Shown here: positions 1-64,000 of the stretch, piece by piece | How positions within the stretch are numbered: position 1 is the stretch's first letter | Layout: each line of letters begins with the position of its first letter | Source: a virus | Taxonomy: Duplodnaviria > Caudoviricetes | Length of the DNA: 64,000 nt | Strand: one strand, 5' to 3' | IMG/VR virus record: IMGVR_UViG_3300046460_000097 | Translations under genes and position numbers: made by a program | The notes under the pieces: model-generated | Databases searched by the model: none | What the model was told of the DNA's origin: nothing | The model's input: only the letters and a program-made list of their open reading frames with translations

Positions 1-29
1 GTGCGCTGGGTAACAAGACCAGCGAAGGC

Positions 30-1118
30 ATGAGTGGCGGTGCGGTTGAAGAATGGCTGGAGCACGCTTACAAACGCATCCAGTACTTCGTTGAAGTGTA
101 CGAAGGCCACGAGCCTGCACTGATCGAAGGCTTCAGCGTAAACATCCGTCAACTGGAATACGCTGACAAGATCCTCCAGCTGTTGGACGTGTTCGTTACC
201 ACTCGACTCGGCATGCTGGCTGGTGTGGAAGAGTTCTCTCCTGCGTCGGTAGAAAACCGTACTGAAACAGATGATCCCGATTTCGAGATCGCTGAACAGT
301 GCGCTCAGTCTGATGACTGTGGTTGCGGCTGCAAGCTGGATCACGCTTTGACTCTACTGCAAGGTATGGAAGACTTGCTCAATGGTCGCGTTACCTACGA
401 AGCCCATTATGCACACGGCGTGGCTATGGCCAACAACGTGCGTCCCTTCGACGCTGTAACAGGCACTGAAGGTGCAGTCCTTGACGCACTCAAGGATCTG
501 GGTGAAAAGGCCTGGGAAGCGATCAAGGAGTCTTTCAGCGCTATCAAAGAACTCATCAGTCCTGAAGAGGATAAAGAGAAGGGTTCTGACGCGAAGAACA
601 AGGCCGACAACAACAAGAAGTCGTTGCAGGCTATGGAAGACAAGTCGGCGCAGATCAACGATGCGGCGAAAGCTGGTATCTTGGCCCTGTGTGACAAGGC
701 CGACCCAAGCGGCGAGATGAAGAAAGCCATCAGCGGCCTGAACACTGCTGGTGACGGCCCTCGTACCCTTGATGCTCTGTTGGGTGTTCTCAACAAAGAG
801 ATCAGTAGCGGTAGTGCTTTGCAGGAAGCGTTCAAGAAAGGCGAGAAAGCTCTTGCTGATCTGAAATCGGCGAACGGCAAGGTCTCCGGTGCAGACGAAA
901 AGAACAAGGATGTCGTGGCCGCCACCAAGGCGCAGGTCAACGACAAAATTGCTCAGGCTAAAGAAGCGCTGAAGACTGCCCGTAAAGAAGTGGGTGATCA
1001 CAACAAGCGTGTCAATGCCATCGTCAAGGCCATCAGCGGTATCAACGAGAAGATCTTCTCCAAGAAGAGCTATCCTGCCGATAAGAAACCGAAAGAAGCT
1101 GCTGCAGCTAAGGAGTAA
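30..1118 (+). CDS. Virion internal head (inner-body family) protein, probably proteolytically matured
   Basis: 362 aa ORF. Acidic N-terminal region has repeated A/G/S-x-E motifs (AGVE, QGME, TGTE) followed by GAVLDALKDLGEKAWEAIK and a K/A-rich helical C-terminus, the pattern of phiKZ-like internal head proteins. Confidence 0.6.
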   Translation: MSGGAVEEWLEHAYKRIQYFVEVYEGHEPALIEGFSVNIRQLEYADKILQLLDVFVTTRLGMLAGVEEFSPASVENRTETDDPDFEIAEQCAQSDDCGCGCKLDHALTLLQGMEDLLNGRVTYEAHYAHGVAMANNVRPFDAVTGTEGAVLDALKDLGEKAWEAIKESFSAIKELISPEEDKEKGSDAKNKADNNKKSLQAMEDKSAQINDAAKAGILALCDKADPSGEMKKAISGLNTAGDGPRTLDALLGVLNKEISSGSALQEAFKKGEKALADLKSANGKVSGADEKNKDVVAATKAQVNDKIAQAKEALKTARKEVGDHNKRVNAIVKAISGINEKIFSKKSYPADKKPKEAAAAKE

Positions 1119-1123
1119 GGGCA

Positions 1124-1825
1124 ATGGGTTTGGAAAAAGTTCATCCACAAGTGCTTACCCGGGTTAAGGATCAACTGCCCGAGGGCTACACCTTGGTGGA
1201 TGCAGTAGCCACTTCGGAATCGGTAGCGGTCTTCACAGTAGAGAAGGACGGTGTCTTGGGCAAAGCAACAATGCCTAAGGTCAACCTGCTGGACCTGCTG
1301 AAAGGCCGGGTTATTGACATCACCGCTACTCAGGGTGAGTCACTGGACAAGGTTGTGTTGGAACTCGCTGACAAATACCGGATTCATTTGGTGTCTGGCA
1401 CTGACTACGATGTGGGTGACCAAGTCGTGGACTTCCAAGGCGGTTGCTCTTATCAGGTCTCTGTCCCAACACTCGCTTCTAGCGTCAGTGTGATGGGTGT
1501 GTTGATCTTCGTCGTTCGTGATGAAGTTCAGCCTTGCTCTGCGCTTGAGCATACGTCGTTCGATGTAGAAGGTGCTCGCGTTCGTTTGGCACTGGCTGGC
1601 AAGATCTTCAAGGTCGAAGCACCAGAAGTGGCCGAAGACGGTCTGTCGATGACGCTCTGTGAAGACGCAGCTGCATTCATTGGCGGGCTTGGTTTCGACT
1701 ACAAGCCAACGGTTGAAGACTTCTTCGACGCCAAGGTGCAGGTTATCACCAAAGACACGGTCAGTGACTTGGCCATTGTCCAGTTGCCTTCTGGCTTGAT
1801 TGTACCCGTTCGTTTCGCTGTTTAA
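1124..1825 (+). CDS. Putative virion structural protein
   Basis: 233 aa ORF, 5 nt after the previous gene, inside a structural operon. Confidence 0.55.
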   Translation: MGLEKVHPQVLTRVKDQLPEGYTLVDAVATSESVAVFTVEKDGVLGKATMPKVNLLDLLKGRVIDITATQGESLDKVVLELADKYRIHLVSGTDYDVGDQVVDFQGGCSYQVSVPTLASSVSVMGVLIFVVRDEVQPCSALEHTSFDVEGARVRLALAGKIFKVEAPEVAEDGLSMTLCEDAAAFIGGLGFDYKPTVEDFFDAKVQVITKDTVSDLAIVQLPSGLIVPVRFAV

Positions 1826-1834
1826 TCCACAGTT

Positions 1835-1861
1835 GGTAATGGGGGTTCTGCCCCCATTGCT
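1835..1861 (+). terminator. Intrinsic terminator-like hairpin
   Basis: ggtaatggggg-ttctg-cccccattgct followed by a T-rich stretch. Confidence 0.6.
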
Positions 1862-1893
1862 GACTTCACTATTTTTCTTGTGGGTTTACGCTC

Positions 1894-3444
1894 ATGCTTA
1901 AATCAACCGTTATGTCGGAAGATGACTACAAGTCATTCCTTCGGCCTGCTATTTACGATTCGCTCAAAGCTGTACTGAAGTACTACGGCCTAGAGAACGC
2001 TTCTCAGATTTACTATAACGGTGAGAATGAGATCGCTAAACTCGTAGGGAGCAACGCCAACGATGGTCTCCGTGGTGACATGTACACCGACGGGGTGTTC
2101 CGTAACAAGATTTACATTGTACCCGAGATTCAGCAAACCGATTTCAACAACGGCAATGCTAACCAGCGTCGCCAGCCTACCGAACGTCCTGTATGGATGA
2201 ACGATGACGATCACACCCCTGCCATGGCACTGTATCCTGGCTTCAGCGGTGTAAAGATCGAAGTCACGGTAGCCGCTACATTCAACAGCAGTAAGTTGGC
2301 AGAACACTATGTTCGTCGTATCAATCGGTTGCAATCAAACCAAGTGACCGACATGGCGTTTGATGCCACCGTACACATGGGTCTCAATCCATGTCTGCTG
2401 GAACTGTTCTCTGATGTCCACGGGCTGTTGAAGAAGAACGATCCAACCACTCTCGATTTCGGTGATTGGTTCAGTAAGTTCTGCAAGGTGCCGTTTACCA
2501 CCATTATGAACGTGGCGGGTAAGCACAAGCGGTTGGTGGTACCGATCTGTTTGACCAACATCGGGATTCAGTTTACTGAGCCGTTGATTGCCCGTGCTCG
2601 TAAGGGTGACACATCGGGAACGTTTACTGCGGAGTTCAAGTATTCCTTCTATTTCAATGAGTTCACTCACTGGGAGATTGAGTACCCGTTAAACGTCTGG
2701 CAGGACCAGATCCCTGCGAAGTGGATCAGTGCCCCTAATGCGGCGTTTAAACGTCCCTACGCGATCCGTGTGGCCCCTGAGACGGCTTGGATCAACCAAG
2801 GCGTTGAGACACGTGCTGCTCAGGCTCCGTATTACCTTAAACTGCCGGATCATGATCCTTGGACCATGCCGAAGCAGTCGTGGGTACAGCCTATTGTTCA
2901 GGCTCGGTTGGCGCTACAGGATTTGCCTACCCAACAGCTGGGTAACATCTTCGAGATTCCCGGCTTCAAATGGAACGAACAGGTTAAGAACTATATCCTG
3001 CGTCGTCGTGAGTGGGCATTCACTCAGTTCTTCACGCCGTTTGTGATCTGGGTGTACAGCGACAACATTCGTGTGCTGCCTACTCAGCTGAGTATGGATG
3101 AGACTGGCATGATCACTCTCAACCGTGCACCGACCATGCAGAACACGTACCGTATCGTGGTGACTCTGGATTACGCCATCCGAGATTACACCAACACGTT
3201 CTGGGATGACCTCGTTAAGAACAAGGACGACATTAACTTGTTGCCTGCTATCTTCACGTGGTACGACTGGGCTTCGCTCCCTCAACCTTGGCTGGAAGAC
3301 ATTCCTCGTATTCGTCGTGAGATCGATAAGGGCCGTGGCTTGCCATTTGACGGCACTGGCATTAATCGATACATGATGGACTTGGGTCTCCAAGCGCATC
3401 GACTTCTTTTGGTAGAGGACCTCCGCCATGTCATTCGCAATTAA
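1894..3444 (+). CDS. phiKZ-like conserved virion structural protein
   Basis: 516 aa ORF overlapping the next gene, in the core structural block. No catalytic motif recognised. Confidence 0.6.
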   Translation: MLKSTVMSEDDYKSFLRPAIYDSLKAVLKYYGLENASQIYYNGENEIAKLVGSNANDGLRGDMYTDGVFRNKIYIVPEIQQTDFNNGNANQRRQPTERPVWMNDDDHTPAMALYPGFSGVKIEVTVAATFNSSKLAEHYVRRINRLQSNQVTDMAFDATVHMGLNPCLLELFSDVHGLLKKNDPTTLDFGDWFSKFCKVPFTTIMNVAGKHKRLVVPICLTNIGIQFTEPLIARARKGDTSGTFTAEFKYSFYFNEFTHWEIEYPLNVWQDQIPAKWISAPNAAFKRPYAIRVAPETAWINQGVETRAAQAPYYLKLPDHDPWTMPKQSWVQPIVQARLALQDLPTQQLGNIFEIPGFKWNEQVKNYILRRREWAFTQFFTPFVIWVYSDNIRVLPTQLSMDETGMITLNRAPTMQNTYRIVVTLDYAIRDYTNTFWDDLVKNKDDINLLPAIFTWYDWASLPQPWLEDIPRIRREIDKGRGLPFDGTGINRYMMDLGLQAHRLLLVEDLRHVIRN

Positions 3445-4717
3445 CCCGTTGGGGCAAGACGTTCCTCCAGAACCAGAACGCCCCAAGATTTACAGCAACA
3501 CGTACAAGCACACCATCGTTGATTCTTCTTATCAGCCTGAGACGTCGCTGCTGACGATGGTTACTGGTATTCCACGTCTGCTGGAGTACTACCGTCAGTT
3601 CCTCGGCCCTGATGAAGAACCCGCTTCGTTCGCTCCTGATAATGCTCCGACGTACCAGAGCTATCAACGCATCAAGCAAATGATCGGCAAGATGGATGGG
3701 AGTGGTTCCTTTAACTTCGATCCCCTCACTGGTCAGAGTTCCAATACGTTCGAGATGTGGTTGGCTTTCGACCTCACTCCTGTGCGTTGGGACGTGTTCA
3801 TTGTTGATATCGGTGAAGGTCGTGCTGGTCTCGGTCACATCAAGGAACAGCCAGAGATCCGTAACAACACGTCGAACAAGGTTTACCTGTGCACGTGCGA
3901 AATCCTGTGCATCCTGACGGAGGATATCTTCGCCAAGCTGAACAGTCGTGTTGTTGATGAGTTCGTGTACGCTAAGGACTCTGCACTGCACGGTGGTATC
4001 TCCGTAGTGACTCCTGCCGAGTTCGATACGGCAGAGAAACTGTTCAACTGGCGGTTGACGATTGCCAACTCGATCATGAACACCTTCTACTGGAATGCCG
4101 AGCGAACCATCGCTTGGGAAGATGACGTGGGTCGCAAGATCTACGACCAGTATCTGGTGAAGTTCCTGTCGGCGGTAATCGAACCGGATCTACGTAACAG
4201 CTATCCTCCGATCGCTACGTTCTCCACGCAGTACGGCGGTCGTGAGTATGGTTCGTATGGCACCATCAACATCTGGGAAGTATTGATGCGGGGTGATTTC
4301 AACCTCCTACCTCAATGCAAGAACAACGACGCGGTGATCATCGCTACCAACCGTCTGATCAACACCCGGACGTACGGTAACCTGCGTTCCAGCAAGTTCG
4401 ATTGGTTTGTAGCAACCGATCCCGATAACTACCAGCAACTCAACATGTACTTCAACTACGACGGCTTCCCTATCTTGCACACCTCTCCGGAGCACAAGGT
4501 AGCCTATCTGTTCTCTCCTGAGTTCTACACAGGGGTTCCACAGACAGAGTTCGAGCGTATCGTGGTGGACGTCCTGAAGAACAAGTTGGTGGATCGCCAG
4601 CGGCTCCTGACATATTGTGAAACCTATTTCTCTTTGGAGAAGTGGCAACAACTTTACTACGGTGCGATCTTGATCCTCTTGATTCAGATCAGCCGTAAAC
4701 TCGGATCCCCACTATGA
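3428..4717 (+). CDS. phiKZ-like conserved virion structural protein
   Basis: 429 aa ORF with coupled overlaps on both sides. Confidence 0.6.
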   Translation: MSFAINPLGQDVPPEPERPKIYSNTYKHTIVDSSYQPETSLLTMVTGIPRLLEYYRQFLGPDEEPASFAPDNAPTYQSYQRIKQMIGKMDGSGSFNFDPLTGQSSNTFEMWLAFDLTPVRWDVFIVDIGEGRAGLGHIKEQPEIRNNTSNKVYLCTCEILCILTEDIFAKLNSRVVDEFVYAKDSALHGGISVVTPAEFDTAEKLFNWRLTIANSIMNTFYWNAERTIAWEDDVGRKIYDQYLVKFLSAVIEPDLRNSYPPIATFSTQYGGREYGSYGTINIWEVLMRGDFNLLPQCKNNDAVIIATNRLINTRTYGNLRSSKFDWFVATDPDNYQQLNMYFNYDGFPILHTSPEHKVAYLFSPEFYTGVPQTEFERIVVDVLKNKLVDRQRLLTYCETYFSLEKWQQLYYGAILILLIQISRKLGSPL

Positions 4718-5460
4718 GCCAAATGCTGCCCACCCGTTATACAACAGTGCGGGAGAAGATCCTCACACTGTTTAACATTTTGAACAACCGTCAGTTCCCG
4801 GTGTGGATTGCCCCGAAGACCCTGATGTCGACCGAACAACTCCGTGAACGTTACGAGCTGTCTCAACCCGGCTTCGCTAACGACCACGGTTACTACGGCG
4901 ACCCACAGCTGCGCAAGATGAAGATCCCGCAACTGTTGGACATCATGGACAACATCACGTCCCATGAAGACTTGGGGTTCAACAAGGCTGTAGACGTCGT
5001 CACTGAGATCTACGAGTCAATCCAGGAATACATCGCCCTGTGGTGTGAGCTCATGCGTGCTCAAGCGGTAAGGGATTACCCACCACGGGAGGAGCTACGT
5101 AAACTGGAGAGCTTGGCTTTCCTGATCTTCCCGTTGTACAAGAGGATCAAACCGTTCAAGGTTAACGAAGCGATTCGTCAAGCGGGTAAACAGGACAGCA
5201 AACTAATGGGTCAGGGCTTGGCCACCATGGGGATGCTGTTTCAGATCGCCCGTATGGGGTCTGGCCCGGGAGAGACCGAGATCAGCTTCATCAGTCACAT
5301 CGATACCCTCGAAGGGGCTGAGATCAACGATTACAACATCGAGCACGGTCCAGTCAACATGGGTAACTTCTACCCTTCCGCCATTTCCCCAATGTCGGAC
5401 AGTCTCATGAGTGTTGACACTCTGCCAGACAACAACGACTGGATCTTCAAGGCGGATTAA
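4714..5460 (+). CDS. Conserved hypothetical protein
   Basis: 248 aa ORF with an ATGA-type overlap with the upstream gene. Confidence 0.6.
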   Translation: MSQMLPTRYTTVREKILTLFNILNNRQFPVWIAPKTLMSTEQLRERYELSQPGFANDHGYYGDPQLRKMKIPQLLDIMDNITSHEDLGFNKAVDVVTEIYESIQEYIALWCELMRAQAVRDYPPREELRKLESLAFLIFPLYKRIKPFKVNEAIRQAGKQDSKLMGQGLATMGMLFQIARMGSGPGETEISFISHIDTLEGAEINDYNIEHGPVNMGNFYPSAISPMSDSLMSVDTLPDNNDWIFKAD

Positions 5461-5463
5461 CCC

Positions 5464-6804
5464 ATGGAACTTCCAAAGCCCATAGCCAACATCATTGCGC
5501 ACGCCAATGCCATTGATGCAACGGGTACGGAGCGTTTGTTCAATGTGGATGCCAACATCATCACTCCTACCCAGCAGATCCCGTTGTTAGTTCCTAACGG
5601 GTTTGCTCGGTTGAGTAACTTTGCTGGCGCTAACAGTGACGATGCTCGGCTCAAGGCGCAGATCCAACCCGGTGTTTACATGCGGGACGTATTGCCACAC
5701 AAAGACAACCTCTACATTGAGGTGATCGAACGTGTGGGCTTCAAACAGGTTATGAAACGTTATCGTTGTGTACCCCTGGGGGATGGCAACCCTGAACAAC
5801 AAGGTGGTAACTCCTCGTTAGCGGATCTGGGCACCAAAGATGACATCAACATGGTGACGGTGACTTTCCAGTTGCTGGAGACCGGCTTCGCTTTGTTGAA
5901 GAACGAAATGGTGGCTGACGTCATGCTCATGCCTACTCTCTACGACGTAATGCACGGGCAGTTAACCGAATACGGGGTTAAGGTTACCGTAACGGGTGCG
6001 GATGCGTTTAAGGGAGTGGACATCGAACGACCGGTTGATAATGAACGGTCATTCAGCCATGTGGCTATTGGTCCTGCTGTGCCTCTGGTTAAACTGGGGA
6101 GCTGGTTGCAGGAGCATGACGAGTTCGGGGTGTACTCGACAGGTCTTGGGCAGTACTACCGTAAAGGTATGTGGTGGATTTACCCACTGTACCGTCTAGG
6201 ACGCTATGAGACGGCGCCTAAGGTGCTTAACATCTATCGGGTGCCCGAGAACGTCATCCCTACCTTGAAACGTTCCTACTTCGAAGATGGGAAGGCTATA
6301 ACCGTTCTGTCGACAGGTGGGGGTAGCCAGAAAGACGGTTCTGACATCAAACGTCAGAACGTTGGTACTGGTAAACGAGTTATTAGTTCTGATGCTGTTA
6401 TGGGTGAAACCGGTCGGTACTACAACAAGGGTCAGGCAGTTACTACACGTCAAGACTCTTTGTCGGAATATCAAACGGCTAAGCGAGCCAGTGGGGAAGA
6501 GATGGTTCCTTTCCACGGGACGCCTACCAACAACATCTGCAAGATGCTAACGCAGAATGCTAAGAACGACGGTAACTCGATTCAGGTTGCTTGGCATAAC
6601 TCTGACAGTTCTTTGATTGTTCCTGCTATGCCTGTTCGTTACTACTACATGAGTGGGAGTGACAAGCTGGTGTATCGGGAGGGAACGACTCAGTACATTC
6701 GTTGTGAGTGGCAGATGGATACTGAGAACGTAGGGCAACCTGTGTTCAGGGAACACTCGGCCATTGGCATCTTCCTAAGCGATGAAGAACTGGCTGGCGA
6801 GTAA
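5464..6804 (+). CDS. Virion structural protein, possibly baseplate-hub-like (phiKZ gp101-like by synteny)
   Basis: 446 aa, last gene of the structural operon before the helicase. Function inferred from position only. Confidence 0.5.
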   Translation: MELPKPIANIIAHANAIDATGTERLFNVDANIITPTQQIPLLVPNGFARLSNFAGANSDDARLKAQIQPGVYMRDVLPHKDNLYIEVIERVGFKQVMKRYRCVPLGDGNPEQQGGNSSLADLGTKDDINMVTVTFQLLETGFALLKNEMVADVMLMPTLYDVMHGQLTEYGVKVTVTGADAFKGVDIERPVDNERSFSHVAIGPAVPLVKLGSWLQEHDEFGVYSTGLGQYYRKGMWWIYPLYRLGRYETAPKVLNIYRVPENVIPTLKRSYFEDGKAITVLSTGGGSQKDGSDIKRQNVGTGKRVISSDAVMGETGRYYNKGQAVTTRQDSLSEYQTAKRASGEEMVPFHGTPTNNICKMLTQNAKNDGNSIQVAWHNSDSSLIVPAMPVRYYYMSGSDKLVYREGTTQYIRCEWQMDTENVGQPVFREHSAIGIFLSDEELAGE

Positions 6805-6861
6805 TTCGTCAGTCATGTCCCTATGCCTATGTTCAGAAATGAATACTCTTCTGTGAAAGCA

Positions 6862-6871
6862 GGGGGGGGGG
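6862..6871. repeat. G10 homopolymer tract
   Basis: Ten consecutive G in an intergenic region (aagca-G10-atgtg). Confidence 0.9.
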
Positions 6872-6903
6872 ATGTGTGGGAGATATTTTCAATATAAACT
6901 AGC

Positions 6904-6927
6904 CCTACCTTCCGTTAGGGAGGTAGG
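6904..6927 (+). terminator. Stem-loop, terminator-like
   Basis: cctaccttcc-gtta-gggaggtagg followed by ttccttct. Confidence 0.55.
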
Positions 6928-6962
6928 TTCCTTCTATGCTCTAGCCTTACAGGAAACTAGAT

Positions 6963-7100
6963 ATGTTAAATAGCTTAGCAATCAAAGTACTCAAAGTAGT
7001 TATTCCCAAACCAGTCAAGAAAGAAAAAGACGCGGAGCGCATGGCTTTACAGAAGGCTGACCACGATCGCTTGATTGAACAGACACTCGCAGTGATCTAG
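6963..7100 (+). CDS. Small hypothetical protein (45 aa), not in the ORF track
   Basis: MLNSLAIKVLKVVIPKPVKKEKDAERMALQKADHDRLIEQTLAVI; AGGA upstream of ATG. Confidence 0.5.
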   Translation: MLNSLAIKVLKVVIPKPVKKEKDAERMALQKADHDRLIEQTLAVI

Positions 7101-7110
7101 GGATGTTCTA

Positions 7111-7290
7111 ATGTTGTCGTTCATTAAGAAGATCCTGCTGCTGTGTTTGGGGGAGCCTACTAGCCATTGGCGAGAGGTAAAGGTATTACGCCCACTCGAT
7201 CCACCTCCTGCTCCGCCTCCAGCGCCTGCTAAACGCACAACAGTCGTAAAGAAGTGTGCTGGTCAGGGGTTACACCGTAAAACGCTTTAA
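7111..7290 (+). CDS. Small Pro-rich hypothetical protein (59 aa), not in the ORF track
   Basis: MLSFIKKILLLCLGEP...DPPPAPPPAPAKR...; 10 nt after the previous sORF, ends before a terminator. Confidence 0.5.
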   Translation: MLSFIKKILLLCLGEPTSHWREVKVLRPLDPPPAPPPAPAKRTTVVKKCAGQGLHRKTL

Positions 7291-7328
7291 AACGCTTTAC
7301 ACGCGGTTGCAGCATGTACCGGCTATAA

Positions 7329-7369
7329 TTAATACCCTCCTAGCCCTACAAAGGCTAGGAGGGTATTAA
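7329..7369. terminator. Bidirectional terminator between convergent genes
   Basis: Perfect 17-bp inverted repeat ttaataccctcctagcc-ctacaaa-ggctaggagggtattaa. Confidence 0.8.
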
Positions 7370-7393
7370 CACTATTCACGTTTAACTACACTT

Positions 7394-8926
7394 TTAGAGA
7401 TGATCCCAGTCAGCTACCATTTGTCCATTGTCGTCGAGGCGTTGTGTCAAACTACGGCGGTAAGCAGGTTTCTTGCCGATATCGTGTACCAAGCCTTTGT
7501 CAGGATCGAGGTCGTAGATACCAAAACGTTTCTCAGGTGCACAGCCTTCCCCACGCTGTTTACCTACGCAATAGGTGAAGTAGTTCTTGTAAGAAGTCTT
7601 GGCAACGTGAATGGTAATCTCCACATCCACTTCGTTAGTAATCTTGGTAGAGGTCTCCGTCAAGGACTTACCAGCAACTTCACGAGCAAAGTAAACTTCT
7701 GACTCTTCATCAGACTCTTGCAACTTCATCTTCGCAGCTGGGGACAGCTGATGAGGCGTAACAAAGCAAATACCGCGAGCAATAATGAAAGCCCTGATCT
7801 TCCGGAAGTGCAATTGCAGCTTATCGGATTTTGTTTCTCCAGGAATCTTGTCAATGTTTTGCAGACCACAGTAGTCGTATGCGTACCAAATGATTTCGTG
7901 GCCTTTCATTTCCAGACGACGAACACGAGCGAACATTGCCGCAGCAGTATCCTTACTCGATTCGATCTGGTTAATGATCAAGTACCAGCCATTGTCTTTA
8001 AAGCAACGAACAATGGTCTCAACAATGTTTTCTTTATCAGCAGTCTGGAAGTCACCCGCCATGTCATGCTTGGCCATTACCGCCAGCTTGTACATCCGCA
8101 TGATGATCAGATCCATCGTGTCTTCTGCAGACTCCATCAGGATCGTTGCAATCTTCGCCTTGTTACGCAGCAGAGGCTTGTTGTACAAACCTACACCAGC
8201 AGTAAGGTGGCCCATGGTGAGAGACTTACCACGGTTGGTCAGGGCGTTAACCAGATAGAACTTGCTACGACGGAAACCACCATCAGGTTCCAGTGCTTCG
8301 TTCAAACCTTGCAGCGGAGACTTGATGATACCTTCAACGCTGTTTTCCTTCTGAGCCATCTCAATGACTTCATGGAAGGACTCAGGTGTCTCGGAAGTAA
8401 CAGTGTGAACAATCTCACTCTGGCGTTCTTCCGAAACAGTAGCCATCTGTTCGTTGATCAAGTCGGCGAGGTTAGACCAGTCGGCCATCTCCATTTCGCC
8501 AATGTCCTTGAAGTAGAAATCCTTCAATGACTTCTTGAACCGCTTGGCAAAGTCTTCACCCTCAGAGTTCAGGCGGATCTCTGTGATGTGTTGATAGACA
8601 ATCTTGCGGGTCATCTCTTCCGATTCGAGGTCTTCCAAACCGGCAGAGATAGTGTCACGTAAACCCTCGTCACTCTTCGCAAACATGTTGACACGTTGCA
8701 TCAACAATGATTTTATGACAGGTTCGTCTTCCGGCTGCTTCAGCAGCCAATGGATAGTCGCTTTGATGCTATCGCGAATACCCTTATCTTGCGTGAACAC
8801 ATCTGCGTTCGGAGCTGGCAACTCGTTAAGGGTGTCTACCAATTCCGTGATGAGATTCGTGTCCTTAAGTTTCTTGGCCTGATAAAGGGCAGACAAAATC
8901 TTAACCAGTACCAATAAATCGTTCAT
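7394..8926 (-). CDS. dnaB: DnaB-like replicative helicase (phiKZ gp118-like)
   Basis: Walker A ALTNRGKS, MES motif, Walker B AYDY, TPHQLS and KQRG motifs of SF4 helicases; lies two genes before the major capsid gene as in phiKZ. Confidence 0.85.
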   Translation of the reverse strand: MNDLLVLVKILSALYQAKKLKDTNLITELVDTLNELPAPNADVFTQDKGIRDSIKATIHWLLKQPEDEPVIKSLLMQRVNMFAKSDEGLRDTISAGLEDLESEEMTRKIVYQHITEIRLNSEGEDFAKRFKKSLKDFYFKDIGEMEMADWSNLADLINEQMATVSEERQSEIVHTVTSETPESFHEVIEMAQKENSVEGIIKSPLQGLNEALEPDGGFRRSKFYLVNALTNRGKSLTMGHLTAGVGLYNKPLLRNKAKIATILMESAEDTMDLIIMRMYKLAVMAKHDMAGDFQTADKENIVETIVRCFKDNGWYLIINQIESSKDTAAAMFARVRRLEMKGHEIIWYAYDYCGLQNIDKIPGETKSDKLQLHFRKIRAFIIARGICFVTPHQLSPAAKMKLQESDEESEVYFAREVAGKSLTETSTKITNEVDVEITIHVAKTSYKNYFTYCVGKQRGEGCAPEKRFGIYDLDPDKGLVHDIGKKPAYRRSLTQRLDDNGQMVADWDHL

Positions 8927-8949
8927 TAGGATACTCCTAGGAGCTGAAA

Positions 8950-9498
8950 ATGATTCTTAAGACCCCGCAAGGGAAGTCCTTTCGTGTTTTGTTCTTGACC
9001 AGCTCCATGCGCGACGTGCTGGTCAGTCAAGCTATTCCGTTCAGCGATGTTTCCAAACTCGCATCATATCATCAGAAAGTAACATTCTCTGAGATAGCGC
9101 ACATCCTGAAGTTCCAGTATGTCGTTGCTCAACAGATGGGCGTTCCGCTTCTCGACCCGAAACATTTGTTCGGGGAAGGTTACAACGGCGGAATGGTTGA
9201 GCGTTCATTCAATGACATTGACAGTGAAACGTTAACCCAGATTTACAAGTCCACGAAGAGCTTTGCTTGTCTCGACGCGGGCATGAATACCCTCATTGTT
9301 CTATTTAATGGGGAAGACGCTTCTAAAGTACCCGGCTGGGACTCACTGGAAGCACAAACATTCTCTGGCGCATTGCTAGAAACAGTTTTTGCCAAGGTGG
9401 GATACATGGAATCTCACAACGGCAAAATCCCAAAACCTAACCTGGGTGAATTCACTCTGGCAGAGGTTTACAAACTGGTTAGTATTGAAAACCCTTAA
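8950..9498 (+). CDS. Conserved head-associated protein (phiKZ gp119-like by synteny)
   Basis: 182 aa, AGGAG RBS, between the helicase and the major capsid gene. Confidence 0.5.
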   Translation: MILKTPQGKSFRVLFLTSSMRDVLVSQAIPFSDVSKLASYHQKVTFSEIAHILKFQYVVAQQMGVPLLDPKHLFGEGYNGGMVERSFNDIDSETLTQIYKSTKSFACLDAGMNTLIVLFNGEDASKVPGWDSLEAQTFSGALLETVFAKVGYMESHNGKIPKPNLGEFTLAEVYKLVSIENP

Positions 9499-9510
9499 TC
9501 CACTATATTT

Positions 9511-9548
9511 TATGTGTAGCGCTACTTACACAAACAAATATATTTGTT
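9511..9548 (+). promoter_or_regulatory. Candidate late promoter (TATG) and palindromic leader of the capsid gene
   Basis: TATG at 9511-9514 in an AT-rich spacer matches the phiKZ late-promoter motif; perfect palindrome aacaaatatatttgtt at 9533-9548. TATG is only 4 nt, so support is weak. Confidence 0.3.
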
Positions 9549-9574
9549 AACATCCTCAGTAAAGGATTTGAGTC

Positions 9575-11743
9575 ATGGCCTTTAAAACAGTCAATGCGGC
9601 GCTGAAGAATACCGGTAACCTCTTCCACGCCGTCAAGCAAGCCCTGGGTTCCCAAAAGCTCAACTCCGTCGTTGGGGCTGAGTCGTTCGAATCGTTCCAA
9701 CAAGGTCTCGGCGGTGTTGCCGGGATGGAAAGCCAGCAACTGACCACCCTGATGGGCAAGGTCACCGGCAAGACCTACGACGCGTTCGCCGCATCGCTGG
9801 GTCGTGAAGGCATCCCTTCCGCCGAAATGCAGGTTTTCGAAGAAGCCGGTAAAGCCCTCGCCAGCGTTGCTGGTAACGAAGGCTTCTCCATGCAGAACTT
9901 CAAGGGCAGCGAGACCGACATCAAAGCGGCCAACCTGACTCTGAACGCTCAGTCTCACCTGCAGACCGAAGCGGCCGAAGCTCTGTTCTCCACTATCACC
10001 GTGCGTTACGAAGACGAAGGTGCAAACCTGGTTGTTCGTGCCGCTGGTATCGGTAGCTACGCCTACGGCAACAGCGCCTGGCAGTCGGCTTCCGAACTGC
10101 GCCCGATCTTCGGCCTGCTGCGTACCGGCGAAATGTTCAAGGACGAAGTCCTGGACCTGTTCCCGGTTTACCCGGACGACGCTCAGGACGACACCCGTCT
10201 GTTCTTCGTCGACGACACCCTGATCGCGCCGACCACCGCTACCTACCCTGAGGCTGACGCCTACGGCCGTAGCTCGCACGCCACTCAGTACCTGAAGGTT
10301 CCTGGCACCGTGCCAAACCTGCTGGGTCTGTGCCAAGCTCCTGGCCAGCGCGCCTGGACTTCGACTGACGAGATCGAAAGCAACTCGATCACCATCAAGT
10401 CGGTAGCTGTCACCCTGAAACTCGGCGCCACCGCCGGCAAGTTCTTCGTCAACACCAAGTCGATGTCGAACAACACCTTCGGTCCGACCTCCCAAGGTCA
10501 GTCGTCCGACGACCGTGCAATCAACATGCACATGCGCGACCTGCCAGGCTTCTCGGTTCAGAACAAAGACGGCGCTGCTATCGGCGAAACTCTGTTCGCA
10601 TCGTTCAAGACTGCCGGTTACGAGCCTCTGCTGAACATCAGCCTGAGCGGTAACTACCAGCGTCAAACCAACGAGCTGCGTCTTGCTTCCGGCCAAGCGA
10701 CCGTGCATTCCCTGCGCGAAATCGCTACCGGCAACACCATCTCCGTTGCTCGCGCTGACAGCACTCAGAAAGCTCTGATCCGCAGCATGACTGAAGGCGC
10801 TGTAGTTGGTCTGGACGCTGGCTTCAACGTGTCCAACACCAGCCGTGGCAACTTCGGCTACCGCATCGAAGTCTTCGACGCCAACAAGCGTCTGAGCGTT
10901 CGTCGCAACAGCCCGGTGTCGGTGAAGTACCCAATCTCTGCTGACGACGTTAACCAGGGTTCCCTGGACTTCGCCATCCAGCAGATGTCGATCGCGATCA
11001 ACAACCAGTGCTCCAAGAAGGCGTTCGACGTCGCTCAGGAACACTTGAAGTACATCACTTCGATCGACGGCGCTCCAGTTGTCGGCAACAACCAAGGTTC
11101 CAACGTGCTGCCAGGTCAGCACTACGTTACCGCGGCTGCTGTCAACCGCAGCATCAAGCTGGCCGACCGCGTGTCGTCCATGGACTCGATGGACGTGTTC
11201 GACAACGTCTCTGCTGTGTTCCTGAACGAAATCAGCGACATCACCTCCGCACTGAACACCAAGTCCGGCCTGGCGGCTATCGCTGAATACGGCGGTACTG
11301 ACAAGATCGAATGGACCGTCGTGGTTCACCAGAACTTGAGCCGCTTCCTGATGCGTTCGGGCGATGCTCGTAGCCTCGGCCCTACCGTGCCGATGAAAGT
11401 GGTTGAGACCAACTTCGACAGCCAGATCGGGCAAATCCTGATCGTGCCGAAGAACAACTCCACCAACGAGTTCATCAACCCGCTGGGCGGCATCGGCGTG
11501 AATGTCTCGAAAGAGAACATCCTCGTTCAAGGTAACGTGACTCGTGACCAACAGGACTTCGGTGTCGTAATGACCCTGCCGACCTTCCGTCACTGGCCGC
11601 TGAACCCGATCATCGGCTCGCTGATCATCGAAGATGCGCGTGAGTTCCTGGGCGACAACGGTCTGCTGACCAAGCTGGCTGTTCAGCGTGTTAGCGTTCA
11701 AGGCGTTGTTGATACCAACGACACCACTCCCCCAAACCCGTAA
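9575..11743 (+). CDS. Major capsid protein precursor (phiKZ gp120-like)
   Basis: 722 aa, extreme high-expression codon bias, N-terminal region with A/S/G-x-E motifs (GAESFE, TEAAE), strong downstream terminator, order helicase-ORF-MCP. Confidence 0.85.
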   Translation: MAFKTVNAALKNTGNLFHAVKQALGSQKLNSVVGAESFESFQQGLGGVAGMESQQLTTLMGKVTGKTYDAFAASLGREGIPSAEMQVFEEAGKALASVAGNEGFSMQNFKGSETDIKAANLTLNAQSHLQTEAAEALFSTITVRYEDEGANLVVRAAGIGSYAYGNSAWQSASELRPIFGLLRTGEMFKDEVLDLFPVYPDDAQDDTRLFFVDDTLIAPTTATYPEADAYGRSSHATQYLKVPGTVPNLLGLCQAPGQRAWTSTDEIESNSITIKSVAVTLKLGATAGKFFVNTKSMSNNTFGPTSQGQSSDDRAINMHMRDLPGFSVQNKDGAAIGETLFASFKTAGYEPLLNISLSGNYQRQTNELRLASGQATVHSLREIATGNTISVARADSTQKALIRSMTEGAVVGLDAGFNVSNTSRGNFGYRIEVFDANKRLSVRRNSPVSVKYPISADDVNQGSLDFAIQQMSIAINNQCSKKAFDVAQEHLKYITSIDGAPVVGNNQGSNVLPGQHYVTAAAVNRSIKLADRVSSMDSMDVFDNVSAVFLNEISDITSALNTKSGLAAIAEYGGTDKIEWTVVVHQNLSRFLMRSGDARSLGPTVPMKVVETNFDSQIGQILIVPKNNSTNEFINPLGGIGVNVSKENILVQGNVTRDQQDFGVVMTLPTFRHWPLNPIIGSLIIEDAREFLGDNGLLTKLAVQRVSVQGVVDTNDTTPPNP

Positions 11744-11825
11744 GCCTGCCGTCCACCTATTACGGTGAGTTATCACCAGGTGGGTGAGTCAGGCTAACGA
11801 GTGAAAGGAAGCGCCGTAGATTCCT

Positions 11826-11870
11826 CCTCCTACCATGCCTTAGGGTGTGGTAGGAGGTAGGGTCTATTTT
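11826..11870 (+). terminator. Intrinsic terminator after MCP
   Basis: cctcctaccatgcc-ttag-ggtgtggtaggagg then a T-rich tail. Confidence 0.75.
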
Positions 11871-11894
11871 GCATTTTGTTATTTCAGTAAAGAT

Positions 11895-11911
11895 TTTCAA
11901 ACCTACATTAT
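11895..11911 (+). promoter_or_regulatory. Phage promoter, TACATTAT variant of the TATATTAC motif
   Basis: ttttcaaacctacattat; same form at 55244-55262 and related to 44008-44024. Confidence 0.55.
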
Positions 11912-11950
11912 CAGTCGGACTATGTATTTACTATGACTTCTTAAAGTCAA

Positions 11951-13102
11951 GTGGAGGATCCGATGGACGGCGTTGATATGAATTGTTTCCGGTTAGATTA
12001 TCGGATCACCAATATTTCAGCTAAAGAGATTATCGTTAAGGTAAAGGGAGGACTGAGCTACATCGTTAAGCGCAGTAACCAACCGACCTACCGTACCGAG
12101 CATCAAGTACACATCTGCATCCAAGGGGTCTATCTGGAAAACCTTCAGGTGGACGAACGTGCGGCACTGACTAAACTGGATAAGACAATTCTGGTGGAGG
12201 TTAGTAAAGAACGTGCTAGGCTGCTGAAAGTAAATGAACAGTATCACACCTCGATGCCTACTGATTTGATGGTCACCATTAACTTGGGTCCAAGCATGGT
12301 AGAGCGCAACGATGCGATCCACAGTGAGTTGCTGGGCGTGACAATGTACATCGGGATGGAAAACCTCGATAAGCCTTGTCTGAACACTCCTGGCTACACA
12401 CTGCAAGAACTGTTCGACAACTACGACCGCGAAGCAGAGCACTCCAGCGGGATGCATTGCTTTATTTACATGAACGATCCACAGCGGGTCTCCAATACCT
12501 ACTACACGAATGTCATGGGTAAGTCGACTGAGGTCCCGATCGACTATGACAAGACCAAACAACCCGGATTGTATGTTGGTATTTCTCGCGGTATTGAACC
12601 ACGGGAGACCCAATATTACACCTTTGCCAGCTTGGATAATGCAAAACTAGAACAGCTAGGGCTGTTCAAAACCAAAGCTGAGTGTGATAAAGGAGGCAAT
12701 ACAGAACGCTTCTTGGCGGCAGAGGCCAAGATAAAGGATCTGCAAAAAGACAACGGCACCTTCAAAGTACAGCTTGACACCCTGTCAGAAGCCTTAGTCA
12801 AAGCAGAAACCAATAACGTAAGGCTCAGCGGCGAACTCACGAAAGTGAATGATTCGCACAAGACTGAAATCAATCAGCTAAAGCTCGAGCACCGAATGGA
12901 AGCCAATCAACTTAAGAACAGCGGCAAGATGACTGCTGACATGTTCAAGTTCGAATCCAAGATAAAGGACACGGTTACTAAAGCCAATTTAGATATTGTT
13001 AAACAGAAGGGAGCCCATAACTCCTGGGGGGACTTCGCAAAAGCAATTGGCACTCTGGCAGGTGTTGCTTTTACGGGGTACAAATTGCTAACGTCAGCTT
13101 AA
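11951..13102 (+). CDS. Conserved hypothetical protein with C-terminal coiled coil and hydrophobic/amphipathic tail
   Basis: 383 aa; K/E/L heptads at about aa 255-340; ends WGDFAKAIGTLAGVAFTGYKLLTSA. Confidence 0.6.
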   Translation: MEDPMDGVDMNCFRLDYRITNISAKEIIVKVKGGLSYIVKRSNQPTYRTEHQVHICIQGVYLENLQVDERAALTKLDKTILVEVSKERARLLKVNEQYHTSMPTDLMVTINLGPSMVERNDAIHSELLGVTMYIGMENLDKPCLNTPGYTLQELFDNYDREAEHSSGMHCFIYMNDPQRVSNTYYTNVMGKSTEVPIDYDKTKQPGLYVGISRGIEPRETQYYTFASLDNAKLEQLGLFKTKAECDKGGNTERFLAAEAKIKDLQKDNGTFKVQLDTLSEALVKAETNNVRLSGELTKVNDSHKTEINQLKLEHRMEANQLKNSGKMTADMFKFESKIKDTVTKANLDIVKQKGAHNSWGDFAKAIGTLAGVAFTGYKLLTSA

Positions 13103-13112
13103 GGGAGCGTAC

Positions 13113-14774
13113 ATGTCACTGAAATTGGCACAGGCAATTGACGCGTCAATGCCACGGTTTAACCAAACCATCGTGGAGGGATTCCACCAGAAAGAGTTTG
13201 AAGGCGGATTCCACTACTACAACAACGCCCTCAAGATGATCTTCAAGAGCATCGAGAAACGAGGGGTCTACTATCGGGATCTCGTAAAGGTTTCGCCACG
13301 CGAGTACATTGACAACCTCGTCAATAGCAGTGGTAAACTCTTCGACATCCACAAGGAGACGTTGTACCCGGTACGATTGTTGTTTGAATACCGTAACAAA
13401 GCTGGCGAGCTCATTCCGATGAGTACGATCGTCATGCTGCCGTATTGTGACATCTATGGCGATATCTTCCTGCGGGATACTCACTACAGTCTGCAGCTTG
13501 TACTGGCAGAACGTGGGTTGCCCGTTACGAAAGAAAACGCCTTGTTCGTTAAGGTCTTGGGCTTCAAGTTCAAGATTGGGGTTGAGCACTTTAAGTTCGA
13601 TCAGGTATTTACCGAGACAGGACACGTGCTGTCCAAGACGGTGGATATCAACCTGGCGGCGAACCGGTTCTACAGCCCAACGGAATCTCGGAAGATCACC
13701 GACAACAAAACACCTATGCCCTTGCTTGGATGGTACATCTTTGCAAACATGGGCTTCAGTAAAGCCATGGACATCTACGGGGAGTGCGATTACGAGATCG
13801 GCCCAGTAGACGTACTGGTCGCTGAATGTCAGCCGAAAGACCGCTGGGAAATCTTCACCCGTAGCAGTTCTCCCAATAGCCGGCACCTTGGGGAGTTCCT
13901 GCCGCACGATCTGGGTATTGCTGTACGCAACAAATCCAGCAAGCGTAAAGAACTCAGTTCCATGGGTTTGCAATACGCCTGCTCGTTGTTGTTCATTATC
14001 GACTGCTTGTCGTCGTACTTCGACATTGACTGCATCGATAACCCGGATTACTGGAAACTCATTATTGGACGCTGCTCGGTTAAGTCCGGTGACAGCAACG
14101 ATTACATCATGCGCTTGATGCATGAACACTTCGATTCCATCAACGAGTATCTGGATGAAGATTCCATCAAGAAGTTCGCCAGTCAATCGATCGTAGTAGC
14201 GAACATGTTTGATCTGTTCAACTACATCATTGCCAACCGGAGTGAAATCGTACAAACGACTGATCGCGCGTCCATGTTCTATAAAGAGCTGGCGAGTTTG
14301 GAGTTTACGTTGGACAAGCTGATTACAGCCGCCAACAAGTTCAAACACGAGATCAAGAATAACAGTGAACTATCACAGAAGAAAGTCGCCCGTTTCTTGA
14401 CTAACAACTTTCACATCAAGGAGATTGACAATGCTCGCACGACCAATCTCATTCAAGAAGCGACACCGACTGACAACCCTTATGTAGATTACATGCTTGG
14501 CTGTATGCCTCAGCACCGTGTCTACACCAACTCGACCAAAGCTAAGAAGCGCGGAGAGTTCGATACCAGCGACAGCGCCGGTTTCGCACACGCATCACTT
14601 CCCTTCGTTTGTAGCTATCTCAGGGTAACTGGACCCTATCCTGATGGTCGTGGTTATTTAACCCCATGCGTTTACCTGATCGGTGGCAAGATCACTGGAC
14701 TGGATCCTCAGTTCAAAGAGCTTTACGAGAAATCAGAGAAACGTTTGCGCTATCGTGACCCCAAAGCTTGGTAA
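13113..14774 (+). CDS. Non-virion RNA polymerase beta-like subunit, N-terminal part (phiKZ gp123-like)
   Basis: 553 aa, two genes downstream of MCP. C-terminal AHASLPFVCSYLRVTGPYPDGRGYL is reminiscent of a conserved RpoB region. Split RNAP subunits are characteristic of this group. Confidence 0.75.
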   Translation: MSLKLAQAIDASMPRFNQTIVEGFHQKEFEGGFHYYNNALKMIFKSIEKRGVYYRDLVKVSPREYIDNLVNSSGKLFDIHKETLYPVRLLFEYRNKAGELIPMSTIVMLPYCDIYGDIFLRDTHYSLQLVLAERGLPVTKENALFVKVLGFKFKIGVEHFKFDQVFTETGHVLSKTVDINLAANRFYSPTESRKITDNKTPMPLLGWYIFANMGFSKAMDIYGECDYEIGPVDVLVAECQPKDRWEIFTRSSSPNSRHLGEFLPHDLGIAVRNKSSKRKELSSMGLQYACSLLFIIDCLSSYFDIDCIDNPDYWKLIIGRCSVKSGDSNDYIMRLMHEHFDSINEYLDEDSIKKFASQSIVVANMFDLFNYIIANRSEIVQTTDRASMFYKELASLEFTLDKLITAANKFKHEIKNNSELSQKKVARFLTNNFHIKEIDNARTTNLIQEATPTDNPYVDYMLGCMPQHRVYTNSTKAKKRGEFDTSDSAGFAHASLPFVCSYLRVTGPYPDGRGYLTPCVYLIGGKITGLDPQFKELYEKSEKRLRYRDPKAW

Positions 14775-14798
14775 AAGATAAGGGTCATTAGGAGTTAT

Positions 14799-17141
14799 TT
14801 GTTCATGAACGACGGTATCCTTCGCCCTCGAAACCCAGCCGCTGTACAACTGCCCGATAACAATATGGGTACCGCACCAGGGATGGGTGCGCGCCCAGGT
14901 ATGGGGGGAATGATGAACCCAAGTATGGGTGGCATGACTCCTCAGATGTCTGGCGCGGACATGGTTCGCAACATGTTGCAATCTGGCCTCAACACTACCA
15001 ATACACAATCTGGTGGTGGCTTCAACTGGGGTCAGTACGGGACTACCTTGTACGAAGACGAAGCACTTCGTGCTCTCAAGGTTACGCCTGAGAACGACCC
15101 TCAATCGATGGCTTATTACATCGAGCGTGTTGCTGCCGCTATGCAACAGTTCATTTATCAGATCTACCATCGTGCAGGGCCGTTACACGAAGAGTACAAG
15201 AAGTCCCGTGAAAGCTTTCGCATGAACGAAGCGGGACAGGTGGATGAAGTTTGTAACGCATTCATCGACGATGTAAACAAGCAAGCCGACTTTACCCGGA
15301 TTGTGGCAATCAACGGCGCGCCATTCTTCGGTAAGGGACTGATCGAATTACTCCGGCAGGGGAACCGCGATCAGTTGACCCAGCAGGAATACTTGAACTG
15401 TACGTTTATTGCAACGCGCAATATCCTGTTCTTCGAACTGATTAACTGGCTGATGAAGGCACCGACCGGTAAGCAGTATTGCTTGCGGCTGCCACAACGC
15501 CTGCAAATGCGCATCGCTAACTTGGAGAACTTCAAGGAAGCTACTAGCGCAGTGTTCGAAGTGTTCAACCAGACTTCGCCGTACGCGAACCTGGAGTTCA
15601 AGCGTCCTCAATCGACCCGTCCAGATTTTGCTATGCTGTACGGTCCTGCGTCCGAGTATGTACACCAGCCGTTTGAGCAGAACAACCAAACTAACCTGCC
15701 TCCTGCTACTGATTCGTTTCACGATATCATGGACATGGTTAACCGTAACGCTGCTCAGAAAAATAAACCTGCTTATCAACAACCACGCAAAGAGTTTTCG
15801 ATGGGAGGTGAGCCTATGAGCAACTGGGATGAAGTACGTAAGGACTTTAACAACCTCACTCCGCTAAACCGGAAAGAGTTCCAACTCAACCGTTTCTTCC
15901 GCAACATCGGTAAACAAGACCACTACGTTATTCCTGAAAGCGATTGGACTAAGATCAAGCACGCGTACACCAAGCATTCCGAAATGGGCTTGGAAGAAAC
16001 GGTTATGCCTGGTTGCTTCCGTATCGTGATCATGGACCTCGAAGTGGACAATGGCTGGTTCAGCACCATCGTTCGAGCAGAAGGGCTCAATATGCAAACT
16101 GTTCTGACAGATCCAAAGAAACTCCTGCCACTGCTGGAAGATCCGTCCCTGGAAGATACCTGGGTCGTGAAGCCAGTTGAGCTGGAAGAAGTAAACGGCG
16201 GCGCCGGTCTCGACATCGAAATCGAAACTGTTCGCAAGCTGGAACAAGCGCTGCCGGTAATCGTGGTTAAGGATCCAGTTGTTTCGCAAGCTTCGGCTGA
16301 TCTGGAATCCACCATCAACAGTGTTAACCAGCGTCTGACTAGCCAGTTCACCAAAGAAAGCGCCGTGGGTTTCTGCGCAGTTCCTTGGGATGTGTACGTT
16401 TGTGCCACTCCTGAAGAAAAGCGCCGTCTGCATAACGATCTTCCGTTCCTGTTTAAAGACAACACGGAAACCGTTAGCTTCATGAATGCCTGCGCTGCAA
16501 TCACCCGCTACAACGATCAAGGCCTGATCAGCTCCGAACTGATCAATTTCATCGACGCCCGCTACACCACTCTGGTCAATGACTGGCTGGTGAACTGTGC
16601 TGGCTACGAAGGCCGTAAGAACGCCAAGCGTCATTTGTCTGTTACCAGTGCGTTCAACGATTTCCGTGCACTGCTCGAATTCCTCAAGGAACGTGATCCA
16701 GAAACTGGTGCGTACCTGGTAGAGTCCGAGAAGGTTAACTACCTGAACGAGCAAGTCAAGATCTTCGACTTCGAAAACCCGTACCGTAAAGGTCAGGCTG
16801 AAGAATCCGAAATCGACAAGCTCAAGCACGAACTCGAGTTGGTTGTAGCACGTCCGATGTACATCAACGTCATGAACAAACGTGGCGGTCCTTCTCACTT
16901 GGAAAACGATGTTCCTATCGTTATCAAGCGCAGCAAGTTCCCGGAATACTTCAAGATGATTGAAGACGGGTTTGATGTAACCATGGGCGATAACTATATG
17001 TCGGAATCGACTGACAAACTGCTGAAGTTTGACGAGTCCGGTAACATGTGGTTGTTCAGCTATTCCATTGTGGACCGTAACGTAGCTACTCTGCGTTTCG
17101 TAACCCGCAGTAAACATCTGTGCCTTCTGGCACTGAGTTGA
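14799..17141 (+). CDS. Conserved hypothetical protein with N-terminal Gly/Met-rich low-complexity region
   Basis: 780 aa; start TTG 14799 or ATG 14805 after TAGGAG. Confidence 0.65.
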   Translation: MFMNDGILRPRNPAAVQLPDNNMGTAPGMGARPGMGGMMNPSMGGMTPQMSGADMVRNMLQSGLNTTNTQSGGGFNWGQYGTTLYEDEALRALKVTPENDPQSMAYYIERVAAAMQQFIYQIYHRAGPLHEEYKKSRESFRMNEAGQVDEVCNAFIDDVNKQADFTRIVAINGAPFFGKGLIELLRQGNRDQLTQQEYLNCTFIATRNILFFELINWLMKAPTGKQYCLRLPQRLQMRIANLENFKEATSAVFEVFNQTSPYANLEFKRPQSTRPDFAMLYGPASEYVHQPFEQNNQTNLPPATDSFHDIMDMVNRNAAQKNKPAYQQPRKEFSMGGEPMSNWDEVRKDFNNLTPLNRKEFQLNRFFRNIGKQDHYVIPESDWTKIKHAYTKHSEMGLEETVMPGCFRIVIMDLEVDNGWFSTIVRAEGLNMQTVLTDPKKLLPLLEDPSLEDTWVVKPVELEEVNGGAGLDIEIETVRKLEQALPVIVVKDPVVSQASADLESTINSVNQRLTSQFTKESAVGFCAVPWDVYVCATPEEKRRLHNDLPFLFKDNTETVSFMNACAAITRYNDQGLISSELINFIDARYTTLVNDWLVNCAGYEGRKNAKRHLSVTSAFNDFRALLEFLKERDPETGAYLVESEKVNYLNEQVKIFDFENPYRKGQAEESEIDKLKHELELVVARPMYINVMNKRGGPSHLENDVPIVIKRSKFPEYFKMIEDGFDVTMGDNYMSESTDKLLKFDESGNMWLFSYSIVDRNVATLRFVTRSKHLCLLALS

Positions 17142-17168
17142 TTTAACTGGCCAGTTAAATTAGCGTGG

Positions 17169-17222
17169 CCTAGGAGGGGGAAACCCTTCCTAGGTTACTA
17201 TGTTTATTTTTTTTTGTTTTTT
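17169..17222 (+). terminator. Intrinsic terminator
   Basis: cctaggagggg-gaaa-cccttcctagg-like stem followed by a long T tract. Confidence 0.8.
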
Positions 17223-17263
17223 AAGTTACATTCTTTTTCAAGTCTATATTACTTGTGGGATAA
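17218..17263 (+). promoter_or_regulatory. Bipartite early-type promoter (copy A)
   Basis: TTTTTAAGTTACA-N12-TCTATATTACTTGTGGGATAA; contains the phiKZ early consensus TATATTAC; near-identical copy at 53194-53239. Confidence 0.75.
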
Positions 17264-17306
17264 AGATAATCAATATCTTTCACTTATATCTCTGGAGTAA
17301 TACATT

Positions 17307-17654
17307 ATGAACGCACGTCTCTCTGCTGCTGACCTCGCTGCCATCAACTCGATGAACATCGAAGGTTCCCGCGATAGTGGTATTAACGTTGGTCAAGTTT
17401 GTGGCGTTGTTGGCGGTGTCCTCGGTGGCCTCGCTGCTGTATCTCGTGGTGGTTCTGTCGGTGGTGCAATCGCCGGTGCCGCTGCTGGCGCGGCTGTAGG
17501 TTACGCTGCTGGTACCGTATTCGGTCCTGCTGAATGGTTCGGTACTACTGGCAAGATCCTGTCTGGCGCTGCTGCTGGTCTGGTAGGCGTGGGCGTAAGC
17601 TCGAACGTTGCCGCACTGGTTGACTGCTTTGTAAACCCAGACGTAGCTATCTAA
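17307..17654 (+). CDS. Glycine-zipper small membrane protein
   Basis: 115 aa, GGAG RBS, hydrophobic G/A-rich segments with GxxxGxxxG patterns; homologous to the C-terminal domain of 53297..54523. Confidence 0.75.
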   Translation: MNARLSAADLAAINSMNIEGSRDSGINVGQVCGVVGGVLGGLAAVSRGGSVGGAIAGAAAGAAVGYAAGTVFGPAEWFGTTGKILSGAAAGLVGVGVSSNVAALVDCFVNPDVAI

Positions 17655-17668
17655 AGAACATAAAGAGT

Positions 17669-17700
17669 AAAAGGAGGCTAACGCTTCCTTTTATTTTTTG
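17669..17700 (+). terminator. Intrinsic terminator
   Basis: aaaaggaggc-taac-gcttcctttt plus T tail. Confidence 0.75.
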
Positions 17701-17719
17701 TCTAATAATAGGTGATGCC

Positions 17720-18079
17720 ATGCTGCTCAAATTACACACCGCTACTGCAATGGGTGCAAGTGTTATTGATCAGATCGTCGATTATTTCAAAGGCTTGATC
17801 TTGACTGATAACTGGCCTGAGTTAATCCGCAAGCCAGATGAATTGATCACTGAGTTAGATGCTGTAGTCACGGCAGACGACTTTGAAGCTGTATTAGAGA
17901 ACCACCATGCCTTCTTGTACGTCGGTACTAAGGAAGCGCTCCCACGAGCCTTTGCGACCTTCTACAAGGATCAACCGTTTAAAGATTGGATCATTCTGTT
18001 CAAACGGAAGGATGACAAGCAAGCCGACCCAATCTACGTGTTCTCTACACAACCGCTACAGCAAAGAACATTACATTAA
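17720..18079 (+). CDS. Hypothetical protein
   Basis: 119 aa, AGGTG RBS, flanked by hairpins. Confidence 0.55.
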   Translation: MLLKLHTATAMGASVIDQIVDYFKGLILTDNWPELIRKPDELITELDAVVTADDFEAVLENHHAFLYVGTKEALPRAFATFYKDQPFKDWIILFKRKDDKQADPIYVFSTQPLQQRTLH

Positions 18080-18083
18080 GTAA

Positions 18084-18125
18084 TAGACCCTGGGTATCCG
18101 GGGTCTACCTTTTAGTTTATTTTTT
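18084..18125 (+). terminator. Intrinsic terminator
   Basis: tagaccctgg-gtat-ccggggtcta followed by T runs. Confidence 0.7.
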
Positions 18126-18191
18126 TCTGCATCTAGCCTTTTATAGGAAACACGAGTTCCTATCTCCTCAATCGAATAGAGAGAAGTATCC

Positions 18192-18809
18192 ATGTCCCTC
18201 AGCGAAAAATATGCACACCTTACCAACAGCGAAGTTGCCCAACTGCTGGCCAACCAACGCTTCGTGGCTGTCGGTCAACGCGAACGTCGTTTCGAAAACA
18301 TCCTGATCCCTTTCGGTGATCAACTGAACGAGCTGGCGCGTTTCCGCCTGACCGCTCAAGCTACCCCGACCGTACCGACCCCGATCGAAGTTCCACTGAT
18401 GACCGTCGAAGCTGTGCTGTCGCAGATCGCCGGCCTGGAAACTCTGGACGATCTGGCCAAAGCCTACATGACTCTGCTGATCGAACAGTCCCCTCAGTCT
18501 GCCGACAACACCGACGTTGTCAGCGCCATCAGCGACATGAAGAGCCGTGCGCTCAGCGTGATCGAACTGGACTTCAAACCAGAGCCGGTAACTCCTGCTC
18601 CGACTGAAGAAGAACTGGTTGCTCGTTATGAAGCAATCACCGATCTGAACACCCTGGAAAGTGTGCTGTCGATCGGCGAGTCTGATCTGGTGCAATCCAG
18701 CGTTACCGAGATGGCACTGCGTGTACACGACGCTGTAGTGGCTTCCATCCCTGCTCCAGAAGCACCAGTTGAAGAACCAACTGGCGGTGAGGAAGAGCCG
18801 GCTCAGTAA
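18192..18809 (+). CDS. Acidic hypothetical protein, probably highly expressed or virion-associated
   Basis: 205 aa, codon bias like the MCP gene, E/P-rich C-terminus. Confidence 0.65.
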   Translation: MSLSEKYAHLTNSEVAQLLANQRFVAVGQRERRFENILIPFGDQLNELARFRLTAQATPTVPTPIEVPLMTVEAVLSQIAGLETLDDLAKAYMTLLIEQSPQSADNTDVVSAISDMKSRALSVIELDFKPEPVTPAPTEEELVARYEAITDLNTLESVLSIGESDLVQSSVTEMALRVHDAVVASIPAPEAPVEEPTGGEEEPAQ

Positions 18810-18829
18810 TCCGGTCAACCGGCCATAAG

Positions 18830-18863
18830 GCTACCCCTACTCCTTTGCGGGAGTAGGGGTAGC
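18830..18863. terminator. Bidirectional terminator
   Basis: gctacccctactcc-tttgcg-ggagtaggggtagc between convergent genes. Confidence 0.8.
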
Positions 18864-18885
18864 TTCAGGTCTTTTCTTTTTTGCT

Positions 18886-21870
18886 TTATGCACCTTTCCA
18901 AGGGTTGTAGTTAGGATCGGTTGGATCGTCACTACCCGCTTTGGAACCATCGACAGGAGGCTCTTCTTCTCCTTCTGCCTTCTCTTCACCCTCTACAGGT
19001 TCAGCAGGTGGCTCTTCACCGTCTGCTGGAGGAGTCTCACCATCAGGCATCGGTGGCGGCTCATCTACATTGACAGTGCTGTCATCAGGCTCACCAGTGC
19101 CAGCGAGGTCGTCGTCACCCGTAGGCTCCACGTCATCCGGTTCACCAGTACCGCCTAGGCCGCCTTCGTCACCCAAAGGTTCTTCAGGTGGAGCGTTGGC
19201 TGCCAGCTTCTTGTCGATCTTGCCTTTGTATTCCTTGAGCAGCTTGCCGTCAGCATCGGAACGCTCAATGATAAGCTTGGCCACAAAGTCAGCAACGTTG
19301 TTACGCTGGTGAACGATATGGTGTACCAAGGAAGCAATACCACCGCCTTTACCTTCGTTGACAATCTCATCGAACGGCATTGGCAGGTTGAATCGCTTGA
19401 AGGCCTCAGTCTTCAGTACAGACTTGATCATGGCCTTGATCTCATCCGCAGAGAAGTCTTCTGCCTCAATACCCAGCAACTTGATCATCTGAGCCATGAC
19501 CACCCCAGTACCCGACAGCTCTTCCCACGACGCCACCAGCTTATCTACCGCTTCCAGACTCTCAATGAGTTTGTTGGTGGTTTCAGTGCTGGTAGGTACA
19601 GGCAGCGTGCAGTAGATGGAGTTGAAGAAGTCAGCCAGAATAATCTTGACCTTAGCTTCATCCTCACCTTCAATCACTTCCTTACTGTCAGGAACCCACA
19701 TCTTCTTGTTGTCGAGAACACACTGTACCAGCGCTTGCATCAACGGACCGTTTACACGAGCATGCTTACGCTGGAAGTCGATCACGAAGTTAGCGATCTC
19801 GGTCTGCCAGTTCACCGCTTGGTTGAAAACCATTTGGTGTTCGGTAATAGCTTCGATCTGGAAGTTGTTCTGATCGTCGCTCACATCCAGCCATGCACGA
19901 GGCAGGTTGAAGTAGTTGGCGATCGAGTTCAACACAGCATCACGGCTAGCGGTATCTACCGCGTGGAAGTTGTCCTTCTGCTTACCTGTGGTTTGAATGT
20001 CAGGAGTAGGCAGGTGAACGTTATCCCCGGCATTAACCTTTACCGACAACGAGGATTCTCGCAGGGCATCAACAATAGACGGAACAGACAACTGAGCCGT
20101 AGACAACAGACTGTGCAACCGCGGGTTAGCCTCAAAGAAGGTAGCCCGAGCAATAGCAATGGTGGCCTCAGGGTCCGCATCCTCCTTCTCCACGTTGATA
20201 GTCATCTCGGTGTGAGGTTGGGCGGCTTCAAGGTTAGCCAAGGCGTCAGCGAGGTCGTAGGCAGCCAGACGAGCGATGTGCATCTTGGCCGACTGAGTCA
20301 ACGACTGACCAGTACCCAGGCGGTTGAACTTCAGAGCGCCGTAAGTAATAGCCTCACCTGGAACATACAGGCAGCGCACACCCTGACGACGCCAGAGACG
20401 GGACAAGAAGATCTTGTTGGTTTCTTCGTCAATAGTGACACTGACGGAGTCGCCTTTACCGCTCACGACTGAAGACACGAACCGACGGATCAGACTGCTT
20501 TGCGCAAGGTCGATGAACTCGCGCATGTCGAAGTCACATGGCTTGCCTTCCTGAACCATCCGCAGACTGGAGATCAGACTGTTGTCGCTACCGTTCTTGG
20601 GCTTGTTAGCCACTTGATCGGCTTGGGCCTTGGTTGACTGATAGAAGTCAGGATCAACCGTGGTCTTCAGGAAGTTACCCTGATCGTCAAGCAGAATGAT
20701 GTAGTCGTCGATCTGACGGCTAGAACCGTTGTGGTGAATTGGGATAACCGCTTCACTAGGAATGTGCCAGCTCAGGCCACGACCGTAGGGTGCTACCGAC
20801 AGAGTGTCGATTGGCTTAACGTACTGCATGGTCTGATGGCGGATATCACGAGCCTTGTAGATCTCGCGGTTAATCGCTTCCATCTGATCTTCGGTCAAGT
20901 TCTGAGTAGTAGCGTCAGGACCGTCTGCCGTCTTCGCTTTCTTCTTCTTGTCACTTTGCATGGCAGAAGAGATAACGAGGTCGAAACTCTCGACACCCAT
21001 GATCGAGTTAATGTCCTGATCCCGCACTGCTTCGTTGAACTTCTGCAGATAAAGGATAGCCGGGTTATCGGTCAGGGTGATCTTGAACAGGTTGTCCGGA
21101 TCTTCTTCTTTACTGAAGATGTTGAACTCGGTGCCGTTGTAAGCAGGACGGTCACCCAAGATCGCTTCCAGACCACTGACCGCATTCTTGTCAGCAGCCG
21201 AATGCGGATCACGAACGAAGAAGCCTTTGTTACGCGCTCGCTTGACACCACTGACATCCACGAACTCGTGGTCAAGGTGTTGCTTAGCCTGTAGGCGGAA
21301 GGCTTCGTTACCCGTACGACCTTCAGGGCTATTTGGATCAGCGGCAGAACCGTTAATCAAATAATCCAGACCTGGACGACTGAGGTTAAACAGAACATAA
21401 CTCCCTGTATTCCACAGGATGTCATTGATCATTTTACCCAGTTCTGGCTCGATCTTATAGTCGTTGGTGAAGTAATTATCCCACACCGTCAACAACTCGG
21501 CGTGGAGACCAGCATTCTTCAGCTTCGTCGTTTGAGTGTCGTAGGTCAACACTTTGTCTTGCTTACCGTTAGGGTAGAGCAGGATGGTGTTCCAAATCAG
21601 CTCAGCTTTATCAATGTACGGCGTGATAGCCCGCAGATCGGTACTGGCATTGATGTTGTTGCTGATGATGTCACTCAAGCGTTGCAGCTTGTAAGGATTG
21701 ACAGTTTCTCTACCTTTGCCTTCATTGGCATCAGGAGTTTGGCCATTTTTGGGAACCGCGTTGCGCAGAGTGGCAGCAATGGCGGGGGATACGGATTTAA
21801 GATCTTCACGAATTCTCGTGTAGTCAACCCGTTCATTCCCTCTTGTCGTACCGCGTGTTTCGAACCCCAT
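18886..21870 (-). CDS. Probable portal protein (phiKZ gp129-like)
   Basis: Start reassigned to ATG 21870 (GAGG RBS), about 994 aa with an acidic Pro-rich disordered C-tail. Portal call rests on size and recalled synteny. Confidence 0.6.
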   Translation of the reverse strand: MGFETRGTTRGNERVDYTRIREDLKSVSPAIAATLRNAVPKNGQTPDANEGKGRETVNPYKLQRLSDIISNNINASTDLRAITPYIDKAELIWNTILLYPNGKQDKVLTYDTQTTKLKNAGLHAELLTVWDNYFTNDYKIEPELGKMINDILWNTGSYVLFNLSRPGLDYLINGSAADPNSPEGRTGNEAFRLQAKQHLDHEFVDVSGVKRARNKGFFVRDPHSAADKNAVSGLEAILGDRPAYNGTEFNIFSKEEDPDNLFKITLTDNPAILYLQKFNEAVRDQDINSIMGVESFDLVISSAMQSDKKKKAKTADGPDATTQNLTEDQMEAINREIYKARDIRHQTMQYVKPIDTLSVAPYGRGLSWHIPSEAVIPIHHNGSSRQIDDYIILLDDQGNFLKTTVDPDFYQSTKAQADQVANKPKNGSDNSLISSLRMVQEGKPCDFDMREFIDLAQSSLIRRFVSSVVSGKGDSVSVTIDEETNKIFLSRLWRRQGVRCLYVPGEAITYGALKFNRLGTGQSLTQSAKMHIARLAAYDLADALANLEAAQPHTEMTINVEKEDADPEATIAIARATFFEANPRLHSLLSTAQLSVPSIVDALRESSLSVKVNAGDNVHLPTPDIQTTGKQKDNFHAVDTASRDAVLNSIANYFNLPRAWLDVSDDQNNFQIEAITEHQMVFNQAVNWQTEIANFVIDFQRKHARVNGPLMQALVQCVLDNKKMWVPDSKEVIEGEDEAKVKIILADFFNSIYCTLPVPTSTETTNKLIESLEAVDKLVASWEELSGTGVVMAQMIKLLGIEAEDFSADEIKAMIKSVLKTEAFKRFNLPMPFDEIVNEGKGGGIASLVHHIVHQRNNVADFVAKLIIERSDADGKLLKEYKGKIDKKLAANAPPEEPLGDEGGLGGTGEPDDVEPTGDDDLAGTGEPDDSTVNVDEPPPMPDGETPPADGEEPPAEPVEGEEKAEGEEEPPVDGSKAGSDDPTDPNYNPWKGA

Positions 21871-21891
21871 ATAAACCTCACGAGTTAAACT

Positions 21892-24174
21892 ATGAATAGT
21901 GTCGATCTTGATCAGTATTATGCGGACACTTTCAGCCTTGTTCGGACCATGGTTATCAAAATCGAGGCCTTGGCCGACAGAGATAACTTGGTACTGACTA
22001 AAGCTGGGCATCCCGTATCCACGGATAAAACATCGTGGCGTTATTACATGAACTTGAATGGAGACTACCACCCCACCGATGAGGTGATGTGGATCAACTC
22101 CATTGATACCGGTGAGCAGATTGTTTTCAACAAGGATAGCTTGTTGCTGCACCTCGCAACGAATCGCGAGTACAGTAAAGGAGGCTATTGGTTCAACCGT
22201 TTGGTCGAACGCTATCCTGGGCAGTCTACTCTGATTAACGGCATACTCTCGCCCATCCCGTACTCCGAGACGATCGAGGCTAAAGACTATAAGATCCTGC
22301 GCTACAACAAGAAATTAGTGTTGTGGAACGAGGATCAGCTCATCAAGAAATTGCAGCTGTTTGTGGACAGTGACGTGAGTCATTCGTTCAAGAACGACTA
22401 CATTACGACTGATGACTTGTTCTTGCCGTTGATGATTGAGAAGTTGCACATCGATGTCATGGGTGCAATTCATGCGATCCGCCTAGAAGATTGTTTTACT
22501 CGGCATACGCACGAGTTCTTCATCTGGAGCCACATCGATTCTTTCGGTGATTTCTCCCAGTACAAGGCCAGTCTCTCCAAAGAACAGACCATGTGGCTGT
22601 TCCGCAACATCGCTTGGATCCGCAACAACCCAGGCCAGCAGTACACCTTTAATAAGCTGATGCACAACATACTGACTCGCGCCAGTGTGCCATTGGCTAA
22701 GTTCGACATGGTAGAGTCCACTGAAACTCAGTTGGAAGATTTAACCCCTACCCCTCTGTACCGTCGGATGCAGATGAACCTTATCGATACTTACGGGCGC
22801 GCTGCCACGTTTATCGATACCGAAGCCATGATCCTGAAGCAACAGATGGAGGCTACGGAGAACTACGACCAGACCGCTACCTATCTGGAAGATGCTCTGG
22901 TCAAGGGTACGTACAGTCTGCACTCTGAGCTGCCTACCAAAACGCTTGAGTCGGCTATGGCTGACTACACCAACCGACACATCGATACATTGATGAAGGT
23001 GGTGTACAACGAGTGGATCTACTTGGCGGGTAAGAAGGTCTATCAAGGCAACATCATTACCGTGGACCCCAAGACGGGTAAACAATACCGTTTCCCGGTA
23101 GCTGACGCCTACCACATCTGGAAGTTCCTCGTCGAGCACAGTAAGGGTGAAAGCCCCCTGCGTATCTGCAAGGTCTACTACCAGAACGTGTTGAAGTTAA
23201 AAGCACCAACCGTTGAGCAGCTCATTGAGATCGGGGGTCCCGATTTCATTCGTCCTTATGTGGCTCAGGACATTCGCAATATTTGGGCGCCTGTTACCCC
23301 ATTTGTGTCCCCGGATTATCTGATCCAGTACTCTACCGAAGTCTACACGAACATGTGGAAACATCGGAAGCTGTACAGCAAGTGGTATGACTTGAACCTG
23401 CGGGCAAGGGCCAAGAACACCTGTGACTTCATGTACGACTCGGGGATCATCAAACTCGGGAACTACACCAATTACGACTCGTTGCTGGAAACCTACGAGC
23501 TCGACTTCAGTGAATACACTGCGGCCGAAGCCAAGGCCTTTGCTTGGGACATCTTTAAACGTGTCACAGGCTGGGATACCAACCAGCATCCGTCTACTCG
23601 GGTCAAACAGGCTGACTTGATTGCGATCATGACACAGCTGTCGTCTTACACCGTGCAGTTCGTTAAGAAGATTGACGACGGTACGGATCAGACAGAGCTG
23701 AAGAACGATCTGTTCGTTGGCGATAGCCGTTGGGTGGGCCAAGGTAACGGTAGCTATGGCGATTTCAAACACGTCATGCTCAACGTGGACACCAACAACG
23801 ACGCAAGCAACGCCCTGAAGTCTGTTACAGCTGTTATAGACTCTTACCAGCCTAAGCTAGTCGTTGATATGGCTGCGAAGGCAACGATCGTTACACACGA
23901 TCTGGTGAAGTCTGTCGACGTCATCAAAGACCTGCGTATCAATGCGTTGAAGTTCCCAAACACTGGACACATCCGAATCCTCACGGAAGAAGAGTTCCAG
24001 CCTAAGGAGATTCCAGGTACGTACTACGGCGAACTGTTTGCTGACCCAGTCGAAATCCCAGGCACCTATTACGGGGAACTGGAAGAAGACGTGATGGGTG
24101 CTTACCAGTACTCGTTCCCTGAAACGTATTACAAAGTCCTGAAAGCTAACGGCGACCTTGACCTCGGAGAATAA
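21892..24174 (+). CDS. Virion structural (baseplate-like) protein
   Basis: 760 aa, divergent from the portal candidate; C-terminal EIPGTYYGEL repeats. Confidence 0.6.
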   Translation: MNSVDLDQYYADTFSLVRTMVIKIEALADRDNLVLTKAGHPVSTDKTSWRYYMNLNGDYHPTDEVMWINSIDTGEQIVFNKDSLLLHLATNREYSKGGYWFNRLVERYPGQSTLINGILSPIPYSETIEAKDYKILRYNKKLVLWNEDQLIKKLQLFVDSDVSHSFKNDYITTDDLFLPLMIEKLHIDVMGAIHAIRLEDCFTRHTHEFFIWSHIDSFGDFSQYKASLSKEQTMWLFRNIAWIRNNPGQQYTFNKLMHNILTRASVPLAKFDMVESTETQLEDLTPTPLYRRMQMNLIDTYGRAATFIDTEAMILKQQMEATENYDQTATYLEDALVKGTYSLHSELPTKTLESAMADYTNRHIDTLMKVVYNEWIYLAGKKVYQGNIITVDPKTGKQYRFPVADAYHIWKFLVEHSKGESPLRICKVYYQNVLKLKAPTVEQLIEIGGPDFIRPYVAQDIRNIWAPVTPFVSPDYLIQYSTEVYTNMWKHRKLYSKWYDLNLRARAKNTCDFMYDSGIIKLGNYTNYDSLLETYELDFSEYTAAEAKAFAWDIFKRVTGWDTNQHPSTRVKQADLIAIMTQLSSYTVQFVKKIDDGTDQTELKNDLFVGDSRWVGQGNGSYGDFKHVMLNVDTNNDASNALKSVTAVIDSYQPKLVVDMAAKATIVTHDLVKSVDVIKDLRINALKFPNTGHIRILTEEEFQPKEIPGTYYGELFADPVEIPGTYYGELEEDVMGAYQYSFPETYYKVLKANGDLDLGE

Positions 24175-24177
24175 CAC

Positions 24178-24582
24178 TTGAACATACAGGTGCTAAGTCT
24201 TATCAAGCAGCGGTATTGCGAGGACAACGCCATCAGTGACCCTGAGTCGATTGCAATGTCCTTCTGCCAAGCGGAGAAGGGCACCGGCAACCCCATCATG
24301 TTTGTACTACGTGATGGGAAGTCGTCGACCTACGTTCACCAGCGGATCGACCTAGCAGGTTTGTCCGCTCATCGGGCTTTGGATATTCCTGCCGCATTCC
24401 GCAACGTTAAACAAGCCGATCTCAGCAAAGTGTTCATTGCAGATTGGGTTTACCAGTTCACGGGACACCGTATTCTGGTTGAAGACATACAAACCATGGC
24501 GCTAGAGAAAAAGGCTATTCAGGTGATCATTTCACCGGATTCTATGCGCTTTAAAAATAGCTTCCAGCTAATCCGTCTATAG
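24178..24582 (+). CDS. Hypothetical protein
   Basis: 134 aa, TTG start after GGAG, fills the operon gap. Confidence 0.55.
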   Translation: MNIQVLSLIKQRYCEDNAISDPESIAMSFCQAEKGTGNPIMFVLRDGKSSTYVHQRIDLAGLSAHRALDIPAAFRNVKQADLSKVFIADWVYQFTGHRILVEDIQTMALEKKAIQVIISPDSMRFKNSFQLIRL

Positions 24583-24595
24583 GGATTTTTTCATT

Positions 24596-25525
24596 ATGGC
24601 TCTTTCTGCAACAGAAATTCAAGACCAGAACCGTTCCGAGGTTCCTACTCAGTCGGTAACCAACACTGGCTGGGGGAACATCATCACCAAATGCGTGGTT
24701 ACTCGCCAACCGTTTAACCTCCCACAATACACCACGCTGAACGAGCGCTACAACATCCTGGCGACCCAGTCCATCGGGCCGAAGAACGGTAAGGACTTCG
24801 AACTGAAGTACTTTGGTGTGGGTATCCGTGGTTCCGACTGCGATGGCAAGAACCTCCTTGGCGCTACCAAGATGAAGGTCAACCAGCACCAGCCGAAAGA
24901 CGCCAACCTGTTCGTGCCGATCCCGTTCGCCTGCCGTCCAGTTGCCAGCGACTTCGACAACGTCAACCGCGGCAAGTACCGCATGCGTACCGTTCAAGAC
25001 GTCAACGGTGTGGCCACCGCGTTCTATTGGTTGAAGCTGATCAGTTTCGCCAACTACAACCCGCAGGTCATGGTTATTACCCGTGACGAGAACAACAACG
25101 AAACGCCAGTTCCGTACATCCCTGAGAAAGACGACCTGTTCAACCCAACCCCGGTCGACTTCATCAGCACTGGCTCGGTGCCTATCAGCAACGTCTACAT
25201 GAACAGCTCCGCTATCCTGGACTGCTCGTTGGACCAAGCCGACCTGACCGAAATGGAAAACGCCTGCCGCATTCTGTACGGCGATGCTTCCCTGGCTGCA
25301 CCGAACGAAGTGGGCATTGCCTACGGCATCGACACCCAGACCGACGGCCAGATCGGCCAAGGCGCCGTGATTCGCTACACTGAAGTACTGAGTGCTGTCT
25401 ATGCTCACTACATCACTGAGCGCGATGCACGTTCCGCCCTGAACAACGTTCGTCTGCAATACGCATTCGACCACGGCGCCAGCGAACCAATGCTGTTGCA
25501 CACCAACGCCACTGTCGCACCTTAA
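24596..25525 (+). CDS. Conserved virion structural protein
   Basis: 309 aa, high-expression codon bias, in the tail/baseplate operon. Confidence 0.6.
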   Translation: MALSATEIQDQNRSEVPTQSVTNTGWGNIITKCVVTRQPFNLPQYTTLNERYNILATQSIGPKNGKDFELKYFGVGIRGSDCDGKNLLGATKMKVNQHQPKDANLFVPIPFACRPVASDFDNVNRGKYRMRTVQDVNGVATAFYWLKLISFANYNPQVMVITRDENNNETPVPYIPEKDDLFNPTPVDFISTGSVPISNVYMNSSAILDCSLDQADLTEMENACRILYGDASLAAPNEVGIAYGIDTQTDGQIGQGAVIRYTEVLSAVYAHYITERDARSALNNVRLQYAFDHGASEPMLLHTNATVAP

Positions 25526-25541
25526 TCGGGAGAGTTCATAA

Positions 25542-26162
25542 ATGAGCATTCCTGATATCCTGAAAGGGGGCGTTCATTTGCCCCTGACGGTTAGCACCAC
25601 TTCGGCTCAAGCTATCGCTTTGGCTAACGGGTTCTACCAGACCGAGTTAGATGTTAACGACTACAAGGAGACACAAGCCTTCTGGGGAGTCGATAACGTC
25701 TTACAGCTGGATCTCATCGATCCGGAGTCTGGCGAGGTGCTGGAGAGCTTCTACAACCGTTCTACGGGGAATAAGCTCAGTGCCGCAGCAGAACCAATGC
25801 TGATGCTCAGTAATCCAATGGATCCAAGCCAGTTTGTTTCCTGGATGGGTCCTGTGATTGTCGTGCATGACGCAAAGGAGCTGGAGTTCCTCAGCGGATT
25901 GGGCTCGGGTAATACCTATCCAATCTTCGGCGTAGACAACAACATTCCGTATCAGTTGTCGTCTTTGCTGAACTCCTACCAATTTATTGGTAGCTGGGTG
26001 TCCGGTACTATGGGTGAATATGCAACTGGTGGTTTCACTCTGGTCTATCTCGGCCCAAGCAGCGAAGCCCCAGAAGAACTCCTGGTGGACTACTCCCCCA
26101 ACATTGCCGTGATCCAAATCAACCACGGTGAACAAAAAGGATACATATGCCTGAGGACGTAA
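25542..26162 (+). CDS. Hypothetical (probably virion) protein
   Basis: 206 aa, GGGAG RBS. Confidence 0.55.
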   Translation: MSIPDILKGGVHLPLTVSTTSAQAIALANGFYQTELDVNDYKETQAFWGVDNVLQLDLIDPESGEVLESFYNRSTGNKLSAAAEPMLMLSNPMDPSQFVSWMGPVIVVHDAKELEFLSGLGSGNTYPIFGVDNNIPYQLSSLLNSYQFIGSWVSGTMGEYATGGFTLVYLGPSSEAPEELLVDYSPNIAVIQINHGEQKGYICLRT

Positions 26163-26737
26163 AAGTCCCCCACACGGTAAGGGTCATGGGAATTGACCCT
26201 TCTCCGACCAATACGGGGGTGTTCGTTGTAGATGTCAACATCGCTGAGCCAGCCCCGTTTGTTATGGTGTATGGCAACACATTGTTCGGCGAGAAAGTTC
26301 TCTACGACGTTCCTGTTCAGTTTGATGACACCGCTTCAACGGGTGTCAGTGCGCGTGGCTTTTGTTTAGCGCGCTCGTTAGGTACCCTCATCGAAATTTA
26401 TCAACCCGACGTTGGTATTTGTGAAGATAACTACTTAGGGGTTTCTGCGGGAACCTTTAAACAGTTGATTCAGTTCGTCGGACTGGTGAGGGAAAGCTTT
26501 AACAACAATGGCGTGCATTTGTCCTATGTACTACCTAACTTGGCCAAGGCAATTGTCGGGGCTAACTTCAAGGGATCGCAGAAAGAAGATGTCCGTGCAG
26601 GGTTGCTGAAGTATCCGCTGTTAGATGCAAATGGGTTTGACCTGTCACTGCTGGATGAGCACTCCGTCGATGCTGGCGCGGTAACTCTCTATCGGTGTGA
26701 ACAAATTGCCAAAAACTATGGGGTGTATCATGGCTAA
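26147..26737 (+). CDS. ruvC: RuvC-like Holliday junction resolvase
   Basis: N-terminal VMGIDPSPTNTG motif, GICED glutamate, C-terminal EHSVDA motif. Confidence 0.8.
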   Translation: MPEDVKVPHTVRVMGIDPSPTNTGVFVVDVNIAEPAPFVMVYGNTLFGEKVLYDVPVQFDDTASTGVSARGFCLARSLGTLIEIYQPDVGICEDNYLGVSAGTFKQLIQFVGLVRESFNNNGVHLSYVLPNLAKAIVGANFKGSQKEDVRAGLLKYPLLDANGFDLSLLDEHSVDAGAVTLYRCEQIAKNYGVYHG

Positions 26738-27128
26738 GTTAGAAGATCCCCCGCCAGAAGTCACCACCGACCCTCCGAGCGTGGATCCGGTCTCTGGTGG
26801 GATTGAGCGTGAGCTCTTTGGTATGTGGACCATCCTCCTGCGCAACGTAGGCGGTTTTACCGCAGTCATTACTGCGTGTGTTATTGCTGTGTTCAACGCC
26901 TTCACTACTTACCAATCGGTTAAGAGTGGCGGGCAGTGGCCATCTGAGATGTCGTTGTTTATCACCAACATCGGCCCGGTCATCGTGGGCTGGACGTTCA
27001 TGAACTCCAGTAAGACGATTTCAACTATCATGCAGGTTAAGGGTGTTACTGACCGACTGCGTAATAGCTTGTCTACCGCACTCGCGACTAAAGACAAGAC
27101 AGATCCACCTCCACCGCAACAAGCGTAG
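26730..27128 (+). CDS. Two-TM membrane protein, holin candidate
   Basis: 132 aa from ATG 26730; two hydrophobic segments and a hydrophilic C-tail; converges on the spanin pair. Confidence 0.45.
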   Translation: MAKLEDPPPEVTTDPPSVDPVSGGIERELFGMWTILLRNVGGFTAVITACVIAVFNAFTTYQSVKSGGQWPSEMSLFITNIGPVIVGWTFMNSSKTISTIMQVKGVTDRLRNSLSTALATKDKTDPPPPQQA

Positions 27129-27140
27129 CAAACATATCTT

Positions 27141-27180
27141 AACCCCCTCCAGGAGCCCTTGTGAGGCTCCTGGAGGGGTT
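27141..27180. terminator. Bidirectional terminator
   Basis: cccctccaggagcc-cttgtga-ggctcctggagggg between convergent genes. Confidence 0.8.
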
Positions 27181-27237
27181 ATTAAGGTATTGCTTCCCGT
27201 TATTACCCGTTACATCCTGTTACGTTCAATCACGGTA

Positions 27238-27882
27238 CTACTTCGGCGGATCACCCAGTGAGTTTCTAGGTACTGGGAGTTCACGCTGTACCGGGGCCAC
27301 CGGAATGGCCTGTTCTGGGACCTTAGGTCCGGGCTGATCGGGCATAGGGTTTGGATTAACCGCAGTAACAGTTCTCGATATCATGGACTTGACACTGTCG
27401 GGTATCGTGGAGTTGTTCTTTCGCTCCAGTCCTTTAATGATCGTGTTAATGTTGTCCGTCAACTGACCTATAGTTCGCTTGGCAGCCCAATTATTCAGAG
27501 AAGCGTCATCAAGTTGTCGCGTTACATCAATCAGCCTCATGAGCGTCAATTGGTAACAATACTTTTTGTCGGTCGCTGTAAGGCAATCATTGCTAGCTAA
27601 GAAGGCTGCCAAATCCCCAGACAAACTAGCTGGGGGAAGCGGACTTGCGTTCTGAAACTGGGGAAGCACCTCGGTCAGTCGGGTTCTCGTAGCTGCCAGC
27701 TGGTTTTTGTAGCTGTCGATCTCGACTTGCAGCGCCTGCGCCTGAAGGTATGTCGTCGCTTCGGACACGGTTGTCTGGTGACTGCACGCCGATATTGATA
27801 ACAGTAGGAGTAGGAGGAGGCCCGCCAGGATTGTACTGGTGACCGCCCGGGTAAGAGTCGATATCGATAGTGTCGGTCCCAT
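27238..27882 (-). CDS. Outer-membrane lipoprotein, o-spanin (Rz1-like) candidate
   Basis: Signal peptide ...ILAGLLLLLLLSISA-C with lipobox ISAC, Ser after Cys, Pro-rich C-terminus; starts inside the upstream TM/coiled-coil gene in another frame. Confidence 0.65.
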   Translation of the reverse strand: MGPTLSISTLTRAVTSTILAGLLLLLLLSISACSHQTTVSEATTYLQAQALQVEIDSYKNQLAATRTRLTEVLPQFQNASPLPPASLSGDLAAFLASNDCLTATDKKYCYQLTLMRLIDVTRQLDDASLNNWAAKRTIGQLTDNINTIIKGLERKNNSTIPDSVKSMISRTVTAVNPNPMPDQPGPKVPEQAIPVAPVQRELPVPRNSLGDPPK

Positions 27883-28174
27883 AGCGACCGAGAAGTTGTT
27901 TGTAAGCATCACCGCGCTCCGATTGTTGGAGGGCTAACGTCTGGCTCAGAGTCGTATTGAGACTGGCCGTCAGCTTGCCCTGGGATTCCAGATTGTCGGC
28001 TGCACGCTTAACTTGCTCGCCGACTTCCTTGAGGGTCGAAAGTGTCTGTTTATCCAGCGTGCTATCAGAATGCCGTGGGAAGGCCCACGAAGCCAAGATA
28101 GCACCCAAGATCAAAGTGCCAAGCAGTAAGCTGGCAATCGATCTCAACTTGTCCGTGAAAAACATATCTCTCAT
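27626..28174 (-). CDS. Inner-membrane spanin (Rz-like) candidate
   Basis: ATG 28174 after AGAGGA; one N-terminal TM helix (IASLLLGTLILGAILASWAF) then a coiled coil; overlaps the lipoprotein gene by 257 nt. Confidence 0.65.
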   Translation of the reverse strand: MRDMFFTDKLRSIASLLLGTLILGAILASWAFPRHSDSTLDKQTLSTLKEVGEQVKRAADNLESQGKLTASLNTTLSQTLALQQSERGDAYKQLLGRYGTDTIDIDSYPGGHQYNPGGPPPTPTVINIGVQSPDNRVRSDDIPSGAGAASRDRQLQKPAGSYENPTDRGASPVSERKSASPS

Positions 28175-28178
28175 GTGG

Positions 28179-29417
28179 TTAGTCCTCTTGGATAAGGCCA
28201 CGTATATAAAGAAAATATCCCTCATGCAAATTGCAGGGGACATACCGGTTGGTGTACCCATGATAGAGGTCGCCCTCGTTCTGAGTACCTGTTGTTTCGT
28301 TTACGTATTTACGTTGTACACCGATATCGATGTCCAGTAGCCTCCTGTTGATAATCTGACGGGTAAAGTACTTAGGAAAGATACCGCCGCCAGTCATGAA
28401 AGGCAGGGGGCGAGTTTCTTCCGTGTGGTACGTGTATGGATACTGGTAAACTACCAGCGGTTTAGCCTCAACATAGAGGTGCGGGTTGTCCAACACAATC
28501 AAGAAGCTTGACAGGTCGGTCAGAAGCTTGGTGAAGAAGTCTGCAGTACTGAAGAAGTCTGCCGGCACTACTTCTCGTTCGAGATCGATAACAGCGCTCA
28601 GGTCGATCAGTTGCTTCGAGTCAAAGACCCGGGAGAACCAGTCCACCTTCTCGGTGTTAATGGCAATCGAGTTGTCACTGTTCACCTGTACGACGTCATT
28701 GAAGTAGAGACGCCCGCCAATCGACATCCACACAGTCTTGCCCTTGAGGGAGACTGGTGATTTGATGTGGACGAAGTTGTACGTCGGGAATTCTTCGATC
28801 TTGAGATTCGCCGCAGTGAGCGGGTAGGTCTTCAGGTTCGATACAGTGTTGAAGTTCATGCAGTTGATATGCACGTTATCGTCAACACGGAAATGCTTAC
28901 CGGCATTCAGCAGGTAGATACATTCGTCACCCAATACAGCGCGGGTCAAGTGACCATTGATGTTCCACAGGCAGCGGTCCACCAGCTTGCTGTAATCAAC
29001 ATTGGTGCCGTCAGTCTTGGTCACACGGATGTCAGGAGCATTCGAGGTTGTCAGCAGATCTTGCTTGTCGTCACCCATCAACGCGTTACCCGGCTTCAGT
29101 GAGAACCACTTGTACTGGATGTCGTGTTGAGTAACGTAACGGTATTCGGTGCCCGGCAAGACGTTGGAGGTTTTCAGGGGGACAGTCGCTCTAGCCGTCA
29201 ACCAAGCCTGAATGGTACCAGTGAAGGTCGTCATCTCATTTCGGTAGACGATTGCCTCCAATGCCACGTCTTGAAAGGTCAGCCCATCAGTGATCACAAT
29301 GATGAGGTTTTCAAAATTGGTGAAAAGATCCTTCGTGAGGATAGCACTGATGTCTAAAAGTTCTTCTCCTTTTGGATCGAGTCGGTTGATCCCGACCGCC
29401 CTTTTATACGTATACAT
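28179..29417 (-). CDS. Conserved virion structural protein
   Basis: 412 aa; stop is 4 nt before the i-spanin start. Confidence 0.6.
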   Translation of the reverse strand: MYTYKRAVGINRLDPKGEELLDISAILTKDLFTNFENLIIVITDGLTFQDVALEAIVYRNEMTTFTGTIQAWLTARATVPLKTSNVLPGTEYRYVTQHDIQYKWFSLKPGNALMGDDKQDLLTTSNAPDIRVTKTDGTNVDYSKLVDRCLWNINGHLTRAVLGDECIYLLNAGKHFRVDDNVHINCMNFNTVSNLKTYPLTAANLKIEEFPTYNFVHIKSPVSLKGKTVWMSIGGRLYFNDVVQVNSDNSIAINTEKVDWFSRVFDSKQLIDLSAVIDLEREVVPADFFSTADFFTKLLTDLSSFLIVLDNPHLYVEAKPLVVYQYPYTYHTEETRPLPFMTGGGIFPKYFTRQIINRRLLDIDIGVQRKYVNETTGTQNEGDLYHGYTNRYVPCNLHEGYFLYIRGLIQED

Positions 29418-29536
29418 GGGGTTAGACTCCTTACGATTCTATGAAAAAACTGGCCCCTACAGGCTACTGTAGGCACCGGTATCACTATGCTGGGCAGGTC
29501 ATAAGATGCCCTTTTATTGGACCTAGGAGTTATGAA

Positions 29537-30283
29537 ATGGCCAACATCGTTTATCAGTGGAACCCGTTCCAACAACGCATCGACAACCGCATTACACAAG
29601 AGGTCATCAAAACCTCCACGGTAAACGATCGAGTGGAATTCGTTCCACGTGCTGCACCCTTCTTCGGGCGTAACTTCAAACTGTTCCGTCAGGGCAACGC
29701 TACTCCCCTGATCCTGGGCTTTGACTACTGCTTCGCTCACCAGTTCGGTGGGTTCATCAGTAAGTACAACCGTAACGTGTTCGGCTCGGTGATCATGCTG
29801 CGTCCTATTGCTGGCGACGTACTGCTGGCCGACTACGACACCATTGGTGCCGGTTTCGTACTGGATCAGGTAGCGTTTGCTGAACTGATCGCCAACATCG
29901 TTAACGCCCCTCGTGTGGCCGATTGGAGCGAATTGGATGGGCCTACCATTCCTACCGAGTTCCCGCCTGATCCGCACGACCACCCAGCTTCGCAGACTTA
30001 CGACTACCTGGAAATGATGGACGCCGTTAAAAGCCTCATCCTCGCAGTCACCGACAGTACTCAGAGCGTATCGCTTAAAGAGCTGTTGGAAGAACACATC
30101 TCCAAGCCACTGACGGAAGCCCACGCCGCCAGTAAGGCGGACATCGGTCTCCCGTTGACCCCCAACATGAAAGCAGCGACTGCAGCCGACCTCGTAGGCA
30201 ATAGCGGCAACCTCCTCATTACGGTTGACGTACTGAAGACTGCCCTGCGCCAGCTGTCTGACGGCACGCTGAACATCAACTAA
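29537..30283 (+). CDS. Virion protein related to the N-terminal module of the fibre paralogs
   Basis: Start ATG 29537 after AGGAG; PTEFPPDPHDHP and HAASKADIGL motifs resemble those in the next three genes. Confidence 0.6.
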   Translation: MANIVYQWNPFQQRIDNRITQEVIKTSTVNDRVEFVPRAAPFFGRNFKLFRQGNATPLILGFDYCFAHQFGGFISKYNRNVFGSVIMLRPIAGDVLLADYDTIGAGFVLDQVAFAELIANIVNAPRVADWSELDGPTIPTEFPPDPHDHPASQTYDYLEMMDAVKSLILAVTDSTQSVSLKELLEEHISKPLTEAHAASKADIGLPLTPNMKAATAADLVGNSGNLLITVDVLKTALRQLSDGTLNIN

Positions 30284-30293
30284 GGAACGGGAT

Positions 30294-33200
30294 ATGCACT
30301 TTCCTATTGTCCAACAGTACAAGACAGACATTGACGGTAATAATCCGGAGAACGTCATCATTGACGAACCCAGAACCGTCGAACCGGGCCTGTGGACTCG
30401 GGTAATCGTTCCGCTCCACGCGCCGTTCTTTGTTAAGTCGTTGGTCATGAAGAAGCCTAACGGCGAGCCACTGATCTACGACAAGGACTACCGCATCCAC
30501 CGCCTCATGACACGACTGACAGAACACTGTGCTGAACCAGTTGCGTGCATGATCGAGTTGATCCCGGAAGACCTCACTGACGTTCTGATGGACTACAAGG
30601 TTGTAGGTGAGTTCTCTCTCATCGATAACAGCATGCTGCAGCTCATCACGTCCGCTGTAGAAGACGATCGTCCTGTGTGGTGGGAGAACATCGAGAACAA
30701 GCCTGTCGTGTTCCCACCAGTGCTACACAGCCACAGCCTGATCCGCGACATCATCGCGTGGCAGGACATGATCGACTGCATGGACATGTACTTGGCCATG
30801 AAGCAGGCTAACGGCCGTGAGCCGGTACAAGTTCGTATCGACCACTTCTACAACCTGCTGACCAACTACGTCAACGTCTACGGCACAATGTTGTCGGAAT
30901 ACCTTGCCAACCACTTGGCGGCGTACAACGCCCACGGTATTACCGCTACACAGATAGGCAAAGAGAAGGTTGACAACTTTGCCACCGCCTCTGTGAGTAA
31001 CGTAATGCAAGCCCGCAAGGACATGCACCTTACTCCACAGTCGTTGGAAACCATCGTTGAGAACTACGGCTTTAATAGCGAAGAGTTCTTGCAGGCTGCG
31101 TTGCTGCCGTTGTCTCGTTTCGGTAACACCAACTTCATCCCTCCGTCGATTGACGGTTCGTTTGAAGGGTTGGGCAGTAAAGCAGAGACTTGCTCTATCT
31201 GTCAGGAAGACGACGGCACGCTGGTAATGGTGGGCAACCGTCTGGATGGTCGAGTTAACGGGTTGTATTGCTCGGTAATTAAGGACTACGACACGCCAAA
31301 CCCGAAGCAGACCTTCTCTGCATTCAAGTGGACTCACCCGAAGTTCATTCAGGACGGTGCTAACGTTGACATGGTCGTTAACGGCAGTAACGACCAGTGC
31401 ATGCTGGTAGGTGACTCGGTTAGCCAGCAGTACTACATCGGTATCACCAACGGCACCATGAACCCGTCGAAGCACGTTTACTGTAAAGTAGACCTGCAAC
31501 CTCTGGTGGCTGCTGTTTGGAGTGACTGGGCCTCGCGTAAGGTCAGTACTGAACTGTACCTAGCGAGTGTTGCGGTTATTGGGCAGTGGGTTTACATCTT
31601 CCAAGCGCACTATAACGGTTTGCCTGATGATCCGAACGGTTCGACTTTCCCAACCAGTTATAACTACCGTTATTTCTGGCGGGTGAAGATCTCCGATATT
31701 CGTCTGCTGAATCCGGTCGTACCTGAGCGTGTTAACATGACGTTCGCCGATCTTGATGGCGTGCAGTGGAACAACTCGAACGTATGGCGCTGGGGCACTC
31801 GTCAGATCCTTGACTTCCCCACTCGTAAGACGTCGAAGCTCCTGTTCCCGATCTCACCGTATGACGACCAAGGCGCGCGTGTTAGCTGGTCGCAGAATAC
31901 CTACGCCACTCCTAACCCGAATGGCAACGGTAAGTATGCACTGAAGTTCACCAGTTACTACTACACGGGTATGGTGTCGACGGGTCAGTTCTGTTATGCC
32001 GACATCGAAGTGTCGTATGAGATCGATCCAAACACCAACATCATGACCAAACTGAGTCAGATCAATCTCCCAACGATCGACTTCAACAACCCTGCATCAC
32101 TCCCAGGCTACAGTGGGATCTGGTCGCAGATGGTGACGAGTCAGGACCGGGTGGGTAGTGTGGTGCTAGACGACCTCACGCTTATCAGTTCTGGCGCGTT
32201 AAAGTACGGCGGGTTCCCTTGGTTTGCGAAACTCATCAAACCACTCGGGGTGATCAACAAGTACGACATGTTGTCGAAAGTCTGGCATGACCTTCCGGTG
32301 GCGATGTACACCAACTCGATTGAAGGGGTCGTTCCGCCAACCGCCAACAGCGTGGCTCCACGTCCACCACTGCAGTTCCCGGGTGCCGAAGTCTTCATGT
32401 CGTTGCGTGGGGATGCTTCTGATGCGTTGGGGCTGTACATCAAACGCATCTCTGGCAAGTATGCTTGGCGCGCTAACGTACAGAACCTTACCGTTCCCAA
32501 CATCGTGTCTCGGCCACTGACTAACAACATTCGCCGTATCAATGCATTACCAGGCACCGGCGGTGCTACGGTGAGCGTACCGTCTGCTAACCTCGACGCT
32601 TACGGTATCGAGATTGCAGCTTCTTCGTTCTGTATGAATGTTCAACGGCGTTACTTTGATCGTGATACTCAGGGCGCTGCGTGGACTCCTGCGGTTGGGT
32701 TGGATGACATCTTGGTGATGTCTACCCACGCCTTCAGGGATGAGGCTGACGGCACAACCAGTATCCTGCCGGGCACAGAGGTGCTCTACTCAGCAGCAAT
32801 TGTTGAGGCGCTTAAACAGCAGGTTGAAGTACCGGGCCTGGTTAATGGCGGACAGAAGTGCATCGTATCCGTTTGCGACCCTAACGGTCAGTTGGCTCCC
32901 CAGTTCGGTTGGTTGCCAGTAATTGTAACCATCCACTATGCCGAACCGGTTGACTTCTCTCGTCGTATTACCGTGCTGACGATCACCCCGTCGTACGTGG
33001 GATCGGGCAACCGTGCGGTGGTAACTGGGTTCACAGTGCTGGATAAGCTTCACTGGATGTACCGAGGGGCTTCGTCTGAGCAGCGCCCAGGCTATTGGGA
33101 CGCGTGGTTGACAGGTGGTCACATTGCAAGTAGCGGTGCCGACCAACGATACAACCAGCCAGGCCAGCACGTCCTGTATTACTTGGACGGTAACAAGCTG

Positions 33201-33851
33201 GATGTTTATGTCGACCCTGCAGTTCAAACTGCGGCCTACAGTAACGTGGTTGGTGTTGGTGCTCAGTTGCATTACGAGAACCGTAACACCCAGCGTTGGA
33301 CGTCGGCTAACCCTGCTGCTACTCAGGTAAACGTTATGCCGTATGCAGTGACACCTGATAATGGGATCACTCCTACTTGGCTCTACCAAGAGTCTACGGG
33401 TGCTGCCGGTATCATTGCCAAGGGTGCGGTAAACAACCCGTTGCTGGCGTCGGTGTATCCGGAAATCGGTTGGGTGATCTTCTTCCAGGCACCTACGGAT
33501 GCCGTGTTCCAAGGGAAGCCTTACACCTTCCCGGCCGGGCTGATCGATCTGCGGGATATTGACGCGGCTCCAGGCAACAAGACGTTCTACGTTTACGCCA
33601 CTTTGGTAAGCGGGAAGCCAACGTATCAAGTGACCACTCAGAAGCGTTTGGAAACTCTTACCCAGTTGTGGGCTGCTACGGTGAAAACCAACGGTAGCCA
33701 GATTATCTCGGTAGAGCGACTGAACGTCTTTGCACTGAACGGTCATCGTATCACAGAAGTAAAACGCGGTAACTCCATCCCGGGTGCATCGGGCTTGGTC
33801 AACGAGGAAGGTCAAATCCCTTGGTTCTACCCAAGCGAGATCCTTCCTTAA
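30294..33851 (+). CDS. Baseplate/tail-fibre-like protein, paralog 1
   Basis: 1185 aa, beta-rich; motifs PPVLHSH, VDNFATA, FIPPSIDGSFEGLG and C-terminal IDLRDIDAAPGNKTFYVY shared with the next gene. Confidence 0.65.
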   Translation: MHFPIVQQYKTDIDGNNPENVIIDEPRTVEPGLWTRVIVPLHAPFFVKSLVMKKPNGEPLIYDKDYRIHRLMTRLTEHCAEPVACMIELIPEDLTDVLMDYKVVGEFSLIDNSMLQLITSAVEDDRPVWWENIENKPVVFPPVLHSHSLIRDIIAWQDMIDCMDMYLAMKQANGREPVQVRIDHFYNLLTNYVNVYGTMLSEYLANHLAAYNAHGITATQIGKEKVDNFATASVSNVMQARKDMHLTPQSLETIVENYGFNSEEFLQAALLPLSRFGNTNFIPPSIDGSFEGLGSKAETCSICQEDDGTLVMVGNRLDGRVNGLYCSVIKDYDTPNPKQTFSAFKWTHPKFIQDGANVDMVVNGSNDQCMLVGDSVSQQYYIGITNGTMNPSKHVYCKVDLQPLVAAVWSDWASRKVSTELYLASVAVIGQWVYIFQAHYNGLPDDPNGSTFPTSYNYRYFWRVKISDIRLLNPVVPERVNMTFADLDGVQWNNSNVWRWGTRQILDFPTRKTSKLLFPISPYDDQGARVSWSQNTYATPNPNGNGKYALKFTSYYYTGMVSTGQFCYADIEVSYEIDPNTNIMTKLSQINLPTIDFNNPASLPGYSGIWSQMVTSQDRVGSVVLDDLTLISSGALKYGGFPWFAKLIKPLGVINKYDMLSKVWHDLPVAMYTNSIEGVVPPTANSVAPRPPLQFPGAEVFMSLRGDASDALGLYIKRISGKYAWRANVQNLTVPNIVSRPLTNNIRRINALPGTGGATVSVPSANLDAYGIEIAASSFCMNVQRRYFDRDTQGAAWTPAVGLDDILVMSTHAFRDEADGTTSILPGTEVLYSAAIVEALKQQVEVPGLVNGGQKCIVSVCDPNGQLAPQFGWLPVIVTIHYAEPVDFSRRITVLTITPSYVGSGNRAVVTGFTVLDKLHWMYRGASSEQRPGYWDAWLTGGHIASSGADQRYNQPGQHVLYYLDGNKLDVYVDPAVQTAAYSNVVGVGAQLHYENRNTQRWTSANPAATQVNVMPYAVTPDNGITPTWLYQESTGAAGIIAKGAVNNPLLASVYPEIGWVIFFQAPTDAVFQGKPYTFPAGLIDLRDIDAAPGNKTFYVYATLVSGKPTYQVTTQKRLETLTQLWAATVKTNGSQIISVERLNVFALNGHRITEVKRGNSIPGASGLVNEEGQIPWFYPSEILP

Positions 33852-33861
33852 CACTAGGTAT

Positions 33862-33895
33862 AAAGGGGAGTGGGTCTAACCCTCCCCTCCTCTTT
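33862..33895 (+). terminator. Weak hairpin between fibre genes
   Basis: ggggag(t)gg/cc-ctcccc stem with bulge followed by ctcttt. Confidence 0.35.
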
Positions 33896-33910
33896 AATAA
33901 GGCTATCGCA

Positions 33911-36900
33911 ATGGATTCCATTCCTCTCGTAAAGTTTGATATTCGGGGCACTGAGCCCGTGAACACCATTACTGGAGAAAAGTGGAAACTGACAGACAAA
34001 ACCCTTAACTGGTATTTGCCTGACGGTTCTCCTTTCTTCGGGGAAGCTGGCCTGGTCGTAATGCGTGACCAGCGCGGCGCACTCATGCGGCGTGATCGTG
34101 ACTACTACGTAGAAGGTGAGTTTGTACCCTTCTGCAACATCACCGGTCGTTCTATCTGTTCTTACATCCGGTTGTCTGACGCCATCGTTCTGAACAACGA
34201 CTTCGTGACCATTGACTATCAAAGTCTCGGAGCCTACTTCGTTCCTCGCAGTAACTTGGAGGAATGGATTTACATGATGAACGCGGGTAAGATTCCTATC
34301 CCGTGGAGTAAGGTGTTTGGCGTACCTCCGACGTTGCCGCCGGAGTATCACACGCACAACATCAAGACGGAGATCAGTGATTGGTTTGACTTCACTCAGT
34401 TCTTCATCCAGTTGAAAGGCATCCGTATGTCTCGCGACTACACGTTCAACGACAAGTTGACTGTAGTGGTGGACGACGCCTACGACAAGCTGTATGACGC
34501 ACGTGATGACCAGCTGAACCGTTTGCAGCTGCACGACGGCAACTACCACAACCCGCACATCATCGGCGCGCCACATCTCCTGTTGGGTAACGTGGACAAC
34601 TTCGCGACCGCGACCCCTGCTGAAGACTTGGCGGGTGTGGCTGCTGATAAGTTCAGCACGCCTTACGGTGTAGTGCAGTTGGCGAAGACGTACGTTCCAG
34701 ATACTGACAAGGCGATGCTCTCAGGTATCATGCCTATCAGTTCGTTCGGTGGTGAGAGTTTTATCCCTCCCAACATCAGTGGTTCGTTTGAAGGTCTGGG
34801 ATCTGTGTCTGATTGCTCGGCAATCTGTTTGGAAGACAACGGTCTGTTGATGATCCTGACCAACCACAACGATGGGCGATCGGAAGGTCTATACTTCTCC
34901 TACGTCGAGAACTACAACAAGGCAGATGCCAAGTACGTGTATTCTGCGTTCAAGTATTCCCCTGCTTCGTTGACAGCTATTGGCATCAACCCGACCGCTA
35001 TCGTGGCCGGTAGTAACCACAAAGTTATTATGGTTGGCCTTCCTGGAACTAATAACTGGTATGTGGCGATTACCAACGGTACACTGAACCCAGCGTCTCA
35101 TGCGTATGTTAAATGCGACATGACCAACGTGATTGCCTTGTACGGTGGCACGACCTTCAGCAGCCACGACAAGTCGACCGTTCACTTCATGGGTGACTGG
35201 CTGTTGCTGGTTCAGAGCACCGGTATCGGCAGCGATGAGAAGCACACGTTCTTCCGTGCTCCAGTGGCCAGCATTATTGCCGGTACTCCAGTTACTTGGA
35301 CTCGGTTGGATCTGACCTTCGCGGACTACGACGGTGTAGCCTACACCAACTCCACCTTCTGGAAACCAATGGTTCCGGCGCAAGTGGGCGGGAAGTGGAC
35401 TCGTAACGGGCCTTGGACTTATCGTCAACCTGTTACCACGTTGAACAAGAGTGGACGGACTGCGTCTCTTTCCTGTGCCAACCCGAATGCTTCAGGCTCT
35501 TATCTGTTGCAGATTCTTCTGGGTAGCGCGGGCGTCTACAACGACGGTGCCGGTACGATCATCAACATCACGGTGATCATGTCGATGGGCTATTCGATTA
35601 ACCCAGCTACCGGTGTTATGACGTTGCTCAACAAGACACCGGCGTACGAGATGGGTTTCACGGACTCCACTCAGGCAGAGAAGAACGCCTACCTCAACGA
35701 TTACTACGCTGGCTGGTACAACCCGACCATTCAAAGTAACTCGGCGTCTATCGTTGTGCTGCCAAGCGGCGAGACAGTGTGCGCGACAATTGAGGACGGT
35801 AACGACTTCCCCGCCATTATCGAGGTCTATGGTCATACAGGCAAAACCACTGACGCGGCACTGCTGGCTGGTGGATTGTGGAATGCGGTAGCTCCCCCGG
35901 TAAACCGCAAGTACCTGTTGCCTCAACTGCGGTCTCCGTTGTTGAGTGGTACGTTCCCTGGGACGATGACGTTTGAACCAGATGGCGAGCTGTATGGCGC
36001 CATGGAGCAAGCAACCAACAACCGTAAAACGTATCTTCGTTTGGTGACAGGCGGCTATCAAGCACGGGCTGGTATCACCAACCTGAAGTTGCCTAACCTG
36101 CAAGCACGTCCTCTGTCGAACGCGGTGTTTGAAACCAACCTGACATACACCGACGGTGTTATCGGGATGACCGGTTCTGCTGCTGATTTGGTAGCCGGTG
36201 GGGTGGAGATGGGTAGTACCAGTTTCAGCACTTGTGGTTGGAGCTCGTACCAGACGACCAGCAACTTCTATCCGCGTAACAACGCGCTCAAGGCACCAGC
36301 TGGGAACAACGTGTTGCAAACGTTCCCTCGGACTACCCAGCGCGTATTGGACAACGTCGGTAAGAAAGCGACCTACACGGGGGTAACCTTCTACGGGTTC
36401 CGTCAAGCATTTGTCGACAAGCTGAAGACGTTTATCCCGGCTGAGTTCCAGAACACCAAGTACTGGGCATTCTCCTTGCACATGCTAGGGGCTGAGAACG
36501 GCGGAATGTTTACTGGAATGAACGTTGCGATGGCGGTGATTCATTTCATTGATGCCGCTAACACGACGATCCGTACACAATTGGTGTTGTTCCGTCCAGT
36601 GGTAGAAGCACCCAATGCCGACCACCCTGGGGTTTACCTGATCAGTGATGTTACTGTTCTGGATACACCACCGCACTTCCGTAATGGTGTCAACGTCAAG
36701 ATCAACGACGTTAACTTCATTCTGAGTACGCAGGCGCACAAACCACGTGGGTTCTTCAACGTCTATCGTGATAACGGTAAACTGAAGGTGTTCTTTGTAT
36801 CGCCTTACAGTACCGTGACGAGCGCCACGGTCTACACCAAGTTGTTCTCCACGTTCGACATAGATCTTGCCACCAACAAGGTCACGGGTACGTATGGTCA

Positions 36901-37498
36901 GTCGTCTAGCTGGTCGCAGAACGATCCTGTCATGATGGTGCCTAAGGTGGGGATGACCGATCTCGTCTTGACCGGAACTGTCCCTGATACTGGCGGCCTT
37001 CAATATCCGGTTAACATCTATGCGGAAACCGGTGGTGCGGCGAGTATCTTCAGGAAGACTAATCCAGACACCAGCTTCACGTATTACTTGGGTGGGTCTG
37101 CTTATCCTGAGACTGGTTGGTCGTTGTTTTTCCAAGACAACATCGCGGTGATGATCAACGGCGCTGCTTATCGTGTACCAGGTGGTTCTATTGACCTGCG
37201 TGACATCGATGCGGCTCCACAGAACAAAACGTACTACGTGTATGTGACGATCGAAGATGATTTACCCCGTTACTTGCTGTCGATCCTCCCTCTACGTAAG
37301 AGCGGTTCGATGATGCGAGTAGCTACGGTAGTCACCAACGCGAGTTCTATCGTTACCATCACGCGGGAACAACCGTTCATGGTCGGTGATCTGCTCCTGA
37401 GCTACACTCGTGAGGGTGGTATCATCCCTATGAGCTCCGGCTTCCCTCAAGATGAAGGTTCGTTTGTATTCGTACACAACGGCGAGCTGCTGGCTTAA
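33911..37498 (+). CDS. Baseplate/tail-fibre-like protein, paralog 2
   Basis: Start ATG 33911, 1195 aa; PPEYHTH, VDNFATA, FIPPNISGSFEGLG, IDLRDIDAAPQNKTYYVY. Confidence 0.65.
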   Translation: MDSIPLVKFDIRGTEPVNTITGEKWKLTDKTLNWYLPDGSPFFGEAGLVVMRDQRGALMRRDRDYYVEGEFVPFCNITGRSICSYIRLSDAIVLNNDFVTIDYQSLGAYFVPRSNLEEWIYMMNAGKIPIPWSKVFGVPPTLPPEYHTHNIKTEISDWFDFTQFFIQLKGIRMSRDYTFNDKLTVVVDDAYDKLYDARDDQLNRLQLHDGNYHNPHIIGAPHLLLGNVDNFATATPAEDLAGVAADKFSTPYGVVQLAKTYVPDTDKAMLSGIMPISSFGGESFIPPNISGSFEGLGSVSDCSAICLEDNGLLMILTNHNDGRSEGLYFSYVENYNKADAKYVYSAFKYSPASLTAIGINPTAIVAGSNHKVIMVGLPGTNNWYVAITNGTLNPASHAYVKCDMTNVIALYGGTTFSSHDKSTVHFMGDWLLLVQSTGIGSDEKHTFFRAPVASIIAGTPVTWTRLDLTFADYDGVAYTNSTFWKPMVPAQVGGKWTRNGPWTYRQPVTTLNKSGRTASLSCANPNASGSYLLQILLGSAGVYNDGAGTIINITVIMSMGYSINPATGVMTLLNKTPAYEMGFTDSTQAEKNAYLNDYYAGWYNPTIQSNSASIVVLPSGETVCATIEDGNDFPAIIEVYGHTGKTTDAALLAGGLWNAVAPPVNRKYLLPQLRSPLLSGTFPGTMTFEPDGELYGAMEQATNNRKTYLRLVTGGYQARAGITNLKLPNLQARPLSNAVFETNLTYTDGVIGMTGSAADLVAGGVEMGSTSFSTCGWSSYQTTSNFYPRNNALKAPAGNNVLQTFPRTTQRVLDNVGKKATYTGVTFYGFRQAFVDKLKTFIPAEFQNTKYWAFSLHMLGAENGGMFTGMNVAMAVIHFIDAANTTIRTQLVLFRPVVEAPNADHPGVYLISDVTVLDTPPHFRNGVNVKINDVNFILSTQAHKPRGFFNVYRDNGKLKVFFVSPYSTVTSATVYTKLFSTFDIDLATNKVTGTYGQSSSWSQNDPVMMVPKVGMTDLVLTGTVPDTGGLQYPVNIYAETGGAASIFRKTNPDTSFTYYLGGSAYPETGWSLFFQDNIAVMINGAAYRVPGGSIDLRDIDAAPQNKTYYVYVTIEDDLPRYLLSILPLRKSGSMMRVATVVTNASSIVTITREQPFMVGDLLLSYTREGGIIPMSSGFPQDEGSFVFVHNGELLA

Positions 37499-37504
37499 CA
37501 CTTC

Positions 37505-37531
37505 GGGGGAGGCAACTCCCCCATTCCTTTC
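37505..37531 (+). terminator. Hairpin with GNRA loop
   Basis: gggggag-gcaa-ctccccc followed by attccttt. Confidence 0.55.
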
Positions 37532-37555
37532 CTGCTCGACCAATGGAGAACGTCT

Positions 37556-40435
37556 ATGATTATTCTGGGCGGGGAACCACCCTTTGTAGATACCCCCGAG
37601 CCACGGTTCGGAGAAGTCATCAAAAAGATGAACGCGTTTGTCGAAGCCATTCACGTGGCAACAGACAACTTCAACAACAACAACGCAGATAAACTGGAGA
37701 CCATCAAAGAGGACGTACAAGAGTTCGTTGACACGGTAGCCATTCCTGTCGATACTCACTTGGCTGCTCGGGGCCCTCAGCACGGTGAAACCAAAGCGTC
37801 TGTGGGCCTGGAGAAGAAGGATAACTTCCGAACCGCTACATTGGCTGAGCAGATTGCTTTCGCACCTGTACAAGCCTTTGTAACGCCCCAGGGAGCCAAG
37901 GCTGCACTGGCTGCCAGCAACGGTTCGTTCAAACTGTCAGATTACCAGAACAACGACATGTTCCAATTCGCGTCGTTCTTCTATCCGGACTATTATCCGG
38001 TGGTAACCCCGACTGTTAACGACCCTGTTCGTTACTTCGGCCCAAGCAAGAAGACTGGTCTCCTATTGAACGGAGATAAACTGGTGTTCTCCCCGCTGTC
38101 TGACAGTGTGCGGTACACCTACCAGTCAATCTTTACCTCGATGCCGACAGGTATCTCCAAGGGCACTCGCCTAGGCGAGATCACCAATCTGAACGCCAGC
38201 TACTTGACAGCCAGTTGGAACACGGTGGGCTGCGACACGACTGATGGATTGACTGCTTTCTTTAAGCCATTGGCTGACAAGAAGATCTACCAGTACAAGA
38301 ACAACCTTGCCATGGCGGGCACCAACAAGAACTACCTGTTGTACAGCATGTCGACTAACGCGGCCTACAAAGGTATTGCGGTGTCGTCGTCGTTTGTTGG
38401 CACTGCGATTACACTGTATCACAAGTTCTTCTCGACAGCTAACCCGGGTACCGATCCTGCATTGGGTGACCAAGTTGCTGGTTCTTATCTGGGGTTGTTT
38501 GATCGTTTCGACACACCTCAGTACTCAGGCCCTGCCAACGGCAGTCAGACATTCGATCTGAAAGACTACGTCGACCTGCCACCCCAAGCTACTATCGACA
38601 TCTCCGGCGGCAGCCATGGGATCGTTACCACGTTGTTGTGGAACATTCCTAATGGTGAGGCGTATCTGCATGTCGCAGTGCCTTGTACGGCTCGTTTAGC
38701 GGGTAAGACCCAGAAGCTGGTGTTTGGGTTCATCCTGTCGATCGTTCCGGGAACCCTGTCACCCGGCGGTAGCGCTGTGTTCCGGCAACTGGGTACTCGT
38801 GCTAAAGACACGTTGGGCGCGAACCTGTTACCTGCGGGTCAGTCTAACTGGTTCAAAGACGGTAATCTGTTTGACTTCTTCAACCTCACGCAATATCCGG
38901 GGGTCATGTTGAACTCGGGTGAGTTGGTTAAGGCGGCTTCCACCAAGCTGGGTACTCGGGTCAAACGGTTCGGTACAGACTACGCAGGAATGAAAGATTT
39001 CCTGTTGGCTGAACGTCCTGTTATTGATGCGCGCTTGGCGTCTACAGAAATGTATGCCCCAATGCGCCATGCTTGCTTCGGTTTGATTCCTGAACGAATC
39101 ATTCCTTACAGTCAAGACAGCATCAACGCCCTTTATCTGGTATACGGTGCAGACGAAATCACCGGTCGTTTCGGTTGGCGCGACTACAGCTGGGCTACTG
39201 CCAGCATTGTGAGCACTCAATCAGGTGACGGCACGTTCGGTATCGCCCTCCCGGGCAGCACCAAGGCTGTTGAGACTATCTCGGACGTACCTCCTGGGTT
39301 GTCGATCTATGTCAACAAGGCAGGTCTCGGCGTGGCTGTCAGTGCGTTGGCGTTCAACGAGGCAAACGGCTACGTGGGCAAGGCTAGCTTTCAGTACCTT
39401 AACGGGACACTGACAGTTGGTGCTGACGTCTCCCTCGCTATCCCAAGCCTGATCGCCATTCGGGCCGCCAGCGGTAGTGTGATGCTACGCGCAGCCGCCG
39501 CCAACCCATTGGTGAACGCAGCTCTGCGTACTCCGTCGATCCAAGTGTTTAAGCTGAACGCTACTAAGGTTATCGTGTTGATCAGTGATGGTCTGAACTA
39601 TGCTGAAGTGGGCGTAGCCGACTACACTGTGACGGGTAGCAAATGCACCCTGACGTTCCAGACCACCAACGGGCTCAAGTTGTACCCGGCAACCAACGGC
39701 GGGCAACCTGCAATCGCGGGCAACCGTTATTCGCAGTCGGGTGATGATCCTTGGATGAATTACTCGGACATGCTGGCAGTGATGGTGGACGCTAACACGT
39801 ACAACATCGTCTTCCCACGTGCGTTCGGTAACATCTACGGTGACGTGAGCTGTTCCATCGCTGGTGTGAACGGAGCTACTCAGACAGTCACTAAAGGCAA
39901 GGTCAACTACGCCCGTCTGTACCAAGGCGTGGATGCGTTCGATACGGTCGAAGAAGTCTATCCGGCTCTCCTTATCCCTAACAAGGGTGTGTACCAATAC
40001 GAACCGACCAACTCCCGGGCTGCAACTCTGATGAATGAAGTTGGCGGGACTACGAAAGTGGATCCTTACAACATCAACGAATCGGGTTGGGTGCGGTTGC
40101 CTGCTGGCGCTCGCTTTGTAGTGAACGGCCGCACAGTTATCTTGGATCGGGATTACTCGGTTAAGGTGGCGACCTCTGGTGTGACCTACTGCTACTTGCG
40201 ACGTTCCGGTACTAACTTGTCGACCATCGCTTCGAGCATTCAGCGCGAGCCGGTTAACAACGAAGTATTGTTCGGCATCTCCACCAACGGAGTGCTGGCA
40301 TTGCAGAAGAGTTACATCGTGATGGACAGTCGTTCTATCAGTGCGACTCGACACGGCTCTGCTATCCCATGCTTTATCGATGATGGCGGACAAGGTGTGA
40401 ACCAGTTCTTTACTCGTCGAGATGTGAAGTCGTAA
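37556..40435 (+). CDS. Baseplate/tail-fibre-like protein, paralog 3 (divergent)
   Basis: 959 aa; HGETKASVGLEKKDNFRTAT corresponds to the HG...VDNFATA motif; similar beta-rich C-terminal module. Confidence 0.6.
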   Translation: MIILGGEPPFVDTPEPRFGEVIKKMNAFVEAIHVATDNFNNNNADKLETIKEDVQEFVDTVAIPVDTHLAARGPQHGETKASVGLEKKDNFRTATLAEQIAFAPVQAFVTPQGAKAALAASNGSFKLSDYQNNDMFQFASFFYPDYYPVVTPTVNDPVRYFGPSKKTGLLLNGDKLVFSPLSDSVRYTYQSIFTSMPTGISKGTRLGEITNLNASYLTASWNTVGCDTTDGLTAFFKPLADKKIYQYKNNLAMAGTNKNYLLYSMSTNAAYKGIAVSSSFVGTAITLYHKFFSTANPGTDPALGDQVAGSYLGLFDRFDTPQYSGPANGSQTFDLKDYVDLPPQATIDISGGSHGIVTTLLWNIPNGEAYLHVAVPCTARLAGKTQKLVFGFILSIVPGTLSPGGSAVFRQLGTRAKDTLGANLLPAGQSNWFKDGNLFDFFNLTQYPGVMLNSGELVKAASTKLGTRVKRFGTDYAGMKDFLLAERPVIDARLASTEMYAPMRHACFGLIPERIIPYSQDSINALYLVYGADEITGRFGWRDYSWATASIVSTQSGDGTFGIALPGSTKAVETISDVPPGLSIYVNKAGLGVAVSALAFNEANGYVGKASFQYLNGTLTVGADVSLAIPSLIAIRAASGSVMLRAAAANPLVNAALRTPSIQVFKLNATKVIVLISDGLNYAEVGVADYTVTGSKCTLTFQTTNGLKLYPATNGGQPAIAGNRYSQSGDDPWMNYSDMLAVMVDANTYNIVFPRAFGNIYGDVSCSIAGVNGATQTVTKGKVNYARLYQGVDAFDTVEEVYPALLIPNKGVYQYEPTNSRAATLMNEVGGTTKVDPYNINESGWVRLPAGARFVVNGRTVILDRDYSVKVATSGVTYCYLRRSGTNLSTIASSIQREPVNNEVLFGISTNGVLALQKSYIVMDSRSISATRHGSAIPCFIDDGGQGVNQFFTRRDVKS

Positions 40436-40444
40436 ATATAACCC

Positions 40445-40477
40445 CTACCCTACAGCCCCATAAAGGCTGTAGGGTAG
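40445..40477. terminator. Bidirectional terminator
   Basis: ctaccctacagcc-ccataaa-ggctgtagggtag between convergent genes. Confidence 0.8.
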
Positions 40478-40485
40478 TAAGGTTG

Positions 40486-41487
40486 TTAACCGCCAGTTGG
40501 TACAGGAGGACCGGATGTATCGCTACCGCCTCTGACCCCAGTCTGAACGTGGTAGTTGAGGGAAGTAAGGGAAGTAACGTCAACGTCAGCATGGATAGTG
40601 CCGCTGCTGTCGATGTTACCATCTTGAGTCATATCACCTTCCTGATCAATATCACCACTAAGGTTGTAATTGCCTTCTTGGGTGTAGTCGCCGACTTGCT
40701 CGGTATCACCCGTGTGTTCGATGCGACCTTTCCAACGAGTCAGACCCACGTCAATATTCATCTCTTCAGCTTGAATGTTGATCGTCTTGGTCTTGATGTT
40801 GATGTCCACGTCTGTAAACAGGTTTAACTGTTCCGGCATGTAGACCGTCATCTTCTTCTTTTCGATGCGAAGGAATGACTTATCCGCGTTGGTATAAGTG
40901 AAAGCGCGTTCCATGTCGTTCATGACCATGAAACTACCTTCATTACCACCGATCTGGATGATCCCTTCCATCCCGTTGATCTGGATGTCCCACATCGACT
41001 TCTCGCCGTTGGCCATAGCAGTACGAACCGCCATTAACCCTGTGCGAGTATCGACCTTGGCCATGTAGAACTTGTCAACATCGAAGTCAGCGTTCTCACT
41101 GACATCAGGACTACCACTCCAGCCCCACATCACCGATTCCAAACGGAAGGTGCTGGCGTTAACCCCGTCGGTGGTCCAGTAGTACTTGTTCTGACCGGAT
41201 ACCTGATAGATGGCTACCTGAGAACCTTCCCGTACGTCAGGTGACGTCAGGCGGTTAGTGTTGCCCATGTTCTTCCACACGGCAGGAACCGCGTTACTGT
41301 GCATCAAGGTGCTTTTGATTTCTTCGCCAGCGGCGTTAACACTAGAGCGGTCTACTTGTTTTACGCTAGCAGATACACGTCCATCAGCCTGTGGGAATAG
41401 GCTGGGCAAGTACACCATGATCTGATCGGTGTTCGTGTCTTTGGTGGCGGCGACCGTACCGACCCCTAGACAATTCAATAAGTTCAT
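40486..41487 (-). CDS. Baseplate central spike (gpV/gp5-like; phiKZ gp164-like)
   Basis: N-terminal OB-fold-like region, eight G-x5 hexapeptide repeats and an apex motif SLNYHVQTGVRGGSDTSGPP. Confidence 0.75.
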   Translation of the reverse strand: MNLLNCLGVGTVAATKDTNTDQIMVYLPSLFPQADGRVSASVKQVDRSSVNAAGEEIKSTLMHSNAVPAVWKNMGNTNRLTSPDVREGSQVAIYQVSGQNKYYWTTDGVNASTFRLESVMWGWSGSPDVSENADFDVDKFYMAKVDTRTGLMAVRTAMANGEKSMWDIQINGMEGIIQIGGNEGSFMVMNDMERAFTYTNADKSFLRIEKKKMTVYMPEQLNLFTDVDINIKTKTINIQAEEMNIDVGLTRWKGRIEHTGDTEQVGDYTQEGNYNLSGDIDQEGDMTQDGNIDSSGTIHADVDVTSLTSLNYHVQTGVRGGSDTSGPPVPTGG

Positions 41488-41541
41488 ACTAATCGTCCTA
41501 TTCTGTAGGCTTCCACGAATTTTTCATAAAGAATCTTAACT

Positions 41542-44007
41542 ATGCTACTTGAATTGGTACTTGAGAATTATGTCCCACTGTTGAGCAGCAACATTCATAA
41601 AGTGGAACTGAATACTGAACATATGATCAACCTGCTTATTTCTCAGAACGGTACTGGTAAGACCAGCATTCTGAAAGAAGCGAATCCGAACCCTCCGGAG
41701 AACGGTAACTATAAAAATGGTCGTAAGTATTCCAAGTGGCGTTTTGGTTCTAACACTTATGAGTTAGACGGCTACACAGGGATTGGTAACGGCCATAGCT
41801 TCAAGGTAAATGGGGGTCCGGAACTCAACACCGGTGGCACCTTTTCCGTACAGAAGGAGTTGGTAGACGCTCACTTCCAAATGGACTCGGGCATGACCAA
41901 GGTGTTGAGTGGGTTGCGCATTGTTGACAGACTGTCCGCTATGTCGCCTGCTCGCCGTAAAGATGTGTTGATGCAGATCTACCCTAACGACACCGATTAT
42001 GCGTTGGGGGTTTACAACAGGCTTAAATCAGAACGGAATGAACTCAAGGCTGCGATCAAGAATCAGATTGGTCGTTATACCGAAGAGAACCGTAAGCTGT
42101 CCTACATCAACGAGGCCGGCATTGATCAGCTAGAAATCCGCATTAAAGGAATCGAGGAAGAGCTTAAGCAGTCTCTCTTGATTCGTGGTGGTTTGGAGAA
42201 CGTTGATATCGATCCTGCACTCCAGTCCAAGGTCGATACTTTCAACCGCCTGACCGACCAACTGTTGGCCAACAAGTTGAGCGGGATCATCTGGACTGAG
42301 AACGAATACCTCGACGCCATTGAGACGGCTACGCGTATTCTGAATCGCCATCAGGAACAGGCGGCTATCCTGCAAGGCATCATCAGTGAGCACGCCAGTT
42401 ATCTCGACGGGCTAGAAGAGTTCCTCAAGGACCCTGATAGCTTTAAGGAACAAGCGGGTCACATTAAGGATGACATCGCTTCTACTCTGGCTCAGATTGA
42501 AGTGATTAACTTGGGGATGCAGCAATACCCTGTGTTCAACGATCCTGAGAGCCCGCTGGAGCGACTGGAAGAAGTAGTTATCCAGTTTATCGGCTACGTT
42601 GATCGCGTAACTGTAGCGAGCACTCAGGAGCTTACAGGTAACCAGTATAAAGGTTATCTGCAGCAACAAGAACAGGCGGCGGTAAAGATCAGAGCTTTAG
42701 CATCTGACATCACTGACCTGACGCATGAGCTGAAGCATTATGACAGTGCAGCGTTAATCGACTGTCCCGATTGCAACAGCCAGTTCAAGATCGGTGTGAC
42801 TAAAGCCGACGTAGATAAGAAACGTATGATCCTAGAAGCTCATCAGGGTCAGCTGAGCAAATTAGAAGCAGCTCAGGAAAAGCTGCAGGTCCTCATCGAG
42901 AATGATGCGGATTGGTATGTGAGCATGAACCAACTGTTTACCTTCGTTCGGGATAACAGCCACGTTCGTATCCTGCCAGATTTGATCAAGCAGTTTGAAG
43001 TGGGTAAGGTGCACAGTCGTAGGCTCCACAACGCACTGGAGTTGTTCCAGAAGCGTTTCGACCTGCAACAGCACCGAGACACGCTGGGTAAAGAAGAGTC
43101 TCTCCTAGACGCTCGTATCGCCCTTCTAGACCGTAATAACGTTCTGGATGTGGCGATCTATGTTAGCAGCACTGAACAAGAGCTGCGTAAGGAGAACGAG
43201 AAGATCTCGTTTTATCGGGCTAAACTCGATAAGCTCAACAACACTTTGCGTTCCATTCAAACTTATGGGAGCGATGTAAAACGGTTAGACGTACTTCGGC
43301 ATGAAATCCTTGTTGGTTTAGAGAGTCAGGGTAAGTTCAATTTGCGCGGTGTGGTTGATCAGCGCATCAGTGAATTGACTACCGATAAAGAGAACTATCT
43401 GACCTCGATCATCAAGAGCAAATCATTGACGGCGGTGGTTCAGTCTATTTCGGCGGACATTGAGCGTATGAAACGACGCTTGAAGATTGTCGATATTCTG
43501 ATGAATGGCTTGTGCCCGAATAAAGGTCTGATTGGTAAGTTGATGTCTGACTTCATCACCAGTATCTGCGGTAACATGAATGCCGTCATCAGCCAGATCT
43601 GGAACACCCCACTGTACATCAAGCCGTGTGCGAAAGAGAATGGGGACTTGACGTATAAGTTCCCAGTCGTCAAAGGGGAGAAAGACGGAGCACCAGACGT
43701 GTCAGATTGCAGTGCAGGGGAAGCAGACATCTTGGACTGGGTATTCCGGTTCGTACTGCTGGGATACCACAAGTTCCCGTTCCCACTTGTAATGGACGAA
43801 GTAGGACCTTTCTTGGATGAGATCAAACGAGGACGGTTCTTCAACTTTGTTCAGGAGTACACGCAAGGCAAAGACGCACGTCAGTTGTTCCTAGTGTCAC
43901 ATTACTTCGGTCAGTTGGGTGTTTTCAAAGACGCCAACATCATTGCACTGCGGTACGAAGGTCTCACTCTTCCGGGTGAGGTTAATCAGCACTCAACAGT
44001 AATGTAA
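41542..44007 (+). CDS. sbcC: SbcC/Rad50-like SMC ATPase
   Basis: Walker A QNGTGKTS, long coiled coils with central CPDC zinc hook, signature CSAGE, Walker B LVMDE, H-loop VSH. Confidence 0.9.
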   Translation: MLLELVLENYVPLLSSNIHKVELNTEHMINLLISQNGTGKTSILKEANPNPPENGNYKNGRKYSKWRFGSNTYELDGYTGIGNGHSFKVNGGPELNTGGTFSVQKELVDAHFQMDSGMTKVLSGLRIVDRLSAMSPARRKDVLMQIYPNDTDYALGVYNRLKSERNELKAAIKNQIGRYTEENRKLSYINEAGIDQLEIRIKGIEEELKQSLLIRGGLENVDIDPALQSKVDTFNRLTDQLLANKLSGIIWTENEYLDAIETATRILNRHQEQAAILQGIISEHASYLDGLEEFLKDPDSFKEQAGHIKDDIASTLAQIEVINLGMQQYPVFNDPESPLERLEEVVIQFIGYVDRVTVASTQELTGNQYKGYLQQQEQAAVKIRALASDITDLTHELKHYDSAALIDCPDCNSQFKIGVTKADVDKKRMILEAHQGQLSKLEAAQEKLQVLIENDADWYVSMNQLFTFVRDNSHVRILPDLIKQFEVGKVHSRRLHNALELFQKRFDLQQHRDTLGKEESLLDARIALLDRNNVLDVAIYVSSTEQELRKENEKISFYRAKLDKLNNTLRSIQTYGSDVKRLDVLRHEILVGLESQGKFNLRGVVDQRISELTTDKENYLTSIIKSKSLTAVVQSISADIERMKRRLKIVDILMNGLCPNKGLIGKLMSDFITSICGNMNAVISQIWNTPLYIKPCAKENGDLTYKFPVVKGEKDGAPDVSDCSAGEADILDWVFRFVLLGYHKFPFPLVMDEVGPFLDEIKRGRFFNFVQEYTQGKDARQLFLVSHYFGQLGVFKDANIIALRYEGLTLPGEVNQHSTVM

Positions 44008-44024
44008 TTTTAAACCTATATTAC
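44008..44024 (+). promoter_or_regulatory. Early-type promoter
   Basis: ttttaaacctatattac with TATATTAC at 44017-44024. Confidence 0.7.
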
Positions 44025-44029
44025 TAGTG

Positions 44030-44133
44030 TGAGATGGAGTGGAGGTGAATTGTTCGCCTCTTATCTCTTTGGTTGTATTCGTACTGCATACCCTTGTTTA
44101 TGACGACCTACATACTTCAGAAGAGATAAGACT
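44030..44133 (+). promoter_or_regulatory. Structured 5' leader pairing over the translation initiation region
   Basis: TCTTATCTCTT (44059-44069) is the exact reverse complement of AAGAGATAAGA (44121-44131) just before ATG 44134; extra hairpin gaggtgaa-ttg-ttcgcctc. Confidence 0.5.
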
Positions 44134-44406
44134 ATGCAAACAGTTCAGATCCCAATAGCGAATGCAGCGGATGGTTCGCTTGTTCCACATCCACAAGGCC
44201 AAGGGCTTGCCACGGTGACGTTTAACTACGACATGAATGGCAAAACCGCAATCATCAACTTCATGGGTAACAACCAAGCCCTGATCACGTTCGATGAAAC
44301 CGGTAACCAGCCTGTCAGCTACATGCCGTACAGCCCAATGGCCACCCAGCAAGATCTGGCCAGCATCGAAAACATCATGCGTTACATCCCCCAACTCTTC
44401 CATTGA
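44134..44406 (+). CDS. Small hypothetical protein, first gene after an early-type promoter
   Basis: 90 aa, high-expression codon usage. Confidence 0.7.
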   Translation: MQTVQIPIANAADGSLVPHPQGQGLATVTFNYDMNGKTAIINFMGNNQALITFDETGNQPVSYMPYSPMATQQDLASIENIMRYIPQLFH

Positions 44407-44410
44407 GTAA

Positions 44411-44887
44411 TTGCCCGACATGAATGTACAGAAGTACTTTAACCAGGACCCTGATGAATTCATAGGGTCCTTTGAGCCTATTACAGTTTCCATGCAGAGC
44501 CGCAACAATAAGGCCACCATCGAACTGGGGTTGGTTAAGGATAATAACAAGTTGTGTTTTGTTATCGGAAAGCGGTTACAGAGTGAAGGATCACTCCTAA
44601 TTCTTGATCAAGTGCGTCTGTCACTTGCATCCCAGCGAACGTTCGAAGATCGCCCATCTCATTGGTCTACTTGTAGTTTCTACCGCCATGAGTTCCTGCG
44701 TAGAGCGTTCGAAGATTTTGTTAATGCTTCACCCTTTGTATCTTTTATAAGAGCCAACGTCAACCCATTGGCCGTATCACAACTGTTTGCCAATCTAAGG
44801 GACATTAGTCCTAAACTAATAAGCTTTCAGCTAGGGAATCATCATGAGAAAGGAAGAAGTCATTGCGAGGTACCAAGAGCTGGTTAA
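44411..44887 (+). CDS. Hypothetical protein
   Basis: 158 aa (TTG start, or ATG 44420), AT-rich, overlaps the next gene. Confidence 0.5.
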   Translation: MPDMNVQKYFNQDPDEFIGSFEPITVSMQSRNNKATIELGLVKDNNKLCFVIGKRLQSEGSLLILDQVRLSLASQRTFEDRPSHWSTCSFYRHEFLRRAFEDFVNASPFVSFIRANVNPLAVSQLFANLRDISPKLISFQLGNHHEKGRSHCEVPRAG

Positions 44888-45287
44888 GGAGCTTGTTGAG
44901 CCCGCACACAACGTAGTACTGAGCGCCGGATCTGCTTCGGTGATGATGGGTCTCCGCGATGAGACTGACGACTTGGATGCAGATGTACTGCCCGGTGTAT
45001 TCAAATGGGCCTGCGCCGTCAAGAAAGCAACCGTCATCGTTGAAGAGAATGTAAACGATCGGATCAAGTATTCCGATAAGGTTGATTTGCACATCCTCGA
45101 TGAAGATCGTGGGCGTGTTTGTATCGAGGGGGTCTGGGTCTACAGTCCCCAAGAGCTGTTGAATCAAAAGCGTTATCTGATGCGCATGCCTAACCGCCGT
45201 GCAGAGAAGATGCTACGTGACCAGTTGGAAGTATCTCAGCTGGAAGAACTTATCCGTAAACCTAAATTTACTGCGAAGGCCGTTTAA
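44844..45287 (+). CDS. Minimal Pol-beta-superfamily nucleotidyltransferase
   Basis: VLSAGSASVMMGLRDETDDLDADV fits hG[GS]-x(9-13)-DxD; third Asp candidate in KVDLH. Confidence 0.65.
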   Translation: MRKEEVIARYQELVKELVEPAHNVVLSAGSASVMMGLRDETDDLDADVLPGVFKWACAVKKATVIVEENVNDRIKYSDKVDLHILDEDRGRVCIEGVWVYSPQELLNQKRYLMRMPNRRAEKMLRDQLEVSQLEELIRKPKFTAKAV

Positions 45288-45758
45288 ATGGAAGACCTCG
45301 TTGAACTCCGTAAGCGAGTTATGTTTAAAGGCAAAGAAAAAGTAGCTGACGCTATTCGTATCTTCGCTGACAACTGGAACATCCCCCTCGATCAAGTCTG
45401 TGTCGGTGGTGGTGCTGCGTTGGTGCTCATGGGTATCCGTGAAGAAACTCACGATCTGAACCTGTGGGTCGATTCGCCGTACTTCGAGAAGCTAGCGGAA
45501 GAAATGAAGACCATCAACCACCCAATGGTTGACACTGTCATCATGATGCCGAACGTATTCACCTACGTGCGCCAGCGCAATCGCTACTTCGGTCACGACG
45601 TGATCGGCGGTATTCAGGTCTTCAACGTTCTGGCACTGATTGTCCAGAAGCGCGGTGGCTATGCTGAACCTGCCCGTCCGGTAGCGAAGCGTAAACAAGA
45701 TCGAATGGACTTGCGCATCCTCGCCGAGATCCATGCAACACGTAACAAAGTGGCTTAG
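45288..45758 (+). CDS. Nucleotidyltransferase-like paralog with degenerate DxD (D-L-N)
   Basis: VCVGGGAALVLMGIREETHDLNLWV aligns with the upstream gene; starts immediately after its stop. Confidence 0.6.
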   Translation: MEDLVELRKRVMFKGKEKVADAIRIFADNWNIPLDQVCVGGGAALVLMGIREETHDLNLWVDSPYFEKLAEEMKTINHPMVDTVIMMPNVFTYVRQRNRYFGHDVIGGIQVFNVLALIVQKRGGYAEPARPVAKRKQDRMDLRILAEIHATRNKVA

Positions 45759-45764
45759 TAAGAC

Positions 45765-45803
45765 CCTTAAGTACCGGTGGGTAACTCCACTTGGTACTTA
45801 AGG
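45765..45803 (+). terminator. Terminator hairpin
   Basis: ccttaagtaccggtgg...ccacttggtacttaagg followed by T-rich sequence. Confidence 0.7.
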
Positions 45804-45838
45804 CCTTTATTACGCATTTTGATTTTTAAGAGGCTGTT

Positions 45839-47854
45839 ATGGAAATCCATTCGAATCCTACCGTTTATGCTGAAATGAAAAAGCTAAACGATGACATCCT
45901 GTATCACAATGATCTTTACCACAACAAAGACACTCACGTTATTCCCCACAGTGAGTTCGATGCCATGGTAGAACGCTTTGATGAACTGGCTGAGATCTAT
46001 CCGGATATCGCCAAGTTGTTTGTTCATCAACAGAAGGCGGTTCCACTGCACGACCTGACTAACGAAGGGCTGGAGATCGTTGTATTCGATTCTCCCATGC
46101 TCAGTCTGAAGAAGGCTTTAACGTGGCCGCAGTTTGATGCTTGGCTCAACAAGTTTCCTAGCGCCGTCTATCTCGCTATTGTTTACGAGAAGAAGATTGA
46201 CGGGTTGGCGCTTGAGATCCGTTACCTCGACTGGAAACTGCACAAGATCTTTACCCGGGGTGATGGCCTAAAGGGCGAGGACGTTACCCATTCATTCCGT
46301 CTGTTCGGTAACATTCCTGCCGAGATCCCAAAGGTAGTTGGTGGTGGGTTACTGGTTCCGGGAGATCTGGTGGTTCGTGGTGAAGGGTGCATTACTATCC
46401 ATGATTTCCTGCGTTACAACGAGACTGCGGTTAAACCTGCAGCTAATCCTCGTAATGCGGTAAGTGGCTGGGTGCGTGCGCTAGAGAAGAACCAGAACAA
46501 AGACGTGGTCGGCATCCTGCAGTTCTACACCTATTGGTCTAACACCAGTATGGGAGCTGAAGATTACAACGACCTGCGTAGTTGCTGGGAGGCTATTGGC
46601 TTCTACCCTGCGCCGTTATCTTGTCTTGAAGACATCCGTAACGACTACCAAGACACTATCCTGCCAACTGATGGGATTGTGGGCAAGGTGCGTAGCTTCA
46701 CCGTGCAGGAAGCGCTCGGCTACACTAACAAGCACCCTAACTGGGCGATTGCGTACAAGTTCCCAGATGAAGAGAAGGAATCCCCTCTCGAACGTGTTAT
46801 CTGGCAAACCTCTATGACGGGCCGTGTTGTACCCGTCGTGGAATACACCCCTATTGAGTTAGGTGGTGTAACTTGTCGTCGGGCCAATCTGGATAACTAC
46901 CACCAATTCATGGCGTTGGAACTTCATGAAGATTCTGTACTGGGTATTACGCGTAACGGGAATGTTATTCCTCGTGTTAGCCGTGTTGTCGATCGTGGGT
47001 TTGGTAGTCGCCTTAAAGCTCCTGTGGAATGCCCTAGCTGCAATTCCAAGCTGGAGCTGAAGACAGGGAAGACTAGCACTGACCTCGTCTGTAAGAACGT
47101 CATAGGCTGTTCTAGCCAGCTTCTTAACCGCTGTGTATCGTTGGTTAACAAACGTTGCCTCGATATCGACGGGTTAGGACCGGTGCAGTTGGGTGAACTG
47201 ATTACCCACAAGAAGATCAGCAGTACCGCAGACCTCTTCATGATGACTCCTCAGCATGTGGGGGATAAACTGTACGCAGAGATTCAAGGCAGTCGTATTC
47301 AGTTCCTGCATCGTGCTATCAAGGCGCTGGGGCTTCCTGGGATCGACCTGATCCGTGCGAAGAAGATTGCCAAGGCCATGAGTCATATCAAGGTTGATGG
47401 TGACGTGGACAGCCGCGGGGACATGTTGCACTTCATCGGTAATGTAGACAACCTCGTAAAGATCCCGGGTATCTCTACCGGTATCGCACTTCCTATCGCG
47501 AAAACGTTGGAAGACAATGCTTTCTGGAAGAACGCCCTTAACGTATTGATGTACTTGGACATTCTGCCGGAAGGTGACACCGATAACGATCTCAAGGTTT
47601 GTATAACGGGGGAGCTGGGACTATCTCGTGACGAACTGATTGATTACTTTGCCGATCAAGGTATCGAATTGGTGGACAACCTCACCAAGAGCTGTGTCGC
47701 TTTGATCGTGGGTGAGAAGCCCGGAAACGTCAAGCTGTTAAAGGCAACTGAGCTAGGTATCTTTATGGTGAATTCTGATAAAGCATCTAGCATCGATAAC
47801 CTGATCGAACAGATCAAGAACCACAACCAAGGGGACGTGCATGACAACCGCTAA
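45839..47854 (+). CDS. ligA: NAD+-dependent DNA ligase
   Basis: Ia domain YHN...D..FD, motif I KIDG, TRGDG..GEDVT, WAIAYKF, OB fold, C4 zinc finger (CPSC...C...C), HhH and BRCT. Confidence 0.95.
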   Translation: MEIHSNPTVYAEMKKLNDDILYHNDLYHNKDTHVIPHSEFDAMVERFDELAEIYPDIAKLFVHQQKAVPLHDLTNEGLEIVVFDSPMLSLKKALTWPQFDAWLNKFPSAVYLAIVYEKKIDGLALEIRYLDWKLHKIFTRGDGLKGEDVTHSFRLFGNIPAEIPKVVGGGLLVPGDLVVRGEGCITIHDFLRYNETAVKPAANPRNAVSGWVRALEKNQNKDVVGILQFYTYWSNTSMGAEDYNDLRSCWEAIGFYPAPLSCLEDIRNDYQDTILPTDGIVGKVRSFTVQEALGYTNKHPNWAIAYKFPDEEKESPLERVIWQTSMTGRVVPVVEYTPIELGGVTCRRANLDNYHQFMALELHEDSVLGITRNGNVIPRVSRVVDRGFGSRLKAPVECPSCNSKLELKTGKTSTDLVCKNVIGCSSQLLNRCVSLVNKRCLDIDGLGPVQLGELITHKKISSTADLFMMTPQHVGDKLYAEIQGSRIQFLHRAIKALGLPGIDLIRAKKIAKAMSHIKVDGDVDSRGDMLHFIGNVDNLVKIPGISTGIALPIAKTLEDNAFWKNALNVLMYLDILPEGDTDNDLKVCITGELGLSRDELIDYFADQGIELVDNLTKSCVALIVGEKPGNVKLLKATELGIFMVNSDKASSIDNLIEQIKNHNQGDVHDNR

Positions 47855-49505
47855 GACCAAGAAGCTGGACCATAACGAAGTCCAGAAGCAAACCACCGCC
47901 GCTGTTAAAGCGCTACCGAAAGACGTCAAGGAAGAACTGGATGAACTCGTTACAAAGAACATCGAAGCCAACAAAGGCAAAGCAGTGGCCAAAGCGGTTG
48001 CAGCGGCTGAAGAATCTCTCACACAAAGTGAAGATGTTTCTAAAGGTGGCAGTAAGCTGATCATGGAAACGGGTCTGACTTCGGTCATCCACATTACTCC
48101 GGCACAGGCACGTATGCTGACCGCCAACTCTGGCGACGTACTGCGTGAAATTAACAAGAAGACCGGCGTGTCGTTGGAAGTGGCTGAAGACGGCGAAGTG
48201 AAGATCAAGGGTGACACGGCAAAAGCGATTGATCTGGCGCACTCGTTTATCTTGGACGTGATAACCACTCCTGGTGAACTGGTTGCTACTCTTGATAGCG
48301 GTACCGGTAAGGTCATCGACTACCGTCTGAAGCGCCCGCTGACGTTTGAAGAACGCGAGCTGCTGCCAAAGCCATGGGTGATCATTGACGGTGTCCAGAT
48401 CGAACCCAAGGCGACCGGTCTCAAGTTGTCTGGCGGGCGTATTGTCCCTAACCAAACACCGTTGACCTATGAGCGTGACGTCTACATCAACTACTACGGC
48501 GCTGACTCCAAAGACCTGACATTCACTCAGTTCGCGGTGGTCATCAACGGCCGTACTGTTACCGTCATGCTCGATGAGAAGTCGACTCTGGAAGTCACCA
48601 ACACCTACTTCGGTAGCGAACGGTCTGACTCCGATGCAGCAATCCAGCGTAATGCACTGGTGACCCTCATCAACTCCAGCAGCCGTAACGACAGCTTCTT
48701 CGGCGACAACCTGTTGATCGGTCTCGAGTCGACGTATAGCTCGTACACCGATGCCTGCGTCAGCAAGACCCTCACTGGCAGCTACCGCGCCAAGACACCG
48801 CCGCCGATCGTTGACCTGCCGTGGGACTCTCGTGGTGCCAGCTTTGGCACGGACCGTAATAAGGTCTCTCACACTACTTTCCGCCAAGCGTTGATCGAAG
48901 GCACCATCTTGGCATCTGGTGTGTACAAGAATGTGCAGATCTTTGCGTCGACTATCAAGAGTGAGCATTCCGTTACGTTTGAGAACGTGAGCATGGACGG
49001 TGACACTATCAAGGCGAAGTCTATCGTCATGAAGCACACCACCACCAAGGGCTTCCGTTTGATGACCGATGGGCCGGTGTTGATTGTTAACACTCGCTTT
49101 AAAGATGTTGCTCCGGTTCTCCCTGGGCTGTACATGCCGAACAAGTTCTGTGCGTTGCAGATCGATTTGCCGCTCGGTCAGTTGTCCATGTACCGTGAAA
49201 GCAAAGAAAAGATTTGCCTGACGGTCAACTCGTACATTTCGGTCGTGATGAATCTGGACGATGACTTCGACACGATCGAAGAGAAGGTTGCCGAGCTGAT
49301 GACCAAGTCTGCCGGCGGCTGGGGGAATACTTCCGGCATCGATCCGAAAGACAACGATCCGCTGACCCGCAATCTGATGATATATGTGGTGGCTGCTATC
49401 CGCTCCCGCATCAAGGTCATCAAACTGTTGGACAGTGCTATCAAGGTGGCTGAAACCATCACCGCAACCGGTCGTGACGACTACTACGATCAACAACCGT
49501 TCTGA
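47841..49505 (+). CDS. PNPase-like KH domain fused to a beta-repeat domain
   Basis: IHITPAQARMLTANSGDVLREINKKTGVSLEVAEDGEVKI resembles the PNPase KH segment; remainder is paralogous to 49573..50559. Confidence 0.6.
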   Translation: MTTAKTKKLDHNEVQKQTTAAVKALPKDVKEELDELVTKNIEANKGKAVAKAVAAAEESLTQSEDVSKGGSKLIMETGLTSVIHITPAQARMLTANSGDVLREINKKTGVSLEVAEDGEVKIKGDTAKAIDLAHSFILDVITTPGELVATLDSGTGKVIDYRLKRPLTFEERELLPKPWVIIDGVQIEPKATGLKLSGGRIVPNQTPLTYERDVYINYYGADSKDLTFTQFAVVINGRTVTVMLDEKSTLEVTNTYFGSERSDSDAAIQRNALVTLINSSSRNDSFFGDNLLIGLESTYSSYTDACVSKTLTGSYRAKTPPPIVDLPWDSRGASFGTDRNKVSHTTFRQALIEGTILASGVYKNVQIFASTIKSEHSVTFENVSMDGDTIKAKSIVMKHTTTKGFRLMTDGPVLIVNTRFKDVAPVLPGLYMPNKFCALQIDLPLGQLSMYRESKEKICLTVNSYISVVMNLDDDFDTIEEKVAELMTKSAGGWGNTSGIDPKDNDPLTRNLMIYVVAAIRSRIKVIKLLDSAIKVAETITATGRDDYYDQQPF

Positions 49506-49521
49506 TCCTTAACCTCTATAT

Positions 49522-49549
49522 GCCTGTCGAGTTTAATTACTCGGCGGGC
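49522..49549 (+). terminator. Hairpin
   Basis: gcctgtcgagt-ttaatt-actcggcgggc. Confidence 0.5.
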
Positions 49550-49572
49550 TATAGCTATGTGGAGTGTTCTTT

Positions 49573-50559
49573 ATGGCTATTAGCAAAGCAACCGTACTTT
49601 TGGACGGCGTAGAAGTTTCTCCAGTCGATACCGAGCACATGCCTAACCCTGACGGTAACGGTCCTGACTGGGTGCCGATTGGTGGCGTGTTCAGTTTGTT
49701 CGAAGTGGAGCTTAAAGGCTACGTGCTTCGGATGTGTCTGGACAGTGAGTCCTTGGTTGATCTGGACTCTGAACACAAGTTCTTTAAGCGACTGGCTATG
49801 TGCGACGATGATCTTCCGGATGCGCCTTGCATCTTGGCTGATATCGTTTTGATCAACTCGCAAATCGTCGACAGTGCGTTTGCCGGTGTCAGTACGTTTA
49901 CTAACGTCGTTCTTGAAAACTGCTGTGTGGTTAACTCCACTATGCTGTACAACGAGAGGTGGGGCAACCTGCAATTCAGGACGATCAAGAACGCCCTTAT
50001 TGAAACGTGTTATCTCGAAGATAACACGATCCGTAGTTCGTGCCGTGCGCTTACCTTGCGTAACAGCAGCTTGGTCGGCAACGATATCGAAAACCATGGT
50101 GTGGGTATTCTCATTGAGGATAGCACCATCGATAACTCCACCTTTGACGTGGGGAATGTCTTCGATATCTACACCAGCGTTCTGAGCAACGTTGTTCTGA
50201 CGGTGAAGGGCTTCATGCGACTCACCAATCAGCGCTTGGAGAATGTTGAGTTCCACGCCGACAGCTTGGACCTTTACAACAAGTTCTGCTCGTTCTCGTT
50301 GGAACTTGATACCGGGCGGTTGCAGTTCCATATGGCCCGTACTGACAGTGGTGCTCTTTCGATGGAAGGGTACGAAGACGTCATTGATGTGGATGATCCG
50401 GATTACAGGGAGAAATTGATTCGCCTGTTGAAACATTCTGGTCACCCTATCCCTGAAGATGTGGCCGAGTATATTGATGCGTGTGTTAAATCACGTCTCA
50501 GTGTACTGAAGAAGATTGATGACGCTAAACAGGCGGAGTTCATGCGAGCATTGGAATAA
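49573..50559 (+). CDS. Beta-helix-like repeat protein, paralog of the upstream gene
   Basis: ATG 49573 after GGAG; periodic I/V-x-N/D-S pattern; shares the NKFC motif and the terminal SR..V.K..D.A helix with 47841..49505. Confidence 0.6.
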   Translation: MAISKATVLLDGVEVSPVDTEHMPNPDGNGPDWVPIGGVFSLFEVELKGYVLRMCLDSESLVDLDSEHKFFKRLAMCDDDLPDAPCILADIVLINSQIVDSAFAGVSTFTNVVLENCCVVNSTMLYNERWGNLQFRTIKNALIETCYLEDNTIRSSCRALTLRNSSLVGNDIENHGVGILIEDSTIDNSTFDVGNVFDIYTSVLSNVVLTVKGFMRLTNQRLENVEFHADSLDLYNKFCSFSLELDTGRLQFHMARTDSGALSMEGYEDVIDVDDPDYREKLIRLLKHSGHPIPEDVAEYIDACVKSRLSVLKKIDDAKQAEFMRALE

Positions 50560-50569
50560 GAGAGATGAA

Positions 50570-51058
50570 ATGAGCAAATCAAAACCAGACACTATTGTTT
50601 ACAAGGTGCATACCGATGGCAGTGCCTTGGGCAATCCGGGGCCTGGTGGTTATGCGTTGGTAGTGAGATGCGGAGACGCGGAGGTCGTCACACTCTCGAA
50701 AGGCTACTTCAAAACAACAAACAACCGGATGGAATTGCTGGCCATCATTGTGCTGCTGGAGACTTACGGAGCCCCGGGGAACTTCTTTGACGTATACACG
50801 GATTCGATGTACGTCATTGATGGGGCTACGAAGTGGCACAAGAGTTGGGCTAGAAATAACTGGATCACTTGGCGGACTCAACAGCCCGTCAAGAATGCCG
50901 ACCTGTGGAAGCGCGTAGAACCTCTGTTGAAAGCTAACAAGGTGAAGTTCACGCACGTGCGCGCTCACACAGGTATTCCGGATAACGAAATGGCGGATAA
51001 GCTAGCCAAGGAAGCGGCAGCGGCTCCTACCGAAATCGACGAAGGCTTCATGGGGTGA
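50570..51058 (+). CDS. rnhA: Ribonuclease HI
   Basis: TDGSALGNPGPGG, TNNRMEL, TDSMYV, KNADLW, HVRAHTG..DNEMADKLA. Confidence 0.95.
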   Translation: MSKSKPDTIVYKVHTDGSALGNPGPGGYALVVRCGDAEVVTLSKGYFKTTNNRMELLAIIVLLETYGAPGNFFDVYTDSMYVIDGATKWHKSWARNNWITWRTQQPVKNADLWKRVEPLLKANKVKFTHVRAHTGIPDNEMADKLAKEAAAAPTEIDEGFMG

Positions 51059-51061
51059 TGG

Positions 51062-51460
51062 ATGAATCTATTAACCGCAAAGATGGTGGTACAGCGCTTT
51101 CACGGGTTGAGTTACGGGGAAGCGCTGAAGGTAGCCGAACACAGTGAAGGGATCTTGGCACAGATGGATGTGCATGATCCCGCATGGGCGCGTTTTAATA
51201 AGGAACGCTATGACATGTACCGACTGTGTGAGGCACATGACGAGCTGTCTGAGAATAAGCAAAACCACCACTTGGTTGAGTTCTGTTGTATTGTATCGTA
51301 TGATAAAGGTAGCGTAACCAAAGAAGTTACGTACTGGATCAACAAGAACGTCAACCCCCGCGACTACGTTAAAGCCGCCCAGGAACAATGTGTTGAAAAC
51401 TTGCATAAAGCAAAGGTTAAACACGATGTCTGGAAGGACCTCGAAATCGTGCCTGTTTAA
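51062..51460 (+). CDS. Hypothetical protein
   Basis: 132 aa, in the operon between RNase H and DHH. Confidence 0.6.
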   Translation: MNLLTAKMVVQRFHGLSYGEALKVAEHSEGILAQMDVHDPAWARFNKERYDMYRLCEAHDELSENKQNHHLVEFCCIVSYDKGSVTKEVTYWINKNVNPRDYVKAAQEQCVENLHKAKVKHDVWKDLEIVPV

Positions 51461-51471
51461 AAGGACTGCTC

Positions 51472-52359
51472 GTGACTTCACCTAATAATCACGTTGTATG
51501 TATTTACCACGATCACTGCTTGGATGGTATCGCAGCTGCGTGGGTGGTTTGGCGACATTTCAAAAACCTCGGGTTGGAGATCACTCTGATTCCCGGGGTT
51601 TACAATAAGCCGCTGCCAGAAGGTTTGGCAGGCAAGACTGTTTTCGTTGTCGACTTCAGCTTTGACCGTGAGAAGACGGAGTGGTTGATTGAAAACACCA
51701 ACCTGGTTCTGCTCGATCACCACAAGTCGGCTAAGAAGGCGCTCCAAGGCTTGTGTGAGGTCGATCTGACTTATTCTGGTGCGATGCTAGCTTGGCGGTA
51801 CTTCAACCCCAACACGCCGGCTCCAGAAGCTATCCGTTACGTTGAAGATAACGACCTGTGGAAGTTTACCTACCCTAGCACCAAAGCGTGGGTAACTGCG
51901 GCGTTCTCTTATCCGCTGACCGTAGAGATCTTCGACTCGTTGGTTAACCGTGATCCACTGGACATGGTAGCCGAGGGCGAAACCCTTCTGCGTAAACAGC
52001 GGCAGGACATTAAGCGTATCTTGCACAATACCCGGACCATGATTGTTTTCGGTATGGAAGTTCCGGTGATTAACGCCAACATCATGTTCACATCTGATCT
52101 TGGCGATGCCTTGTACCACGTCTATCCGCTGGTTGTGATTTACTCCGACCAAGCCGACGGACGTAAGTTCTCGTTCCGCAGTAAAAAGGTTACAGGTTAT
52201 CCGGTAAACGAGATTGCTGAATATTTCGGTGGCGGCGGCCATGGTGAAGCAGCAAGTTTCACGCTTCCATTCTCTGATAAGCGTTTCGCCAAATCGCACA
52301 TGATGTTGAACCGGTCTATCTGGGACTGCGTCAAGTTGTACTTCAAGAACTTGTTCTAA
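51472..52359 (+). CDS. DHH/DHHA1 family phosphoesterase (NrnA/NrnB-like)
   Basis: YHDHCLDG, VVDFS, LLDHHKSA, VEDNDLW and DHHA1 GGGGHGEAAS motifs. Confidence 0.9.
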   Translation: MTSPNNHVVCIYHDHCLDGIAAAWVVWRHFKNLGLEITLIPGVYNKPLPEGLAGKTVFVVDFSFDREKTEWLIENTNLVLLDHHKSAKKALQGLCEVDLTYSGAMLAWRYFNPNTPAPEAIRYVEDNDLWKFTYPSTKAWVTAAFSYPLTVEIFDSLVNRDPLDMVAEGETLLRKQRQDIKRILHNTRTMIVFGMEVPVINANIMFTSDLGDALYHVYPLVVIYSDQADGRKFSFRSKKVTGYPVNEIAEYFGGGGHGEAASFTLPFSDKRFAKSHMMLNRSIWDCVKLYFKNLF

Positions 52360-52371
52360 AGGAAGACAAGA

Positions 52372-52821
52372 ATGGAGCTCAATTATAGCTACGTCAGCGT
52401 CCAACTCAAATCCGAGTTTCAAGCTGATGTAATCGCTCGTTTACTGGAAGCCGGTATTACACCGGAGTCTAAGCACGAGTTGCACTGCACAATGATCTAT
52501 GACGACCGCGACATTGAGAAACCTCTCTGTGCCTTGTTGCCAGAAAAGGAATTCACCGCGAGCATCATTAAGCTGGAACCTTTGGGCGACGGCATCGTTT
52601 TCCATTTGACTGGTAAGGAACTGAACGATGAGTTCCGCCGGTTGAAGGATGCGGGCTACCAGCACTCGTTTGGTACTCCCCTGTTTCACATGTCGTTGAA
52701 GTATGACTTCGACAAATACGACATCATGGCAATCAATGCGGCCTTCTCTGATTGGATGGGGCGCCAACTGGTTTTCAACAACGAATGCTTCGGCTACAAG
52801 AAAGTTAAGAAGGCAGCATGA
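52372..52821 (+). CDS. acb1: 2H phosphoesterase, Acb1 (T4 gp57B)-like anti-CBASS nuclease candidate
   Basis: 149 aa with two HxT/S motifs (LHCTMIY at H38; HSFGTPLFHMSLKY at H106); size and spacing resemble T4 57B (IHSTICY; HDFDDYTPHITLSY). Confidence 0.7.
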   Translation: MELNYSYVSVQLKSEFQADVIARLLEAGITPESKHELHCTMIYDDRDIEKPLCALLPEKEFTASIIKLEPLGDGIVFHLTGKELNDEFRRLKDAGYQHSFGTPLFHMSLKYDFDKYDIMAINAAFSDWMGRQLVFNNECFGYKKVKKAA

Positions 52822-53129
52822 TGACCAACAACCCATTCCACAGCAAGTTCATGGCCGGAAGCAAGGCTAACATTGTTAATGCATTCTCCGTTAAAGAGAA
52901 CATTGGCAAAACTGTTGAGTTAATACAGTTCGTACCTCCGGGTACTTCTGCGTTCTACCGCGATGGCTACTTCGATGGTCATGAAGGTGGTTGCTGGATT
53001 GTTAAGGGTGAAGATCTGATCCGTTGTACTGAGGGTGGTAACATCCCAAGCCCTATCTGTGCTGTTGATCCATTGCACCTCGAATTGAACCACGTAGCAA
53101 CCTTGCGCATGCGTACCAAGACAGCCTGA
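52818..53129 (+). CDS. Hypothetical protein, paralog of 54624..54995
   Basis: ENIGKTVELIQFV...YRDGYF...GCWIVKGEDL. Confidence 0.65.
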   Translation: MMTNNPFHSKFMAGSKANIVNAFSVKENIGKTVELIQFVPPGTSAFYRDGYFDGHEGGCWIVKGEDLIRCTEGGNIPSPICAVDPLHLELNHVATLRMRTKTA

Positions 53130-53135
53130 TCTACT

Positions 53136-53171
53136 TATACCCCTACCAGCCTCCGGGTTGGTAGGGGTATA
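53136..53171 (+). terminator. Terminator hairpin
   Basis: tatacccctaccagcc-tccg-ggttggtaggggtata. Confidence 0.75.
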
Positions 53172-53193
53172 GGGTTATAATTGCTTTTCGTTA

Positions 53194-53239
53194 TTTTTAA
53201 GTTACAGTTAATCTCACGTCTATATTACTTGTGGGATAA
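53194..53239 (+). promoter_or_regulatory. Bipartite early-type promoter (copy B)
   Basis: TTTTTAAGTTACA-N12-TCTATATTACTTGTGGGATAA, identical core to 17218-17263. Confidence 0.75.
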
Positions 53240-53296
53240 GTCATAAAGATTAATTGCATTGACAGTTAATCGAATTCACTCGATAGGAGTCGCACC

Positions 53297-54523
53297 ATGA
53301 ACGATCGTAACTCGGCTGTTGACCACATGGTTAAAAACATTGTGGGCGTTATTACTGAACTTCGCTCTAAAGGTTCTGCCCAGGATGTACAGCTGGGTTA
53401 CCTGAAAGGCAAGTTGTTCGATGCTGAATTCGTTGACCCTGCACAGCGGCCACATCTGCTGAAGCTGGTTAACAAAGGTCTCGGCACCAACTGGTCGATG
53501 AACAACGTCAAACGTGCAGACCTCAGTCTGTCCGAACAAGGCGATGCTGTTCTGATCCAAGTCGATACCAAACACGTAATCGTGGATGAACTTCACGGTT
53601 CCGTAAACCTCGGTGGTACTGGCCCTCAAGAAGCCAGCTTCATCGAGAAAGCTCCTGCTATCACCGGCGATGCTCAAGCAGCCATTGAGCAAAGCCAAGC
53701 AACTGCAGCACCGGCTGACACCGCTTCACAAGCAGCGCCTGCTGCAGCTGTTCAACAACAAACTCAAACCACTTCTGCTGACAAGGATAACACCATGAAA
53801 AATTCCAACGCTAACACCGCTACCAACAACACCAACGAAAACCTGGCTCAAGGCACCACTGAACAAGTGGAGTTCCTGATGGGCTGCCAGATGGTCGGTC
53901 GCAATACCGCTGAACTGCGCTGCATCGCATGGCAGGGTTTCCTGGGTAACGTGGTAGGTCAACCACACGCTGAAGCTTTCAACGAGTTCAGCAAGGCATC
54001 CGACTCCCAGGACACCGACACCATCATCTTCAACTTCTGCGACCAGAACTCCGAAGTCGGCAAGCAGTTCATGGGCTGGATGATGATCAACCCTGTGACC
54101 GCAGCCACCGACGCCGAAGTTGCAGCAATGTCGAAATCGCGCTTCAGCATCATGGGCGATCGTGACGAAGGCATCCGCACCTCCTGGGTCGCTGCCGGTG
54201 CAGCAGTAGTCGGCGGTGGTCTGGAAATGACTGCACGCGGCGGTCTGACTCTGGGCGCCGGTTTGGGCACTGTAGTCGGTGGCGTTGCAGCATTCTTCGC
54301 TGGCGAGCAAGTTGATCAGCACGTTGAAGGCCAGTTCGGTCGTTACGTTGCTGGTGGCGTGATCGGCATGGGTCTGGGCGCTCTGGGTGCGGCCGCTGGT
54401 CGTGCAATGCTGCCGGGTAAAGCTGTCAGCGGTTTCGGCGGTGGTGACACAGTTCCTGAGATCGGTGGCCAACCAGTACCGGCTCTGCCAGCTGGCGCGG
54501 TGAACTTCTCAGTCCAACTGTAA
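53297..54523 (+). CDS. Multidomain protein with C-terminal glycine-zipper membrane domain
   Basis: 408 aa, AGGAG RBS, A/Q/T-rich linker, C-terminal G/A-rich hydrophobic helices homologous to 17307..17654; possible internal start at 53795. Confidence 0.75.
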   Translation: MNDRNSAVDHMVKNIVGVITELRSKGSAQDVQLGYLKGKLFDAEFVDPAQRPHLLKLVNKGLGTNWSMNNVKRADLSLSEQGDAVLIQVDTKHVIVDELHGSVNLGGTGPQEASFIEKAPAITGDAQAAIEQSQATAAPADTASQAAPAAAVQQQTQTTSADKDNTMKNSNANTATNNTNENLAQGTTEQVEFLMGCQMVGRNTAELRCIAWQGFLGNVVGQPHAEAFNEFSKASDSQDTDTIIFNFCDQNSEVGKQFMGWMMINPVTAATDAEVAAMSKSRFSIMGDRDEGIRTSWVAAGAAVVGGGLEMTARGGLTLGAGLGTVVGGVAAFFAGEQVDQHVEGQFGRYVAGGVIGMGLGALGAAAGRAMLPGKAVSGFGGGDTVPEIGGQPVPALPAGAVNFSVQL

Positions 54524-54538
54524 TCCGGACTGATGTAA

Positions 54539-54570
54539 AAGGGGGATCTTCGGATCCCCTTATTTTTTCT
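54539..54570 (+). terminator. Intrinsic terminator (UUCG loop)
   Basis: ggggatc-ttcg-gatcccc followed by ttattttttct. Confidence 0.85.
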
Positions 54571-54623
54571 TTGTACCAAACAACTTTGTAATAATCCATT
54601 AATCCATTTTGAGGGACCAAAAT

Positions 54624-54995
54624 ATGAACATGAATGCACTTAAAGTTCACGACCACGTCGTCATCGAAGGTGACGAAGCTCTGAACCCAAACGTAGGCCG
54701 CATGGTTAAACTTGTGGCTTACATCCATCCGCTGGACACCATCTATTATGAAGATGGTTTCTGGCGTGCAGGCCCCGAAGGCGCTTGGGTAGTAACCGCT
54801 GAAGATCTGGTTCGTAAAAAGAACTACAGCGATGTAGAGTTGATCAGCCACCTTACTCTGACCAAACCTACTGAGTTGCGTCTCCTCGGTGCCGAGGAGG
54901 TTGCCGCTATGCTCCCAAAGTCTGATGAGCCGCATATGGTGTTTCACTTGCCTATGCCTCATCGCCCGTACCGCTTCTCTCACACCGCTCACTAA
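54624..54995 (+). CDS. Hypothetical protein, paralog of 52818..53129
   Basis: ATG 54624 after GAGG; PNVGRMVKLVAYI...YEDGFW...GAWVVTAEDL. Confidence 0.65.
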   Translation: MNMNALKVHDHVVIEGDEALNPNVGRMVKLVAYIHPLDTIYYEDGFWRAGPEGAWVVTAEDLVRKKNYSDVELISHLTLTKPTELRLLGAEEVAAMLPKSDEPHMVFHLPMPHRPYRFSHTAH

Positions 54996-55016
54996 TCTGT
55001 CTAACAAGGAACGTAC

Positions 55017-55181
55017 ATGAACGCAATGCAAACTCGCCGTACCATCTCTCCACTGCCTCTGCGTTATTACTCTCGTGACGGGAGTGCTGACTATCAGAAG
55101 TTTATTAAAGGAGCTGGCCGCGTGGTTGTAACATCCAGGATGGATAAGCTAAAGACTATTCTTAAGCGGATCTTTAACTGA
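55017..55181 (+). CDS. Small basic hypothetical protein (54 aa), not in the ORF track
   Basis: AAGGA RBS; MNAMQTRRTISPLPLRYY...LKRIFN; followed by a terminator. Confidence 0.55.
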   Translation: MNAMQTRRTISPLPLRYYSRDGSADYQKFIKGAGRVVVTSRMDKLKTILKRIFN

Positions 55182-55184
55182 CGG

Positions 55185-55222
55185 AATACTCCCCTCTGGC
55201 TAACCACCAGAGGGGAGTTATT
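55185..55222 (+). terminator. Terminator hairpin
   Basis: actcccctctgg-ctaacca-ccagaggggagt. Confidence 0.75.
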
Positions 55223-55243
55223 CTATCACCTTGTTCTTCATTT

Positions 55244-55262
55244 TTTTACAGACCTACATTAT
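55244..55262 (+). promoter_or_regulatory. Phage promoter, TACATTAT variant
   Basis: ttttacagacctacattat; parallels 11895-11911. Confidence 0.55.
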
Positions 55263-55299
55263 TTACCCAGTAAACATTAGGTGATACGAGGAAATTGTC

Positions 55300-55815
55300 A
55301 TGAGTAAAGATAGTGGTCTCGATTCATTGCAGAGGGTCCTTGACAAGGCTCTCGGTGCAGGAGCAACCGAAAAGTTGTTCCCGTGGATGTATGACAAGAA
55401 GACTACCCCTCCTCCTAAGGAAGAAGTTCCCAAGGAACCGGAAGTAGTTACTCACCGTGAACCCTACTTCCCTGGCTGTACTCCACACGAGCCGTCTATT
55501 TACGACACGAGTGGGAATGGTAGCCTCAATCCTGCTTGGGTTGAGTGGTACATGGCCGAATATAAATGTGGTCACCGTGACGCTGTGGTATATGGTGCGG
55601 TGACTGCAGAGCAATTGCTCAAAGGGATTATTCCCCCACACCCAAAGATGTATCGTGGGTTGGGTCCAGCAACACCGCCTGACCTCACCAACCGCAAAGG
55701 ACAAGTTACCATGCGTTGGGTGGTCTACTTCAAAACCAACTTCAAGACCGACCTCAACTATGCCGAGATCACCGTGGAAGGGTACAAACTGTATGAGGAA
55801 CTCTCGAAGCAATAG
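55300..55815 (+). CDS. Hypothetical protein
   Basis: 171 aa, GAGG RBS, first gene after the promoter. Confidence 0.65.
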   Translation: MSKDSGLDSLQRVLDKALGAGATEKLFPWMYDKKTTPPPKEEVPKEPEVVTHREPYFPGCTPHEPSIYDTSGNGSLNPAWVEWYMAEYKCGHRDAVVYGAVTAEQLLKGIIPPHPKMYRGLGPATPPDLTNRKGQVTMRWVVYFKTNFKTDLNYAEITVEGYKLYEELSKQ

Positions 55816-55966
55816 CGAACTGGCTAAGCTCACTAACAAAGAGCTGTTGGCGCTGTTGCCGCATTACCATTTGTACGCAACCTCTGGGGCTAATAATCCC
55901 AAGGTTGCTTCTGGTCCAGAAATGCTGGAAGAACTTAAACGTCGTCTTAAAGAACAATCGGAGTAA
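55793..55966 (+). CDS. Small hypothetical protein (57 aa)
   Basis: ATG 55793 overlapping the upstream stop; ends 4 nt before the next gene. Confidence 0.45.
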   Translation: MRNSRSNSELAKLTNKELLALLPHYHLYATSGANNPKVASGPEMLEELKRRLKEQSE

Positions 55967-55970
55967 TACC

Positions 55971-57857
55971 ATGATCAAACTTAACCTGAACCAGTTTTAC
56001 AATGAAGGCGTTCTGAATCTTTCTGCCTTCACTGACGCACTCACCGAAGCACAGGCCGGTGACACTGAAGGTGCTCTGACCTACCTCGGCGGTTTCCTCG
56101 ACCATTACAAAGCTGCTTCGAGTGATACCGTGGTTGAACGCATCGGCAAAGATCTGTTGGCGGAAGTGTTCATCGTTACCCCGACGTCGTCGATCGACTG
56201 GCCAACTGGTAACGTCGAATCCGTCCTGCACGGCGAAGGCTACATGGTGGTCTTCCAATTCAAACCCGTCACCCAGGAATCCGCGGCCATGCCTCCAGAC
56301 ATACTCCGTATCAATCTGACTGCATTGTTCGTCGACGATCTGGTCGGACCACAAACCATGCTGGAATCCATTCTCGAGAAAGCCCAGAAAGACGGCAGGT
56401 GGGCTGTATCTGTTGAAACGATGCAACAGACCCGGGATGCCTTGTTTCTTAACATCGACCTGTTCCGGGAAATCGTGATGCGGTACGACGACGCCGTGCT
56501 GGATATCTTCGTTCCTGATGGAGACCGGGTAGCCTCGTGGACAACTCATTCCCAGAAGGCTTCCTTCGAGCAGCAGAGAGCGGACGACAACATCATTCGC
56601 CCTCGCTTCAGTCATGACGTGCCTGAAAACCTTCGTCGCCCACAGTTCCGCTTTCAGCAGTACGTGCGGCCTAACTTTAACGAACAGCAATACAACCCAC
56701 ACCCGCAAGATCGCTGGCCAGGGCTGACTAACGAAGGCATCATTGAACTGCTCAACTGCTACTCGCTGACGCAGATCAAGGACTTTCCGCCAGGCATCCC
56801 AACCACTCAACTGCCACAAGGTCTCGACCTGCTGCATTTGATCCAGCTCCGTTTGGGTGCTGACCGTATGCATCGTGGTATGCCAAACATGTTCGGTGGT
56901 ATGCCAAACATGTTCCCCGGCGGCGTGTTCCAAGCCAACATGTTCAATGACGCGCGGTTCAACAAACCTCAGGGTGTATTCGATGCTGCCCGTGAAGCAA
57001 TGCGTGGTGCGTATCGTCCAACGGGTTCTGCTGGCCAGCCTGGCGGTTGTGAAGTGAAGTTCGTCCCGAGACTGAAGTTGCATTTTGTTCCGGCTGAAGC
57101 TGATTCACTGATCGACCTCATGAACAACATTCGCCGGTCGGTTATCAAGCAAATTGGTTTGACCATGGCAACTACAGATCGTGACGTGTTTGTAGAAACC
57201 TTGATCGAGCAAATTCACGTTGTGTTGATGCGCAACCCATTCCCTGACGGCGTAGTTCAGAACAAGGATCAACAGATAACACTGGAAACAGGTTACCCTG
57301 TGCAGTTGACCCGCGGGTTGATGGTGGACTACCGGTTCACCAACTGGATTTTGTATCCGCGTACTGATGCCAACAAAGACGGCGCTATTACCGGGCCTCT
57401 CGATTGGCTGCGTTGGGGTGGTAGCATGATGGACGATTACGATATTGGTCGTCCTATGCACAGCACCACTCTACCGTTTACTGTTACCGATTCGTTCTCG
57501 TTCGTGTTGAACATGAGCCTGTCGATTACCATGGAACGTTTTGAGGCTGGACTGTACGCCATGTCTGGCCTTCCAAAGCCACAGCTGGATGATCATGTAC
57601 GTAAGGTTACCAAGGCGTTGCAAGGTCGTGCCAGAGACCTGGCGCTGTTGCTGGCTGTTGAGACTGGTAAAGAAGTACGCCTGCATTACACTGTCGGTCG
57701 TATCGAAACGCTGGCTGAAGGTCTGCAGAAAATGCTGTGGAGTGATTACAGCGGCTGGTGTGTCCACAGTGATCTGGTGCACAGCGAGCAATACGACATG
57801 AAGGTGCCGGCGTTCATCGTCACCGGTAGCGGAATGTACAACGGGCATGTGCTGTAA
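55971..57857 (+). CDS. Large hypothetical protein with central low-complexity linker
   Basis: ATG 55971 after GGAG, 628 aa; GMPNMF tandem repeat. Confidence 0.7.
   Translation: MIKLNLNQFYNEGVLNLSAFTDALTEAQAGDTEGALTYLGGFLDHYKAASSDTVVERIGKDLLAEVFIVTPTSSIDWPTGNVESVLHGEGYMVVFQFKPVTQESAAMPPDILRINLTALFVDDLVGPQTMLESILEKAQKDGRWAVSVETMQQTRDALFLNIDLFREIVMRYDDAVLDIFVPDGDRVASWTTHSQKASFEQQRADDNIIRPRFSHDVPENLRRPQFRFQQYVRPNFNEQQYNPHPQDRWPGLTNEGIIELLNCYSLTQIKDFPPGIPTTQLPQGLDLLHLIQLRLGADRMHRGMPNMFGGMPNMFPGGVFQANMFNDARFNKPQGVFDAAREAMRGAYRPTGSAGQPGGCEVKFVPRLKLHFVPAEADSLIDLMNNIRRSVIKQIGLTMATTDRDVFVETLIEQIHVVLMRNPFPDGVVQNKDQQITLETGYPVQLTRGLMVDYRFTNWILYPRTDANKDGAITGPLDWLRWGGSMMDDYDIGRPMHSTTLPFTVTDSFSFVLNMSLSITMERFEAGLYAMSGLPKPQLDDHVRKVTKALQGRARDLALLLAVETGKEVRLHYTVGRIETLAEGLQKMLWSDYSGWCVHSDLVHSEQYDMKVPAFIVTGSGMYNGHVL
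56877..56915 (+). repeat. Direct repeat of 18 nt (period 21) encoding GMPNMF x2
   Basis: ggtatgccaaacatgttc at 56877-56894 and 56898-56915. Confidence 0.85.
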
Positions 57858-57872
57858 GTAATACATGAATAG

Positions 57873-57895
57873 CCGTGGGGAATATCTCCCCACGG
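57873..57895 (+). terminator. Hairpin
   Basis: ccgtgggga-atatc-tccccacgg followed by ttt. Confidence 0.6.
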
Positions 57896-57921
57896 TTTAA
57901 CCTAGCTGTTAAGAGGCTGTT

Positions 57922-58449
57922 ATGGACGAACATAATCACACCGTTACCGCTGGACTGTCTTACCGTCAACAGGAAGACGCCGTCCTTCAGTATTTCGCAG
58001 ATAACTGGACAACCAATCCTAAGAAGCTGAAAAAGATGGCACTTAAGATTTGGGCTGACCAACCAGATTGGATTCAACGTGGTCTGCTGCAAAACATCAT
58101 CGAAGACGATAAACCTGCTCAGCTGTTGGAGATGTTCTTTACCATCATGGCCGAGTGGAAGGATGTCGTGCCTAAACTGATTGCCGACGGTAATCACGGT
58201 ATGATCATCAAAGGCAGTAACGAAATTCACGGGTTCGACCTCAAGGCTAACCCTAAGTGGTTAACTGAAGACGATCTCTGGAACCATGAACAAGAGATCG
58301 AGATTCAAGACACCGTTATCAGGCAGTGGATGGCCCAGGAAGGTCTCACCAAGTTCCACGGCAAGATCGTGTTGTTCGACGAGTTCGGCTTCTCCGGTAT
58401 GCTTCGCGAAATTATTGAACCGAGACCAAAAGCGAGGCAAGCAAAATGA
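57922..58449 (+). CDS. Hypothetical protein, TTNPKKL family paralog 1
   Basis: NWTTNPKKL, IADGNHG, KWL, LFDEFGFSG. Confidence 0.7.
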   Translation: MDEHNHTVTAGLSYRQQEDAVLQYFADNWTTNPKKLKKMALKIWADQPDWIQRGLLQNIIEDDKPAQLLEMFFTIMAEWKDVVPKLIADGNHGMIIKGSNEIHGFDLKANPKWLTEDDLWNHEQEIEIQDTVIRQWMAQEGLTKFHGKIVLFDEFGFSGMLREIIEPRPKARQAK

Positions 58450-58802
58450 CTGACAAGCCACGGTTTAATTACGACACAGCAGAGATTGTTGGTGAGCGTT
58501 TGGGTAAGCTCTTTGAGGGGTTGCACAAAGAGCATGCCATGGCAGCAATCGAAGAATTCATCGACGACTATACACACAGTGTATTTGGTGTCGGCGTCAT
58601 CGATGCTTTGCGTCGTGTCAGTTTGCCAGAACGAGGACGGTCACAGTGTATTCAACCACTGGCTGAAGGTCGTGCTGTACTGGTGTCCGCTTATGGGTTT
58701 AACGTTAAGACCAACACCAAGTGCAAGTGCGGGCGTGCTTTCTTGGTACTTGACGAAATGAAGCGCGAAGACCGCGATAAAGAAATGGAAAGTCTGGGGT
58801 AG
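58446..58802 (+). CDS. Hypothetical protein with a Cys cluster
   Basis: 118 aa, ATGA overlap; C...CKC near the C-terminus. Confidence 0.6.
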   Translation: MTDKPRFNYDTAEIVGERLGKLFEGLHKEHAMAAIEEFIDDYTHSVFGVGVIDALRRVSLPERGRSQCIQPLAEGRAVLVSAYGFNVKTNTKCKCGRAFLVLDEMKREDRDKEMESLG

Positions 58803-58809
58803 CCACTTC

Positions 58810-59232
58810 ATGAAAAAGAAATCGAAGTTAGGAGTAAGTCCTAAGGGCGCTGTTGTTCTGCGTGCTCGTGAGGAGGAACGCCGTCGTAATCTTCCTCGTC
58901 CGGTGATCATCACACCTAGCGCTGTTCATCGTGAGCCCAATCCCATTGTGGGGTTGATGCGAGAGTTCCCTGTCCTTGGTATCTTGAACAGGGATCTGGT
59001 TGTTAACAAGGAACTGATCGACATCATTGATGGCGAGTTCCACGTCGTGTTTACCGGACACCCATTCCCGGATGAAAAGAAATACGACATCGTAATCCCC
59101 AAGGTACGTGGACTCGATCCTCCTTCGGCCCACTACCACACCATCGAAGAAATTGACCACACTAATTCCGTAATTAATCGGTTTTTTGAAACGTGGGTTA
59201 AACCTGTTATTGTTGGAAGTGAAGATAAATGA
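58810..59232 (+). CDS. Hypothetical protein, N-terminus related to 60711..61223
   Basis: MKKKSKLGVSPKGAVVLR. Confidence 0.6.
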   Translation: MKKKSKLGVSPKGAVVLRAREEERRRNLPRPVIITPSAVHREPNPIVGLMREFPVLGILNRDLVVNKELIDIIDGEFHVVFTGHPFPDEKKYDIVIPKVRGLDPPSAHYHTIEEIDHTNSVINRFFETWVKPVIVGSEDK

Positions 59233-59882
59233 GCGAATACGTATTCCCTGTAGACCTGCCAGCATTCCAACAGGAGTTGCACATCCTGAGCTGGTTTCAG
59301 GAGAACTTCACCACTAACCCCAAGAAGCTCAAGAAAATGGCTGCTCGGGTTCGCCCTCTGTTGCCTGAGTGGATCCAGAAAAGCCTGTGCGATACCTTGA
59401 TCCTTTCGAACGATCCAGTTCGGTTCATGAAGCGTGCCTTCACGGATCTCGCTGCTTACCCGGCCATCATGGCGGGTCTGATCGCTGATGGCAACCACGG
59501 CATGATCATGCTAGGTGCTGAGATCTACGGTATCTCGCTGGAAACTAATGAGAAGTGGCTCAATCCAAATAAGGACGGTCGGTGGTCGTTAGAAGATGAA
59601 AGCGACATCATTGATAAGGCCTTGCTGCACTGGATGGCCAAGAACCGCATGCGTACGTTCAATGGCCGTCTTACTCTGTTCACTGAGTTTGGCTTCTCTG
59701 GTATTCCGTACGAAGCACCCCATCGTTTCGATGACACCACCTGGGCCAAGCTGACAGAAATCTGGGCAAAGGAAGACAACGAACGCACCAACTTGGAACT
59801 CCAGTATCTGCTTAATCCAGAATTGATGGAAGAAAGCAATGAAACCTCACAACAAACATCCGTACAAGGGACACCACTATAA
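59229..59882 (+). CDS. Hypothetical protein, TTNPKKL family paralog 2
   Basis: NFTTNPKKL, IADGNHG, KWL, LFTEFGFSG. Confidence 0.7.
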   Translation: MSEYVFPVDLPAFQQELHILSWFQENFTTNPKKLKKMAARVRPLLPEWIQKSLCDTLILSNDPVRFMKRAFTDLAAYPAIMAGLIADGNHGMIMLGAEIYGISLETNEKWLNPNKDGRWSLEDESDIIDKALLHWMAKNRMRTFNGRLTLFTEFGFSGIPYEAPHRFDDTTWAKLTEIWAKEDNERTNLELQYLLNPELMEESNETSQQTSVQGTPL

Positions 59883-59961
59883 CCGTCACACCCTGCGTGT
59901 ATTCGCACTTTGTATTATCGTGGGTGTGTTGTTTGCAGTGGCGTCTTTCTTTGTTAATTAG
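59839..59961 (+). CDS. Small single-TM membrane protein (40 aa), not in the ORF track
   Basis: MKPHNKHPYKGHHYNRHTLRVFALCIIVGVLFAVASFFVN. Confidence 0.5.
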   Translation: MKPHNKHPYKGHHYNRHTLRVFALCIIVGVLFAVASFFVN

Positions 59962-59970
59962 GGGAAGATC

Positions 59971-60696
59971 ATGGAACTTGAAGTAGCAGAGTACTACATT
60001 CCTGCTGAAGACGAACCCAGTGTGTTCCGTTCCGATAACAATTATTGGGCGTGGCCACTGTGGTTTGATGCGAGGCAAAGGGGTGCGTACTACGCCGATT
60101 GGAAAGAAAAGAATCCTGATAAACCGATGTACCATTGCCCTCCGGCTTGGTTTGCTTTGCAAGATCCGATAATGGAAAGCGTCAAGCTGATCAAGCGGCT
60201 GCGTAACGAGTTGCAACCAAACTGGTTACCAGATCCTCCTGTCTTCGATCCAGCACCCACCATGTTTATCGGCGATACCCGCAAGATCAGTTTGCGCTGG
60301 GTGTTGCAATACGCTCGTGACAACAACATGTCTCCGGAGTCTGCGGTGTTGGTCGCCGAGCACGAGCGCGATCTCAGCGGACTGACGCTGGATAACCAGG
60401 AATATTGGCAAGACCGTTGGTGGAAGGACATCATGGCTCTTCCTGGGATTGGTTATCCCATCTGGCGCTACAAAGTCGGTCCAGAAACTGTGGCGGTTCC
60501 GTATCTACTACTACCCGGCCCAATAAGCGAGTCCATCGTTATTGTCCAGGTACACGAGAAGAACCCCAAGTTAACCTACAAGTTGGTTACCATCAAGCAG
60601 AAGGGTGGTGAATTTGTGGGTGAGTTCACTGGTTATGAAGGGTTTGGTCAAGAACAACTGACTGCGCTTCTCCATACGTTCTGGGCTGGTTTCTAA
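59971..60696 (+). CDS. Trp/Pro-rich hypothetical protein
   Basis: 241 aa, GGGGA RBS. Confidence 0.65.
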   Translation: MELEVAEYYIPAEDEPSVFRSDNNYWAWPLWFDARQRGAYYADWKEKNPDKPMYHCPPAWFALQDPIMESVKLIKRLRNELQPNWLPDPPVFDPAPTMFIGDTRKISLRWVLQYARDNNMSPESAVLVAEHERDLSGLTLDNQEYWQDRWWKDIMALPGIGYPIWRYKVGPETVAVPYLLLPGPISESIVIVQVHEKNPKLTYKLVTIKQKGGEFVGEFTGYEGFGQEQLTALLHTFWAGF

Positions 60697-60710
60697 TCAG
60701 GAGTCTTGTA

Positions 60711-61223
60711 ATGGCAAAAGAGTTTAAACCAAAGGTGGGCGTGACTCCGACGGGTGCTTTGGTGCGTCTGCCTAAAGAGTACATCGATGTAAAGTGCGGT
60801 GGTCTCACTACACACGAGATGAACGCCAACGGTCGTCTGTATGCACCTGGGTCCATGGACAAACTCGTGCACGACTGGAAACCATCGAAGGAGTTACAGG
60901 ACCTGCTGGATAATCCACCTAAGTACACCTTGGGTGTGTTGGACGGTAAGGCGTGCATCTACGAGGAAGGTAAATGGCCTCGTGGGTTCTCTCCTGTGGT
61001 AACCACCGATACTCCAGGACGTACTGGTGTGGTATACACCAAGGAGGCTTTGGAGAAGTTAGTCGGTCAACAACTGCGTCTCAGCAAGAACGATCTTGTT
61101 GTACTGAGTGCGCTGACTAAACCGGAATCGTTTAACGTTAGCGTGCGCTCTTTCAGTGTGCCGCCAGAAGAACCTCACGAGTGCTACTTTCGCACTGTCA
61201 CTGTTGATTTCCCAAAAGACTGA
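60711..61223 (+). CDS. Hypothetical protein, N-terminus related to 58810..59232
   Basis: MAKEFKPKVGVTPTGALVRL; AGGAG RBS. Confidence 0.65.
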   Translation: MAKEFKPKVGVTPTGALVRLPKEYIDVKCGGLTTHEMNANGRLYAPGSMDKLVHDWKPSKELQDLLDNPPKYTLGVLDGKACIYEEGKWPRGFSPVVTTDTPGRTGVVYTKEALEKLVGQQLRLSKNDLVVLSALTKPESFNVSVRSFSVPPEEPHECYFRTVTVDFPKD

Positions 61224-61228
61224 GCACT

Positions 61229-61747
61229 ATGGCAATTCTGTCACAGCTGGAAGATTACAAAGACCCCTTCAAAGAAGAGAAGGCGGTGTTCGACCACTTC
61301 ACCAGCAACTGGACTACTAACCCCAAGAAGTTGCAGAAGCTGGCTACCCGTATGATTCACTCTGGTGACTATTCGGAATACCTAGTAGAGGGTGTTCTAA
61401 AATCTGTTTTGCGAACCAGAGACCCGCTTGGGTATCTGAAGGAATGTATTAACCAGCACGCTGATTATGCTGTGATCATCCCTGATTTCATCGAGCAAGG
61501 GTTCCACGGGATTATCAAGGATAAGTGGACTGACACTCTTTATCCGCTTGAAGTTAAGGCGTTGGCTAAATGGCTGAAGCTTGAAGACCGTTGGTCAGAA
61601 GAGCAAGAGATCGAAATCATGGAGACAGCAGTTTCTTCATGGATGGAAGCGAACGGTTCCACCAAGTTTGACGGTAAGGTATTGCTGTTTCCCATCTTTG
61701 GGTTCAGTGGTTACTTCCGTGTAATGAAATTCCCTCGCAAGGAGTAA
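61229..61747 (+). CDS. Hypothetical protein, TTNPKKL family paralog 3
   Basis: NWTTNPKKL, IEQGFHG, KWL, LFPIFGFSG. Confidence 0.7.
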   Translation: MAILSQLEDYKDPFKEEKAVFDHFTSNWTTNPKKLQKLATRMIHSGDYSEYLVEGVLKSVLRTRDPLGYLKECINQHADYAVIIPDFIEQGFHGIIKDKWTDTLYPLEVKALAKWLKLEDRWSEEQEIEIMETAVSSWMEANGSTKFDGKVLLFPIFGFSGYFRVMKFPRKE

Positions 61748-61750
61748 CGT

Positions 61751-61909
61751 ATGAACGCAGTAGAGAAAGATGCAATCCCTATGCCTACCGACCCTATGTG
61801 GCACCTGGCACGTAAACCACCGGGTATCCGTAGCAAACCTCGCCCTCGTCGCGTAGTGCCGCTGGACGATCCTGCAAAGGCTCAGGAAGACAAAGGTTTT
61901 TACCTGTAG
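61751..61909 (+). CDS. Small hypothetical protein (52 aa), not in the ORF track
   Basis: AAGGAG RBS, 3 nt after the upstream stop. Confidence 0.55.
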   Translation: MNAVEKDAIPMPTDPMWHLARKPPGIRSKPRPRRVVPLDDPAKAQEDKGFYL

Positions 61910-61917
61910 GGGGTTTT

Positions 61918-62082
61918 GTGGACGAGAAACCCAAAAAGAAGATCTTGATAATAGGCATCGGGACTACTCTCGGGACCGATGCTCTGAAAGAAGCGCTACT
62001 GGATAAAGCCGTAAAGGAAATTGCTCCAAATCACGGCTATAAACAGCGGGCCAAGAAAGGTCGCCCTCAAAGGCCGTATTAA
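61918..62082 (+). CDS. Small basic hypothetical protein (54 aa), not in the ORF track
   Basis: GTG start after AGGGGG; fills the operon gap. Confidence 0.45.
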   Translation: MDEKPKKKILIIGIGTTLGTDALKEALLDKAVKEIAPNHGYKQRAKKGRPQRPY

Positions 62083-62096
62083 GTAAGGACCGAGAC

Positions 62097-62393
62097 ATGA
62101 AAAGTAACCGTATTGGTCGCGCCTTAGTTGGCGGGGTTCCGGTCATTGCCGATCAAGACACACTTATTAAGCTGAAGGTTAAGTTTACACCTTTAGGGGA
62201 ACGTGACCTCGCTAAGTACCTTGAGTGCCAAGAGGGTGTTCTGTACGGTAACACCAGTCTTCCCGGCATGCGTATTCTTAAGGCGTACGTTGAAGAAAAC
62301 AATCTTGATGTAGAGGTGGCTCGTGATATGAAGATGGGTCGTCGCGAGAACCGTAATAATCGACGTAATAAAGCTAAGGCTAACGAGGAGTAA
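62097..62393 (+). CDS. Hypothetical protein with R/N-rich tail
   Basis: 98 aa, AAGGA RBS. Confidence 0.6.
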   Translation: MKSNRIGRALVGGVPVIADQDTLIKLKVKFTPLGERDLAKYLECQEGVLYGNTSLPGMRILKAYVEENNLDVEVARDMKMGRRENRNNRRNKAKANEE

Positions 62394-62396
62394 AAC

Positions 62397-62936
62397 ATGG
62401 GTTGGATTACAAACATTAACTTCTTGGATGGTGTTGAACTTAACGGCACCAAGGTTGCTCGTGGTGTGGGTACTCAGGTTCGCTGGGATCTCGGTATCGG
62501 TGGGTTCAACATCGACAAGAACGGCAAGATCTTGCCTGATGTTTGGCACGGTCATCCGTTTGCTGGTAAGGCGAAGGACGACTACGAGAAAGAACTGGCT
62601 AACTGGACGGGTCCTATGGATACCACCATGGGTGTTCTGTTCTTCAAGGAAGGTCAGCTCTGCCATCTCGATCTGTGTCTGGACGACGTGGGTAGTTATC
62701 TCCTCAACCACACCGGCATCGACTGGGCCTGTCAGCGCGATCAGATCTACCGGTCCATGACGCTGGAAGCTTTCGAAGGTTTCGAAAAGGAGATCAACGA
62801 GTTCCGGGAGAAGTTGTTGTCGGATTCTCCTCTTGATGAAGAAGATCCTGACGAATACGCTTTCTCTGTTGCACGCAAGATCTACAAAGAACGTACCGGT
62901 GAAATCACCGATCCGTACTACGCAAGGGCAGGTTAA
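62397..62936 (+). CDS. Hypothetical protein
   Basis: 179 aa, GAGGAG RBS. Confidence 0.65.
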   Translation: MGWITNINFLDGVELNGTKVARGVGTQVRWDLGIGGFNIDKNGKILPDVWHGHPFAGKAKDDYEKELANWTGPMDTTMGVLFFKEGQLCHLDLCLDDVGSYLLNHTGIDWACQRDQIYRSMTLEAFEGFEKEINEFREKLLSDSPLDEEDPDEYAFSVARKIYKERTGEITDPYYARAG

Positions 62937-62946
62937 GGAGAAAACA

Positions 62947-63204
62947 ATGTCCGCTAACAAAGAAGAAATAGACCGCCGAAACAAAGTAAGGGCGTGGTTA
63001 GAGACCCGCGGGAATACTTGTCTGGCGGGGATTGCCTCGGCACTGTTTACGACTGTTCACGATACCAAAGGTGGCATCACCATGCTTGCGCACGGTTATC
63101 TTGATGCTGCCGGCAATCAGAGCTGGTTCGAGCTCAATGTGCTCGACCATGATTTGGTAGTTCTTGAGTTGCTCAGCCGGACCAGCTCTGAAGATCCAGA
63201 TTAA
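62947..63204 (+). CDS. Hypothetical protein
   Basis: ATG 62947 after AAGGAG, 85 aa. Confidence 0.6.
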   Translation: MSANKEEIDRRNKVRAWLETRGNTCLAGIASALFTTVHDTKGGITMLAHGYLDAAGNQSWFELNVLDHDLVVLELLSRTSSEDPD

Positions 63205-63232
63205 GTTGTAGTTTGCTTCACATCTATATTAC
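63201..63232 (+). promoter_or_regulatory. Bipartite early-type promoter (copy C)
   Basis: TTAAGTTGTA-N12-TCTATATTAC, same spacing as copies A and B. Confidence 0.7.
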
Positions 63233-63284
63233 CCGGGTAGTTGTAACAACACTCTTTCTTACACGTTTCTAAAAGGATACAACT

Positions 63285-64000
63285 GTGGACCAGGTCAAGA
63301 ATCCAGTTAAGCTTTACATTACCGCAACCGAAGCTCGTGGTCTTGCAGCCATGGAGCATTACCAGTCGCGTGAACTGACCGACGTTGAGAAGGTCATCAA
63401 ACACATCTGGACTGTTTCCCGTATGGCGAACAGCACGGTTGCAGAACGTGGCGAGAAGAAGAAGGAAGTTGACTTCACTGTCAAGACCCTGCTCGACTTC
63501 TGCGGTGACGATCGTCTGGCTAGCCGTATTGAGCTGGCCGCCTACAGTCCTGAGATCATGAAGGACTTGCTGGCGGTTTACCCGATGGTCGAGTTCGAAG
63601 ATCTCATCTGCCAGAGAGTTACTTTGGCACCGTTGGCCTTTGCACACGCCGCTGGTTATTCCTTCGCGCAGGTTAAAGGTTTCGCTGAGTGGTTGTTGTC
63701 GTTCTATGCCGTGTTGGAGAAGCTTCCTAAGGGCGTAGAAACGTACATCGGTACACCACAGACCGACTACATCGGTTTGAAGGGTGTGTGGCTCAGAACG
63801 CAAGACAAGAAGTTCCTGGGCTATGTGCTGAACCCGGTCACCCAAACACAAATCAATGGGCTGTTCGGGCTGCAACGTATCCCGGGTGGGATGATCTCTC
63901 CGATCGATACCATCCAGCGGCTGGAGCTGTACAAGGAACCGGATCTGTACCGCCGGGTTCAAGTAGAGGCACCAGTTACCAAGTTCAAACTGACGTTTCC
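63285..64000 (+). CDS. Hypothetical protein, partial (runs off the window)
   Basis: GTG 63285 after AAGGA; frame reads open to the window end (MDQVKNPVKLYITATEARG...). Confidence 0.65.
   Translation, partial: MDQVKNPVKLYITATEARGLAAMEHYQSRELTDVEKVIKHIWTVSRMANSTVAERGEKKKEVDFTVKTLLDFCGDDRLASRIELAAYSPEIMKDLLAVYPMVEFEDLICQRVTLAPLAFAHAAGYSFAQVKGFAEWLLSFYAVLEKLPKGVETYIGTPQTDYIGLKGVWLRTQDKKFLGYVLNPVTQTQINGLFGLQRIPGGMISPIDTIQRLELYKEPDLYRRVQVEAPVTKFKLTF

Follow-up and report, generated by a model that had tools for sequence, protein, structure and literature searches.

Nucleus-forming jumbo phages start infection within a lipid vesicle, and we know of no phage-encoded membrane protein that has been tied to this vesicle stage or to the changes that such phages bring about early in the envelope. 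In a 64,000-nucleotide stretch of DNA from a soil nucleus-forming jumbo phage, called the window hereafter, two genes, here A and B, follow an identical promoter-like element and encode proteins rich in glycine and alanine. A sequence-only reading of the window had taken them for a duplicated early cassette encoding glycine-zipper membrane proteins. The locus raises the questions of whether A and B are related, how they would be expressed, and whether their products would act in a membrane.

Both open reading frames are present where that reading had placed them. Gene A (17307..17654, + strand) is preceded by a GGAG Shine-Dalgarno sequence (17294-17297, + strand) and codes for 115 aa. A short N-terminal helix and the motif G-x-R-D-x-G-I come before three helices rich in Gly and Ala, which span residues 28-46, 51-78 and 80-109. 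Gene B (53297..54523, + strand; Shine-Dalgarno AGGAG at 53285-53289, + strand) codes for 408 aa, arranged as a helical N-domain (6-91), a disordered linker (about 92-184), a helical middle domain (188-264), the Gly/Ala-zipper module behind it (about 279-372; DNA 54131-54412) and, at the end, a Pro-rich tail that is disordered. Inside the linker lies an in-frame ATG (Met167; 53795..53797, + strand) with AAGGA 7 nt upstream. The window, 8 of 9 complete related genomes, Pseudomonas phage EL and Erwinia phage RisingSun all retain this methionine as well as a Shine-Dalgarno-like element rich in purines, and Met167 is a possible internal start that would yield a 242-aa isoform. The 780-aa gene upstream of gene A is a homolog of EL ORF081; capsid or RNAP-type genes lie on one side of gene A and virion genes on the other, with no adjoining endolysin or spanin. 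Database homologs of A and B are named solely 'hypothetical protein', and PADLOC gave no match.

Each gene is predicted from its sequence to form a separate single-gene transcription unit running from an early-type promoter to a terminator, in agreement with the earlier proposal, since hairpins flank both (all on the + strand; z-scores compare folding energy with shuffles). A hairpin with a 15-bp stem and a T-run ends the unit of the 780-aa gene (17165..17198; -28.3 kcal/mol, z -6.5), and another with a T-run follows gene A (17660..17701; -21.9 kcal/mol, z -6.6). The unit upstream of the gene B promoter is closed by an 18-bp stem (53134..53173; -34.8 kcal/mol, z -6.3), and a hairpin with a UUCG loop and a T-run follows gene B (54540..54561; -15.3 kcal/mol); the z-scores of the first three are all about -6. 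Each transcript would also carry a 5' leader hairpin, at 17262..17280 in A (AAAGATA / TATCTTT) and at 53248..53271 in B (GATTAATTG / CAGTTAATC), both on the + strand. These leaders alone do not fold more stably than shuffles (z -0.6 and -1.7), so that the case for them rests on position, which is kept while the stem sequences differ: the A hairpin recurs at the same position in the relatives, EL and RisingSun with other stems, and the B leader of the relatives has GATTATTCG / CGAGTAATC at the same place. The high-expression codons attributed to both genes were borne out when codon adaptation was scored against the major head gene, B ranking third (0.605) and A fourth (0.574) among the 55 ORFs of the window (median 0.37); one other ORF comes closer than these two to the capsid gene in codon use.

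There are exactly two occurrences of the pattern TTTTTAAGTTACA-N12-TCTATATTACTTGTGGGATAA in the window (17218-17263 and 53194-53239), both free of mismatches, and none is expected from 100 shuffles. The gene A promoter (17218..17263, + strand), which has the top position weight matrix (PWM) score within the window, consists of an upstream box TTAAGTTACA, a T-rich spacer ending in TTTCAAG, the core TATATTAC (17245-17252, + strand) and then TTGTGGGATAA. The gene B promoter (53194..53239, + strand) follows the same 46-nt pattern with its core at 53221-53228, and the two share 22 identical nucleotides around the core, counting the preceding G, as had been noticed. The window has four copies of the core itself, where 0.46 would be expected, and every one lies on the + strand. 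When one complete relative was scanned with the PWM, all 15 sites lay on the + strand and none on the - strand; one of the 15 precedes the gene of chimallin, the nuclear shell protein. Sites of this early type number about 15 per genome and are intergenic, at the starts of units after terminators; 4-5 of them have an upstream TTAAG(A/T)TACA box and stand before unrelated genes.

For phiKZ-like phages, published work assigns promoters of the TATATTAC type to early genes and to the virion RNA polymerase (PMC7598289, PMC7058600), and a review treats such motifs as validated early promoters centred near -10. The core found here is identical to that of the phiKZ-type early promoters, to which the consensus of 201phi2-1, OBP, N1M2 and EL is related, and the A and B elements match the published early-promoter consensus of N1M2, OBP and 201phi2-1 (PMC7058600, Table 2), including its upstream TTTYARR element and downstream ..GTG. 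Two differences stand beside this likeness, namely about 15 sites per genome in this clade against 31 reported for N1M2, and the extra TTAAG(A/T)TACA box on a subset of sites. By sequence, then, the A and B elements belong to the phiKZ-like early promoter class, as had been claimed, and by likeness the virion polymerase would read them in this clade. A scan for sigma-70 promoters at both sites found none, and a host-promoter reading, GTTACA-N16-TATTAC, was weighed and dropped. The two genes have a common early-class promoter, but they do not form a private regulon, for the bipartite element also stands before genes unrelated to them, and most of the identity between the two promoters is the generic early consensus of this phage group. 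As to whether the promoter travels with the module, it is conserved ahead of B in 9 of 9 relatives and at RisingSun gp122, with a variant at EL ORF127; ahead of A it is conserved in 7 of 9 relatives, EL and RisingSun, two relatives (L014 and L020) having gene A without the promoter.

What the two proteins share is a module of about 85-95 residues, in which a G-x-R-[DE]-x-G-[IVF] motif is followed by three Gly/Ala-rich helices with small-xxx-small repeats. The hhalign probability of the A-B alignment climbs with the depth of the A profile, from 88% with 3 sequences to 93% with 12 and 96.3% with 28, the last with E 1.5e-9 across 94 columns. The real score of 46.7 compares with a mean of 11.9 (sd 2.4, maximum 23.3) for 200 column shuffles and with 17.7 for the reversed alignment, and these controls rule out chance or compositional likeness. 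In per-genome HMM searches the A profile matches EL ORF127 (E 4e-6) and a B homolog in another genome, G011 (E 3e-5), and the B profile matches EL ORF082 (E 8e-4). BLASTP between A and B was not significant (E 0.14-0.22), and a whole-library HMM search with the A profile retrieved no B proteins at E <= 0.001, so that homology rests on the profile-profile and per-genome statistics. The register proposed by the sequence-only reading, SMNIEGSRDSGI against FSIMGDRDEGI and then RGG, is exactly that of hhalign. Its pairing of the G-K-xxx-G of A with a C-terminal GRAMLPG in B gives way to a pairing with the invariant G-R-Y-V-A-G at B 348-353. Nor does a duplicated cassette describe the pair: identity is about 30%, over the module alone, and by these comparisons A and B are old domain-level paralogs, maintained as a pair across genera, with no recent duplication.

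Both genes are present in all 9 complete related genomes (214-232 kb), on the same strand and about 37 kb apart, and these related phages encode chimallin. The A family comprises 28 representative clusters, all of 104-153 aa. EL has an A homolog, ORF082 (CAG27176.1), and a B homolog, ORF127 (CAG27221.1); RisingSun has gp87 (ASU03583.1) and gp122 (ASU03548.1), the module of gp122 being more degenerate. Identity to the window is about 30% for A and about 25-35% for B. Synteny is nevertheless shared, the A homolog following the ORF081-type 780-aa gene, and the EL and RisingSun homologs have the same type of promoter and a leader hairpin upstream and a terminator after. Searches with the A and B profiles found no homolog in phiKZ, 201phi2-1 or Goslar, and on these searches the family pair is restricted to the EL/RisingSun-like branch of nucleus-forming jumbo phages. 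Against a phage collection, blastn of both loci gave no match; neither did tblastn of A, for which low-complexity masking is the probable reason. Among sequencing runs, 20 DNA runs from soil, rhizosphere, wetland, estuary and sediment contain the locus wholly or partly, and no RNA run is listed with it. As had been supposed, we found no earlier description of the pair and no literature joining glycine zippers with jumbo phages; A and B are a real, uncharacterised, clade-restricted family pair.

Whether the module enters a membrane is less straightforward. AlphaFold2 predicts three helices in the module of both proteins, in A as a compact bundle (pLDDT 73), and 19-residue Kyte-Doolittle means show three peaks per module (1.0-1.76). 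A has 13 GxxxG starts, the B module has 7, and invariant Gly columns follow an i, i+4, i+8 spacing. On the biological (Hessa) scale a simple sum gives +2 to +7 kcal/mol per helix, positive for every helix, so that one cannot count on insertion, spontaneous or Sec-type, in the manner of classical transmembrane helices. A Pfam scan of the two window proteins gave no match at E <= 1. Among the 28 members of the A family, sub-threshold matches were obtained to PF05433 (5/28), PF13488 (3/28) and PF13441 (2/28), the best glycine-zipper match being to Gly-zipper_Omp (E 2.6e-4), and no Pfam family, these or others, was matched at its gathering threshold. Comparison by language model and by structure pointed to glycine-zipper proteins, class II bacteriocins and holins, but every such neighbour lies below the confidence mark of the tool and is taken as a lead only. 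No significant neighbour was returned by Foldseek against the PDB (A and B), AFDB clusters (A), VIA-align (B) or a PDB sequence-profile search; the best structure-search Z, 6.4, belongs to a generic helical bundle, and an Atlas search with B residues 1-270 gave no usable match. Complex prediction of A with the B module scored 0.00, with the chains poorly folded, and speaks neither for nor against an interaction. A membrane location is what the marginal hydrophobicity and the weak glycine-zipper matches suggest. The same data could be read otherwise, with the module as a soluble bundle of helices packed through Ala and Gly, or as an oligomeric scaffold that assembles itself in the cytoplasm, its hydrophobic look being compositional. 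The positive insertion energies, the charged residues of B helix 1, among them an invariant Glu, the lack of a signal peptide and the compact predicted bundle would all fit. We think this reading unlikely, given that the helices of A are almost free of charge over about 80 residues, that Kyte-Doolittle means reach 1.5-1.8 and that the weak Pfam links lead to membrane glycine-zipper families.

If the module does enter the membrane, it might permeabilise it, as a bacteriocin-like or Tse4-like glycine-zipper pore former whose early depolarisation or leak would lead to host shut-off or superinfection exclusion. T4 Imm and Sp act early at the envelope. The high GxxxG density, the early promoter class and the high-expression features agree with such a role, and class IIb bacteriocins, colicin V and glycine-zipper proteins come closest by language model, although their scores of 0.87-0.88 fall short of the 0.9 mark; MccV was matched weakly in 2 of 28 A-family members (E at least 0.33). 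We nevertheless hold a pore former to be improbable. Depolarising the membrane early would cut off the energy on which a phage with so long and costly a cycle depends, and the large soluble part of B would be left unexplained. Of the class II bacteriocin and colicin V models (PF10439, PF17508), PF10439 drew no hit and MccV drew the two weak ones; beyond these no bacteriocin model in Pfam is matched, and no double-glycine leader is kept: the window A protein has LSAADLAAINSM, without GG, in a stretch that is not conserved in the family. Furthermore, co-infecting chimalliviruses each form a nucleus, so that strong exclusion is not typical (review, PMC12908238).

A place in the early infection (EPI) vesicle has also to be considered, with A and B inserting after translation, B bridging to the nascent chimallin shell or helping to open the vesicle so that the genome can pass, and A assisting. 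Chimallin is encoded and its gene follows the same promoter class as A and B, the architecture of B is that of an anchor, a linker and a domain, and the transfer of the genome from vesicle to nucleus and the proteins of the vesicle membrane are open questions (PMC12908238). Yet contact between B and chimallin is an assumption, channels for export of the first mRNA must precede translation, and the lack of a detected homolog in phiKZ, 201phi2-1 and Goslar, in which EPI vesicles have been described, argues against a universal role in the vesicle. We regard this reading as distinctly unlikely, and very unlikely its more specific form, in which A and B would be the first phage-made proteins to enter the vesicle membrane in this branch of chimalliviruses, B would use its glycine-zipper anchor and long linker to dock the vesicle to the growing shell or to open it for hand-over of the genome, and A, perhaps with a short B isoform from the kept internal start, would tune the step. 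It is extremely improbable that A serves as a holin or antiholin-like timer of lysis and that the TATATTAC element before it is no early promoter in this clade. A is indeed small, hydrophobic and three-helical, a viral 'holin family' cluster is among the Atlas structural neighbours (TM 0.56/0.63), and the kept dual start of B resembles holin/antiholin pairs; but the same element precedes the known early gene of chimallin, gene A does not adjoin an endolysin or spanin gene, and no holin family is matched in sequence.

The explanation that we prefer, at about an even chance of being right as a whole, is that A and B are a clade-specific pair of paralogs, made abundantly and early, with a self-associating module buried in the bilayer and B anchored by its C-terminal part. 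An early-class promoter, a leader hairpin, a good Shine-Dalgarno sequence, capsid-like codons and a terminator together suggest proteins abundant right after infection. As a compact hairpin or bundle of helices, the module would most likely sink into the lipid bilayer, where its glycine-zipper faces would let it self-associate. A would be the bare module; B would be anchored C-terminally, its flexible linker of about 95 residues holding two cytoplasmic helical domains at the membrane, possibly in two isoforms through the kept internal start. Their probable role would be an early change of the host envelope or the recruitment of partners to the membrane, and A may co-assemble with B or modulate it. 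Homologs in cultured, tractable phages (EL on P. aeruginosa, RisingSun on E. amylovora) place the location and role of A and B within reach of direct experiment. If A and B turned out to modify the envelope or exclude other phages in an ordinary way, the gain would be mainly one of annotation: a glycine-zipper family with three helices, new, phage-specific and found in two architectures, and, for the EL/RisingSun clade, a clearer view of how early promoters and leaders are designed.

Among known systems, T4 Imm and Sp, Tse4, CdzC/D, class IIb bacteriocins and colicin V resemble A and B in being small, expressed early or autonomously, and built of hydrophobic Gly-rich helices expected to oligomerise in membranes; this likeness is one of composition and of language-model scores below the mark, with no detectable relationship of sequence or fold. 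The Pfam glycine-zipper clan, with Rick_17kDa_Anti 'Glycine zipper 2TM' (PF05433), Gly-zipper_Omp (PF13488) and Gly-zipper_YMGG (PF13441), shares Gly/Ala-rich helices with repeated GxxxG or small-xxx-small spacing, and there are Atlas structural neighbours that are zippers of the YMGG type. The clan members, however, are 2TM hairpins, whereas the A/B module has three helices behind an N-terminal G-x-R-D-x-G-I motif, and is phage-encoded and made in the cytoplasm without a lipoprotein signal.

Both genes proposed by the sequence-only reading are present in the window as open reading frames on the + strand, gene A at 17307-17654 (115 aa) and gene B at 53297-54523 (408 aa). The proposed terminator boundaries were also found, with stable hairpins followed by T-runs bracketing each gene, and a Shine-Dalgarno sequence lies in front of both. 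The high-expression codons ascribed to them are borne out by a codon use that is the third and fourth closest to that of the major head gene among 55 ORFs. Genes A and B are shown to be two conserved monocistronic units with high-expression design features. The genes flanking the B cassette (52818-53129 and 54609-54995) are paralogs of each other, both phrog_2529, so that gene B seems to have been inserted into a small array of paralogs.

The window, with a G+C content of 50.8%, carries jumbo-phage genes for the major head protein, an RNAP-type "polymerase" and several virion proteins, and the gene directly before A encodes a 780-aa protein with 38% identity to ORF081 of Pseudomonas phage EL and 29% to the homolog of that protein in Erwinia phage RisingSun. 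Soil and rhizosphere metagenomes contain the same DNA, as does a 105.6-kb IMG/VR contig. The relatives found are nine contigs of 214-232 kb, five of which have terminal repeats. The complete genome G004, one of these relatives, encodes a 672-aa protein matching the "nuclear shell protein" family (E 2.4e-115), and on this predicted protein the clade is one of nucleus-forming jumbo phages.

No relation between the A and B proteins was detected by BLASTP. When the A family profile was grown from 3 to 12 and then 28 sequences, and that of B to 14, the hhalign probability climbed with the size of the A family (88%, 93% and 96.3%), and a significant profile alignment, the lack of which was to have refuted the sequence-only reading, was obtained with the 28-sequence family (E 1.5e-9, 94 aligned columns). 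Every run returned the register that had been proposed for the two proteins. The real score of 46.7 compares with a mean of 11.9 (sd 2.4, maximum 23.3) for 200 column shuffles of the B module and with 17.7 for its reversal, and in single-genome HMM searches the two profiles cross-match in both directions. At E <= 0.001 the A profile retrieved no B proteins from the whole library, so that the relation is distant and limited to the module. Within these limits, the profile comparisons show that A and B have a common module, the G-x-R-D-x-G-I motif followed by three Gly/Ala-rich helices. AlphaFold2 predicts these helices in both proteins, at residues 28-46, 51-78 and 80-109 of A and 295-314, 319-342 and 346-371 of B; B would have, in addition, confident helical domains at 6-91 and 188-264 with a disordered linker between them, and a disordered tail after. 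No significant match to the module proteins was found among solved or predicted structures.

In all nine relatives a single A homolog and a single B homolog share a strand, at a distance of about 37 kb. In EL, the A-type ORF082 directly follows ORF081 and ORF127 is of B type, and the RisingSun homologs are gp87 and gp122. In Klebsiella phage phiKp_32 the ORF081 homolog is followed directly by three A-like ORFs in tandem (L066, L070 and L071, 80118-81313), one of which is also matched by the B-family profile (E 1.1e-4). Weak A-like matches occur in Erwinia AH04, Aeromonas AerS_266 and OBP, and profile searches of phiKZ, 201phi2-1 and Goslar gave no A or B match. In a set of 1.84 billion proteins the A family accounts for no more than 28 representative clusters, all of them 104-153 aa long, on contigs that, where long, measure 209-241 kb. 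The cassette had been described as duplicated; it is not a recent duplication, A and B being kept as a pair in the relatives, EL and RisingSun, and by this distribution they are an old, clade-restricted pair. Helices 1-2 of the A profile find a weak match (E about 0.003-0.007 per genome) in a giant ORF of G004 (19944-27956, - strand; L031), at a short pair of Gly/Ala-rich helices (LILGGLLGGLATY...MAGGAAVAVGY), a likeness that may be one of composition only; other relatives and Shewanella phage FishSpeaker have similar ORFs of ~2,340-2,730 aa.

The repeated promoter pattern claimed for the pair is real: the 46-nt pattern occurs exactly twice in the window with no mismatch, none being expected by chance. 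The element consists of a TACA box, a T-rich stretch, TTTCAAG, TATATTAC and ..GTG, and agrees position by position with the published early-promoter consensus, predicted from 31 sites of phage N1M2 as TBYAWWWWWTTTCARRYAKATATTATYWAAGTGWA and tabulated alongside those of OBP, 201phi2-1, EL and phiKZ (TATATTAC) (PMC7058600). Consequently, the 22 identical nucleotides noted at A and B stand as an identity, but are mostly generic promoter and not special to the pair. According to a review, such motifs sit near -10 of early transcription starts and turned out to be early promoters in every case in which transcripts had been profiled (PMC7598289). The bipartite form, searched for strictly, has four copies per genome, which share one strand, and no copy in the control; a position-weight scan gave 15 sites in G004 (L032-L043), every one of them on the + strand, and six in the window, those other than A and B at 11904, 44017, 55255 and 63225, with all sites of the class on a single strand. 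The genes behind the other sites are unrelated to A and B; one, driven by site 74020 of G004, encodes the shell protein chimallin, which is counted among early genes (PMC12908238). B's own promoter comes only about 220 nt after another G004 site, 174419. Within the window phage, the copies at A and B resemble each other more closely than the remaining ones do, which is a subclass effect. Checked, as the sequence-only reading had suggested, for whether it travels with the genes, the promoter precedes B in 9/9 relatives and RisingSun, with EL having its own variant there, and A in 7/9 relatives, EL and RisingSun. Judged by its sequence, the promoter of both genes belongs to the early class.

A leader hairpin follows the promoter core at a fixed distance, at 17262-17280 (A) and 53248-53271 (B) on the + strand of the window and at the same position in other phages (L015-L019, L004-L008, L050 4766-4786 and L061 328-353). 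Single leader folds are not unusually stable. The position is kept while the stems differ between phages (AAAGATA/TATCTTT, AAGAC/GTCTT, AACAAT/ATTGTT, AATGAAT/ATTCATT and GATTAATTG/CAGTTAATC), which points to a selected structure, likely in the 5' leader of the predicted early transcripts. Gene B also has an in-frame Met167 (53795-53797) inside the disordered linker, conserved across the whole B family (L002-L010; Met123 of EL ORF127, L060; Met159 of RisingSun gp122, L051), with AAGGA, GAGGA or CAGGA 7-10 nt upstream in most members. Since this methionine and the purine-rich element are kept from EL to RisingSun, it may be a second translation start, giving a short isoform of the middle domain and the zipper module.

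In the module, GxxxG repeats are dense over three moderately hydrophobic segments. By their Kyte-Doolittle means these segments fall within the transmembrane range, but the simple sum on a biological scale is unfavourable, which makes membrane insertion plausible without assuring it. Neither window protein matches a Pfam model; sub-threshold matches in the A family were to "Glycine zipper 2TM" (5/28) and Gly-zipper_Omp (3/28). Language-model and structure neighbours, all below the confidence mark, were glycine zippers, class II bacteriocins, colicin V and a viral holin cluster. Residues 5-16 of gene A (17319-17354) read LSAADLAAINSM. This stretch, not conserved in other family members, is similar to the double-glycine leader LSxxELxxIxGG of class II bacteriocins, except that the GG is missing.

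Together, these features suggest that A and B would be made early and abundantly, and that the module would bury in the membrane and self-associate, with A as the bare module and B carrying, as an anchored protein, two cytoplasmic domains. Candidate roles are envelope modification, exclusion, recruitment and an early-vesicle function; that phiKZ, 201phi2-1 and Goslar gave no match speaks against the vesicle role being universal. A role as the first mRNA export channels is ruled out, because A and B are translated only after mRNA export. The sequence-only reading knew of no prior description, and likewise we found none of the pair in the literature or in database names, the sole name of the family proteins being "hypothetical protein". 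Its promoter part is already known; the proteins themselves form a new variant, special to phages, among glycine-zipper proteins. The pair is a solid lead with cultured model phages, but at the level of mechanism no surprise.

What the first reader, a model, noticed from the sequence alone, without database searches (positions are those of the whole stretch)
44844..45758. Tandem minimal nucleotidyltransferases: one intact, one apparently catalytically dead
Seen: two abutting ~150-aa paralogs. The first has GS...TDDLD with a plausible third Asp. The second has GG...THDLN and no obvious third acid. Both keep a C-terminal QKR...R..K...D motif. Known: Pol-beta-fold NTases need the DxD pair; minimal NTases act in toxin-antitoxin systems (MntA, MenT), antibiotic adenylylation and nucleotide signalling. 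Inference: an enzyme plus pseudo-enzyme pair that modifies a host target, repairs tRNA ends, AMPylates a defence toxin, or binds nucleotide signals.
Basis: partly seen in the sequence, partly recalled or inferred. Interest (0 to 1): 0.7.

Follow-up and report, generated by a model that had tools for sequence, protein, structure and literature searches.

The report
Phage nucleotidyltransferase with conserved inactive twin
Two neighbouring genes of a soil relative of the giant Pseudomonas phage EL encode copies of one small, unstudied nucleotide-transferring enzyme: the first keeps its catalytic site, the second has lost it but is still strongly conserved, and what they act on is unknown.

Summary
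A (44844-45287, 147 aa) and B (45288-45758, 156 aa) are real paralogs: 29% identity, E 1e-8, and both match phrog_12854. Confident models of both have the small Pol-beta-type nucleotidyltransferase fold. The best matches are TM1012, MenT1, LnuA, ANT(2'')-Ia and MenT3, at Z 9-10.6.

A carries the residues that MenT toxins need: T41-x-D43-x-D45, K109 and D126. B keeps T54, D56, K121 and D138 but has Asn58 for the second metal Asp, an invariant Trp60, and Phe/Tyr/Arg where the family has D/S-x-H.

B is not decaying. Its clade is monophyletic (support 98), and dN/dS is 0.06 against a 94%-identical relative. It always lies just downstream of a family member in the block SbcC-like, ~95-aa gene, A, B, NAD ligase.

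Two points are new here. Single-copy family members almost always keep DxD (119-120 of 122). One EL-like sublineage has also lost the catalytic residues in A, so some phages have no intact copy.

The substrate and any A-B contact are untested; the heterodimer prediction gave no verdict. The family is absent from Pfam and from the papers I searched. This scan already reported the same pair on EL-like genomes, with the same reading. Best reading: a new variant of MenT/AbiEii/DUF6036-like enzymes, an enzyme plus a pseudoenzyme.

The parts
44844..45287 (+). Gene A: 147-aa minimal nucleotidyltransferase with an intact catalytic set (G29-S30; T41, D43, D45 at 44964-44978; K109; D126). Ortholog of phage EL gp120.
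   Evidence: ORF. phrog_12854 at 2e-29. 52% identity to EL gp120. AF2 model pLDDT 89. Fold matches TM1012 Z 10.6, LnuA 10.0, MenT1 9.9. Residue census.
45288..45758 (+). Gene B: 156-aa paralog with a rebuilt, probably non-catalytic site (T54, D56, N58, W60 at 45447-45467; F91/Y93/R95/N98/Y100). It keeps K121, R130, K134 and D138. Ortholog of EL gp121. The start may instead be Met12 at 45321.
   Evidence: ORF. phrog_12854 at 4e-24. 36% identity to EL gp121. AF2 model pLDDT 90.8. Fold matches MenT1 Z 10.0, TM1012 9.4, LnuA 9.4. Monophyletic clade, support 98. dN/dS 0.06.
45765..45803 (+). Strong hairpin followed by a U-rich stretch right after B. It is the likely terminator of the transcription unit that ends with A-B and separates it from the ligase gene.
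   Evidence: RNA fold -27 kcal/mol, z -5.0, 0 of 200 shuffles as stable. The simple terminator scan missed it because of its long loop.
44134..44406 (+). Conserved 90-aa gene (phrog_16812, function unknown), ortholog of EL gp119. A ~90-100-aa gene occupies this place upstream of A in all longer EL-like contigs. It is a probable operon mate; its role is unknown.
   Evidence: ORF. phrog_16812 at 5e-10. Synteny.
44411..44887 (+). Extra ORF between the 90-aa gene and A, overlapping the start of A by 44 nt. It is absent from EL but has a look-alike in contig L015 (3800-4180). Function unknown.
   Evidence: ORF. Similar C-terminal block in the L015 ORF, seen by eye. No Pfam or PHROG match.
45839..47854 (+). 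Context only: NAD-dependent DNA ligase (ortholog of EL gp122). It lies directly downstream of B in every EL-like contig long enough to show it.
   Evidence: Pfam DNA_ligase_aden 3e-37, OB and BRCT domains. Synteny.

Best explanation
A and B come from an old tandem duplication of a small nucleotidyltransferase. That enzyme belongs to an uncharacterised, mostly jumbo-phage family distantly related to the MenT/AbiEii (DUF1814) and DUF6036 branch of the Pol-beta superfamily.

Shown: both proteins have this fold. A keeps every residue that MenT toxins need for NTP/Mg binding and transfer (T-x-D-x-D, Lys, Asp). B has replaced the second metal Asp with Asn and filled the catalytic face with Trp, Phe/Tyr and Arg, while keeping the Lys/Arg/Asp helix that holds the triphosphate in MenT1. 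B is under strong purifying selection. The pair lies at the end of one terminator-bounded unit, and B never occurs without a family member directly upstream.

Inferred: A transfers a nucleotide, most likely to an RNA 3' end such as a tRNA acceptor end, as MenT1/MenT3 do. B cannot catalyse two-metal transfer and instead binds the substrate or a nucleotide. In that reading B acts with A as a non-catalytic specificity or regulatory partner, much like the duplicated non-catalytic NTase-like domain of giant-virus and poxvirus poly(A) polymerases. The target and the purpose (host takeover, RNA-end repair or counter-defence) are not known.
For: Fold: the A model (pLDDT 89) matches TM1012 at Z 10.6, 5uvd 10.2, LnuA 10.0, MenT1 9.9, MenT3 9.4 and ANT(2'') 9.2. 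The B model (pLDDT 90.8) matches MenT1 at 10.0 and TM1012/LnuA/5uvd at 9.4.

Sequence link: AbiEii models of PADLOC hit 21 and 17 of 150 family representatives (best 1e-5), and DUF6036 hits 6 weakly.

Catalytic map: MenT1 needs T39, D41, D43, K137 and D152 (PMC10435456, PMC11375011). A has the same pattern and B has Asn for the second Asp.

Constraint on catalysis: single-copy members keep D43 in 119 of 122 and D45 in 120 of 122. B-clade representatives have N in 18 of 19, D in 0 of 19 and Trp60 in 19 of 19.

Selection: the B clade is monophyletic, support 98. dN/dS is 0.06 at dS 0.67. Against a 97.1%-identical contig, the 915 bp of A-B show only 3 differences, all synonymous.

Linkage: every B has a family member directly upstream, with conserved synteny and a hairpin terminator after B.

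Precedent: giant-virus poly(A) polymerases combine a catalytic domain with a duplicated NTase-like domain (PMC4402537), and they appear among the Foldseek matches.
Against: There is no evidence that A and B touch. No activity, substrate or expression data exist.

In one EL-like sublineage (10 of 40 tips of the A clade, including contigs L008 and L015) the A copy has itself lost D43/D45, and in L008 also the Lys/Asp helix motif, while B is retained. So the conserved role of the locus cannot depend on A's catalysis everywhere.

One B lineage (L011/P0111) has also lost D56, N58, K134 and D138, so B's nucleotide pocket is not indispensable either.

An Asn can ligate Mg, as in protein kinases (own knowledge), so B may not be fully inert.

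Structural similarity to antibiotic nucleotidyltransferases is as high as to MenT toxins, so an RNA substrate is only a preference.
Confidence: 0.45

Rival explanations
1. The two proteins act independently, and the important, conserved one is B. In this reading B is a non-catalytic binder: a decoy or sponge for a nucleotide or an RNA 3' end, or a mimic that neutralises host AbiEii/MenT-type toxins. A is an accessory enzyme that some lineages can do without.
For: B is present and conserved in every EL-like contig, whereas A's catalytic residues are lost in a whole sublineage. dN/dS of B is 0.06. B's invariant residues (W60, R95, N98, Y100) are new ones, not the ancestral catalytic ones. AbiEi-type antitoxin chains also appear among the fold matches (6y8q at Z 8.4 and 7.6; 1zel, annotated Rv2827c, at 6.4 and 6.2). 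Nucleus-forming phages stay exposed to defences that act on RNA and translation (own knowledge).
Against: B is never found without a family member directly upstream. B is no closer in structure to AbiEi than to the toxins. B diverges faster than A between this phage and EL: 36% versus 52% identity. No ligand or target is indicated by any result.
Confidence: 0.28
2. A is a small-molecule nucleotidyltransferase of the ANT(2'')/Lnu type. It would inactivate an anti-phage or antibiotic compound met in soil, with B as a substrate-binding relative.
For: The best Foldseek matches are ANT(2'')-Ia and LnuA, with Z 9.2-10.0. Atlas neighbours include Aminoglyc_resit clusters. Distant family members are fused to GNAT acetyltransferase, and to GNAT plus NUDIX domains (P0106, P0176). 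The phage comes from soil and rhizosphere metagenomes.
Against: A and B do not match Pfam Aminoglyc_resit or any resistance model. The T-x-D-x-D / K / D motif set is that of MenT/AbiEii. The fusions lie in distant branches of the family. A lytic phage has no known need for such an enzyme.
Confidence: 0.12
3. This is a toxin-regulator pair in the MenAT/AbiE manner. A would be a translation-blocking tRNA nucleotidyltransferase used for host shut-off, and B would restrain it, for example by inducing phosphorylation of A's Thr41.
For: A's T41 sits where MenT1 T39 and MenT3 S78 are auto-phosphorylated under antitoxin control (PMC11375011; bioRxiv 10.64898/2026.01.19.700257). The two genes are co-transcribed and adjacent.
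Against: Known MenA/AbiEi antitoxins are not paralogs of their toxins. No COG5340-type partner is present. Single-copy relatives in other phages have no such partner. A global tRNA block would also hurt the phage.
Confidence: 0.08
4. This is a DNA or RNA end-repair module working with the neighbouring NAD ligase, RNase H and SbcC-like protein. It would resemble ligase-associated RlaP nucleotidyltransferases, which restore lost nucleotides before sealing.
For: The order SbcC-like, A, B, NAD ligase, RNase H is constant in EL-like contigs. Jumbo phages are reported to use ligase-associated NTases for RNA repair (PMC7824862).
Against: A strong terminator separates B from the ligase. Family members outside the EL group are not next to ligases. 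No RlaP family appears in the Pfam results for A or B. The synteny may only reflect the general collinearity of related genomes.
Confidence: 0.05

Closest known systems
MenT1/MenT3/MenT4 and AbiEii (DUF1814, PF08843) nucleotidyltransferase toxins
   Same: Same core fold: Z 9.9-10.0 to MenT1, 8.4-9.4 to MenT3. Same motif set in A: T/S-x-D-x-D, Lys, Asp. PADLOC AbiEii models hit up to 21 of 150 family members.
   Different: A and B match no AbiEii model themselves. At 147-156 aa they are much shorter than MenT3/MenT4 or AbiEii. No MenA/AbiEi antitoxin gene is present. They are encoded by a lytic jumbo phage, and the partner is a paralogous pseudoenzyme. Activity on tRNA is untested.
DUF6036 (PF19502) / TM1012 (PDB 2ewr) small nucleotidyltransferases of unknown function
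   Same: Best structural match (Z 10.6 for A) and similar size (~150 aa). Six family members give weak DUF6036 hits, and Atlas neighbours carry DUF6036.
   Different: No hit for A or B even at E 10, and member hits are below the Pfam cut-off. DUF6036 itself has no known function, so this adds no mechanism.
ANT(2'')-Ia and LnuA antibiotic adenylyltransferases
   Same: Same minimal fold and size; top Foldseek matches (E 1e-4, TM 0.5) and Z 9.2-10.0.
   Different: No sequence-family match. Sequence identity is 9-16%. No resistance context.
Catalytic plus duplicated non-catalytic NTase-like domains of Mimivirus/Megavirus and vaccinia poly(A) polymerases
   Same: An active NTase module paired with a diverged duplicate of the same topology in a large DNA virus. 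These chains are among the fold matches (TM 0.52-0.55).
   Different: There the two modules are domains of one chain and lack detectable sequence similarity to each other. Here they are two genes that are still 29% identical. The poly(A) function is not shown here.
MntA-type minimal NTases of HEPN-MNT toxin-antitoxin systems
   Same: Small size and the GS...DxD pattern.
   Different: No NTP_transf_2 match, no HEPN neighbour, and a different C-terminal motif (QKR...R...K...QD).
Phage EL gp120/gp121 (YP_418153, YP_418154), annotated hypothetical
   Same: Direct orthologs (52% and 36% identity) in the same gene order.
   Different: None in kind. I found no functional study of them.

Membership tests
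Pol-beta superfamily nucleotidyltransferase fold | alpha-beta-alpha-beta core with the G[GS] turn and the acidic strand | tested here: met
   Models of A and B (pLDDT 89 and 90.8) match seven NTase entries at Z 8-10.6 over 120-140 residues, above unrelated rows.
Pol-beta superfamily nucleotidyltransferase fold | Catalytic pattern hG[GS]x9-13Dh[DE]h | tested here: met
   Met for A: AGS then D43-L-D45-A. Not met for B: GGG then D56-L-N58-L.
MenT/AbiEii (DUF1814, PF08843) | Match to the family profile | tested here: not met
   No Pfam hit for A or B at E 10. No PADLOC AbiEii hit at E 10. PF08843 finds nothing in the nearest phage record. Only other family members hit AbiEii models, best 1e-5.
MenT/AbiEii (DUF1814, PF08843) | Conserved active-site residues T/S-x-D(-x-D), Lys, Asp (MenT1 T39, D41, D43, K137, D152) | tested here: met
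   By motif order, A has T41, D43, D45, K109 and D126. B has all of these except the second Asp. The match rests on sequence pattern, not on a superposition.
MenT/AbiEii (DUF1814, PF08843) | Adjacent cognate antitoxin (MenA / AbiEi, COG5340) | tested here: not met
   Neighbouring genes have no such domains. The neighbour is a paralog.
MenT/AbiEii (DUF1814, PF08843) | Growth inhibition and nucleotide addition to tRNA 3' ends | not testable with these tools
   Needs expression and in vitro assays.
DUF6036 (PF19502) | Match above the Pfam gathering score | tested here: not met
   No hit for A or B. Six of 150 members give sub-threshold hits, best 1.6e-3.
HEPN-MNT (MntA) antitoxins | NTP_transf_2-type domain with a HEPN gene next to it | tested here: not met
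   No Pfam match. No HEPN family among the neighbours.
ANT(2'')/Lnu antibiotic nucleotidyltransferases | Match to the Aminoglyc_resit / Lnu family models | tested here: not met
   No Pfam or NCBIfam resistance model matches A. Fold similarity only.
RlaP ligase-associated NTases | RlaP profile match and association with an RNA ligase | tested here: not met
   No Pfam match of any kind for A, and only a weak ParM_N match for B. The neighbour is an NAD-dependent DNA ligase behind a terminator.
phrog_12854 (phage proteins, unknown function) | Profile match | tested here: met
   A at 2e-29, B at 4e-24, both full length.

The most novel reading that the evidence does not exclude
B is a new kind of phage counter-defence protein. 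It would be a nucleotidyltransferase-derived pseudoenzyme whose rebuilt aromatic/arginine pocket captures either tRNA 3' ends or host MenT/AbiEii-type toxins (or a nucleotide signal). This would protect translation of a nucleus-forming phage. A would be an optional enzymatic helper, which would explain why some lineages keep only dead copies.
Probability: 0.1. Interest if true: 0.8.

Novelty: new variant of a known kind. Interest (0 to 1): 0.5.

Why it matters
MenT/AbiEii-type enzymes are known as bacterial toxins that stop translation during phage attack. Here a related but unstudied family is carried by jumbo phages themselves. In the EL group it comes as an enzyme plus a strongly conserved inactive twin. 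Finding the target would show whether phages use this chemistry for host takeover, RNA-end repair or counter-defence. It would also give a clean case of how a pseudoenzyme arises and is kept after duplication. The pair occurs in the cultured phage EL (gp120/gp121), so it can be tested directly.

Tried and rejected
- **Heterodimer prediction of A with B** (alignments A4 and A3): no verdict, score 0.00. It says nothing either way.
- **Fused forms:** no fused or longer form of B was found (weak evidence). No second family domain was found in the 11 long family members.
- **Sequence search of solved structures** with profiles A1 and A2: only chance-level rows.
- **DNA search:** megablast of the region against cultured phages found no match.
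- **Viral-contig scans:** the first scan with the wide B alignment failed for lack of a conserved stretch. A narrower alignment gave 4 loci.
- **AbiEii comparison:** PF08843 was sought in the nearest record and not found. The control genomes gave no loci, so I could not make a profile-profile comparison with AbiEii or DUF6036.
- **Literature:** searches for EL gp120/gp121, DUF6036 and phage MenT-like enzymes found no study of this family.
- **tRNA genes:** none in the window.
- **Atlas look-up of the 90-aa upstream protein:** nothing usable.
- **HEPN-MNT reading:** rejected, since there is no family match and no HEPN partner.
That Trp60, Phe91, Tyr93 and Arg95 face the active site is inferred from strand periodicity, not measured.

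Full report
**What is there**

The window is part of a soil/rhizosphere relative of Pseudomonas jumbo phage EL (Elvirus). The best cultured matches of protein A are EL-like phages at about 52% identity. The stretch is held by soil and rhizosphere metagenome runs.

ORF A (44844-45287, 147 aa) and ORF B (45288-45758, 156 aa) lie head to tail on the + strand, and the stop of A abuts the ATG of B. They are paralogs: 29% identity, E 1e-8. Both match phrog_12854, a phage family of unknown function, at 2e-29 and 4e-24. Neither matches any relevant Pfam, NCBIfam or PADLOC model.

B's orthologs mostly start at MFK. Met12 (45321) is therefore an alternative start for B.

**Fold**

AlphaFold models built on alignments of natural relatives are confident: A has pLDDT 89, B has 90.8, and both have the same order of elements.

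- A matches TM1012 (2ewr, Z 10.6, 127 residues), the 5uvd NTase-like protein (10.2), LnuA (10.0), MenT1 (9.9), MenT3/TglT (9.4) and ANT(2'')-Ia (9.2).
- Foldseek gives the same set for A, plus giant-virus and vaccinia poly(A) polymerases.
- B matches MenT1 (10.0), then 5uvd, TM1012 and LnuA (9.4 each).
- ESM-Atlas neighbours are clusters labelled nucleotidyltransferase, DUF6036, DUF2204, AbiEii and ANT(2'').

**The family**

A profile of A and B orthologs finds 606 cluster representatives at E <= 1e-3 among 1.84 billion proteins. Most are 130-150 aa.

Of the best 150, PADLOC AbiEii models hit 21 and 17 (best 1e-5), and Pfam DUF6036 hits 6 weakly.

Cultured carriers are all jumbo phages:

- Elvirus carries the pair.
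- Ralstonia RP12/RP31/FLC phages carry a single copy.
- Pseudomonas D6 and RVTF4 carry a single copy of about 250 aa.

Apart from EL, their gene contexts differ. Two distant members are fused to GNAT, or to GNAT plus NUDIX domains.

**Active-site map**

MenT1 depends on T39, D41, D43, K137 and D152. D41/D43 hold the metals and K137 holds the gamma-phosphate (PMC10435456, PMC11375011).

The family consensus has the same layout: R-x-x-T-x-D-x-D, then D/S-x-H, then Q-K, R, K and Q-D.

- A has T41, D43, D45, D47, D81, H83, K109, R118, K122 and D126.
- B has T54, D56, N58, W60, F91, Y93, K121, R130, K134 and D138.

Among cluster representatives:

| Group | First Asp | Second position | Other |
|---|---|---|---|
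| Single-copy members (122) | D in 119 | D in 120 | |
| B clade (19) | D in 17 | N in 18, C in 1, never D | Trp at the next inward position in 19 |

B's own invariant residues (G40, W60, F66, R95, N98, Y100, L145) are new ones.

By strand periodicity, W60, F91, Y93 and R95 should face the former catalytic site. That is inference, because I had no access to the model coordinates.

**Is B decaying? No**

- The B clade is monophyletic, with 29 tips and SH-aLRT support 98.
- Against a relative with 94% protein identity, dS is 0.67 and dN is 0.042, so dN/dS is 0.06.
- Against a contig that is 97.1% identical over 12.5 kb, the 915 bp of A-B show only three differences, all synonymous.

**Linkage**

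Every B found has a family member directly upstream. This covers ten distinct EL-like contigs or genomes besides this phage's own lineage; one of them starts at B, so its upstream side cannot be read.

The gene order is constant: SbcC-like (about 820 aa), a ~95-aa gene, A, B, NAD ligase, a 430-510-aa gene (554 aa in this window), then RNase H in most contigs.

A strong hairpin with a U-rich tail (-27 kcal/mol, z -5) follows B. A promoter-like site lies at 43993-44022. The 90-aa gene, an extra ORF, A and B therefore look like one unit, separate from the ligase.

**A complication that earlier notes did not report**

The A clade has 40 tips (support 98). It contains a sublineage of 10 tips with long branches in which A has lost D43, and often also D45, G29 and T41.

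- Contig L008 has an A with N-L-G in place of D-x-D and without the Lys/Asp helix motif, next to a normal B.
- Contig L015 has an A with K-T-N, a third truncated copy that is also incomplete, and a normal B.
- Two shallow D43N changes occur elsewhere in the clade.
- Conversely, one B lineage (L011/P0111) has lost D56, N58, K134 and D138 but keeps W60, R95, N98 and Y100.

So loss of catalytic residues is confined to the tandem context. Some phages appear to have no intact copy at this locus.

This weakens any model in which A's catalysis is the essential output. It raises the weight of a binding or scaffolding role, above all for B.

**Mechanism**

I commit to the enzyme-plus-pseudoenzyme model, with confidence 0.45. 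A transfers a nucleotide, most likely to an RNA 3' end as MenT toxins do. B cannot perform two-metal catalysis but keeps the triphosphate-holding helix, and it binds the substrate or a nucleotide and works with A.

Large DNA viruses offer a precedent. Their poly(A) polymerases combine a catalytic NTase domain with a duplicated non-catalytic one (PMC4402537).

The main rival (0.28) is that B acts alone as a binder or decoy, possibly in counter-defence. Lesser rivals are:

- a small-molecule ANT/Lnu-type enzyme (0.12);
- a MenAT-like toxin-regulator pair that uses Thr41 phosphorylation (0.08);
- ligase-linked end repair (0.05).

No tool result speaks to A-B contact: the single complex job gave no verdict.

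**Comparison and novelty**

The pair is not a member of PF08843, PF19502, HEPN-MNT, ANT(2'')/Lnu or RlaP by their profiles. It works most like MenT/AbiEii by motif and fold.

I found no paper on EL gp120/gp121 or on this family. The jumbo-phage survey PMC7824862 discusses RlaP and CCA-adding enzymes but, in the passages retrieved, not this family.

This scan has already noted and followed up the same pair in EL-like genomes, with the same main reading. My results agree with those notes. They add the dN/dS value, the contrast with single-copy members, the sublineage with a dead A, the third copy, the terminator and the GNAT/NUDIX fusions.

**Verdict**

This is a real, conserved gene pair and a new variant of a known kind. 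It is moderately interesting and can be tested directly in phage EL.

Noticed in passing
L015:4670-4990 (metagenomic EL-like contig): A third, truncated family copy (106 aa) sits between A and B. All three copies in this contig lack a complete T-x-D-x-D.
   Followed up: partly
L008:5573-5995: The A-position copy has N-L-G in place of D-x-D and has lost the C-terminal Lys/Asp motif, while B next to it is normal. This phage seems to have no catalytically intact copy at the locus.
   Followed up: partly
window 44411-44887: An ORF of up to 158 aa overlaps the start of A by 44 nt. It is absent from EL but has a look-alike in L015 (3800-4180). No family match.
   Followed up: partly
P0106 and P0176 (distant family members): The nucleotidyltransferase domain is fused to a GNAT acetyltransferase (P0106), and to GNAT plus NUDIX (P0176). 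This hints at small-molecule or nucleotide substrates in that branch.
   Followed up: partly
window 44844-45758 versus L005: A-B differ at only 3 of 915 bases (all synonymous) from a contig that is 97.1% identical over 12.5 kb. The pair is much better conserved than its surroundings.
   Followed up: yes
window 52372-52821 and 51472-52359: A 149-aa protein matches Pfam Acb1 (anti-CBASS 2H phosphoesterase, E 8e-8). It lies next to a DHH/DHHA1 protein. The same DHH-Acb1 pair lies near a single-copy family member in contig L021.
   Followed up: no
window 47841-49505: A 554-aa protein with a marginal KH_1 match (E 1.5e-4, residues 82-138) and no PHROG match.
   Followed up: no
L023:2509-3261 and L024:3932-4669 (Pseudomonas phages D6 and RVTF4): Single family members of about 250 aa with an unassigned C-terminal extension. 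They lie between a dihydrofolate reductase gene and the large terminase gene.
   Followed up: no

Follow-up and report, generated by a model that had tools for sequence, protein, structure and literature searches.

A PNPase-type KH domain with an altered clasp as a lineage-specific insert in a jumbo-phage protein of the phage EL gp123 family

The KH domain of PNPase is the closest described relative of the domain reported here. In Caulobacter PNPase the phosphate contacts of the KH loop are made via the main-chain amide of G574, while the side chain of the loop residue S573 forms hydrogen bonds to a 2'-OH and a base, and in the Escherichia coli enzyme a glycine to aspartate exchange at the first glycine of the clasp reduces the affinity for RNA (PMC3376730). 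Recruitment of PNPase to RNase E proceeds via the RNase PH-like core of the enzyme, and truncation of the KH and S1 domains has no effect on it (PMC2723993). For KH folds without the GXXG motif, binding of nucleic acid has not been shown, and a survey of these folds expects the clasp to tolerate few variants (PMC12127562). KH domains also occur in proteins of DNA replication and repair, including PINA (PMC6061704) and ASCC1 (PMC11214414).

The remainder of the phage protein belongs to the family of gp123 of Pseudomonas phage EL, on which no relevant literature was found. Regarding interference of phages with the degradosome, phage phiKZ has the degradosome inhibitor Dip (gp37), which acts on RNA-binding segments of RNase E and not by copying PNPase.

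Gene layout and the phage EL gp123 family

The DNA analysed (the window, 64,000 nucleotides of IMG/VR record IMGVR_UViG_3300046460_000097) comes from a giant (jumbo) soil phage that is kin to Pseudomonas phage EL. The operon that holds the KH gene and its surroundings have the following features.

44005-44024, + strand: phage promoter motif AATTTTAAACCTATATTAC at the head of the operon with the KH gene, matching an annotated promoter of EL
45839-47854, + strand: NAD-dependent DNA ligase (Pfam DNA_ligase_aden, 2.9e-37; OB fold; BRCT)
47841-49505, + strand: gene of the 554-aa protein, with N-terminal motif, KH insert, beta-solenoid and helical C-terminal part
49564-50559, + strand: short acidic paralog of 331 aa, consisting of solenoid and C-terminal part only
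50516-51058, + strand: RNase HI, the conserved downstream neighbour (Pfam RNase_H, 1.8e-40)
53134-53173, + strand: strong terminator-like hairpin of 18 pairs at the operon end

The 554-aa protein is a homologue of EL ORF123 and is encoded at the equivalent genomic position; its gene has a Shine-Dalgarno-like AAGGGGA ahead of the start, and its N-terminus, MTTAK, agrees with that of the family. The last 14 nt of the ligase gene (47841-47854) are also the first of the KH gene, while the corresponding genes overlap by 4 nt in EL and lie 13 nt apart in the locus L011, and this closeness suggests that expression of the two proteins, ligase and family member, is coupled. The order of ligase, family gene, RNase HI, DHH phosphoesterase and Acb1-like gene recurs in all three genomes checked for the ligase and RNase HI synteny (the window phage, EL and L011/G002). 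Regarding the promoter, TATATTAC was found four times in the window (positions 17245, 44017, 53221 and 63225) against 0.46 occurrences expected, and the motif matches the 'putative phage promoter' annotated ahead of ORF119 of EL. The motif AATTTTAAACCTAyATTA is nearly letter-identical between window positions 44005-44024 and the EL promoter (L003 2163-2181).

A search of 1.84 billion cluster representatives revealed 47 related clusters (E down to 5e-59), with lengths of 424-543 aa except for one 251-aa fragment, all of which align from about aa 155-180 of the 554-aa protein onward. Among phage records, matches to the protein were detected only in EL-like Pseudomonas phages; in EL itself the match is ORF123 (CAG27217.1), a 435-aa hypothetical protein homologous to aa 175-546 (pairwise E 2e-12; E 3.6e-77 with the family profile), while the family profile had no match in phiKZ or 201phi2-1. 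Structural relatives in BFVD come from other jumbo phages, namely Erwinia RisingSun, Vibrio VP4B, Edwardsiella pEt-SU and Klebsiella Miami. Neither the protein nor any of its parts had a match among the PHROGs families, and a single-protein scan with P0005 gave no further distant loci of the family. Members share a common plan, with a short lysine-rich N-terminal motif, a linker of 50-177 aa whose content is not conserved, a conserved beta-solenoid, an alpha/beta part and a disordered acidic/aromatic tail, and homology across the family covers the roughly 380 aa of the solenoid and C-terminal part. In the 554-aa protein these parts, together with the KH domain, are located as follows.

47841-48020, + strand: lysine-rich helical N-terminal segment, aa 1-60, from alignment with family members (which also have the segment) and predicted helices
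48075-48272, + strand: type I KH domain of the PNPase type, aa 79-144, a lineage-specific insert recognised from profile, pairwise and fold matches and absent from the 46 other family clusters
48123-48134, + strand: clasp A95-N96-S97-G98 in place of GxxG (GxGG in PNPase), from HMMER and BLAST alignments
48363-49136, + strand: beta-solenoid, aa 175-432, the conserved family core, with a weak likeness to pentapeptide repeats
49137-49505, + strand: C-terminal alpha/beta subdomain, aa 433-554, up to the stop codon

This is a new domain architecture from known parts, and not a demonstrated mechanism. Modelling of the whole protein with AF2 without an alignment was poor (pLDDT 36). The C-terminal subdomain contains a long helix (aa 507-541) carrying S522-R523, the only invariant residues of the family, and ends in the disordered acidic/aromatic tail DDYYDQQPF. 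A candidate relation of the C-terminal part from the ESM Atlas, where only KH-named eukaryotic clusters were returned with scores of at most 0.81, was in the range of chance and was set aside, also because the result referred to the protein as a whole.

Like the pentapeptide-repeat proteins MfpA, QnrB1 and AlbG, with which there are weak fold matches, the family protein has a solenoid of short strands, but it differs from them in its extra C-terminal alpha/beta part. The family profile matched MfpA among PDB sequences (E 1.1e-4), while the Pfam pentapeptide models (PF00805 and PF13599) all stayed below their cut-offs, with Pentapeptide_4 detected weakly in 6 of 49 members (best E 0.044). The period-5 signal of the solenoid is marginal, being reached by 69 of 2000 shuffles, and that of period 6 is similar.

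A type I KH domain with a non-canonical clasp

The preliminary description had proposed, from an alignment by eye, that a PNPase-like KH domain is fused into a phage protein at 48040-48290. This stretch corresponds to aa 67-150 of the 554-aa protein, the peptide that had been aligned is aa 83-124 of the ORF at 47841-49505 on the + strand, and the KH domain lies inside it. Both the identity of the domain and the fusion were borne out: aa 79-144 are a genuine type I KH domain of roughly 66 aa, nearest to the KH domain of PNPase, and the remainder of the protein is of the phage-specific EL gp123 family.

Scans with the Pfam model KH_1 (PF00013) exceeded its gathering cut-off of 21.5 bits both with the whole protein (aa 82-138, 21.9 bits, E 1.5e-4) and with aa 64-170 alone (25.1 bits, E 1.5e-5). 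In NCBIfam the PNPase equivalogs TIGR03591 and NF008805 take the first two ranks (E about 1.4e-6, 27 bits), the match covering model positions 552-616 of 689, which are the KH domain; next come exosome Rrp4 and KH proteins of archaea, with about 18 bits. In a phmmer search of the representatives of all libraries, the single match outside the family was P0047, a fragment with an alphaproteobacterial PNPase C-terminus, to which the KH segment is 36% identical (59% positives) over 75 aa without a gap (BLASTP E 8e-13); identity to PNPases is 29-36%. When sequences of the PDB were searched with phmmer, the eight top chains were all PNPase, each of them weak (E 0.007-0.03). Taken on their own, these last E-values would suit a chance resemblance with no KH domain present; however, given the Pfam score above cut-off, the NCBIfam E-value and the gapless pairwise match, as well as the KH topology of both structural models and the KH fold matches of the second, a coincidence of this kind is scarcely credible.

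The single-sequence AF2 model of the domain has strands and helices in the order beta-alpha-alpha-beta-beta-alpha (E80-84, H87-96, H99-108, E111-114, E119-123, H127-142). An alignment-based model is similar, with the first strand not called, its KH part having zero alignment depth and a pLDDT of 60-75; fold matches of this model were the KH domains of PNPase, PCBP, hnRNP K and MEX-3C.

As in the KH domain of PNPase (TIGR03591; PDB 6qh2, 4aim, 3cdi), its top match in NCBIfam and PDB sequences, the phage domain has the type I fold and aligns without gaps, and the PNPase strand DDGTVKI is kept as EDGEVKI. Unlike in PNPase, it stands alone, without RNase PH core or S1, and its clasp is ANSG and not GxGG. 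With Pfam, no RNase PH domain was detected in the 554-aa protein and no S1 domain after the KH domain at E<=1. The protein is not a PNPase, as the cut-offs of the PNPase models (525 and 471 bits) were not reached and only the KH domain aligns. An S1 remnant as part of the captured piece was considered and rejected: alignments run on into the first S1 strand, and this extension is non-significant. PNPase alignments also tend to run weakly, and likewise non-significantly, into the linker ahead of the KH domain. Extension past the KH domain would fit the capture of a pnp fragment, although the extension itself is non-significant.

Regarding the clasp, 80 alphaproteobacterial pnp loci were fetched and 77 PNPases scored, all of which (77/77) have G[STQA]GG, while the PNPases of the PDB in the alignment have GKGG or GSGG. 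In the phage domain two of the three glycines that are invariant in the PNPases examined, those at positions 1 and 3, are replaced and the last is kept. The replacement of GxxG by ANSG, reported earlier, was thus confirmed, but to call the loop 'broken' is too strong, because many PNPases also have no basic residue at the x positions (GSGG, GTGG) and the phosphate contacts are made by a main-chain amide. No canonical GXXG is present between helices 1 and 2, and the domain is therefore filed as a KH-fold homologue with a non-canonical clasp and not as a canonical nucleic-acid-binding KH domain. It resembles the KH folds without canonical GXXG (PMC12127562) in that the fold is kept and the clasp altered, and nucleic-acid binding is therefore uncertain. 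In contrast to that class, it retains the second glycine of the clasp and has the next-smallest residue in place of the first, so that it need not have lost binding. Its net charge is -2, slightly on the acidic side. The altered clasp is a natural experiment on the extent to which a KH domain requires the GXXG motif.

Distribution and origin of the insert

The KH domain is present in only one of the 47 family clusters, that of the 554-aa protein, and absent from the other 46. In the family alignment (A3) it lies in the variable linker that connects the N-terminal motif with the solenoid; EL ORF123 and the uncultured relatives share with the 554-aa protein the start motif, the acidic/aromatic tail and the slot between NAD-dependent ligase and RNase HI, but at the site of the KH domain EL ORF123 and each of the 46 other clusters contain just a short, variable linker. 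A KH_1 search of EL, phiKZ and the complete 224.7-kb relative G002 gave no match anywhere, while the same search detected the KH_1 family in 14/14 control genomes. The family gene is present in one copy in EL and G002 and in two copies in the window phage. The second copy, the adjacent paralog at 49564-50559, matches aa 175-542 of the KH protein (E 8e-10), beginning right at the solenoid, and contains neither the N-terminal motif, the linker, a KH domain (Pfam) nor the tail motif, in agreement with the earlier remark that this neighbour is devoid of the domain.

Among 50,697 phage records there were no relatives of this KH domain, and no close relative was found in the 185,579 species genomes of bacteria. 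Searches for KH-bearing relatives in phage records (megablast and tblastn), viral and metagenome contigs and bacterial genomes returned only the same phage at 99% identity, as did a word-index search of aa 60-175. When the KH domain of PNPase was used as query against the phage collection, every match extended into PNPase core sequence; annotation, where present, identifies pnp genes or a bacterial record, and short fragments without annotation make up most of the remainder. Phage proteins seem to contain KH domains only very rarely.

Regarding the PNPase sequences met in these searches, several records of the phage collection, among them AGRM01000002.1, OR851012.1 and OQ572408.1, contain sequence that spans the core and the KH domain of PNPase; they include a 691-kb Salmonella scaffold with an annotated pnp gene as well as many short fragments without annotation, and they look like host DNA or contamination. 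The fragment P0047 (227 aa) joins a C-terminal piece of PNPase (the end of the core and the KH domain) to sigma-70 region 4 and is probably a chimera of assembly or gene calling.

Since EL, phiKZ and the complete relative have no KH domain and the paralog is without the whole N-terminal region, the distribution fits an insertion in one lineage, and it is plausible that a domain derived from a cellular pnp gene was inserted there into the variable linker. A gain from such a gene long ago is the parsimonious reading. The preliminary description had called the domain captured from a host: a cellular (pnp) origin is plausible, but the capture was not recent, because identity to PNPases is 29-36%, the GC content of the insert (0.53) is that of the gene (0.528) and thus phage-like in composition, and there is no close bacterial relative. 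The other copies of the gene come only from IMG/VR and JGI contigs and are 98.8% identical at the DNA level, with 24 differing positions in the gene. Codon changes relative to the 99% relative were 19 synonymous and 4 non-synonymous in the whole gene and 4 synonymous and 0 non-synonymous inside the KH domain; though the counts are small, they point to a maintained coding domain under purifying selection, and the insert looks folded. The locus offers a clean, datable case in which a conserved protein of a jumbo phage acquired a domain from a cellular enzyme of RNA decay.

Possible roles of the KH domain and the acidic paralog

Our tentative preference, held with somewhat less than even confidence, is that the KH domain acts as a weak, low-affinity tether to single-stranded RNA or DNA that carries the solenoid to its site of action. 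Placed on a flexible linker, the domain would still hold single-stranded RNA or DNA at low affinity, and the tether would bring the solenoid domain to a place of action, possibly RNA-DNA or nicked intermediates on which the adjacent ligase and RNase HI act, a connection suggested by gene order only. We infer this because the clasp keeps its last glycine and a small first residue and the loop of PNPase makes its phosphate contacts via a main-chain amide. Against the tether stand the KH folds without GXXG, for which nucleic acid binding is not shown (PMC12127562), the weakened RNA affinity of E. coli PNPase with G-to-D at the first glycine (PMC3376730), the slight acidity of the domain (net -2) and the pLDDT of 60-75 of a model part without alignment depth. 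Other members have no folded domain here, and only some of the linkers are basic (27/47), so that tethering to nucleic acid would not be a family trait; the idea that the N-terminal linkers of the family are basic nucleic-acid-binding tails was likewise dropped, the net charge being positive in only 27 of the 47.

The same substitutions can be read as a loss of nucleic-acid binding, the domain then being a protein-protein docking module through which the solenoid protein would be brought to a partner of phage or host origin, such as the ligase, RNase HI or a protein of host RNA processing. This would suit the replacement of two clasp glycines that are invariant in PNPase, the survey of GXXG-less folds (PMC12127562), the archaeal PINA, whose KH domain binds a helicase (PMC6061704), and a mildly acidic domain that is still under purifying selection; the last glycine and the groove-forming helices are kept, however, and alanine is a conservative replacement of the first glycine, and we place docking second to the tether, as less likely than not. 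That the domain is a tolerated remnant, left by illegitimate recombination involving a pnp gene and serving as a folded spacer within a freely varying linker, agrees with a linker of 50-177 aa without conserved content across the family and with the presence of the KH domain in a single lineage. Such a remnant is improbable in view of the 0 non-synonymous against 4 synonymous changes (small numbers) and of a fold signature that, for all its deep divergence, still exceeds the Pfam cut-off and so speaks for a domain long retained under constraint.

The preliminary description had favoured a mimic or decoy of PNPase that disturbs the host degradosome or the partners of PNPase and is functionally like Dip of phiKZ. 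The KH domain is PNPase-derived, the operon with its EL-type phage promoter also holds an Acb1-like anti-defence gene (the L011 locus carries Acb1 too), and in the PNPase trimer the KH domains touch one another and RNA (PMC3376730), which makes interference at this ring conceivable. However, it is the RNase PH-like core of PNPase, and not its KH domain, that RNase E binds, and deletion of KH and S1 leaves binding unchanged (PMC2723993); a lone KH domain therefore cannot copy the degradosome interface, and the structural rationale for the decoy falls away. The domain is about 30-36% identical to any PNPase found and so does not copy a host surface, and the neighbouring genes encode replication and repair enzymes. 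No similarity to phiKZ proteins, including Dip (gp37), was seen, phiKZ being absent from the tblastn and family-profile matches, and Dip shares with the phage protein only the target proposed in that first reading. On this evidence the decoy is very improbable, and it is equally doubtful in the specific form of a dominant-negative domain that would dock early on the KH/S1 portal of host PNPase or on a partner (Hfq-sRNA) and shield phage transcripts. If true, it would be a new route of jumbo phages against host RNA decay that uses a stolen piece of the enzyme itself, and a second route of degradosome interference, unrelated to Dip. The KH domain gives experiments a point of entry to the EL gp123 family, encoded beside the phage ligase and RNase HI.

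Regarding the paralog, its net charge is -26 (pI 4.5), and it is strongly acidic compared with the near-neutral solenoid of the KH-bearing copy. The acidic charge and the weak likeness to pentapeptide repeats make a DNA-mimic-like protein a possibility. Most C-termini in the family (P0002-P0049) are disordered and acidic/aromatic, including DDYYDQQPF (49470-49502), EDDFGRPF, WDDIYAV and YDSPYGD. These tails recall the C-terminal tips by which SSB (DDDIPF) and T7 gp2.5 dock enzymes of replication and repair.
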